Source: Candidatus Levybacteria bacterium RIFCSPLOWO2_12_FULL_37_14
Lineage (GTDB): Bacteria > Patescibacteriota > Microgenomatia > Levybacterales > UBA12049
DNA length: 33,050 bases
NCBI GenBank assembly: GCA_001782645.1
Contig: MFPH01000034.1
Span: 1-33,050, forward strand
Reading direction: 5' to 3'
Position 1 is the first letter of the stretch, and every line of letters begins with the position of its first letter. Below are positions 1 to 33,050 of this stretch, one piece after another. Both the position numbers and the translations under genes were made by a program. The notes under the pieces were generated by a model, which was not told the origin of the DNA, searched no databases, and saw only the letters and a list, made by a program, of their open reading frames with translations.

Positions 1-471
1 AGATTGGATGAACAGACGGGAATATTAACATATGTTAAGGCAATTGAATTATTAAGAAAAAAAATACCGGATTTTATATTTGAAATAATTGGCGATGGAA
101 AATTCAGGAAAAAAGCTGAGGAGGATTTCATAGTCTTAGGGTTTCAGAAAAACCCCGAAAAATATTTTCAGGATTATAATTTTGCTTTTGTATCCAGATA
201 TTTGTCTATAATGGAAGCAATGACTGCAAAAAGATTGGTATTTGCAGTTTATGATAATCCTCTTAAGGAGGATTATCTTAGGATGGCTCCTTTTTCAAAA
301 TATATTATAATTTTTAATTCTCCATTGGAATTAGTTTCGAAAATTTCTTTTTATATAGAAAATATAAAAGAAAAAGAAAAAATTGTGGAGGAAGCATATG
401 TTTGGGTTAATAAGCATACTTGGGAAAAAATGGTTAATATGTATTTAAAACTTTGGAGCTCAAACCTTTGA
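1..471 (+). CDS. Glycosyltransferase family 4 (GT-B, Glycos_transf_1-like), C-terminal part; the 5' end lies outside the window
   Basis: The frame is open from the window edge. The sequence ...IIGDGKFRKKAEE...FVSRYLSIMEAMTAKRLVF... resembles the C-terminal Rossmann half of GT4 enzymes. The track start at 4 is a TTG and is probably not the true start. Confidence 0.6.
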   Translation, partial: RLDEQTGILTYVKAIELLRKKIPDFIFEIIGDGKFRKKAEEDFIVLGFQKNPEKYFQDYNFAFVSRYLSIMEAMTAKRLVFAVYDNPLKEDYLRMAPFSKYIIIFNSPLELVSKISFYIENIKEKEKIVEEAYVWVNKHTWEKMVNMYLKLWSSNL

Positions 472-523
472 CTTGAATAGCTTCATTTGATACGATTGGA
501 ACTTATTAATAGAAACTTAGAAG

Positions 524-1306
524 ATGACCAAAACAGAAAAATACTTCAGAAAATATTTACAGATTGCCCCTCTTTGTGTTGCGCTTTGGAGGTCTGTTGA
601 GGCAAAACACTTGTCAAAAGTAAAATTGCCCCGTCCAATTTTAGACATAGGATGCGGGTGGGGAGAGTTTGCGGAAGCATTTGGAGTAAATATTGACATG
701 GGTATTGACATTGCTTCTAATGACCTGCGCGCTGCTGCGAAGGGGAAGATGTATAAAAATCTTACTCTTGCTGATGCTAGAAATTTACCATTTGCAGAGA
801 ATTCGTACGGATCTGTTTTTTCAATAAGCACATTCGAGCATATTACGGATACCCCAAGCCTTTTGAAAGAGATGCGTAGAGTTCTAAAGCCGGGGGGTAC
901 CCTGGCTATTACGATGGAAACGGATGATGTGGACAAAAATACTTTTTACCGTCCATTTTTAAGAAAAATTGGATTGACAAGATTAAGTAATTGGCTGACA
1001 TGGGCGTACAATACTAAATTTCACCGCAGAACATTACCTTCAAAAGAAAAATGGATAAAAGATATTAAAGCTGCCGGATTTAAAATAGTTTTAGCAAAAA
1101 ATATCATTTCGCCTTTAATTACAAAACTCTACGATATTTTTATTCCCACAGCATTGCCCTCTCAGTTTTTTAGACCATTTATCGGAAGGAGAAAAGTATT
1201 TAGGCCAAAATTTATGGAGGATTTGCTGGTAAAAATATTTTTAAAATACATTGAAAAAGAAGAAAAAATCGGTACTAATCTCTTTATCGTCGCAACAAAA
1301 ATATAG
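524..1306 (+). CDS. Class I SAM-dependent methyltransferase
   Basis: Motif I is ILDIGCGWGEF. An acidic loop and the post-motif LKPGGTLAI follow. Length is 260 aa and the start is ATG. Confidence 0.8.
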   Translation: MTKTEKYFRKYLQIAPLCVALWRSVEAKHLSKVKLPRPILDIGCGWGEFAEAFGVNIDMGIDIASNDLRAAAKGKMYKNLTLADARNLPFAENSYGSVFSISTFEHITDTPSLLKEMRRVLKPGGTLAITMETDDVDKNTFYRPFLRKIGLTRLSNWLTWAYNTKFHRRTLPSKEKWIKDIKAAGFKIVLAKNIISPLITKLYDIFIPTALPSQFFRPFIGRRKVFRPKFMEDLLVKIFLKYIEKEEKIGTNLFIVATKI

Positions 1307-1320
1307 TCAAAAAAATAAAT

Positions 1321-2226
1321 ATGAAAAAAATAAACGAAGTTGGATTAAGCGCATGTCCGGTTTGCCTGTCTAAGAATACGTATGAATTATATCCTGCCAA
1401 CGTAGATCTAAAAAAAATAATGTTTACGTATGAATTTACTCCGCAATCTCAAAAGACATTCCGTGTGGCTCGTTGCCGTAAGTGTACTCATGCATTCTGT
1501 TCTCCATTGCCCATGAATATGTATAAAAATTACGAAGATGTAATTGATAAGGAATATCTTCGTCATTCGCAAACTCGAAGATTATCTTCGCAATCGGTAT
1601 TAGATATTATCCGTAACTATGCTTCTGGGGAAAAAATGTTTGATATAGGCTGCGCTACGGGAGATTTTTTATCAGTAGCAAAAAGTTTCGGATATTCCGC
1701 TGAAGGACTTGAATTGTCTCGCTGGTCTGCAGAAATCGCTCGTAAAAAAGACATAACAGTTTACATGGACAGACTAAAAGTACTTGCTCAGAAATTTCCA
1801 GCGAGATATGACATTGTTACGATGTGGGGAGTTATTGAGCATTTTCAATTTCCTCGAGATGAAATGCTTTGTATCAATAGACTTCTTAAACCAGGAGGAT
1901 TATTGGTGATTTGGACAGGAAATATTGATGGAATAATGAGTCGCATTCTGGGTAGGCGCTGGTGGTATTGGCAAGGTCAGCATATTCAATATTTTACCAG
2001 TAGAAGTCTTAATAGCTTAGCTTCTTTGTTTGATTTTGAACATCTTATTACAAAACGTTATCCTATCGCTGCTACGTATGAACAAGTGAACAATTCTTTA
2101 AAAAGATATAAATTCCATAAATACCTGATGCCCTTAATCAAGCTTCTCTTCCTAATAAAGCCCATATGGTATCTCCGTTTGCCAGGGGAAATGTTGTGGC
2201 TAGGCCGTAAAGCGTTTGATAAGTAA
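1321..2226 (+). CDS. SAM-dependent methyltransferase with an N-terminal Cys4 zinc-ribbon
   Basis: The N-terminus carries CPVC...CRKC (four Cys). Motif I MFDIGCATGDF and LKPGGLLVIW follow. Length is 301 aa. Confidence 0.75.
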   Translation: MKKINEVGLSACPVCLSKNTYELYPANVDLKKIMFTYEFTPQSQKTFRVARCRKCTHAFCSPLPMNMYKNYEDVIDKEYLRHSQTRRLSSQSVLDIIRNYASGEKMFDIGCATGDFLSVAKSFGYSAEGLELSRWSAEIARKKDITVYMDRLKVLAQKFPARYDIVTMWGVIEHFQFPRDEMLCINRLLKPGGLLVIWTGNIDGIMSRILGRRWWYWQGQHIQYFTSRSLNSLASLFDFEHLITKRYPIAATYEQVNNSLKRYKFHKYLMPLIKLLFLIKPIWYLRLPGEMLWLGRKAFDK

Positions 2227-3945
2227 AATGTAGATAAGTACAATTATTAAAATAGAAAAGATTGCGATGCTTATAGTTTTGGCAATTTTATACGGCAAAA
2301 TGTCTTCGTATTTAAGTTCCAAATATTGTATTCCGCTAGGAAGATTTGCATAAATTAACCCTCTTTTTCCAGGGTAAACAAATATGTCATTAAAATTGCT
2401 TTTGAGTTTCCATCCGGGGTAATACAGCGTGTTTTCTTTTATGACAATTGGCGTTTGTGCATTGACAATATAATTATGCTGAGTTGATTTTCTTTTTATT
2501 TCCCTAACCGTTCCTTTTCCTTGAATAATTTCTAAATGATCGTTTGGGATTTTAGAAAACCAAAAGTTATTTATGTCCGCCCACCTATTATTTAAAAAAT
2601 AGGCCGTTGTACCTTCTGTTACTGTGCTAATCCAAACGTTCTTCCTAAGTGTATAGTCATTAATTTCCGTAATTAACCTTCGATGTCCCCAGTTTAAGAT
2701 TGTATACCCGATTGTAATTACAATAAGCAAGTAAATAAATATTTTTTTTCTCTGGGTATCAGAAAAAGAAATCGCCAAATATCCCGCAAGTACGGATGTA
2801 GATAGGGCTATAGGTAGCAACAATCGGTGACTTTGCAACATTGAAAGAGAAGGAAATTGAAACCAAATTCTCTTTGAATATGGCGACATAAAGAACAGTA
2901 TTAAAAAGAATATTAATAACCAAAATAGATAGGATGGATTTATTTTTTTTGATATATAATTTTTTTTTAGTAAAAATATTGCAAATACGACAACGAATAC
3001 TTGAGTATATCCGATAATCGGGGCAAATTCTCCGTTTGGTCCCTGAAAGAGAAAACCATATCTCCAAGGTGAGTAGAATATTTTGGAAAATGTATCCTGA
3101 AAAATTATTCCTCCGGGATTAGGAAATGTATACGCAGAAAATAAAATATAAGATACCCATGAGTAAATGGCTCCTATGATTCCTATGGACATGAAGACTA
3201 TCGTAATGAAAACACTCTTTAAACCCTTTTTAATATTTATCATCGACAAGACAAATAGACTGGCTATTCCAGTAAATATGCCTGCTATCATAGGATGCGC
3301 AAGAAATAATAGCTGCGACATCAATGCAATTAGCGCTAAATATGTAAATTTTTTCTTTTTTATATATTTTGTAATAAAATAGAAAAGTAACGGCACTAGC
3401 GTAAAAATAGTAGATTCGCCTAAAGTTGCTCTAAAGTGAACATCGATTAGGTGATAAGGATTGAAAATATAAAAGATAGCGGATGTAAATGCGGCAAGTT
3501 TGTTTCCAGTTAATTCTTTTATCCATAAATACATAAATATTCCGGACAAATATAAAGTTAAACCAAGATAAAGTTTCATACTGCTTATAAAGCTGATTCC
3601 TATAAAGTGAAATAAAGAGATAATATAGTAGGGAAGAGAGTAATTAAAAATAAAAAGTGGATTTCCGTAGGTCGCATTAAGTTCTGCTGCCCAAGACGGC
3701 ATTATAATTCCTTCCTTAAGTGAATCGTAAAAGGACATTATTCTATAAATGTGAATATTGAAATCTCCGGACTCATAATCACCATTTCTAAATATGCTTA
3801 TAATTGGCAGTATCGAGATTAGTATTAGTAGAAAGAATAGGTTGATTTTTTTCTTTGGGAAAATGAATTTATAGAACAATAAGCCGCCCAATAATGCTAA
3901 CGAGGACATAATGTTGATAAAGACCATTCTATATGGATCCAGCAT
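2200..3945 (-). CDS. YfhO-like polytopic membrane glycosyltransferase (GT-C-like)
   Basis: The protein has many TM segments. An acidic first loop reads RNGDYESGDFNIHIYR...MPSWAAELNATYGNPLF. The C-terminal soluble part carries YYPGWK...YANLPSGIQYLELKYE, as in YfhO-family proteins. I place the start at the ATG at 3945 (MLDPYRM...). The track's 55 extra codons would run into the divergent gene at 3983. Confidence 0.6.
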   Translation of the reverse strand: MLDPYRMVFINIMSSLALLGGLLFYKFIFPKKKINLFFLLILISILPIISIFRNGDYESGDFNIHIYRIMSFYDSLKEGIIMPSWAAELNATYGNPLFIFNYSLPYYIISLFHFIGISFISSMKLYLGLTLYLSGIFMYLWIKELTGNKLAAFTSAIFYIFNPYHLIDVHFRATLGESTIFTLVPLLFYFITKYIKKKKFTYLALIALMSQLLFLAHPMIAGIFTGIASLFVLSMINIKKGLKSVFITIVFMSIGIIGAIYSWVSYILFSAYTFPNPGGIIFQDTFSKIFYSPWRYGFLFQGPNGEFAPIIGYTQVFVVVFAIFLLKKNYISKKINPSYLFWLLIFFLILFFMSPYSKRIWFQFPSLSMLQSHRLLLPIALSTSVLAGYLAISFSDTQRKKIFIYLLIVITIGYTILNWGHRRLITEINDYTLRKNVWISTVTEGTTAYFLNNRWADINNFWFSKIPNDHLEIIQGKGTVREIKRKSTQHNYIVNAQTPIVIKENTLYYPGWKLKSNFNDIFVYPGKRGLIYANLPSGIQYLELKYEDILPYKIAKTISIAIFSILIIVLIYILLIKRFTA

Positions 3946-3947
3946 GA

Positions 3948-3956
3948 TGATATAAT
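3948..3956 (+). promoter_or_regulatory. Candidate extended -10 element (TGATATAAT) for the long plus-strand glycosylation operon
   Basis: A TGnTATAAT match lies in the 37-nt divergent intergenic region, 27 nt upstream of the ATG at 3983. No convincing -35 is present. Confidence 0.3.
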
Positions 3957-3982
3957 ATAATCTACTCAAGAAAAGAACAAGT

Positions 3983-6565
3983 ATGAAGGTGTCTTTTGTT
4001 GCAACAGTCTTTAATGAGGAAAAAACAATTGGGGATTTTCTAAAGTCTATTTTTTGGCAATCACGAATTCCTGATGAAATTATTATTGTCGATGGGACGA
4101 GCAGCGACAAAACGGTCGCTAAAATTAAAAATGCAATATTAAAAATTAAAAATTACAATGTAAAATTTAAAATTCTGATAAAGAAAGGGAATAGGGCGGT
4201 TGGGAGGAATGAGGCAATTAAGCAGGCGAGTAATGAAATTATAGTTTGTTCTGATGCCGGGTGCATTCTTGATAAGAATTGGGTAAAAAATATTATCGTT
4301 CCCTTCAATGATTTAAGAGTTGATGTTGTTGCCGGATATTATAAGGGAAGGCCAAAAACGATTTTCCAAAAATGTCTGATTCCTTATGTTTTGGTGATGG
4401 AAGACAAACTTAATTCCTTGGAATTCTTACCGGCTTCAAGATCAATGGCTTTTAGAAAATCTATTTGGGAAAAAGTTAAAGGATTTGATGAAGCATATTC
4501 TCATAATGAAGATTATGTTTTTGCTCACAAACTCAAAGAGATTGGAGCGCATATTTTTTTTGAAAAAAAAGCTATTGTAAGTTGGATTCCAAGAAATACT
4601 TTTAGAAGTGCGTTTAAAATGTTTTTCCGTTTTGCATTTGGAGATAGCGAAAGCGGCATTTTTAGAGATAAGGCAATTTTAGTATTCGTTCGGTATTTTT
4701 TTAGTTTATATCTTTTGTGGTTAGCTTCTGTAGAAAAATCACTAGTTCTCTGGGTTGGTATTGTTTTAGGATTATTTATTTATATTTTCTGGTCAATAAA
4801 AAAGAATTATAAATACATTAATAATAAGAAAGCATTTGTTGTCTTACCTCTCTTGCAAGTTGTTTCTGACTTAGCCGTTTTAACAGGGACAAGTTTTGGC
4901 ATAATTAAATCTATCTTAAAAATTAATTATAAAAGGGTTTTAAAAAACAATTTAGTGTTAATAATTTTATTAATAATTTATGTTTTGACAATGCTGTCAG
5001 TGATCGCGTCGGGAATTCCAAATCAAACACATCCGTTTCCATATCATATGGATGAGTGGCATCAGCTATCCGCAGTAAGAAATGTGTTTAAGTTTGGTTC
5101 GCCCAATTTGGCAGGTTCTGCAAATGGAACAATGTTTCATTTTTTTGTTTCAGGAATACTCCTTATTCCTTTTTATATAACAAAAGTTATAAATCCCTTT
5201 GTCATAAAATCTTCAGTAGATTCCCTTTTGGATCAGGAAAGATTATTTATTGTGCTAAGGCTTACCACGCTTTTTTTTGGAATTCTGACTTTAAGTATCT
5301 TGTCAAAAATCGCAAAGCTTTTAAAATTAAACTCATCTTTAATAGTTATTCTATTCCTTTTCACGCCTGTTTGGTTAGTTTTAAGTAATTTTTTTAAATA
5401 TGATATAGCTTTGACTTTTTGGATTACATTATCATTCTATTATTTTTTAAAATATGCTTTTTTTCCAAAATTTAGGAATTTTCTTTTTGCCTGCTTTTTT
5501 TCCGGAATAGCGTTCTCTGTAAAAGTAAGCGCCTTACCTTTATTGCCAATTATTTTAATATCATATTTTCTCTTTGCTCCGGAATTTAATAAAAATTACC
5601 GTTATTTATTTATTGGAATTTTAATATTTTTATTCAATTCCGTATTTCTGGGCTTGCCGGATATAATTTTTGCTGGAAAAAGTATGTATCTATATCTTTA
5701 TGAAAATATAATCGGATCATCTAAAATTATAGGAAATTATAATTTGGGAGGTTCACTTTTAAATTTAACTTTATTGCATAAGTTGCCGGCCATTTTTGGG
5801 CACATCTCATACGCTCTTAATATTTTTGCATTTTTTTATGTATCAGTCTTGACATTTGTAGATCTAAGAAATAAGAAATATCATGATTTCAAAATTAAGC
5901 TATTCATAATGATATCTTTTATTATTTTTTCCTTAAGCTTTATTCCGCTTGGAATAACAATAAGCGCGAATAGGTTAGTAATTTTGCTTCCCCTAGCGGT
6001 TTTAATTGTTGGAACAGCTTTCAAAAATTTAATTAATTTATTAAAAAATAGACCTGTTTTAAAAAACGTATTTATAATACTCTTAGTTATTATTTCGTCG
6101 ATTCAAGTATTTGAATCCTACTTGTGGATTAATCTTAAAATTGCCCCCTCACCCCAGCAGCTTTCATCCAGGTGGATAATGAAAAATGTTCAAAAAAATT
6201 CGAATATAGGACTAGAAAATATACCAATTTATCAATTTGAACCGGATTTTATTCTGAAAGAATTCTACAATAAACAATATAATTCAAACACTAGAACGAA
6301 ATATAATTATTTCATCATAAATAAAGATACAAAAAATTTACCTAAATATATTGTAATTTCAAATATTAATTACGAGAAAAAATATTTAAAAACATCTATA
6401 AAAAACGAATTAGTAAATAGAATTAGTAAAGAAGGGTATAGGGAAATTGCATATTTTCCATTAACATTGCCCGCATATCGGTATTTTGACGGTTATTTTT
6501 ATTATCCATATGTAGGTTTATTTGCATACCCTGATGGAATATCAATATTTGAAAAAAAGAAATGA
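3983..6565 (+). CDS. Fusion protein: N-terminal GT2 (GT-A) glycosyltransferase plus C-terminal polytopic GT-C-like (ArnT/PMT_2-like) domain
   Basis: Residues 1-~225 read VSFVATVFNEEKTI...IIIVDGTSSDKT...CSDAGC...NEDYVF, which is the GT2 pattern. About 14 or more TM segments follow, with the acidic loop YHMDEWHQ and the mid-protein motif FSVKVSALPL typical of ArnT/PMT-type GT-C enzymes. It is a single uninterrupted 860-codon frame. Confidence 0.75.
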   Translation: MKVSFVATVFNEEKTIGDFLKSIFWQSRIPDEIIIVDGTSSDKTVAKIKNAILKIKNYNVKFKILIKKGNRAVGRNEAIKQASNEIIVCSDAGCILDKNWVKNIIVPFNDLRVDVVAGYYKGRPKTIFQKCLIPYVLVMEDKLNSLEFLPASRSMAFRKSIWEKVKGFDEAYSHNEDYVFAHKLKEIGAHIFFEKKAIVSWIPRNTFRSAFKMFFRFAFGDSESGIFRDKAILVFVRYFFSLYLLWLASVEKSLVLWVGIVLGLFIYIFWSIKKNYKYINNKKAFVVLPLLQVVSDLAVLTGTSFGIIKSILKINYKRVLKNNLVLIILLIIYVLTMLSVIASGIPNQTHPFPYHMDEWHQLSAVRNVFKFGSPNLAGSANGTMFHFFVSGILLIPFYITKVINPFVIKSSVDSLLDQERLFIVLRLTTLFFGILTLSILSKIAKLLKLNSSLIVILFLFTPVWLVLSNFFKYDIALTFWITLSFYYFLKYAFFPKFRNFLFACFFSGIAFSVKVSALPLLPIILISYFLFAPEFNKNYRYLFIGILIFLFNSVFLGLPDIIFAGKSMYLYLYENIIGSSKIIGNYNLGGSLLNLTLLHKLPAIFGHISYALNIFAFFYVSVLTFVDLRNKKYHDFKIKLFIMISFIIFSLSFIPLGITISANRLVILLPLAVLIVGTAFKNLINLLKNRPVLKNVFIILLVIISSIQVFESYLWINLKIAPSPQQLSSRWIMKNVQKNSNIGLENIPIYQFEPDFILKEFYNKQYNSNTRTKYNYFIINKDTKNLPKYIVISNINYEKKYLKTSIKNELVNRISKEGYREIAYFPLTLPAYRYFDGYFYYPYVGLFAYPDGISIFEKKK

Positions 6566-6834
6566 ACTTGCTTTTAAAAATAGCCAAATCTAATTTTGGG
6601 AAAATTGTTCTGAAATCTCTGTCGATTTCGACTCTTATAATATTCGTTCTTATGTTTTATTTTAAAAAAATAAGAACGCTTTTCCCTATTCCTGAAATAA
6701 ATAGCGATAAGCTGATAGGATTTGCGCAATATTATGGGTATCCGTTCTATTTTGATACTATTTTTTTCTTCTTCTTAATTTTTCTTCCTGTTCTAGTTTT
6801 TATAGTTGTTTATCTGCTGAGTAAAAACAAATGA
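6562..6834 (+). CDS. Small two-TM membrane protein, unknown function
   Basis: The 90-aa product has two hydrophobic helices. ATGA overlaps occur at both ends (6562-6565 and 6831-6834), which suggests translational coupling. I recognise no motif. Confidence 0.5.
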   Translation: MNLLLKIAKSNFGKIVLKSLSISTLIIFVLMFYFKKIRTLFPIPEINSDKLIGFAQYYGYPFYFDTIFFFFLIFLPVLVFIVVYLLSKNK

Positions 6835-8840
6835 AATACCTACTAGGTTTGATAAATAAAAATAAGGATTACTTAATAATATTAATTTTATCTTTTTTTC
6901 TATCAGCATCTTACATAGTAGATATTTGTAGCGGATATTTAAATTATTATAATTTTGATTTACAGGAGTTTTTGTTGTGGCATTATACGTCTTTAAGCGG
7001 TAGTTTTCCCTATAAGGATATTTTTTATCCTTATGGTCTACTTAACTATTTTAAATATTATAATTTAGCTCTTACGTTTATATATTATTTAATTATTCCA
7101 CTCTTGTTTACTTTTATTTATTTTATATTTAAAAAAGTCTTTAAAGACAAATTATCTTTGTTTTTCTCTTTTATTTTCTTTTACGTATTCGTATTAATTA
7201 TTGTGGGATTTCCAGCATTTGCCAGATACGGATTATTAGTGGTAATTTCATTAATCTTTTCGTGCATATTTTATTCAAATACAAAGAGTACAAAAATAAA
7301 AACATTTACATTATTTGTCTGCGGAATGATTCTAGGTTTATTCTTTACTGTAATAAATGATCAGGGTGCTTACTTAGTATTATATTTTATTTCCTTATTT
7401 ATATTCAGCAAATTACTACAGGCAAGAAAAATAAATTTTTTACTACAAAATTTTTTCATCCAAACTATCGAACAAAGCATAGCGGTACTTTTTGGATTTT
7501 TTATAAGCATGATTCCTGTATTTCTAATCCTACAACATTTTGGTAGTTTTTATAGCTTTTTTACATATTTTAAAGACGTAATAGATATCGTTATGGTGGC
7601 AAAAACACCATTCTTCTCATTCATAGATTCTCCGGCAAATATTTTTACCGTATCAATCTTATTTTTCGCAATATTCTATAATTTTATTAAGTTATTTTTT
7701 TTCAAACACAAATTTACATTCTCTTCATTTCTTCAGACATCCTTAATTATAACAATTTTGATCATGGAGCAAAAAAGCATTATCAGATCAATAGATAGGC
7801 AAATTACTTTTGTCTCTCTGATTCTTTTGATGTTTATAGCTTATGAACTAACTAATATGCTTATAAATAAAAATCAAAATAGAAAAATTATTTATATAAT
7901 TATTATAACCGTAGCTACGCTTGTATACGGTTTTAACGTGGAACGCCCTATAAATAATTTTTCGTACTTGTTTAATAGCTACGAACTTTTAACGAGAAAT
8001 AGGTGTTTTGATAATAATTTAAAGTTTTTTTCGACAAATAATCCGTCTTATGCAAAAATTATTAATTTGTTAAGAAAGCAAAAGGGTTTTAACAATAAAG
8101 TATTTAGTTTTTCAACCGGAGATTCAGCGTTTTATGTTCTATTAAATCAAAAACCCCCTTATTACAATGCGATTTTCGAAGGAGCATCTTATGGTAACCA
8201 GAATCTTGCTATTAAATATATGCGAGATAATGAAATTGAATACGTCACGTTAAATACGAGTAAATTGTCCGTTCAAGACACAGTTCCAGATTATATAAGA
8301 CAAGGTTTTCTTTTTAAATATATTTTAAATAATTATCAGCCATTTGCGGTAATTGGTGATCATATAATATTAAAAAAAGCGCAAAATAATGATTTTTTTG
8401 CTTCTAAAATATTAGAACAAGTAGAAGACTACAAAAACTATTTGCTTGACGTTTATTTATATAAAATTCCTCACTCTGAAGGATTATACAAATATAATTA
8501 TTTAAAGAATAATAATAAGATAATTATTGAAGGGAGCATTGATAAGATTAATTCATTTTTGAAGAAAAATAATTTGTCTTCGAGTAGTAAGATTATTGTT
8601 CTTAACTCCAGTACGGTAAATAAATCAGGAAGCTTAATCTTTATAGAATTTGAAACAAAAAATGGTAACTCTACAACTGTTTATTTTAATCCTTGCAATA
8701 AAAATGAAGTGTGCATTATTAATCTTTCAAGAATTCCTTTCTTTTACAAAGAAAGATTGGTGGAAAAAATCATTGCAGATAAAGAATATAAAGGCGAAAT
8801 AAGGATTTTTGATCTTAAAAATTCAGGAAATTTATGGTAG
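6831..8840 (+). CDS. Large polytopic membrane protein with a ~280-aa C-terminal soluble domain, unknown family (possible glycan polymerase/transferase)
   Basis: The 669-codon frame has roughly 11-12 hydrophobic segments followed by a hydrophilic Asn/Lys/Tyr-rich tail. It is embedded in the glycosylation operon. No diagnostic motif is recognised. Confidence 0.6.
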   Translation: MKYLLGLINKNKDYLIILILSFFLSASYIVDICSGYLNYYNFDLQEFLLWHYTSLSGSFPYKDIFYPYGLLNYFKYYNLALTFIYYLIIPLLFTFIYFIFKKVFKDKLSLFFSFIFFYVFVLIIVGFPAFARYGLLVVISLIFSCIFYSNTKSTKIKTFTLFVCGMILGLFFTVINDQGAYLVLYFISLFIFSKLLQARKINFLLQNFFIQTIEQSIAVLFGFFISMIPVFLILQHFGSFYSFFTYFKDVIDIVMVAKTPFFSFIDSPANIFTVSILFFAIFYNFIKLFFFKHKFTFSSFLQTSLIITILIMEQKSIIRSIDRQITFVSLILLMFIAYELTNMLINKNQNRKIIYIIIITVATLVYGFNVERPINNFSYLFNSYELLTRNRCFDNNLKFFSTNNPSYAKIINLLRKQKGFNNKVFSFSTGDSAFYVLLNQKPPYYNAIFEGASYGNQNLAIKYMRDNEIEYVTLNTSKLSVQDTVPDYIRQGFLFKYILNNYQPFAVIGDHIILKKAQNNDFFASKILEQVEDYKNYLLDVYLYKIPHSEGLYKYNYLKNNNKIIIEGSIDKINSFLKKNNLSSSSKIIVLNSSTVNKSGSLIFIEFETKNGNSTTVYFNPCNKNEVCIINLSRIPFFYKERLVEKIIADKEYKGEIRIFDLKNSGNLW

Positions 8841-8874
8841 TAAATTTTCCGTGTGTTATAATTTGAGGTAATTA

Positions 8875-10092
8875 ATGGGATATACAAAAGAAGCAATTAA
8901 AGGGGTTTCCTGGCTTGGGGCGTTTAGACTGTTTGCTCGTGTACTTTCCTTTTTGCGGACAATAATAGTTGCCCGCATTCTCTCTCCGGCACAATTTGGC
9001 GTTTATGGAATTGCCGCTCTTGCTCTGTCGCTTATTGAAATATTGACGGAAACAGGTATAAATGTTTTCTTAGTCCAAAACAAAGATAATATTGGAAAAT
9101 ATATTAGTACAGCCTGGGTTGTTTCAATTATTCGGGGAATTCTAATCTCTTTTTTAATTTTTTCTTCTTCGTTTTTTGTAGCGGAATTTTTTAAAAATCC
9201 GGATACCTTAGCGCTTTTAATGCTGGTCAGCGTTGTTCCGCTTATAAGAGGTTTTATTAATCCGTCTGTTGCTAAATTTCAAAAGGGTTTACAGTTTCAT
9301 AAAGAGTTCTATTATAGATCCGGGATTTTTTTAATTGAAACAATTGCAGCTATTGTATTAATTGTGGTGATGAAAAATCCAATTGCTTTAATTTACAGTC
9401 TTATTGCGGGTGCAATTTTTGAGGTGATCATATCTTTGTTTCTTATTAAGCCCATGCCAATTATTGAATTTAATAAAAAGATTTTTAAGAAAATTATTTC
9501 TCGAGGAAAATGGATTACGGGTGCGGGAATTTTTAGTTATTTATTCCAAAACGCTGATAATGCTGTTGTTGGAAAGATGCTTGGAACAGGGGCTCTTGGA
9601 ATTTACGATATGGCATACAGCATCTCAACGCTTCCTTTAAATGAAATATCGGATATTGTTGCAAGAGTTACTTTTCCCGTATATGTAAAAATGTCTGATG
9701 ACAAAAAAAGATTAAGAAGAGCCTATGTTAGAACAATTCTTTTGACCGTAGGGATGGTATCTCCCATATTATTATTGTTTTTATTATTTCCTGAACAATT
9801 AATCTTATTATTTCTTGGAGAGAATTGGATTCAGGCAGCAGATGTTTTAAGAGTTTTAGCAATTTTCGCAATGTTTAGCGTATTGGGCAGTCCATCTGGC
9901 GCTGTGTTCTATGCGGTAAAAAAACAAAAATACCTTACCGTAATCTCAATTATCAGTTTTGCCGTAATGATTATTTCAATATTTCCGCTTATTAATAAAT
10001 TTGGAATTATCGGTGCGGGAATAGCTGAAATACTAGGGTCTTTAGCAGCCCTCCCTTTTATGTTTTTTTATTTAATTAAGATTTTGAGGTAA
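8875..10092 (+). CDS. Wzx-like oligosaccharide/polysaccharide flippase (MOP superfamily)
   Basis: The N-terminus KGVSWLGAFRLFARVLSFLRTIIVARILSPAQFGVYG is typical of Polysacc_synt-type flippases. About 12 TM segments are present. A GAGG SD lies 6 nt upstream of the ATG. Confidence 0.75.
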   Translation: MGYTKEAIKGVSWLGAFRLFARVLSFLRTIIVARILSPAQFGVYGIAALALSLIEILTETGINVFLVQNKDNIGKYISTAWVVSIIRGILISFLIFSSSFFVAEFFKNPDTLALLMLVSVVPLIRGFINPSVAKFQKGLQFHKEFYYRSGIFLIETIAAIVLIVVMKNPIALIYSLIAGAIFEVIISLFLIKPMPIIEFNKKIFKKIISRGKWITGAGIFSYLFQNADNAVVGKMLGTGALGIYDMAYSISTLPLNEISDIVARVTFPVYVKMSDDKKRLRRAYVRTILLTVGMVSPILLLFLLFPEQLILLFLGENWIQAADVLRVLAIFAMFSVLGSPSGAVFYAVKKQKYLTVISIISFAVMIISIFPLINKFGIIGAGIAEILGSLAALPFMFFYLIKILR

Positions 10093-10096
10093 ATAA

Positions 10097-11008
10097 ATGA
10101 AAAAAAATCCTAAAGAAAGCAAAAAATATCCTCTTGTTACCGTTATTACTCCAACCTACAATCGTGGCTCATTTTTGGAAGAAACAATACTGAGCATATT
10201 GAATCAAGATTATACGAATATCGAATATATAGTCTTGGATGGCGAATCCACTGATAACACACGGGATGTAGTCGAAAAATTTAAAGGAAAAATTATTTGG
10301 GATTCGCATAAAAATATGGGTGAGCAGTGGGCGGTAAACAAAGGTTTCTCGATGGCGCATGGAGAAATCATTGGGGTTGTAAATTCAGATGATCCTTTAC
10401 TGCCCGGAGCTATTTCGGAAATAGTTAGAGCTATGAGAAATAACCCCAAGGCAATTGGAGTTTATCCTGATTGGATTAGAACAGATGGTAACGGAAAAGA
10501 AATAGAAAGGGTTATTCTACCGGATTATAATTATGAATACATGCTGCGAGAACATTGTCTTATCCCCGGCCCTGCAACTTTCTATAGGAAAGTTATTATA
10601 GATAAACTTAAAGGAAGAGATAGGCAATTTAAATACGTGAGCGATTTTGATTTTGTCTTAAGGGCGGGTTTGATCGGCGATTTCGTAAGAATTCCAAAAT
10701 TTTTAGCAACATTCCGTGTGCACCCGAACGCCGCAACTGCATCTAAGAAAGGTTTAGCAATGGCAATGGAACATCTTAGGTTGTTAAACAAATTTTTCTC
10801 TCTTCCCAATCTACCCTCTCATATTAAAAAAATTAAGCACGAGGCTTATGTGAAAGCTTGTGAGGCTGCAAGGATTTGTAGCGGAAATAAATTAAGGACT
10901 AAAATCATCATTTCCCTTATTTCTTTATATTATTCTCCATTACCTTATTTAAAGTTATTTATTAAACATAGATTAAGAAGACTACTTAAACTGCTGAAGA
11001 AAGATTGA
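10097..11008 (+). CDS. Glycosyltransferase family 2
   Basis: The sequence reads VTVITPTYNRGSFLEETILSILNQDY...YIVLDGESTDNT...VNSDDPL, i.e. the GT2 N-terminal beta-strand, nucleotide-binding and DxD-like motifs. Confidence 0.85.
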   Translation: MKKNPKESKKYPLVTVITPTYNRGSFLEETILSILNQDYTNIEYIVLDGESTDNTRDVVEKFKGKIIWDSHKNMGEQWAVNKGFSMAHGEIIGVVNSDDPLLPGAISEIVRAMRNNPKAIGVYPDWIRTDGNGKEIERVILPDYNYEYMLREHCLIPGPATFYRKVIIDKLKGRDRQFKYVSDFDFVLRAGLIGDFVRIPKFLATFRVHPNAATASKKGLAMAMEHLRLLNKFFSLPNLPSHIKKIKHEAYVKACEAARICSGNKLRTKIIISLISLYYSPLPYLKLFIKHRLRRLLKLLKKD

Positions 11009-11050
11009 CTGTCTGAAATCCACGTTTTTTGCGTTATAATACTAAGGAAT

Positions 11051-12151
11051 ATGAGGATTGCTATTTTTCATGAGCTTGATTCTGGCGGAGCAAGAAGAGC
11101 GGTTTTTGAATTTTCAAAAAGACTTAATAAGCTTTTTGAGGTTGATTTGTATTACGTTGATGAAAAAATGGATAAAGATATTGAAAAGCATATAAATAAA
11201 GCATTTTATTATTCTTTTTATCCCAAGAAGTGGGAGGGAAATAATTGGAGAATAAGATTGTATAAAGATACAATTGAGCTTTGCAATCTTTATAGATTGC
11301 ATAGAAAAATAGCGTCGGACATTAAATCAAAAAAATATGATTATATTTTTGTACATCCTTCGAAATTTACCCAGGCTCCTTTTCTTCTTAGATTATTAAA
11401 AAGCTGTATTTATTATTGTCAGGAACCATTAAGAATAATTTATGATTCATCAATCTCTTCAAATATTAAGGATATTTCTTTTCCGAAGAATTTATATGAA
11501 TTTCTTAATCGTAGACTAAGGAAATGGATTGATTCAGAGAGTTTAAGAAACGCATCAATTATTTTGGCAAATTCAAATTATTCAAAAGAGTTGATTTATA
11601 AATCCTACGGAAGGAAAGCAGCAGTTTGCTATTTGGGGGTAGATGTAAATCTTTTTAAACCGCAAAATTTAAAGAAAACAATAGATGTTCTTTTTATAGG
11701 AAATAAAGATAACGGGTATAACCTTTTGAATAAATTGCCTGAAATCCCCGCAAATAAGATTAATATCCGCGCAATATTTAGAGAAGACGGTAAATTAAGT
11801 GTTTCCGATACGGAGTTGGTGGAAATTTATAATAAATCTAAAGTCTTAGTTGCTTTGAATCATAATGAGCCTTTTGGATTAATATCTCTGGAGGCAATGG
11901 CGTGCGGAATACCTGTTATTGCGGTTGGAGAGGGCGGTTACAACGAGTCTATCATTAATAATAAAACAGGTTTTTTAATTTCAAGAAACCCCGATCAGCT
12001 TTACGCTAAAATTAATTTGATTGTTAATAATGAAAAACTGAGAAACGAAATGGGGAAAAATGATAGGGAAAATATACTAAAAAATTGGACATGGGACAAA
12101 AGTGTAAATAGATTTTTAAAAATAATAAAATATGAAAAATACAAAGATTAA
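11051..12151 (+). CDS. Glycosyltransferase family 4 (GT-B)
   Basis: The EX7E motif is EPFGLISLEAMACGIPVIAVGEGG...TGFLI. An AAGGA SD lies upstream. Confidence 0.85.
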   Translation: MRIAIFHELDSGGARRAVFEFSKRLNKLFEVDLYYVDEKMDKDIEKHINKAFYYSFYPKKWEGNNWRIRLYKDTIELCNLYRLHRKIASDIKSKKYDYIFVHPSKFTQAPFLLRLLKSCIYYCQEPLRIIYDSSISSNIKDISFPKNLYEFLNRRLRKWIDSESLRNASIILANSNYSKELIYKSYGRKAAVCYLGVDVNLFKPQNLKKTIDVLFIGNKDNGYNLLNKLPEIPANKINIRAIFREDGKLSVSDTELVEIYNKSKVLVALNHNEPFGLISLEAMACGIPVIAVGEGGYNESIINNKTGFLISRNPDQLYAKINLIVNNEKLRNEMGKNDRENILKNWTWDKSVNRFLKIIKYEKYKD

Positions 12152-14351
12152 TGTTTCAATAATAATTGTTAATTATAAAGTTGAGAAGGAATTAATTAGT
12201 TGTATTAATTCAATTCTGAAATCAAAACCTAAAACAACACACGAAATAATTGTTGTTGATAATGATAAGGAAGATAAATTAAAAACGAGTTTAAAGAAAA
12301 TATTTCCTCAAGTTATATATATAAAAAGTAAAAATAATTTAGGATATGGTGGAGGAAATAATTTAGGCGCGCGTTATGCTCAGGGAAAATATTTGTTTTT
12401 TTTAAACCCCGATACGAAAGTCCTGGATGGAGCGTTGGATAATTTATATAATTTCTTTATTAATAATCATAATGTTGGAATTATCTCTCCGCTTTTTCTT
12501 GATAATAATTTAAAACCTTTTAAGTCCCAAGGATCAAAAGAATTAACTCCAAAAAATATTATATTTTGCCAGTCATTTTTAAGGAAAATATTTTCAAATA
12601 AAAATATTTACAACGAAAATGCATTAATTGACTGGGATTTAAAATCTTCGAGGAAAGTTTCTTCGGTTCCCGGCGCAGCGATGATGGTAAGTTCAAATCT
12701 TTTTAGAAGAATGGAGGGATTTGATGAAAACTTCTTTCTTTATTTTGAAGAAAACGATATCTCAAAAAGAATTAGCGGTCTTGGTTACAAATTATTTATT
12801 GTTCCATCGGCAAAGATTATCCATCTGGTTGGCAGAAGTACAAAGAATTTGAATAATATAGAAAATGTTTATTCAAAGAGCAGATATTTATATTTAAAAA
12901 AACACTATGGATTACTTAAAGCTATATTTACGCAAATGATCTTATCTATTAATAGAACATTTATATCCTTATTTTTAATTTTAGCTTTAGCTTTTTTTCT
13001 AAGGATTATCAACATAGAGAAAACGATGCCATTTATAGGTGATCAGGGATGGTTCTATCTATCAGCTAGGGATATGCTTATAAATGGCCAAATTCCGCTT
13101 GTAGGCATTGCTTCAAGCCATCCATGGCTTCACCAGGGTCCGCTATGGACATATTTGCTTGCAGGTGTTTTTTGGCTTTTTGGGTTCAATCCGCTAAACG
13201 GGGCATATTTAACAATTATATTGGGAATACTTTCGGTTTTAATGGTATGTGTTGTTGGGTCAGAGATGTTCTCTAAAAGAATAGGATTATTTTCTGCCCT
13301 TCTCTACGCAACATCTCCTCTTGTTGTTATTCATTCCCGCACTCCTTATCATACAAGTCCTATTTCTTTGTTTACGCTTCTTTTTATTTTGTCATTGTAC
13401 AGATGGATAAAAGGAAATAATATTTATTTTCCACTGTCAATTTTATTTTTAGCAATTTTATATAATTTAGAGTTAGCCACGTCTACGTTGTGGATTGTAT
13501 TATTTATTATCCTGTTGTATGGGGTATGGAAGAAAAAAGAATGGGTTCATAAATTATTTAATAAAAAAATATTAATATATTCGGCCATAGCATTCTTAAT
13601 TCCAATGCTGCCGATTTTAATTTATGACTTCAATCATGATTTTCCGCAAACCTTAGGATTTATTCTGTGGATAGGCTACAGAATCCTAAAATTTTTTGGT
13701 TTTCCCAGTATTCATGGTGAAATTGACTCAGCGAATATGAATTCAATGGTTGCCTTTTCTTTCCGTTATTACCAAAATTTAATTTTTGCTGAAAATAATA
13801 TAATTACTTTCATAATTTTAATATTAAGCTTTGGTACGCTATTTATTCATGCTTATAATTTTTTAAGAAAAAAAGCGCATGAAGTTGGGATTTCACTTTT
13901 AATATTGTGGATATTAATTTCTCTTGCAGGATATTTCGTAAATAAAACATTCTCGGAAGCATATCTTCCGATATTTTTTCCGGCCTTAATTTTTTTAGCA
14001 GCTTTTTCTTTTGACAAAATTATGAAAATAAAAGCATTTTTTATTTCAGTGGTTTTGTTGATTACGCTTATTGTAACTATGAATATCCACTTCATTGTCT
14101 TGTCGGAATATTCCGAAAGAGGATTCAGTTTTTACAATAGATTAGCGATTATTAAAGAAATTGTTAGGAGTGCTGATGGGAGAGAATATAACATTGTAGG
14201 CATTGGAGATGGCAGTCAGTTTGAAACCTTTACTATGAACTATCAATATCTTGCGTGGTGGTTAGGGAATTCTTCTTCGAAAATTCCTCAAAAATTAAAG
14301 TACATTATTCAGGAAAATAAAAGCGGTATATTCTTGATAAAAAATGAATAA
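12132..14351 (+). CDS. Fusion protein: N-terminal GT2 (WbbL/rhamnosyltransferase-like) plus C-terminal polytopic GT-C-like domain
   Basis: Residues 1-~260 read VSIIIVNYKVEKELISCINSIL...IIVVDNDKED...NNLGYGGGNNLG...FLNPDT...FFLYFEENDIS. A multi-TM region follows, with the first-loop sequence PFIGDQGWFYLSARDML as in ArnT/PMT_2-like proteins. It is a single 739-codon frame. Confidence 0.8.
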   Translation: MKNTKINVSIIIVNYKVEKELISCINSILKSKPKTTHEIIVVDNDKEDKLKTSLKKIFPQVIYIKSKNNLGYGGGNNLGARYAQGKYLFFLNPDTKVLDGALDNLYNFFINNHNVGIISPLFLDNNLKPFKSQGSKELTPKNIIFCQSFLRKIFSNKNIYNENALIDWDLKSSRKVSSVPGAAMMVSSNLFRRMEGFDENFFLYFEENDISKRISGLGYKLFIVPSAKIIHLVGRSTKNLNNIENVYSKSRYLYLKKHYGLLKAIFTQMILSINRTFISLFLILALAFFLRIINIEKTMPFIGDQGWFYLSARDMLINGQIPLVGIASSHPWLHQGPLWTYLLAGVFWLFGFNPLNGAYLTIILGILSVLMVCVVGSEMFSKRIGLFSALLYATSPLVVIHSRTPYHTSPISLFTLLFILSLYRWIKGNNIYFPLSILFLAILYNLELATSTLWIVLFIILLYGVWKKKEWVHKLFNKKILIYSAIAFLIPMLPILIYDFNHDFPQTLGFILWIGYRILKFFGFPSIHGEIDSANMNSMVAFSFRYYQNLIFAENNIITFIILILSFGTLFIHAYNFLRKKAHEVGISLLILWILISLAGYFVNKTFSEAYLPIFFPALIFLAAFSFDKIMKIKAFFISVVLLITLIVTMNIHFIVLSEYSERGFSFYNRLAIIKEIVRSADGREYNIVGIGDGSQFETFTMNYQYLAWWLGNSSSKIPQKLKYIIQENKSGIFLIKNE

Positions 14352-15882
14352 GCGGTTAATAATTCTATTTATTTTTTTATTTTCCCTCTCATTAAGACTT
14401 TGGAATATTAATGAAATGGGAAGAACTTGGGATGAAGCAGAATACACGGAGCAGGGGTATAGGATGGTCGAGCTTCTAAAGAAAGGAGATTTTAACAATA
14501 GTTACTTTTATACAACCTATGATCATCCGCCTTTAGTAAAGTATCTTTACGGAATTGCTGCTCATTTTGATGTGGAGAAATATTTATCAAATGGAGAAGT
14601 AATTCTAAAATACGATTTAACTTATTCAAGAATTCTTTCAGCTATTTTGTTTAGTTTGGGCGTATCGATAGTCGTTCTTATTGGATGGAAAATATTTTCT
14701 CAAACTGTTGGTATTTTTTCCGGAATAATTCTTGCAATGCTGCCATTTTCACTGGGACTTTCTCAGCTCGTAACTACAGAGAGCTTGAAAATATTTATTT
14801 ATCCTTTGACAATTTATGCCTATATTTTGTTGCTTGAAAAATTTTCCTGGAAAAAGGTATTAATTTCAGGAATAATAACCGGAGTTGCATTGCAAGCAAA
14901 GCAGTCGAATTTCTTACTCATTCCAATGCTGGGCTTGATATTTTTTATTCAATATTTTAAGTTAAAAACAAAAGAAAAAATAATTTTTGCAAAAACAAGG
15001 ATTAAGGCGATTATAGCGATATCGTTAATTGGGTTATGCGTTTTTGTGCTTATTTGGCCACAGATTTTGTTTCATTTTAAGGAAGTTTATGCGATTCATA
15101 ATGATACTTGGAGTGTTAGATTTTCTCCCAAAATTTGGCAAATTACACTTTCTCCTCCTGAAATTTTCTTTGGAAGACTAATGTTAGCGCCAATTTTCTA
15201 TTATATTATCTATTTTTTTATTACAATACCTGTTCTTATCTTATTTTTATTTTTTGTGGGGGTAAGACAAGTGTTTGAAAAAAAGAGCATTTATTTATTT
15301 TCAATTTTACTTTGGTTTCTCTTACCGTTTAGTCTTTCAATATATTCTTGGAGACAGCATGGCTTAAGATATATTATTGAAATTTATCCTGCACTGGCGA
15401 TAATTTCAGCGATAGGATTTGAAACTTTAACTAAAAAGCTTGCTAGAGGTCAACTTTATAGATTTTTATTGTTTTTGCCAATTGTTGCATATCTATTTAT
15501 TTCCCTTTGGTTTATAAAGCCTTATTATCTTGATTACTTCAATGAATTGGTCGGAGGAGTAAATACTGTTTATAGGTATAATTTTTTTCAAACAGGTTGG
15601 TGGGGACAAGGACTAAGGGAAGCAGGATTGTATTTGAAAAACAAAGCTGCTGTAGGTTCAAAAATAGGGCTAGCTATTTCTCCTAAGCACACTATGCCGA
15701 GGCTTGATGGCTTAGATTATTCTGATTGGTCGGTTGATAAGAAATATGATTATGTTGTAGTCAATAATTACCATATAATCCGCGACGGGTTTAGTGCGGC
15801 AGAAATAAAAAAGAATTATACGCCAATATATTTTGTAAAAGCAGATAAGGCAATCTTAGTTACAGTTTATAAATTAAAATAA
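14344..15882 (+). CDS. GT-C glycosyltransferase of the PMT/ArnT type (GT39/GT83-like, polyprenyl-phosphate-sugar dependent)
   Basis: The first loop reads MGRTWDEAEYTEQGYRM...YDHPPLVKYLYG (a DE motif). The mid-protein motif is LQAKQSNFLL. About 11-12 TM segments are present. The start overlaps the upstream stop by 8 nt. Confidence 0.8.
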   Translation: MNKRLIILFIFLFSLSLRLWNINEMGRTWDEAEYTEQGYRMVELLKKGDFNNSYFYTTYDHPPLVKYLYGIAAHFDVEKYLSNGEVILKYDLTYSRILSAILFSLGVSIVVLIGWKIFSQTVGIFSGIILAMLPFSLGLSQLVTTESLKIFIYPLTIYAYILLLEKFSWKKVLISGIITGVALQAKQSNFLLIPMLGLIFFIQYFKLKTKEKIIFAKTRIKAIIAISLIGLCVFVLIWPQILFHFKEVYAIHNDTWSVRFSPKIWQITLSPPEIFFGRLMLAPIFYYIIYFFITIPVLILFLFFVGVRQVFEKKSIYLFSILLWFLLPFSLSIYSWRQHGLRYIIEIYPALAIISAIGFETLTKKLARGQLYRFLLFLPIVAYLFISLWFIKPYYLDYFNELVGGVNTVYRYNFFQTGWWGQGLREAGLYLKNKAAVGSKIGLAISPKHTMPRLDGLDYSDWSVDKKYDYVVVNNYHIIRDGFSAAEIKKNYTPIYFVKADKAILVTVYKLK

Positions 15883-15885
15883 TTC

Positions 15886-17742
15886 ATGGATTTTAGTAAT
15901 TATATTACAGTATTTAATAATGTCCCGAAGAACACGTCATATTTAATAGGTGATTTTATTGGATTTGAATTTCATATAGATAAGGTTGTGGGCATTGTCA
16001 TTAATATCTTAATCGCCCTGATTTTTATAGCAATTTACTATTTGATTGGAAGAAAGATAAGGATATTTTTATTTAAAAATATTGATTGTAAAAATTTTCA
16101 TAACTTTGTTAACGTTGCTTTAGGATATATTTTTGTAAACTCAGCATTAGCGATTCTCGGTTTACTTTCCCTGCTTTATCCTACGGTTTTGTGGTTATAT
16201 ATCATTACAATTCTTTTTATTTCAATTTATCCATACCGTACGCTAAAAAATAGTATGGTTGAATTGCGTAGTTCTGTCAGCGAAACAAAAAGAATTTTAA
16301 ATGAAAATAAATGGGTTTTCTTTGGAGTGATTTTATTCGTTTTTATTGCGTTTCTGCGTTTGATTCCTCCTGAAATTGGAGAGGATGCAATAGGATATCA
16401 CACAAGCGATCCATATTTATTCCTAAAGAATCACACAACAGTGCTTAAGCATTCCTACGTGGCAATGCCAGCTCCTCATCTTGGCGAAATGACATATACC
16501 ATATCGGAATTTATAGGATTTAAGGATTCAACAAGGTATATTCATTTTTCATTTTATTTTCTAGTAGTGTTCCTTTTGATGCTTGTTAGTCCGTATGGCG
16601 CGCTACTTTTCGTAACTGCTCCGGTTATTATTCAAATATCCTCAAAAGCAAATGTAGATTTTCAGTGGATTCTCTGCTGGTTACTCTCAATATTCCTTGT
16701 TACTCAAAGCAAACAAAGAGGAATAAAGAACATGATATTGATAGGAATATTATTCGGCGGGGTACTGGCTTCGAAATTATGGACAATTGCCTTTTCCCCT
16801 CTTTTTATCTTGTATTTATTAATTATTTATAGGAAATTAAATTTAAAGGCTAAGCTAAGAATGATATTTGCATTTTCTCTGTCTGCTTTTCTAATCAACC
16901 TTGTTTGGCTTTGGCGCTCTTTTATCATAAGCGGTAATCCTTTATATCCTGTGTTCTCAACAATCACATCTTTGGATGGAGGAAGCGGGGCGCTGGGCGC
17001 TGGTAATATTATTGGATTTAACAACCTGATGTTTCGCATGCAAAATATAAGCGTTTTAAGTCCCTTATTTTATTTTGGAATGTTTATTGTTATTCTCCAT
17101 TGGCGTTGCGCATTTAAACTTTTACGCAGGCCTAACTTATCTTTATTTTTTGTTTTTCTTGCTGCCGAATACATTTTCGTAAAATATCATTTTGGAAGGT
17201 ATCTATTGGGCTTGTATTCTTTGGCGGTACTGATTGTATCGATAGGATTAAAAGATTTAATTAAAAAATATAATGTATATAAAATTGTTTTTGTTATGAT
17301 TTATGGTATTTTATTTATTTATTATTTTACAAATACGTTATTAGTTCTTCCTTATGGTTTTGGATGGGCAGACAACAATAGGTATTTAACGAGAATTCTA
17401 TTTAGAGATAATGCAAGTTATTATGATTTTGATCATTTGTTTAGCAAGTGGATTTCAAGTAATGATAAAGTCGCGACATATGGAATATCAGGATATTACT
17501 ATGCGGACTTTGACTATATAGATATATATTATATTTTCGGAAAAAACAATAAATCGTTTGATTTACTTATGGAAAAAAACGTAACAAAATTACTCATAAA
17601 AGGAGGGGACATTTTTTGGTTTTGCGAATCATTAAGTTTGCAAAACTGTTCTTCAAACAAAGTTAAATTGCTGGTCAGTTATCCTGAGGGTATAGGAAAA
17701 TACAATCTTTACAGTATATCAGAATCTACCAGATTGCCATAA
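15886..17742 (+). CDS. Polytopic GT-C-like membrane protein (paralog of 20521..22101)
   Basis: Loop motifs are PPEIGEDAIGYH...LKNH, MP..HLGEMTYT, IHFSF, LASKLWTIAF and GNPLYPVF. They are collinear with the same motifs in the 20521 gene product. Confidence 0.6.
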   Translation: MDFSNYITVFNNVPKNTSYLIGDFIGFEFHIDKVVGIVINILIALIFIAIYYLIGRKIRIFLFKNIDCKNFHNFVNVALGYIFVNSALAILGLLSLLYPTVLWLYIITILFISIYPYRTLKNSMVELRSSVSETKRILNENKWVFFGVILFVFIAFLRLIPPEIGEDAIGYHTSDPYLFLKNHTTVLKHSYVAMPAPHLGEMTYTISEFIGFKDSTRYIHFSFYFLVVFLLMLVSPYGALLFVTAPVIIQISSKANVDFQWILCWLLSIFLVTQSKQRGIKNMILIGILFGGVLASKLWTIAFSPLFILYLLIIYRKLNLKAKLRMIFAFSLSAFLINLVWLWRSFIISGNPLYPVFSTITSLDGGSGALGAGNIIGFNNLMFRMQNISVLSPLFYFGMFIVILHWRCAFKLLRRPNLSLFFVFLAAEYIFVKYHFGRYLLGLYSLAVLIVSIGLKDLIKKYNVYKIVFVMIYGILFIYYFTNTLLVLPYGFGWADNNRYLTRILFRDNASYYDFDHLFSKWISSNDKVATYGISGYYYADFDYIDIYYIFGKNNKSFDLLMEKNVTKLLIKGGDIFWFCESLSLQNCSSNKVKLLVSYPEGIGKYNLYSISESTRLP

Positions 17743-17774
17743 GGTAACGATTTTTATATAATAAATGAAAATTA

Positions 17775-19019
17775 ATGCACTTAATGAAACATTATAATTA
17801 CAAGTCTTTGGAAATTAAAAAATGTCGAGCATGTGACTCATCAGCGCTTGAAGATATTTTATCTTTGGGCACTCAATATTTATCCGACTTTACAATAGGT
17901 AATAAAAAGCCCGAGAAATATCCGCTAAGCATAATGCTTTGTAATGATTGCAGTTTATTGCAATTAAAACACAATGTTCCGCAGTCTTCATTGTACACGG
18001 AAAGATACGGATATAAATCAGGAATGAATCTCACTATGCGGAAAGAATTGAAGGAAATAGTTGATAAAACACTTAGTAAATTGAAACAAAAAGAAGATAT
18101 GACGGCGGTAGATATTGGAGCAAATGACGGAACGCTTTTAAGCAACTACTCAGATAAAGTTTTTAAAATTGGAATAGAGCCGATTAAAAAATTTGCTAAA
18201 GAGTGCGGATTAAAAGCAAATGTAATAATAAACGATTTTTTTAATTATAAATTGTATTTTAGTAAAGTTGGAAAAAGAAAAGCAGATATTATTACGATTA
18301 TATCGTGTTTCTATGATATGGAAAAACCCAATATTTTCTTGTCGGATGTTAAAAAAATAATGAATGATGATGGAATAATTACCATCCAGCAGAATTATTT
18401 AGCAAGTATGTTACGCAATAATGCTTTTGATAATATAGTGCATGAACATCTGGAATATTATTCACTGCTCTCATTGGAAAATCTACTTAAAAGACATCAG
18501 CTTGAAATATTTGATATTGAAGAAGATGGGATGAATGGTGGAAGTTTCAGGACTTATATATCCAATATCGGCAAAAGAAAAATATCAAAATCCGTTGTTA
18601 ATATGAGGATTAGGGAGAGAAAAATAAATCTTAAAAACAAAAAAATATATATGGATTTTGCGCAAAAAGTAGAAAAAAACAAAAATAAATTATCCAAACT
18701 AATTTTAAAATTGCTAAAAGAAAATAAAAAGATTTATATTTATGGCGCATCTACCAGGGGAAATACTTTATTGCAGTATTGCGGTTTAGACTGTAAATCA
18801 ATTAAAGCAGCTGTAGAAAGAAATTCAGAAAAGTGGGGTAAAAAAATTGCCTCGGTTGGTGTGCCAATAATTTCCGAAGAACAAGCAAGAATAGAAAAGC
18901 CTGATTATATGTTAGTTTTGCCTTGGTTTTTCAGGGAGGAATTTTTAAGACGAGAAAAAAAATATCTTCAAGACGGAGGACATTTTATTTTTCCCTTACC
19001 CAAATTAGAGGTTATCTAA
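17775..19019 (+). CDS. NDP-sugar C-methyltransferase-like enzyme (zinc-binding N-domain plus class I MTase plus C-methyltransferase C-domain; TylCIII-like family)
   Basis: The Zn domain reads CRACDS...LSLGTQYLSDF...YPLSIMLCNDCSLLQL. The SAM motif is AVDIGANDGTLL. A C-terminal Rossmann-like IYIYGASTRGNTLLQY follows. The start may instead be the second ATG at 17784. Confidence 0.7.
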   Translation: MHLMKHYNYKSLEIKKCRACDSSALEDILSLGTQYLSDFTIGNKKPEKYPLSIMLCNDCSLLQLKHNVPQSSLYTERYGYKSGMNLTMRKELKEIVDKTLSKLKQKEDMTAVDIGANDGTLLSNYSDKVFKIGIEPIKKFAKECGLKANVIINDFFNYKLYFSKVGKRKADIITIISCFYDMEKPNIFLSDVKKIMNDDGIITIQQNYLASMLRNNAFDNIVHEHLEYYSLLSLENLLKRHQLEIFDIEEDGMNGGSFRTYISNIGKRKISKSVVNMRIRERKINLKNKKIYMDFAQKVEKNKNKLSKLILKLLKENKKIYIYGASTRGNTLLQYCGLDCKSIKAAVERNSEKWGKKIASVGVPIISEEQARIEKPDYMLVLPWFFREEFLRREKKYLQDGGHFIFPLPKLEVI

Positions 19020-19722
19020 AATTATATTTTAATTTTAAGATTGTGATGAATGCTTCTTTTATTTCTGCAAAATTAAAATTAGATTTATTAATCTCTTTGT
19101 GGACAAAGTTAAATGGTATTTCTCCAAAAGATCCACCCTTTTTATATATTTTATAAATGATTTCTGATAACAGAATAAAACCCTTAGAATAAAATGAATC
19201 AAAATCGACTTTTTCTAGCGCTTCTCTTCTGTAGCACCTAAATCCATTTGTAAAATCAGTAATGGGAACTTTCAGCATAAATCTAATATAGGAATTAACA
19301 ATCCGACTAAATATTATTCTTTTTACATTCAATCCTTTGATTATTGATTCTTTCAAATATTTAGATGCTATAACAACGTCAAACATGTTGCATTTACTTA
19401 TCATAATGGGAATATATTTTGGGTCATGACATAAATCAGCATCCATTTCAATAAAAAATTCTATATTTTTATTTTTTAATCCTTCTTGAAATCCTCTTAG
19501 TACCGCCGATCCCCTTCCTCCCTTGTTCTTTCTTAAAATTAGCTTTATTCTCTTGTCGTAAGAAAAACGTTCATTTATCAACTCCGCGGATTTATCGGGC
19601 GAATTGTCATCGACAATTATTATCTTAGGTTCTGGAAAATATACTAATACACGCTCTATTGCCTTGATTATTGTTTCATGCGCATTGTAACAGGGAATAA
19701 TTATAGCTATGTTGTTGTGCAT
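19012..19722 (-). CDS. GT2 polyprenyl-phosphate hexose synthase (DPM1/Ppm1/GtrB-like)
   Basis: The sequence IAIIIPCYNAHETI...IIIVDDNSPDKSAE...RKNKGGRGSAVLRGF...EMDADLCHDPKYIP closely follows the dolichyl/polyprenyl-phosphate mannose synthase pattern. It is 236 aa with no C-terminal TM segment. Confidence 0.75.
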   Translation of the reverse strand: MHNNIAIIIPCYNAHETIIKAIERVLVYFPEPKIIIVDDNSPDKSAELINERFSYDKRIKLILRKNKGGRGSAVLRGFQEGLKNKNIEFFIEMDADLCHDPKYIPIMISKCNMFDVVIASKYLKESIIKGLNVKRIIFSRIVNSYIRFMLKVPITDFTNGFRCYRREALEKVDFDSFYSKGFILLSEIIYKIYKKGGSFGEIPFNFVHKEINKSNFNFAEIKEAFITILKLKYNFR

Positions 19723-19757
19723 ATTTTTTAATAGTATACTCTATTGGGGAGATAAAG

Positions 19758-20519
19758 ATGAAGATTTGCATATCGGCAATCGTTCTAGCAAAAAACGAAG
19801 AAAAAAATATAGCTGATTGTCTGAAAAATTTAAAATGGTGTGATGAGTCAATTGTCATTGACGATAATTCCACTGATGAAACTGTTAAAATTGCAGAAAA
19901 AAATAACGCAAAAGTTTACTCAAGGTCTTTAGATAATTTCTCAAATCAAAGAAATTTTGGGATCACAAAAGCAAGTGGAGAATGGATGCTATTTGTAGAT
20001 GCGGACGAAAGAGTTTCAGGCGCTCTTGCTTTTGAAATTTCAAACGTCCTATCAAGTTGGACAAATGAAATAGATAATGAATATAAAGGCTTTTATATTC
20101 CCCGTTTTGATGTCATTTGGGGAAAAGAATTAAGGTATGGAGATTCAGGAGTAAAATTGCTAAGGCTAGCAAAAAAAAATGCAGGGAAATGGGAGGGATT
20201 AGTCCATGAAAAATGGAAAATTAATGGAAAAATAGGTTCATTAAAAAACCGAATAATTCATTATCCGCATCAGACAATTTCAGAGTTTTTATCGGAAATT
20301 AATTTTTATACTGCATTGAGAGCAAAAGAGCTTTATTCAAGGAAAATAAAAGTTAATATATTATCAATAATTCTGTATCCTTCCTGCAAATTCGTTTTAA
20401 ATTATTTTTTAAAAAAAGGCTTGTTGGACGGAATCCCGGGGCTGATGCAGGCGCTCCTTATGTCATTTCATTCATTTTTGGTTAGAGGCAAATTGCGGTT
20501 GATGTGGAATAGTAAATGA
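19758..20519 (+). CDS. Glycosyltransferase family 2 (WaaE/KdtX-like short GT2)
   Basis: The sequence reads ISAIVLAKNEEKNIADCLKNLKWCDESIVIDDNSTDET...FVDADERV. A GGGGAG SD lies 6 nt upstream. Confidence 0.8.
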   Translation: MKICISAIVLAKNEEKNIADCLKNLKWCDESIVIDDNSTDETVKIAEKNNAKVYSRSLDNFSNQRNFGITKASGEWMLFVDADERVSGALAFEISNVLSSWTNEIDNEYKGFYIPRFDVIWGKELRYGDSGVKLLRLAKKNAGKWEGLVHEKWKINGKIGSLKNRIIHYPHQTISEFLSEINFYTALRAKELYSRKIKVNILSIILYPSCKFVLNYFLKKGLLDGIPGLMQALLMSFHSFLVRGKLRLMWNSK

Positions 20520-20520
20520 T

Positions 20521-22101
20521 ATGTTTTCTCTAGCCATCTTGATTGGTATTTACTCATATCTCATTTTTGAGCTTGGACTGGTAGGAATTTTATATAAAGA
20601 CCACATAGTTTTAGCAACATTTATCTTCGGATTATTTATTCTCTATTTTTATAAAAAAAAGATAAAAAGTAAATTGCCTCAGTATTCTAAAGTATTGAAG
20701 CAAATGCAGAAGATAAATGTTAAAAGTGCAAAACGCAATTGGTTGCCAATCGTTGCCTTTTCTATATTAGTTTTACAGGGAATTGTTAATCTTATTGGGG
20801 CATTGGGGCCGGAATTGGGATTCGATGCTCTTTGGTATCACTTGACGTTGCCTAAAATTTACCTACAAAATCACGCAATTTTCTATATTCCCGGAGGACT
20901 CTTATATTATTCAACAATGCCCAAGCTTACGGAAATGCTCTATACGGTCGGATTATCATTTGGGAGTGAAATTTTTGCAAAACTTATTCATTTTTCTTTC
21001 GGAATTTTAACTTTAATAGCGCTTTATAGGTTGTCCCGCAAGTTTTTATCAAAAACTTATTCCCTTCTGGCGCTTGTTCTTTTTTATTCCAATCTGATTG
21101 TTGGGTGGATATCAATATCTGCTTATATTGATTTAGCCAGAACTTTTTTTGAAATAATGGCACTGTGGGGATTTGTAAATTGGATTGAAAAAAAAGAAAA
21201 AAAATGGCTTATTATCTCGGCGATATTATTAGGCTTAGCAATATCAACCAAACTTTTGGCGTTGGGTAGTCTTTTAATCTTTGCTATCCTTATAGTAATT
21301 TTTACCCGCAAAATTAATAATATCTTAATTTATTGTTTTTGCGCTTTAATAATTCCGTTACCCTGGTTTATTTTTTCCTACATTTATACCGGTAATCCCG
21401 TATACCCATTTTTTACAAGTATTTATCCCGTAAAGTTTACTCTTGATTTAATTAATCCCTTGAGTCTTTCAGATCCCATTTCTTCTCTTTATGTAATATT
21501 CTTACCAATAACAATATTTATTTATAAAAAGCTTAAATTATCTTTCAAAATAATATCTCTATATTCTTTTCTTGCAATTATTGCGTGGTATCTGACTCCG
21601 CAGACAGGCGGAGGGAGGTTTATATTGCCTTATCTTCCAGCCTTTTCTTTAATGACATTAGTAATTATTAATATGATTAAACGAATAGCGCTACGCAGTA
21701 TTTTTATTGGGTTAATAGTTGCTTTAGCATTATTTTCTATAATTTATAGAGGTGCTGCGAATTCAAGACATATTCCTGTTATTTTGGGGCGAGAATCAAA
21801 ATCTCAATTCCTCACAAAGTATTTAAATTTTTCATTTGGGGATTTTTATGATACGGATGGTTATTTTGCCGATAAAATAAAAAAAGAAGACCAAGTTCTT
21901 CTCTATGGGTTTCATAATCTTTATTATATAAATTTTCCTTTTATAGATTCGTCCTATATAAAAAAAGGAGATGTGTTTAATTATATAGCTGTTCAGGGAA
22001 GCAATTTTCCTTATAGATTTAGATTTTGGAATTTAATTTATTATAATGATAAGACTAATATAAGATTATATTCTCTGGGAGGCTTGAGATGGACTTACTA
22101 A
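20521..22101 (+). CDS. Polytopic GT-C-like membrane protein (paralog of 15886..17742)
   Basis: Motifs are GPELGFDALWYH...LQNH, MPKLTEMLYT, IHFSF, AISTKLLALGS and GNPVYPFF, in the same order as in the 15886 gene product. Confidence 0.6.
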   Translation: MFSLAILIGIYSYLIFELGLVGILYKDHIVLATFIFGLFILYFYKKKIKSKLPQYSKVLKQMQKINVKSAKRNWLPIVAFSILVLQGIVNLIGALGPELGFDALWYHLTLPKIYLQNHAIFYIPGGLLYYSTMPKLTEMLYTVGLSFGSEIFAKLIHFSFGILTLIALYRLSRKFLSKTYSLLALVLFYSNLIVGWISISAYIDLARTFFEIMALWGFVNWIEKKEKKWLIISAILLGLAISTKLLALGSLLIFAILIVIFTRKINNILIYCFCALIIPLPWFIFSYIYTGNPVYPFFTSIYPVKFTLDLINPLSLSDPISSLYVIFLPITIFIYKKLKLSFKIISLYSFLAIIAWYLTPQTGGGRFILPYLPAFSLMTLVIINMIKRIALRSIFIGLIVALALFSIIYRGAANSRHIPVILGRESKSQFLTKYLNFSFGDFYDTDGYFADKIKKEDQVLLYGFHNLYYINFPFIDSSYIKKGDVFNYIAVQGSNFPYRFRFWNLIYYNDKTNIRLYSLGGLRWTY

Positions 22102-23243
22102 AAAAAATATTTATCTTTGTACTATTTCTTTTTCCCTTAGGCGAGATTGCGCGTATTGATTTTGGCAATGGTGTTGCATTAAAACCCTTAGATATTGGTG
22201 TGGGAGTTCTTGTCTCGTCGTGGTTGGCGTTCAAACTTTTCAATAAACAAAAAATTAGGCAAAAAAATATATACATTCCTGCATTGCTATTTTCCTTAAG
22301 CGGATTTTTTTCCTTAACTGTTGGCAATCTGCAATTATCGCTAAATGAGTTTTTAATTTCTTTTTTGTATTTACTTCGTTGGCTTGCTTATGCGGGTGTA
22401 TTTTTTGTAATTAGCGATTTCGACAATGACTTCAAGAAGAAAATTTCGAACACATTAATTATCGTTGGTTCTTTGGTTGTAGGATTAGGGTATTTACAAT
22501 ATTTTTTTTATTCAAACCTTAGAAATTTATATTATTTAGGATGGGATGAACATATGCACAGAATGTTTTCTGTGTTTCTTGATCCGAATTTTGCCGGAGC
22601 TTTTTTCGTACTATTTTTTTTATTTTTAATCGGAGTATTCTTGAAAAACAAAAATATTTCAGCAGGAATATTGTTAATGTTGACATTGGGAGCCGTATTT
22701 TTAACGTTTTCCAGAAGCGCTTTGATCATGTTAATTATAAGTTCAAGTTTATTATTTGTATTAATGCATAAAAAAATATGGATAGCAATATTGTTCGGAA
22801 TTACAATTCTGGTGATAACGATGTCATCAAGGTATTTCAGCATTGAAAATATTAATTTATTTAGAATTGTTTCGTCAGAAGCCCGCCTTGCAACTGCAAA
22901 AGAAGCGGTGAGAATAATATTGAGCCGGCCAATTTTTGGAGTAGGTTTTAATTCTTATAGGTATGCAAAATTGGACTATGGTTTGAGGAATAACAAGTTA
23001 TATCTAATAAGCCATGCGGATGCAGGAGTTGATAACAGTTTTTTATTTGTTGCAGCCACTACGGGAATTGTAGGGTTTATTTTATATTTATTTTTGTGGT
23101 TTAGGATATTTAAAATTGCCTCTATTTTGGCAATTGCTTCAATCGCAGGAATATTTATTAATAGCTTATTTATAAATAGCTTATTTTATCCTTTCATCAT
23201 GTTGTGGCTTTGGATAATTATTGCAATTAAGGTGAATAGATAA
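22089..23243 (+). CDS. O-antigen ligase / Wzy-type polymerase family membrane protein
   Basis: About 10-11 TM segments are present. LTFSRSALIML precedes a large loop, and SHADAGVDNSFLFVAATTGIVGF matches the His-containing Wzy_C-type motif. The start overlaps the upstream gene by 13 nt. Confidence 0.7.
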   Translation: MDLLKKIFIFVLFLFPLGEIARIDFGNGVALKPLDIGVGVLVSSWLAFKLFNKQKIRQKNIYIPALLFSLSGFFSLTVGNLQLSLNEFLISFLYLLRWLAYAGVFFVISDFDNDFKKKISNTLIIVGSLVVGLGYLQYFFYSNLRNLYYLGWDEHMHRMFSVFLDPNFAGAFFVLFFLFLIGVFLKNKNISAGILLMLTLGAVFLTFSRSALIMLIISSSLLFVLMHKKIWIAILFGITILVITMSSRYFSIENINLFRIVSSEARLATAKEAVRIILSRPIFGVGFNSYRYAKLDYGLRNNKLYLISHADAGVDNSFLFVAATTGIVGFILYLFLWFRIFKIASILAIASIAGIFINSLFINSLFYPFIMLWLWIIIAIKVNR

Positions 23244-23931
23244 TTTTTATTTCCTTTATAGCTTTGTTTCCTGCAATATCTATAGCCTCAACCCTTATTT
23301 TGTTTTCTCCGTTTTGAAGAGGAAGACTATAGGAAAAATTTCCATTACTGTCCGTGATTGCCCAGAAACCGTTAATGGTTACTTTAGCATCGGTATCCGT
23401 TGCCCCTTTAATACTTGCAATATTTTGGTCTTTTGAGAAAGATTGTCCGTCTGTTGGCGAATTAAGACTGAGATATGGAGGAGCGTTTTTGAAAGCTGTA
23501 ATTATGGTGTTAGAGAAATCACTTTCTTTTTCATTCACAACTGATTTGGCTTGTATAATATTCTCGCCCGGTTTTATTGTTTGCTTGAATGAAAATTTTC
23601 CATCATCGCCCGCTTTAACGGTGTCAACTAAGTTATAATTTATATATAGGTTTACTGTTTGTTTTTTTGAGGCAATTCCGGAAATTATAATAGAAGCACT
23701 TGTAGTTGCTTCCGGAAATGAATCAAGAACAGGAGGAGCAATAAAGGAAGAGCTTTGAATTTTCGTTTCCACTTTGCTTTGGGAGCCTGATAGGAAAAGG
23801 CTAAGATTAACCAAGAGCGGAATTCCAAATTTGAATGATAAAAAGACTACGAGAACAATACCAAGAATACTTAATGCGAGATTTTTCTTAGTTTTTTGCT
23901 CCATTCTTTTTGATAGTCTTGACCTAATCAT
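23227..23931 (-). CDS. N-terminally membrane-anchored surface protein with two Ig-like (Big-type) repeats
   Basis: The N-terminus is basic and is followed by the TM segment LALSILGIVLVVFLSF and a Ser/Thr/Pro-rich linker. Two related beta-rich modules follow: ...DDGKFSF..PGENIIQAKS and ...SNGNFSY..NGENKIRVEAIDIAGN. A GGAGA SD lies 7-8 nt upstream. Confidence 0.6.
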   Translation of the reverse strand: MIRSRLSKRMEQKTKKNLALSILGIVLVVFLSFKFGIPLLVNLSLFLSGSQSKVETKIQSSSFIAPPVLDSFPEATTSASIIISGIASKKQTVNLYINYNLVDTVKAGDDGKFSFKQTIKPGENIIQAKSVVNEKESDFSNTIITAFKNAPPYLSLNSPTDGQSFSKDQNIASIKGATDTDAKVTINGFWAITDSNGNFSYSLPLQNGENKIRVEAIDIAGNKAIKEIKIIYSP

Positions 23932-23944
23932 AGTTTTTCTCCAG

Positions 23945-24015
23945 AGCCGATAGGTAGAATCGAACTACCATTTACGGTTTACGAAACCGCTGTTCTGCCA
24001 CTGAACTATATCGGC
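23945..24015 (-). tRNA. tRNA-Thr (anticodon CGU), CCA not encoded
   Basis: The minus strand reads GCCGATA TA GTTC AGTGGCA GAAC A GCGGT TTCGTAA ACCGT AAAT GGTAG TTCGATT CTACC TATCGGC T. All four stems pair (acceptor 7/7). The T-loop is the canonical TTCGATT. The anticodon loop T-T-CGT-A-A gives CGT. Confidence 0.9.
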
Positions 24016-24025
24016 CAATGGCGAT

Positions 24026-24054
24026 ATTGTAGTAAATTTTCCACCAAAGAGCAA
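24026..24054 (-). promoter_or_regulatory. Candidate sigma70-type promoter for tRNA-Thr (and the downstream Ig-like gene)
   Basis: On the minus strand, TTGCTC (24054-24049) is followed by 17 nt and then TACAAT (24031-24026). The -10 ends 10 nt before the mature tRNA 5' end. Confidence 0.4.
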
Positions 24055-24079
24055 TTTATACTTGATAATTTTTAATATC

Positions 24080-24108
24080 TTGACAAGGGTTTGGGAATAC
24101 TATAAATT
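24080..24108 (+). promoter_or_regulatory. Candidate sigma70-type promoter for pyrF-pyrE-pyrC
   Basis: A consensus -35 TTGACA sits at 24080-24085. A-T-rich -10 candidates are TATAAA (15-nt spacer) and TAAATT (17-nt spacer). They lie ~40 nt upstream of the pyrF ATG. Confidence 0.4.
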
Positions 24109-24146
24109 AATTGAAACACTAATCTAAAAGAACATTCTTGCAAAAT

Positions 24147-25031
24147 ATGACAGAAAAAGAAACAGAAGAACGATCTCAAGAAAGAAACTTCAAAAACCCC
24201 CTAGAACAACGACAAATTTCATTTAATAGCGTACTCTGCATTGGTCTTGATCCTGATTACTCAAAGATCCCCGATAGTATTATGGGAAAGTTTCCAAGCT
24301 ATGAAATGGGTTCAGCAATACTTGAGTTTAACAAGCAAATAATTGATGCTACCAATTCTCTTGTATGTTCGTATAAACCTAATATGGCTTTTTATGAAAA
24401 ATCCGGATTAAGGGTGCTAAAAGATACAATTGATTACATTAGAAAGAAAGATTCATTAATATCTGTTATCGCTGATGGGAAAAGAGCAGATATTGGAAAT
24501 ACGAATATTCCTTACGTAGAAACTATCTTTGATTATCTTGATGCGGATGCTGCTACAATTAACCCATACTTTGGAGGAGAAGCAATAAAACCTTTCCTGG
24601 AAAGAAAAGATAAGGGAATTTTTGTTTTGTGCAGGACATCAAATAAGGGTGCTGAAGATGTACAAGATTTAATTGTTAAACATCTTGAGCTAGGAGAAGT
24701 ACCACTTTACCAAGTCGTAGCATATAAAGCTGCCTATGAATGGAATGCCAATAAAAACATTTGTTTAGTCGTAGGCGCTACTTGGCCTAAGCAGTTGGCT
24801 GAAGTTCGAAAAATTGTTGGACCGGACATGACGATTCTAATACCCGGATTAGGAAAACAAGGAGGGAAACCTGAGGATATGGTATTGGGATATAATTCTG
24901 CAAAAAGAGGAGTCATTGGTAGTATTTCCAGAGAAGTTATTTTTGCTCAGCCAAAAAGTGGCGAAAGTTATATGCAGGCAGTTAGAAAAGAAGCAATGAA
25001 ATGGCGCGACGCAATTAATGCGTACCGCTAA
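24147..25031 (+). CDS. pyrF: Orotidine 5'-phosphate decarboxylase, type 2
   Basis: The motifs LCIGLDPD and ADGKRADIGNT and a length of ~295 aa fit the long (type 2) PyrF form. I prefer the ATG at 24147 over the TTG at 24138 used by the track. Confidence 0.8.
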   Translation: MTEKETEERSQERNFKNPLEQRQISFNSVLCIGLDPDYSKIPDSIMGKFPSYEMGSAILEFNKQIIDATNSLVCSYKPNMAFYEKSGLRVLKDTIDYIRKKDSLISVIADGKRADIGNTNIPYVETIFDYLDADAATINPYFGGEAIKPFLERKDKGIFVLCRTSNKGAEDVQDLIVKHLELGEVPLYQVVAYKAAYEWNANKNICLVVGATWPKQLAEVRKIVGPDMTILIPGLGKQGGKPEDMVLGYNSAKRGVIGSISREVIFAQPKSGESYMQAVRKEAMKWRDAINAYR

Positions 25032-25043
25032 AGATAAAGAAAT

Positions 25044-25670
25044 ATGGAAGTATTACGACCATTACCCAGAGAAGAAAGAGTAAGGGAAATCTTCCAGAAG
25101 AGTGGAGGCATTCTTGAAGGGCACTTTATTGCCCACTCATGGAAACATCTAGATAGATACGTTGATAAAAGATTATTCTATGCCTATACCCAAGAAACTA
25201 CTGAAATCTGCAGTATGTTTGCCGAGGATTTTAAGAATGACAATATAGAAGTGGTAATTGCGCCTGCGACCGGTGGAATAATTCTATCTTTTGAAACTGC
25301 TAGATTGCTAACGCTTATGACAGGGAAAAAAGTCATTAGTGCTTTTCTGGAAAAAAGAAAAGAAGGAGGATTTGAATTTCATAAAGGCGTAGCAGAATTA
25401 ATTAAAGATAAACGAGCCCTCGACCTAGATGACGTCCTAACAACAGGAGGATCTTTAAAAGACGCGGTTGACGAAACAAGAAAGGCCGGAGCTAAAGTAG
25501 TTAGAGTAGGCGTAATTTGGAATAGAGGAGGAGTCAAGCCGAAAGATATTGGAGTAGAAGATGAAGTAGGAATAGATTCCCTGTGTAATATACGTTTTCA
25601 GGATTGGACTTCAGCAGAATGTGCGATTTCTGGTCCGTGTAGCAAAGGTATACCTTTAACAAAACCTTAA
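25044..25670 (+). CDS. pyrE: Orotate phosphoribosyltransferase
   Basis: The PRPP-binding motif is LDLDDVLTTGGSL. The N-terminal GHFIAHSWKHLDRYVDKR resembles the OPRTase G.F.L.SG..S..Y.D pattern. The gene sits between pyrF and pyrC. Confidence 0.75.
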   Translation: MEVLRPLPREERVREIFQKSGGILEGHFIAHSWKHLDRYVDKRLFYAYTQETTEICSMFAEDFKNDNIEVVIAPATGGIILSFETARLLTLMTGKKVISAFLEKRKEGGFEFHKGVAELIKDKRALDLDDVLTTGGSLKDAVDETRKAGAKVVRVGVIWNRGGVKPKDIGVEDEVGIDSLCNIRFQDWTSAECAISGPCSKGIPLTKP

Positions 25671-26734
25671 TGAGCATTGAGCACCTAAGGATCCCTGCGC
25701 CGGTTGATCTTCATACGCATCTTCGTGATGTGGGTCAAAACCAAAAAGAAGATTTCTATACGGGGACACGTGCAGCCTTGGCCGGAGGATTTGTTCTGGT
25801 AGACGATAAGTCGAACAAACAAAAACCAATTTTTACATTTGAAGATCTTGCAGAAGAGATGGAAGTAGCGAGACCAAAAATATTGTGCGACGTGGGATTT
25901 GATTTTGGCTCTGATGGAAAAAATTTAGATGAATTTCCAAGAATAAAACATTTAACAAATAGATTAAAAGTTTTTCTTAATGAGACTACGGGCAATTTGA
26001 AATTGGCTGATCCAAACTTACTTAGAAAAATTTATCCGGCTTGGCCTGAGGATGGATTAATATTGCTTCACGCTGAAAACGATATGGTACCATTTGCCCT
26101 AAGTGTGATTGAGGAGACAAGGGGAAGAACGCATTTTCATCATATAAGCACGAAGAGAGACTTTGAGCCGATAATTGAGGCAAGAAAGAAAGGTCTGCCT
26201 GTAACCTGCGGGGTTACGCCTCATCATTTATTTTTGACCAAAGATGATGTAAAAAGATTGGGATCGTTCGGCTATATGAAACCGGAACTCGCAACCCAAG
26301 AAGACGTTGATTTTCTATGGCAAAATTTAAAATTCATAGATGTTATCGAATCCGACCATGCGCCACATACCAAAGAGGAAAAACTGTCCGAAAAACCTCC
26401 GTCCGGAGTTCCGGGATTGGAAACAATGCTTCCTTTGATGCTTACTGCCGTTGCTCGGGGTCGCTTGAGCTTGCCCCGATTGATCGAACTTATTAGTACT
26501 AATCCACAGAGAATTTTAGGCATAAAGCTTCCGGAATCAACGTATACGATAGTTGACCTGGCAGAAAAACATAAACTAAGCAATGATGGATTGGAAACAA
26601 AATGCGGTTGGACACCCTTTACCGGTATGGAAGTCCAAGGAAAAGTTAAAACAGTTTTTATCAGAGGTAAAAAAGTCTTTGATAATGGACAGATTCTTGT
26701 GCTTCCAGGGTTTGGTAAGGCTTTAAAGCAGTAG
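25670..26734 (+). CDS. pyrC: Dihydroorotase (short form amidohydrolase)
   Basis: The metal-ligand motifs DLHTHLRD (HxH), LHAEN and ESDHAPH are present. The start overlaps the pyrE stop (TAATG). Confidence 0.75.
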   Translation: MSIEHLRIPAPVDLHTHLRDVGQNQKEDFYTGTRAALAGGFVLVDDKSNKQKPIFTFEDLAEEMEVARPKILCDVGFDFGSDGKNLDEFPRIKHLTNRLKVFLNETTGNLKLADPNLLRKIYPAWPEDGLILLHAENDMVPFALSVIEETRGRTHFHHISTKRDFEPIIEARKKGLPVTCGVTPHHLFLTKDDVKRLGSFGYMKPELATQEDVDFLWQNLKFIDVIESDHAPHTKEEKLSEKPPSGVPGLETMLPLMLTAVARGRLSLPRLIELISTNPQRILGIKLPESTYTIVDLAEKHKLSNDGLETKCGWTPFTGMEVQGKVKTVFIRGKKVFDNGQILVLPGFGKALKQ

Positions 26735-26741
26735 GCCAAAG

Positions 26742-27148
26742 CTATCTCCTTTTGTGTCTTGTGGCGACTTTTAGCTCTAAAATTGCCTTGATCATCTCAG
26801 CTTGGGCCAATCGCAGCTCGTTATCGGTTGATTTTTCACTCATAACTTTCTCTGCGCGTTTTTTCGCTTCCATTGCCCGTGCAACTTCAATATCCTGCGC
26901 TTTTATTGCATGTTCTGCAAGAATGCTTATCTTATTGCTCTGAACTTCCAAAAATCCGCCTGTTATTGCAAGATATTGCTGATTAGTTCCTTTTTTGACG
27001 ATCATTTCTCCAGGATTCACCTGAGTTAAAAGGCTGATATGATTAGGCAGAATCGCAATCTCACCGTTTACGGTTGGGACTACTACCTCATCAACCTCAT
27101 CTTTGTAGATTACTTTTTCAGGTGTAATTATTTCAAGAAGAAGATTCA

Positions 27149-27149
<1 letters not shown>
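26742..27149 (-). CDS. atpC: F1 ATP synthase epsilon subunit
   Basis: The sequence LEIITPEKVIYKDEVDEVVVPTVNGEIAILPNH is followed by a C-terminal helical hairpin. A TAATG overlap links it to atpD. Confidence 0.9.
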
Positions 27150-29408
<2,259 letters not shown>

Positions 29409-29410
29409 AC

Positions 29411-30919
29411 TTATTGAAATCTTTTTTTAAATTCATCTATCAATTTCGAAATTTGTTTTAGTGCCTGCTCTGTCGGTCTATCGCCCGCGGATAATGTTTC
29501 CAGAACTTTCGGATAATTCTTTTTCGCAAAGCTGTGTAAATCTTTTTCAAACCTATGAAAAGAATCAACCGGAATGTCGTCCATCAGTCCGCTCGTTACA
29601 GCGTAAATGCTTAATACTTCCAAATTCTCCGTAAGGGGGAAGTATTGAGGTTGCTTAAGGATTTCCGTAAGTCTTCTTCCTCGGTCAAGCTGTTTTTGGG
29701 TTGCCGGATCAACTTCACTGCCAAATTGCGCAAAAGCTGCAACAGAATTATATTGAGCAAGTTCAAGCCTTAATTTATTAGAGACTGATTTAATTGTCTG
29801 CGTTTGAGCTGCGCCTCCGACTCTCGATACGGATTGTCCGACGTTAATGGCCGGTCTGATCCCTGCATTAAAAAGATCTGTTTGTAGGTATATCTGGCCA
29901 TCGGTAATAGATATAACATTTGTTGGAATATAGGCAGAGATATCGTTAGCCTGTGTTTCAATGATGGGAAGCGCGGTTATTGAGCCTCCTCCATTTTCTT
30001 TATTCAATTTGACCGATCTTTCCAAAAGTTTGCTATGGAGATAAAAAATGTCCCCGGGATATGCTTCTCTTCCTGCAGGCCGCTTCAAGACCAGGGAAAT
30101 TTGCCTATACGCCCAAGCATGTTTCGTAAGGTCGTCGTAAACAATCAGAACGTCTCTTCCTTTGTCCAGAAAATATTCCGCTATTGCGCATCCCGAATAT
30201 GGAGCCAGATATTGCAGCGCGGCCGAATCGGAAGCGCTTGCGGATACTACTATGGTGTAGCTTCCTGCTCCTTCAGAGTTTAATCTGTCAATGACCTGAG
30301 CTATGGTGCTTTTTTTTTGCCCGATTGCTACATATACGCAAACAACAGGTTTTTTATTAAACTTTTGATTAATAATGCTGTCTATCGCGATTGCAGTTTT
30401 TCCTGTTTGCCTGTCTCCTATGATAAGCTCTCTTTGTCCCCGGCCAATTGGAATCATGGAGTCGATTGCTTTGATGCCTGTTTTAAGGGGTGTGGAGACA
30501 GGCTCACGGTCAACAACGCCTGCCGCAATTTTTTCCAAAGGCATATTTTTGCCTTTTTTTATTTTGGGCTTGTTGTCTTGCGGATTCCCGAGTGGATCTA
30601 TTACTCTTCCCAATAGCTCCTCAGACACTTCGATTGAAAGCATCTTGCCTGTTGTTTTCAAAGTGTCTCCTTCTTTTACGCTTGATGTTTCCCCCAAGAG
30701 TATTATGGAGACGCTTTCTTCATCAAGATTCAAGACGGTTCCGGCGTTTCCGTCTTCGAAGATAACTTTTTCTCCCATAATTGCCCGGGATAGTCCTGAT
30801 GCGGTTATTACGCCGTCAGTGTTCTTGATAACGGTTCCAACGTTTTGTATTTTGACATCTCCGCCATATGCCGTTAATATTTTTTCCAGTGTTCCTATAA
30901 TTTTATTGTTATCAATCAT
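29411..30919 (-). CDS. atpA: F1 ATP synthase alpha subunit
   Basis: Walker A is GDRQTGKT. YVAIGQK, PGREAYPGDIFYLHSKLLER and ITDGQIYL are also present. Confidence 0.95.
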   Translation of the reverse strand: MIDNNKIIGTLEKILTAYGGDVKIQNVGTVIKNTDGVITASGLSRAIMGEKVIFEDGNAGTVLNLDEESVSIILLGETSSVKEGDTLKTTGKMLSIEVSEELLGRVIDPLGNPQDNKPKIKKGKNMPLEKIAAGVVDREPVSTPLKTGIKAIDSMIPIGRGQRELIIGDRQTGKTAIAIDSIINQKFNKKPVVCVYVAIGQKKSTIAQVIDRLNSEGAGSYTIVVSASASDSAALQYLAPYSGCAIAEYFLDKGRDVLIVYDDLTKHAWAYRQISLVLKRPAGREAYPGDIFYLHSKLLERSVKLNKENGGGSITALPIIETQANDISAYIPTNVISITDGQIYLQTDLFNAGIRPAINVGQSVSRVGGAAQTQTIKSVSNKLRLELAQYNSVAAFAQFGSEVDPATQKQLDRGRRLTEILKQPQYFPLTENLEVLSIYAVTSGLMDDIPVDSFHRFEKDLHSFAKKNYPKVLETLSAGDRPTEQALKQISKLIDEFKKRFQ

Positions 30920-31268
30920 AATTTTGTTCTACGAAACTAAGGATCCTATGAAGTGAATTCTTCAATGTGAAATCATAGACAATGTCATTATCTACGATGC
31001 GCATGCCAAGCATAAGCGACGGATCTTTTTCCAAAATAATTTTTTTGTAAGGAAAAAGTTTTATAATTTTTTTCAGGTCTTGATTATTAAGAGGTGAAGA
31101 GCTGGAGATAATAAGCGTATTTTCTTTTTCTCCTAATTTTAAACCGTTGATATACTTTTTTAAATCTTTGATGCTAAGAAGGGAAGCGATTTTTTCAACC
31201 TTTTTTTGGTCAAGATATCTATAGCTTGCTCCGATAAGTTCATCTATTTTCTTTTTGTTCATACTCAA
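30912..31268 (-). CDS. atpH: ATP synthase delta (OSCP) subunit, short form (118 aa)
   Basis: The gene sits between atpF and atpA. The C-terminal DPSLMLGMRIVDNDIVYDFTLKNSLHRI matches the delta C-terminal pattern (D.sliGG..i..gd...D.S....L). It overlaps atpA by 8 nt and atpF by 4 nt. Confidence 0.7.
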   Translation of the reverse strand: MSMNKKKIDELIGASYRYLDQKKVEKIASLLSIKDLKKYINGLKLGEKENTLIISSSSPLNNQDLKKIIKLFPYKKIILEKDPSLMLGMRIVDNDIVYDFTLKNSLHRILSFVEQNYD

Positions 31269-31768
31269 TCAATTTTCTTCATTTTTTTCAACGCCTGCGA
31301 AATAACTTCTTTTTGCTCTTTGGATGAAAAGAATTCCCTCAAGGTTTTTTCCAAGAATGTGACAGCCAATTTACTGGTGTTCATAGCCAGCCTTTTTTCT
31401 GTTGCTGCCGATTCTTTTGCAATCTGCTCTTTAGCATCAATTAATAATTTTTCCGTGTGATTTTTTGCTTCTTCGTTTGCTTGTCTGGTAACTACTGTCA
31501 GTTCCTGTTTTGCGTCTTCAATTATTTTCTTTGATTGAAGCTGCGCATTTCTTAATATGTTTTTTTCTTCAATAAGTACTTTTTCAAGCTTTATTCTGGC
31601 ATTTTCTGCGTGTTCCAATCCTTCCCTAATTGTAGTTTGTCTTTTTTTCAAGACATCAAGAATCGGCTTATATAGTACTTTTTTTAATATGAAAAGTACA
31701 ATTAAAAAATTTAATACTTGAGCACCCAAAAGTACAGGATTCAATCCAAAATTTTTTATTATTTCCAT
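31265..31768 (-). CDS. atpF: Fo ATP synthase b subunit
   Basis: A single N-terminal TM segment (LGAQVLNFLIVLFILKKVLYKPI) is followed by a long charged helix. Confidence 0.8.
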   Translation of the reverse strand: MEIIKNFGLNPVLLGAQVLNFLIVLFILKKVLYKPILDVLKKRQTTIREGLEHAENARIKLEKVLIEEKNILRNAQLQSKKIIEDAKQELTVVTRQANEEAKNHTEKLLIDAKEQIAKESAATEKRLAMNTSKLAVTFLEKTLREFFSSKEQKEVISQALKKMKKID

Positions 31769-31805
31769 ATATTAAGAACATTAAGGAAATTTTCCCTTCA
31801 ATAGA

Positions 31806-32012
31806 TTATTTTCCAAAAGCTAATATTAGGGAATAAATTGCAATTGCTTCTGCGAATGCCATTGAAAGCAGCATCGCGGGTAAAATTTTCGCTGACGCTT
31901 CGGGATTTCTTCCGAGCGCTTCCATCGCTTTTGTACCAATAAGACCAATTGCTATTGCCGGACCTATACCTCCTATAGCTATAATTAAACCTCCCGATAT
32001 ACTAAATTCCAT
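31806..32012 (-). CDS. atpE: Fo ATP synthase c subunit (proteolipid)
   Basis: The 68-aa hairpin has the Gly-rich helix IGGIGPAIAIG, the loop GRNPEA, and the carboxylate in AFAEAIAIY. Confidence 0.9.
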   Translation of the reverse strand: MEFSISGGLIIAIGGIGPAIAIGLIGTKAMEALGRNPEASAKILPAMLLSMAFAEAIAIYSLILAFGK

Positions 32013-32016
32013 AATT

Positions 32017-32025
32017 CACCTCCTT
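32017..32025 (-). promoter_or_regulatory. Strong Shine-Dalgarno site of atpE (AAGGAGGTG)
   Basis: The reverse complement of CACCTCCTT lies 4 nt upstream of the atpE ATG. It is the best SD match in the window. Confidence 0.8.
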
Positions 32026-32075
32026 TATCGTCTGTATTTCATCTTACACTATCATTTATATTCATGCAAATACTT

Positions 32076-32801
32076 TTAGTGCGTCTTCTGGTGAGACGTT
32101 GTTAATATTGCCATGAAAGACATGGTCAGCATCGAAAATACAAGAGCCTGAACAAAGCCAACGATTACTTCCAAAAGTAAGAATGGGAGAGGGAATGCAA
32201 AGGCGAAAATTGAAGATACTGTAACCAATACGACTTCCCCCGCATAAATATTTCCAAATAGCCTAAAGGAGAGGGAAACAACTTTGGTTAATTCCGATAT
32301 GATTTCAAGAATTCCTATAAAGAGATTGATTGGGTTGAGGGAGAAATATCGGCCGAGATATTCTTTTATTCCAATTGTCTGAATACTTAGCGAATGGGTG
32401 GCGACCGCAGATATAAGCGCTAATCCAAGCGTAGTATTCAGATCACTCGTAGAGCCTCTGAAAAGCGGTACGAGTTCATGTTCATGAAAAAAACCTATTG
32501 ACCCGACTCCGGGAATGAGCGCGCTCCAATTTATGAATAATATATACAAAAAGAAAGTCATGAAGTAGGGAAATATTTTGGGGGCAACATGCTGGCTAAT
32601 TGACTCCGTAAGACTATAGAAAGTTTCTATTATAAATTCTGCCATATTTTGAAGAAAGTTGTCGGGCATAATCGTGATTTTTTTACCGATATGAAAAGCT
32701 CCTCCGATTAGAATTATATCTACAAGAATTGTATTAAGGAGAGTATTGGTAATAGGAAGCTTTCCTATTGTTAAAATTGTTTCCGGCGCAAATGACGGCA
32801 T
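32076..32801 (-). CDS. atpB: Fo ATP synthase a subunit
   Basis: The protein is polytopic. The conserved region LSFRLFGNIYAGE carries the essential Arg, and the N-terminus IGKLPITNTLLNT is typical. Confidence 0.9.
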   Translation of the reverse strand: MPSFAPETILTIGKLPITNTLLNTILVDIILIGGAFHIGKKITIMPDNFLQNMAEFIIETFYSLTESISQHVAPKIFPYFMTFFLYILFINWSALIPGVGSIGFFHEHELVPLFRGSTSDLNTTLGLALISAVATHSLSIQTIGIKEYLGRYFSLNPINLFIGILEIISELTKVVSLSFRLFGNIYAGEVVLVTVSSIFAFAFPLPFLLLEVIVGFVQALVFSMLTMSFMAILTTSHQKTH

Positions 32802-32809
32802 TTACTTTA

Positions 32810-32838
32810 ATTCTAAATGCAGATCGTGTTTAAGTCAA
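32810..32838 (-). promoter_or_regulatory. Candidate atp operon promoter (TTGACT - 17 nt - TAGAAT)
   Basis: On the minus strand the -35 TTGACT is at 32838-32833 and the -10 TAGAAT at 32815-32810, with an exact 17-nt spacer. The -10 ends 8 nt before the atpB ATG. Confidence 0.5.
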
Positions 32839-33050
32839 GAAGCGGAACTTCACTAAGCAGTTTCCTTATGGGGTTTGCCCCGTAACATCGCTCTTGCGCC
32901 TGCCCGCCTCTGGAGGGATGCGAGGATGTAAACCTCAAGAGCAAGTAAGATCGTTATGGCGCCACTTCCTGCCAGTATCTGGGGATTTGTTTGACCATGG
33001 AAGGATAATTAAGCATAAAGTCAGGCCTTTCGGTAAAGGTAACGGAAGGG

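Follow-up and report, generated by a model that had tools for sequence, protein, structure and literature searches.

Composition and extent of the locus

The window, a 33,050-nucleotide stretch from a Levybacteria-type Patescibacterium, carries a low-GC glycan locus (positions 1-23931) with 15 glycosyltransferase domains, five of which are GT2 domains; features lie on the plus strand unless marked (-). The preliminary description, made from the sequence alone, had placed the locus at 1-23243. Its gene coordinates agreed with the open reading frame map, but the right edge is better placed at ~23931-24015, where a tRNA-Thr(CGU) gene (23944-24015 (-); ARAGORN; Rfam, 70 bits) forms the right boundary of the low-GC region and beyond which the GC content climbs from ~0.30 to ~0.40. 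A conserved neighbour at this edge (23227-23931 (-)) encodes a membrane-anchored protein with a single N-terminal TM segment and an Ig-like/Glucodextran_B domain (Pfam Glucodextran_B, 4.7e-17), and its orthologues adjoin a Wzy_C or PMT_2 gene in related loci L010 (54%) and L029 (70%). The left edge is truncated by the start of the window, as the GT4 (GT-B) glycosyltransferase at 4-471 is a C-terminal fragment (Pfam Glycos_transf_1, E = 7.9e-6); homologues of this gene were located 5' of methyltransferases or a PTPS_related gene in 11 related loci.

Three methyltransferases, two GT4 enzymes, a Wzx and a Wzy_C protein had been proposed, and Pfam searches detected all of them. Two of the methyltransferases are SAM dependent. 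The first, of the Methyltransf_11/25 type (524-1306; E = 5e-19), has a homologue with 80% identity in the equivalent place in L003. The second, of the Methyltransf_23 type (1321-2226; E = 1e-26), has orthologues with 50 to 65% identity in eight related loci, while weaker matches in seven further loci represented paralogous methyltransferases. The third (17775-19019; Methyltransf_13/23/14, E = 3e-45) is a C-methyltransferase with Zn-binding, methyltransferase and C-terminal domains, the three-domain architecture of NDP-sugar C-methyltransferases. A homologue was present in 26 of 27 related loci; in ~19 this was an orthologue with ~60 to 70% identity, and in the others only a ~30% paralogue.

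The Wzx/MATE-superfamily flippase (8875-10092; Polysacc_synt_3 6e-67, also Polysacc_synt and MatE) has 10 TM segments and was found in 19 of 27 related loci. It is followed by a stand-alone cytoplasmic GT2 (10097-11008; Pfam GT2, 7e-29), whose homologue comes right after Wzx in L002 to L004, L006 and L007, and by the second GT4 (GT-B) enzyme (11051-12151; Glycos_transf_1 1e-23, Glyco_transf_4). A further stand-alone GT2 is located at 19758-20519 (4.7e-17). The Wzy_C-domain protein (22089-23243; 2.3e-16), a member of the O-antigen ligase/polymerase/O-oligosaccharyltransferase superfamily, has 10 TM segments and orthologues in L010, L013, L015 and L029; profile comparison detected no relation to GT-C families.

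Comparison with relatives, which the preliminary description had proposed as a check, indicated that the locus is conserved yet modular across 28 related loci, and in L029 it occupies the identical chromosomal site. The gene order 12132, 19758, 20521 was retained in L013, L015 and L018; a Wzy_C gene then follows the 20521 homologue in L013 and L015, and the L018 stretch stops within that homologue.

Seven conserved GT-C-like proteins

Six proteins or domains had been proposed to be GT-C enzymes, and all six were borne out by Pfam PMT_2/PTPS_related matches, profile-profile links and one AlphaFold/Foldseek model. In a hydropathy scan, every protein proposed to be polytopic had 8 to 13 TM segments. 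GT-C enzyme no. 1 (2200-3945 (-); 581 aa) is of the PTPS_related type (PF10131, 7e-14) with ~10 TM segments; alignment with orthologues starts at residue 1 of the form initiated at ATG-3945. The GT-C domain of no. 2 forms the C-terminal part (aa ~320-860; PMT_2, 1.9e-6) of a 13-TM fusion protein (3983-6565), in which it follows a cytoplasmic GT2 domain plus four TM segments (aa 1-~315; GT2, 1.9e-18); this GT-C domain was linked to no. 1 with an hhalign probability of 92.8% over 339 columns. No. 4 (PMT_2, 5e-9) is likewise fused to a cytoplasmic GT2 of the rhamnosyltransferase/GlfT1-like kind (12132-14351; GT2, 1.3e-22). No. 5 (14344-15882; PMT_2, 2.5e-10) has a classical W-D-E first-loop motif, and no. 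7 (20521-22101; PMT_2, 8.6e-9) is PMT_2/TMEM260-like.

No. 6 (15886-17742) is a divergent PMT_2-like protein with extra N-terminal TM segments, assigned through its homologues and an AF2 model. The protein itself had no match in the Pfam search of the reading frames, while 26 of its 49 homologues matched PMT_2 (best, 5.8e-10). The model (pTM 0.88, pLDDT 85.9) matched STT3 (6.6e-4), AftD, PglB and AftA in Foldseek. Nos. 6 and 7 are paralogues (blastp, 26% identity over 407 aa, E = 4e-21; hhalign probability, 100%). Overall, the six PMT_2/PTPS_related families were interlinked, with 13 of 15 pairs having hhalign probabilities of 79 to 100% and the two weak pairs (52% and 5%) both involving the PTPS_related family. 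As nos. 6 and 7 are the only close paralogue pair, the set consists of old, distinct enzymes and not of recent copies.

The remaining polytopic protein, an orphan at 6831-8840 with a beta-rich C-terminal extracytoplasmic domain, belongs to an unannotated family, and Pfam and NCBIfam searches returned no match. There are 88 homologues, and all those with names are from Patescibacteria. The best 13 Foldseek PDB matches to its AF2 model (pTM 0.83, pLDDT 87.6) were every one a GT-C-fold protein, including AglB (6e-4), DPY19, EmbB, AftA (TM 0.40), PIGU, ArnT and Pmt1/2. Foldseek TM-scores for this model and that of no. 6 were just 0.37 to 0.40, with E values of ~6e-4. On this predicted structure the orphan has a GT-C-like fold (no. 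3), and the earlier count of 'seven or more' GT-C enzymes was justified.

An acidic first loop had been used as a GT-C hallmark, and these acids were invariant or almost so inside each orthologue family: D61 (16/16) and E58 (15/16) in no. 1, D357/E358 (16/16) in no. 2, D304/Q305 (8/8) in no. 4, D30/E31 (6/6) in no. 5, E166 and D167, with H172, in no. 6 (49/49), and E98 and D102 in no. 7 (4/4). In the orphan, D43 was kept in 46 of 47 sequences and W50, R132, D177 and R319 were invariant. These comparisons showed that seven proteins of the locus are GT-C-like and conserved, with the acidic first loop intact in each.

A mid-protein lysine motif had also been reported in four of the proteins. As a bare pattern, hydrophobic-(S/T/A/V)-K-hydrophobic occurred at chance frequency (0 to 4 observed versus 2 to 5 expected per protein). 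Of the five PMT_2-type proteins, four did share an aligned lysine, invariant in each of their families (K514 in no. 2, K186 in no. 5, K297 in no. 6 and K244 in no. 7, in the same orthologue sets), so that, in these alignments, the motif is informative solely as an aligned invariant residue. The fifth, no. 4, has E447 at that position in 8/8 orthologues, and its GT-C domain could be a scaffold instead of a catalyst.

Fusions and a small conserved membrane protein

GT-C domains recurred both joined to cytoplasmic GT2 or GT4 domains and separated from them. The 3983-6565 protein corresponds to two genes (GT2 and GT-C) flanking the small reading frame and the orphan in L013, L018 and L021, and its GT2 module is common as stand-alone proteins of ~320 aa. 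In L004/L005 the 14344-15882 orthologue is joined to a DPMS-like GT2, a homologue of 19012-19722, in a 758-aa protein found in two independent assemblies; in L002 a homologue of the 11051-12151 GT4 is fused to a PMT_2 GT-C of the 14344-15882 type (883 aa). The topology was consistent throughout, with the cytoplasmic GT-A domain before GT-C TM1 or an even number of TM segments between them. The GT2 domains of both window fusions were not specifically DPMS/GtrB-like: profile A4 matched chondroitin synthase (2e-21) and TarS (6.5e-15) versus DPMS (1.3e-8) and GtrB (8e-7), and the GT2 of 12132-14351 resembled elongating rhamnosyl/galactofuranosyl transferases in NCBIfam, with weak matches to rhamnosyltransferase, HpsN and GlfT1.

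A gene of 90 codons (6562-6834), new here and absent from the preliminary description, encodes a small conserved 2-TM membrane protein. At E <= 1e-6, 24 of 27 loci have an orthologue immediately 5' of the orphan, and a 25th (L022) has one there at a weaker E <= 1e-4; both genes are missing from L029. The family has 197 members, no match in the Pfam search and a conserved loop motif, PPEIxxxK(I/L)VGYxQYxGYPFYFD (A3). In L009 and L021 the protein is fused to the GT2+4TM module, and on these associations it is a candidate subunit of a GT2/orphan GT-C module. Fusion of GT-A or GT-B domains at the cytoplasmic N terminus of GT-C domains, together with the ties of the 2-TM protein to the orphan and to the GT2+4TM module, suggests that membrane complexes physically couple cytoplasmic and extracytoplasmic steps, a significance of the GT-A/GT-C fusions that had been left unweighed.

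Donor supply and components not found

The GT2 at 19012-19722 (-) had been described as DPM1-like, and its top solved structure was indeed P. furiosus DPMS (5mlz, E = 4e-20, aa 4-215), with ArnC (6e-11) and then GtrB (5e-5) next. NCBIfam matches were PpgS/ArnC/PgfS/AglJ, the hydropathy scan detected no TM segment, and homologues lie directly 3' of the orphan in seven loci. Sequence comparison thus showed this protein to belong to the DPMS/ArnC/GtrB family as a predicted soluble polyprenyl-phosphate glycosyltransferase. It is the one clear polyprenyl-phosphate-sugar synthase, versus seven GT-C enzymes.

The absence of initiating phosphoglycosyltransferase (PGT), Wzz and GtrA domains held for window ORFs of at least 100 aa and for the 90-aa ORF. 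The window contains no gene for an initiating phosphoglycosyltransferase or for polyprenyl-phosphate recycling, and none was found at a distance of up to ~10 kb from the orphan in the three relatives with Pfam-annotated genes. The reported absence of sugar-nucleotide genes requires qualification, as the architecture of 17775-19019 indicates that sugar-nucleotide tailoring is not entirely missing. Furthermore, NDP-sugar genes sit inside the locus in relatives, where deoxysugar and branched-sugar genes were found; the lack of NDP-sugar genes in the window is a local feature. In characterised three-component systems, a MATE-family flippase can move the polyprenyl-phosphate-sugar donor (PMC11127046); since the locus has such a flippase, the missing GtrA is no real gap.

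Proposed pathway

Domain, profile, fold and synteny evidence all supported the earlier view of a surface-glycan locus in which GT-C enzymes dominate and a DPM1-type GT2 supplies them, as opposed to a standard Wzx/Wzy cluster. From sequence and predicted structures, we consider it somewhat better than an even chance (about 0.55) that the locus makes a surface glycoconjugate via a hybrid lipid-carrier pathway. Free and fused cytoplasmic GT2/GT4 enzymes would assemble a short lipid-linked primer containing methylated or C-methyl-branched sugars, with the priming enzyme encoded elsewhere in the genome. Polyprenyl phosphate would be loaded with sugar by the soluble 19012-19722 enzyme, a role that 3983-6565 may share through its membrane-embedded GT2+4TM module. 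Wzx/MATE would flip either or both of the primer and the polyprenyl-phosphate-sugar donor, and the seven anciently diverged GT-C enzymes would add sugars from lipid-phosphate donors at distinct positions. The Wzy_C protein would then polymerise the product or ligate it to the final acceptor. Several observations count against this scheme: the single clear polyprenyl-phosphate-sugar synthase, the lack of priming and recycling genes in the window and around the orphan in the three annotated relatives, the fused GT2 domains that are not specifically DPMS/GtrB-like, the missing lysine of no. 4 and the low Foldseek TM-scores. Substrates of PMT_2-family enzymes include proteins and lipids, and hence a polysaccharide is only a candidate acceptor.

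The proposed pathway resembles multiplied Gtr-type systems or, as its closest functional analogue, mycobacterial lipomannan/LAM assembly, in which a single polyprenyl-phosphate-mannose synthase supplies many GT-C enzymes.

Gene content and boundaries of the glycan locus

The ORF map showed 19 tightly packed genes between positions 4 and 23931. The GC content of this glycan block was 0.25 to 0.36, compared with 0.39 to 0.44 for the pyrF/pyrE genes and the ATP synthase operon on its right, and the block was bounded on that side by a tRNA-Thr(CGU) gene (23944-24015, minus strand), at which the GC content rose from ∼0.30 to ∼0.40. An Rfam scan of the window detected nothing except this tRNA. On the left, the block extends beyond the window, whose start leaves only a fragment of the GT4 gene (4-471).

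Pfam and NCBIfam scans identified two GT4 enzymes (4-471 and 11051-12151), five GT2 domains (the N termini of 3983-6565 and 12132-14351, 10097-11008, 19012-19722 on the minus strand, and 19758-20519), and three methyltransferases (524-1306, 1321-2226, and 17775-19019). In the third, the Pfam architecture (Methyltransf_13/23/14) is one that NDP-sugar C-methyltransferases have. A Wzx/MATE flippase was encoded at 8875-10092 (Polysacc_synt_3, E = 6e-67) and a Wzy_C protein at 22089-23243 (Wzy_C, E = 2.3e-16); by its sequence, the latter may be a polymerase, a ligase, or an O-oligosaccharyltransferase. Pfam matches to PMT_2 or PTPS_related were obtained for 2200-3945 (minus strand), the C-terminal parts of 3983-6565 and 12132-14351, 14344-15882, and 20521-22101. 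The preliminary description had proposed a GT-C-dense surface-glycan locus at 1-23243, and its component inventory and list of absences were correct, since these scans recovered the same content and detected no phosphoglycosyltransferase, Wzz, GtrA, or sugar-nucleotide synthesis domain in any window ORF. Glycos_transf_4, Bac_transf, and Wzz had no match in the window or among the Pfam-annotated genes of four related loci (L002 to L004 and L029), and the priming enzyme and Wzz may be encoded elsewhere in the genome. The gene at 23227-23931 (minus strand) encoded a membrane-anchored protein in which two Ig-like/Glucodextran_B domains were combined with a short Ser-rich linker. In L010 and L029, this protein was a conserved neighbor of Wzy_C or of a PMT_2 gene; acceptor, chain-length control, and wall binding are possibilities for its role.

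To the right of the block, the ORF at 25670-26734 (plus strand), which follows pyrF/pyrE, had a weak, N-terminal-only Amidohydro_1 match (E = 3.7e-6, with no single stretch passing) and may encode a divergent dihydroorotase. The ATP synthase beta ORF (27149-28642, minus strand), listed with a TTG start, overlapped the gamma gene by 86 nt, so that the true start of this subunit is probably further downstream. The ATP synthase delta (OSCP) ORF (30912-31268, minus strand) encoded just 118 aa, with a weak Pfam match (E = 0.005).

Candidate donor synthase and flippase

The minus-strand GT2 encoded at 19012-19722 had been proposed to be a DPM1-class polyprenyl-phosphate glycosyltransferase. This assignment was borne out by searches of solved structures, in which the best match was the Pyrococcus dolichol-phosphate-mannose synthase (5mlz; E = 4e-20, covering the whole catalytic domain), followed by ArnC (6e-11) and then GtrB (5e-5). 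A hydropathy scan found 0 membrane helices in this protein.

The N-terminal module of the fusion protein 3983-6565 (aa 1 to ∼315) consists of a GT2 and four transmembrane helices (GT2+4TM module) and precedes a GT-C domain. Its family had 13,597 representatives at an E value of ≤1e-3, many of them stand-alone proteins of ∼320 aa. The idea that this GT2 is a GtrB/DPMS-type donor synthase was unsupported, as generic GT2s matched it better; its NCBIfam matches (MftF, EpsD, and PgaC) were all far under the cutoff. The profile of the module (A4) was closer to generic GT2s than to DPMS, GtrB, or ArnC, and a role as a second donor synthase is only a possibility. With regard to donor flipping, GtrA (PF04138) was found in 0 ORFs, and a Wzx/MATE-family protein was present; a MATE-family flippase serves the lipid-linked donor in Citrobacter three-component systems (PMC11127046).

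Assignment of the polytopic proteins to the GT-C superfamily

The hydropathy scan detected 8 to 13 hydrophobic membrane-spanning segments in all seven proposed GT-C proteins or domains, which are designated here by their start coordinates (2200, 3983, 6831, 12132, 14344, 15886, and 20521). Sequence searches of solved structures with five of the proteins and with profiles A1 and A2 produced no GT-C match; apart from noise (FtsX and myomaker), they returned just GT2 structures, aligned with the N-terminal domains of the fusions, and hence fold and profile methods were needed. Protein 15886-17742 had no Pfam match of its own, while PMT_2 was matched by 26 of 49 homologues (best E value, 5.8e-10), and some homologues carry the NCBI name GT39. 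Its AlphaFold model was a helical bundle (pLDDT, 85.9; pTM, 0.88) for which Foldseek returned yeast and human STT3, AftD, PglB, AftA, PIGU, and PimE. Essentially all significant matches of this model and of that of 6831 were GT-C proteins, with TM-scores of just 0.37 to 0.40.

Families were compared profile against profile (hhalign), using alignments of orthologues from the related loci. The six PMT_2/PTPS_related families were linked over 90 to 580 columns, with 13 of 15 pairs having a probability of 79 to 100%; the two weak pairs (52% and 5%) both involved the PTPS_related family. The Wzy_C protein and the 6831 protein were separate from these six families at the profile level. By blastp, the sole recognizable paralogues among the GT-C proteins were 15886 and 20521 (26%, 407 aa, E = 4e-21). 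With profile links between families and a single pair recognizable by blastp, the seven GT-C lineages are old and distinct rather than recent copies, and an origin of the GT-C density by recent tandem duplication was rejected.

Acidic residues in the first predicted outer loop, whose outside placement comes from the hydropathy scan only, were invariant or nearly so within each family: E58/D61 in 2200, D357/E358 in 3983 (16/16), D304 in 12132 (8/8), D30/E31 in 14344 (6/6), E166/D167 in 15886 (49/49), E98/D102 in 20521, and D43 in 6831 (46/47). A loop 1 DE motif was present as W-D-E in 14344-15882 and M-D-E-W in 3983-6565, so that both the PMT_2 domain and the loop motif of GT39/PMT enzymes were found. 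A mid-protein hydrophobic-(S/T/A/V)-K-hydrophobic motif had also been reported; as a bare pattern it was rejected because it occurs at chance frequency, but it corresponds to a Lys that aligns across four of the five PMT_2-type proteins, with no exception within any of these four families. The aligned position in 12132-14351 was an invariant Glu. Overall, the seven proteins or domains were polytopic, carried first-loop acids, and resembled GT-C enzymes in sequence or fold.

The orphan protein and its small partner

No family match of any kind was found in Pfam or NCBIfam for the polytopic protein encoded at 6831-8840 (the orphan), and its 88 homologues were all unannotated. The AlphaFold model was a helical bundle (pLDDT, 87.6; pTM, 0.83), and its top 13 PDB matches in Foldseek were GT-C-fold proteins of seven different families: AglB (E = 6e-4), DPY19, EmbB, AftA (TM-score, 0.40), PIGU, ArnT, and Pmt1/2. 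Although the TM-scores were modest (0.37 to 0.40), these top matches were unanimous for GT-C. Classification of the orphan as a divergent PMT_2 protein was rejected at the profile level (hhalign, ≤27% to any window GT-C family), and its kinship to GT-C is visible only in the predicted fold. The C-terminal domain was beta-rich, with a weak likeness to carbohydrate-binding modules (AlgX; probability, 0.94 to 0.96; E = 0.3 to 0.8). Such domains are found in GT-C enzymes acting on polysaccharides.

An ORF of 90 aa at 6562-6834 (plus strand), which was missing from the preliminary list of genes, overlapped each of its neighbors, the 3983-6565 fusion gene and the orphan gene, by 4 nt. The product was a two-helix membrane protein with a highly conserved loop, PPEIxxxK(I/L)VGYxQYxGYPFYFD, and belonged to a family of 197 members, 0 of which had a Pfam domain. 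The orphan gene was immediately preceded by an orthologue of this ORF in 24 of the 27 loci at an E value of ≤1e-6 and in a 25th (L022) at ≤1e-4, and it stayed with the orphan even where the GT2-GT-C fusion gene was located elsewhere in the locus. Identification of the small protein as a detached GT-C first-loop module was not accepted, as the alignment with the 15886 family (24 columns, 31% in hhalign) was suggestive only.

Fusions and fissions

The small ORF was fused in frame with the GT2+4TM module in L009 and L021, and in L013, L018, and L021 the 3983-6565 fusion was split, its GT2 and GT-C parts being encoded by separate genes on either side of the small ORF and the orphan. The 14344-15882 orthologue was fused to a DPMS-like GT2 in two independent assemblies (L004 and L005), and in L002 a 14344-type GT-C was fused to a GT4. 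The topology of the fusions was consistent throughout, because the cytoplasmic domain precedes the first GT-C helix or an even number of helices lies between them. These fusions and fissions link particular cytoplasmic transferases with particular GT-C enzymes and suggest membrane complexes. For the putative use of a polyprenyl-phosphate-linked sugar donor by the GT-C enzymes, the support is indirect only: the presence of the DPMS-type GT2 in the locus and the fusion of such a GT2 to a 14344-type GT-C in L004 and L005.

Conservation and modularity in related genomes

A total of 28 related loci were compared, of which 27 were found with the orphan and one (L029) with 15886-17742; named homologues came from Ca. 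Levybacteria/Levyibacteriota, Ca. Roizmanbacteria, Ca. Cerribacteria, and unclassified Patescibacteria. The locus was conserved but modular. In L029, on a 446-kb contig, it occupied the same chromosomal site, by the Ig-domain protein, a phosphoribosyltransferase, and the ATP synthase operon, and the core genes (12132, 14344, 15886, the C-methyltransferase, the DPMS-like GT2, 19758, Wzy_C, and the Ig-domain protein) were 63 to 74% identical. The small ORF, the orphan, and the 10097 GT2 were jointly absent from L029 (3904-3906), and 20521-22101 was replaced by a nonorthologous minus-strand PMT_2 gene (15750-17321). These results indicated that the locus swaps modules. Insertion of a mobile island at the tRNA was unsupported, given the shared site in L029, and it is more likely that the low GC content is a property of the locus itself.

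An NDP-sugar cassette, absent from the window, was located inside the locus of other relatives (L002, 3969-5200 and 15440-20143; L003, 1-1806 and 14122-18819; L004, 1-1646 and 17734-22001). It comprised epimerase/dehydratases, an FdtA-like isomerase, a UDP-GlcNAc 2-epimerase-type gene (Epimerase_2), an RmlD-like reductase, a second C-methyltransferase, and a split transketolase, a content that may point to a C-branched deoxysugar as a constituent of the glycan.

The records of L007, L012 to L016, L019, L020, L022 to L024, and L026 to L028 (TPA_asm MAGs) are titled "uncultured Gammaproteobacteria bacterium." Their gene order was as in the window, the orphan identity was 23 to 50%, as for Levybacteria-labeled MAGs, and their contigs reach just 0.36 to 0.79 Mb; these titles look like placeholders or mislabels.

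Discussion

From the families, folds, conserved catalytic-type residues, synteny, and fusions that were observed directly, we infer the remainder of the mechanism. The cytoplasmic GT2 and GT4 enzymes would build a lipid-linked primer with methylated or C-branched sugars, started by a priming enzyme encoded elsewhere, and the DPMS-type GT2 would make a polyprenyl-phosphate sugar. The Wzx/MATE protein would flip the primer, the donor, or both, after which the seven GT-C enzymes would add sugars outside the membrane and the Wzy_C protein would polymerize or ligate the product. Mycobacterial lipomannan/LAM assembly follows the logic of one donor synthase serving many GT-C enzymes, and a hybrid lipid-carrier pathway of this kind is the reading that we prefer, with a probability of roughly 0.55.

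The PMT_2-type GT-Cs could instead use polyprenyl-phosphate sugars to add single sugars to, or extend short chains on, Ser/Thr residues of secreted or membrane-anchored proteins (for example, pilins, S-layer proteins, or the Ig-domain protein next to the locus), as modeled by actinobacterial Pmt/Ppm1, streptococcal Pgf, and GtrB/PgtC2, with the Wzy_C protein as a PglL/PilO-type O-oligosaccharyltransferase for en bloc transfer of a Wzx-flipped oligosaccharide to protein. Streptococcal proteins are glycosylated by GtrB and GT-C enzymes (PMC11092751). PMT_2 or PTPS_related domains were found in five of the GT-C proteins, one of which was also TMEM260-like (O-mannosyltransferase), 19012-19722 weakly matched PgfS and AglJ, oligosaccharyltransferases were the best matches of the 15886-17742 model, and the conserved Ig-like protein lies beside the locus; the Wzy_C domain is also common to PglL/PilO O-oligosaccharyltransferases. 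We nevertheless consider protein O-glycosylation unlikely, as the combination of 7 GT-Cs, 5 GT2s, 2 GT4s, and a flippase exceeds any described system and the beta-rich domain of the orphan is of the kind found in polysaccharide-acting GT-Cs. Furthermore, the MIR domain typical of eukaryotic PMTs occurred in 0 window proteins, a nonsystematic inspection showed no WWDYG-type OST motif, and the Ig-domain protein has its short linker only, without a long Ser/Thr-rich disordered region. Improbable, too, is an ordinary Wzx/Wzy repeat-unit polymer carrying several independent decorations of the Gtr/CsbB-YfhO type, in which the GT-Cs would be accessory and the side chains would serve antigenic or phage-receptor diversification. 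The single clear donor synthase and the lack of Wzz or a priming enzyme in the window argue against this, as do the equal numbers of GT-C and cytoplasmic GT domains (seven of each), where described decorations use one GT-C per module, and the antiquity of the GT-C lineages. A block of four GT-C genes or domains is kept in order, at 63 to 74% identity in L029 and mostly in other relatives, which points to a core role for these enzymes. Such a polymer would account for the presence of both Wzx and Wzy_C, the three-component set of DPMS-type GT2, flippase, and GT-C, the low GC content, and the modular gene content (the losses and replacement in L029 and the NDP-sugar cassette only in relatives), variability that is typical of diversifying surface-antigen loci.

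Some PMT_2-like domains might be noncatalytic, serving as anchors, lipid-carrier-binding scaffolds, or flippase-associated factors for the fused cytoplasmic GTs (cf. archaeal Agl23), and there would then be fewer active GT-C enzymes than seven. The Glu of 12132-14351 at a position where four paralogous families keep Lys, the weak match of 20521-22101 to the Agl23 "flippase activity-associated" family, and the fusion of cytoplasmic GT2/GT4 domains to GT-C in three combinations are consistent with such a role. However, the first-loop acids are kept in all seven families, 12132 included (D304), and 2200, 14344, 15886, 20521, and 6831 stand alone with no fused partner to anchor, which makes this explanation highly improbable. 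A bolder reading, which we put forward tentatively and regard as doubtful, is as follows: Levybacteria-type Patescibacteria might build their main surface glycan almost wholly extracellularly by a lineage-specific membrane-complex assembly line, in which GT-A/GT-B-GT-C fusions and the new two-helix subunit would couple donor synthesis, flipping, and transfer in single machines, the orphan would represent a new CAZy GT-C family, and its obligate partner 6562-6834 would contribute a missing function, for example, donor handover or flipping.

Every component family is already known, as is the three-component logic. In the literature searched, there was no description of seven GT-C domains within ∼20 kb where the longest contigs of the relatives measure 0.45 to 0.79 Mb, of repeated GT-A/GT-B to GT-C fusions, of an orphan GT-C-fold family with a small obligate partner, or of a Patescibacterial host of such a GT-C-dense locus; a search linking GT39, GT83, or PMT_2 enzymes with Patescibacteria found no paper, and one on GT2-GT-C fusions found nothing specific. 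Patescibacteria are ultrasmall, mostly uncultured episymbionts whose cell surface is the interface with their hosts, and to our knowledge almost nothing is known of their envelope glycans. Relative to the longest contigs of the relatives, ∼24 kb and 15 glycosyltransferase domains represent a very large investment, which points to a centrally important surface glycan. GT-C enzymology gains a GT-C-fold family that is unannotated and comes with a small, conserved partner, and the natural fusions and fissions provide ready hypotheses on which donor synthase serves which transferase. If the preferred reading is true, mycobacterial-style extracytoplasmic glycan assembly would extend to a distant, minimal-genome lineage.

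Comparison with known systems

The locus failed to conform to a canonical Gtr module, a complete Wzx/Wzy locus, a eukaryote-type PMT, or an Emb/Aft system. Among uncharacterized GT-C paralogue families of Leptospira, NCBIfam LIC_10190, which is annotated as a mere membrane protein, and LA_3751/LA_3752, a putative glycosyltransferase, were weakly matched by 14344, 15886, and 20521 (E = 5e-3 to 4e-6), but the window proteins are not members of these families, since the scores of 16 to 26 bits were far under the cutoffs of 100 to 200 bits. GT-C protein O-glycosylation (Pmt/Ppm1, PgfS/PgfM1/PgfM2 of S. mutans, and GtrB/PgtC2) shares PMT_2 GT-Cs, a DPM1/PgfS-like GT2, and a catalytic loop predicted to lie outside the membrane; the window differs in having far more enzymes, no MIR domain, and no obvious Ser/Thr-rich acceptor gene alongside. 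O-antigen and capsule loci of the Wzx/Wzy type have in common with it Wzx, a Wzy_C protein, cytoplasmic GT2/GT4 enzymes, a GC content below that of flanking housekeeping genes, and a modular gene content between relatives, whereas the window is without an initiating phosphoglycosyltransferase, Wzz, and NDP-sugar synthesis genes and has as many GT-C domains as cytoplasmic GT domains.

Three-component systems (GtrA/GtrB/GtrC, CsbB/GtcA/YfhO, GacI/J/K/L, and Citrobacter ORF15/ORF14/ORF12-GT136) share a DPMS/GtrB-type GT2, a candidate flippase, and one or more GT-Cs, and the small membrane protein 6562-6834 recalls GacJ, the partner of a GT2. In contrast to these systems, the window has no GtrA-family protein and one clear synthase for seven GT-Cs rather than one dedicated GT-C per module; this synthase is without TM helices and is fused directly to a GT-C in L004 and L005, and the small two-helix protein has no Pfam family and is tied chiefly to the orphan GT-C.

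Mycobacterial lipomannan/LAM and arabinogalactan synthesis (Ppm1 or DPA synthesis; PimE, MptA/B/C, AftA-D, and EmbA-C) likewise combines many GT-Cs with one DPM1-type synthase and elongates outside the membrane a lipid-linked primer made inside, as we propose for the window pathway. Some mycobacterial GT-Cs have C-terminal extracytoplasmic beta-rich domains like that of the orphan, and AftA, AftD, and EmbB were included in the Foldseek matches of the orphan and 15886 models, a likeness at the fold level only. No Pfam match to Arabinose_trans, GT87, or PimE-type families was found in any window protein, nor to DPA pathway genes (UbiA-type DPPR synthase and DprE1/E2) in the window. In mycobacteria, the genes are scattered across a genome of 4.4 Mb, whereas here seven GT-Cs lie within ∼20 kb in a lineage whose longest contigs are 0.45 to 0.79 Mb, together with GT-A/GT-C fusions and a Wzx/Wzy_C pair, and the host is a Patescibacterium.
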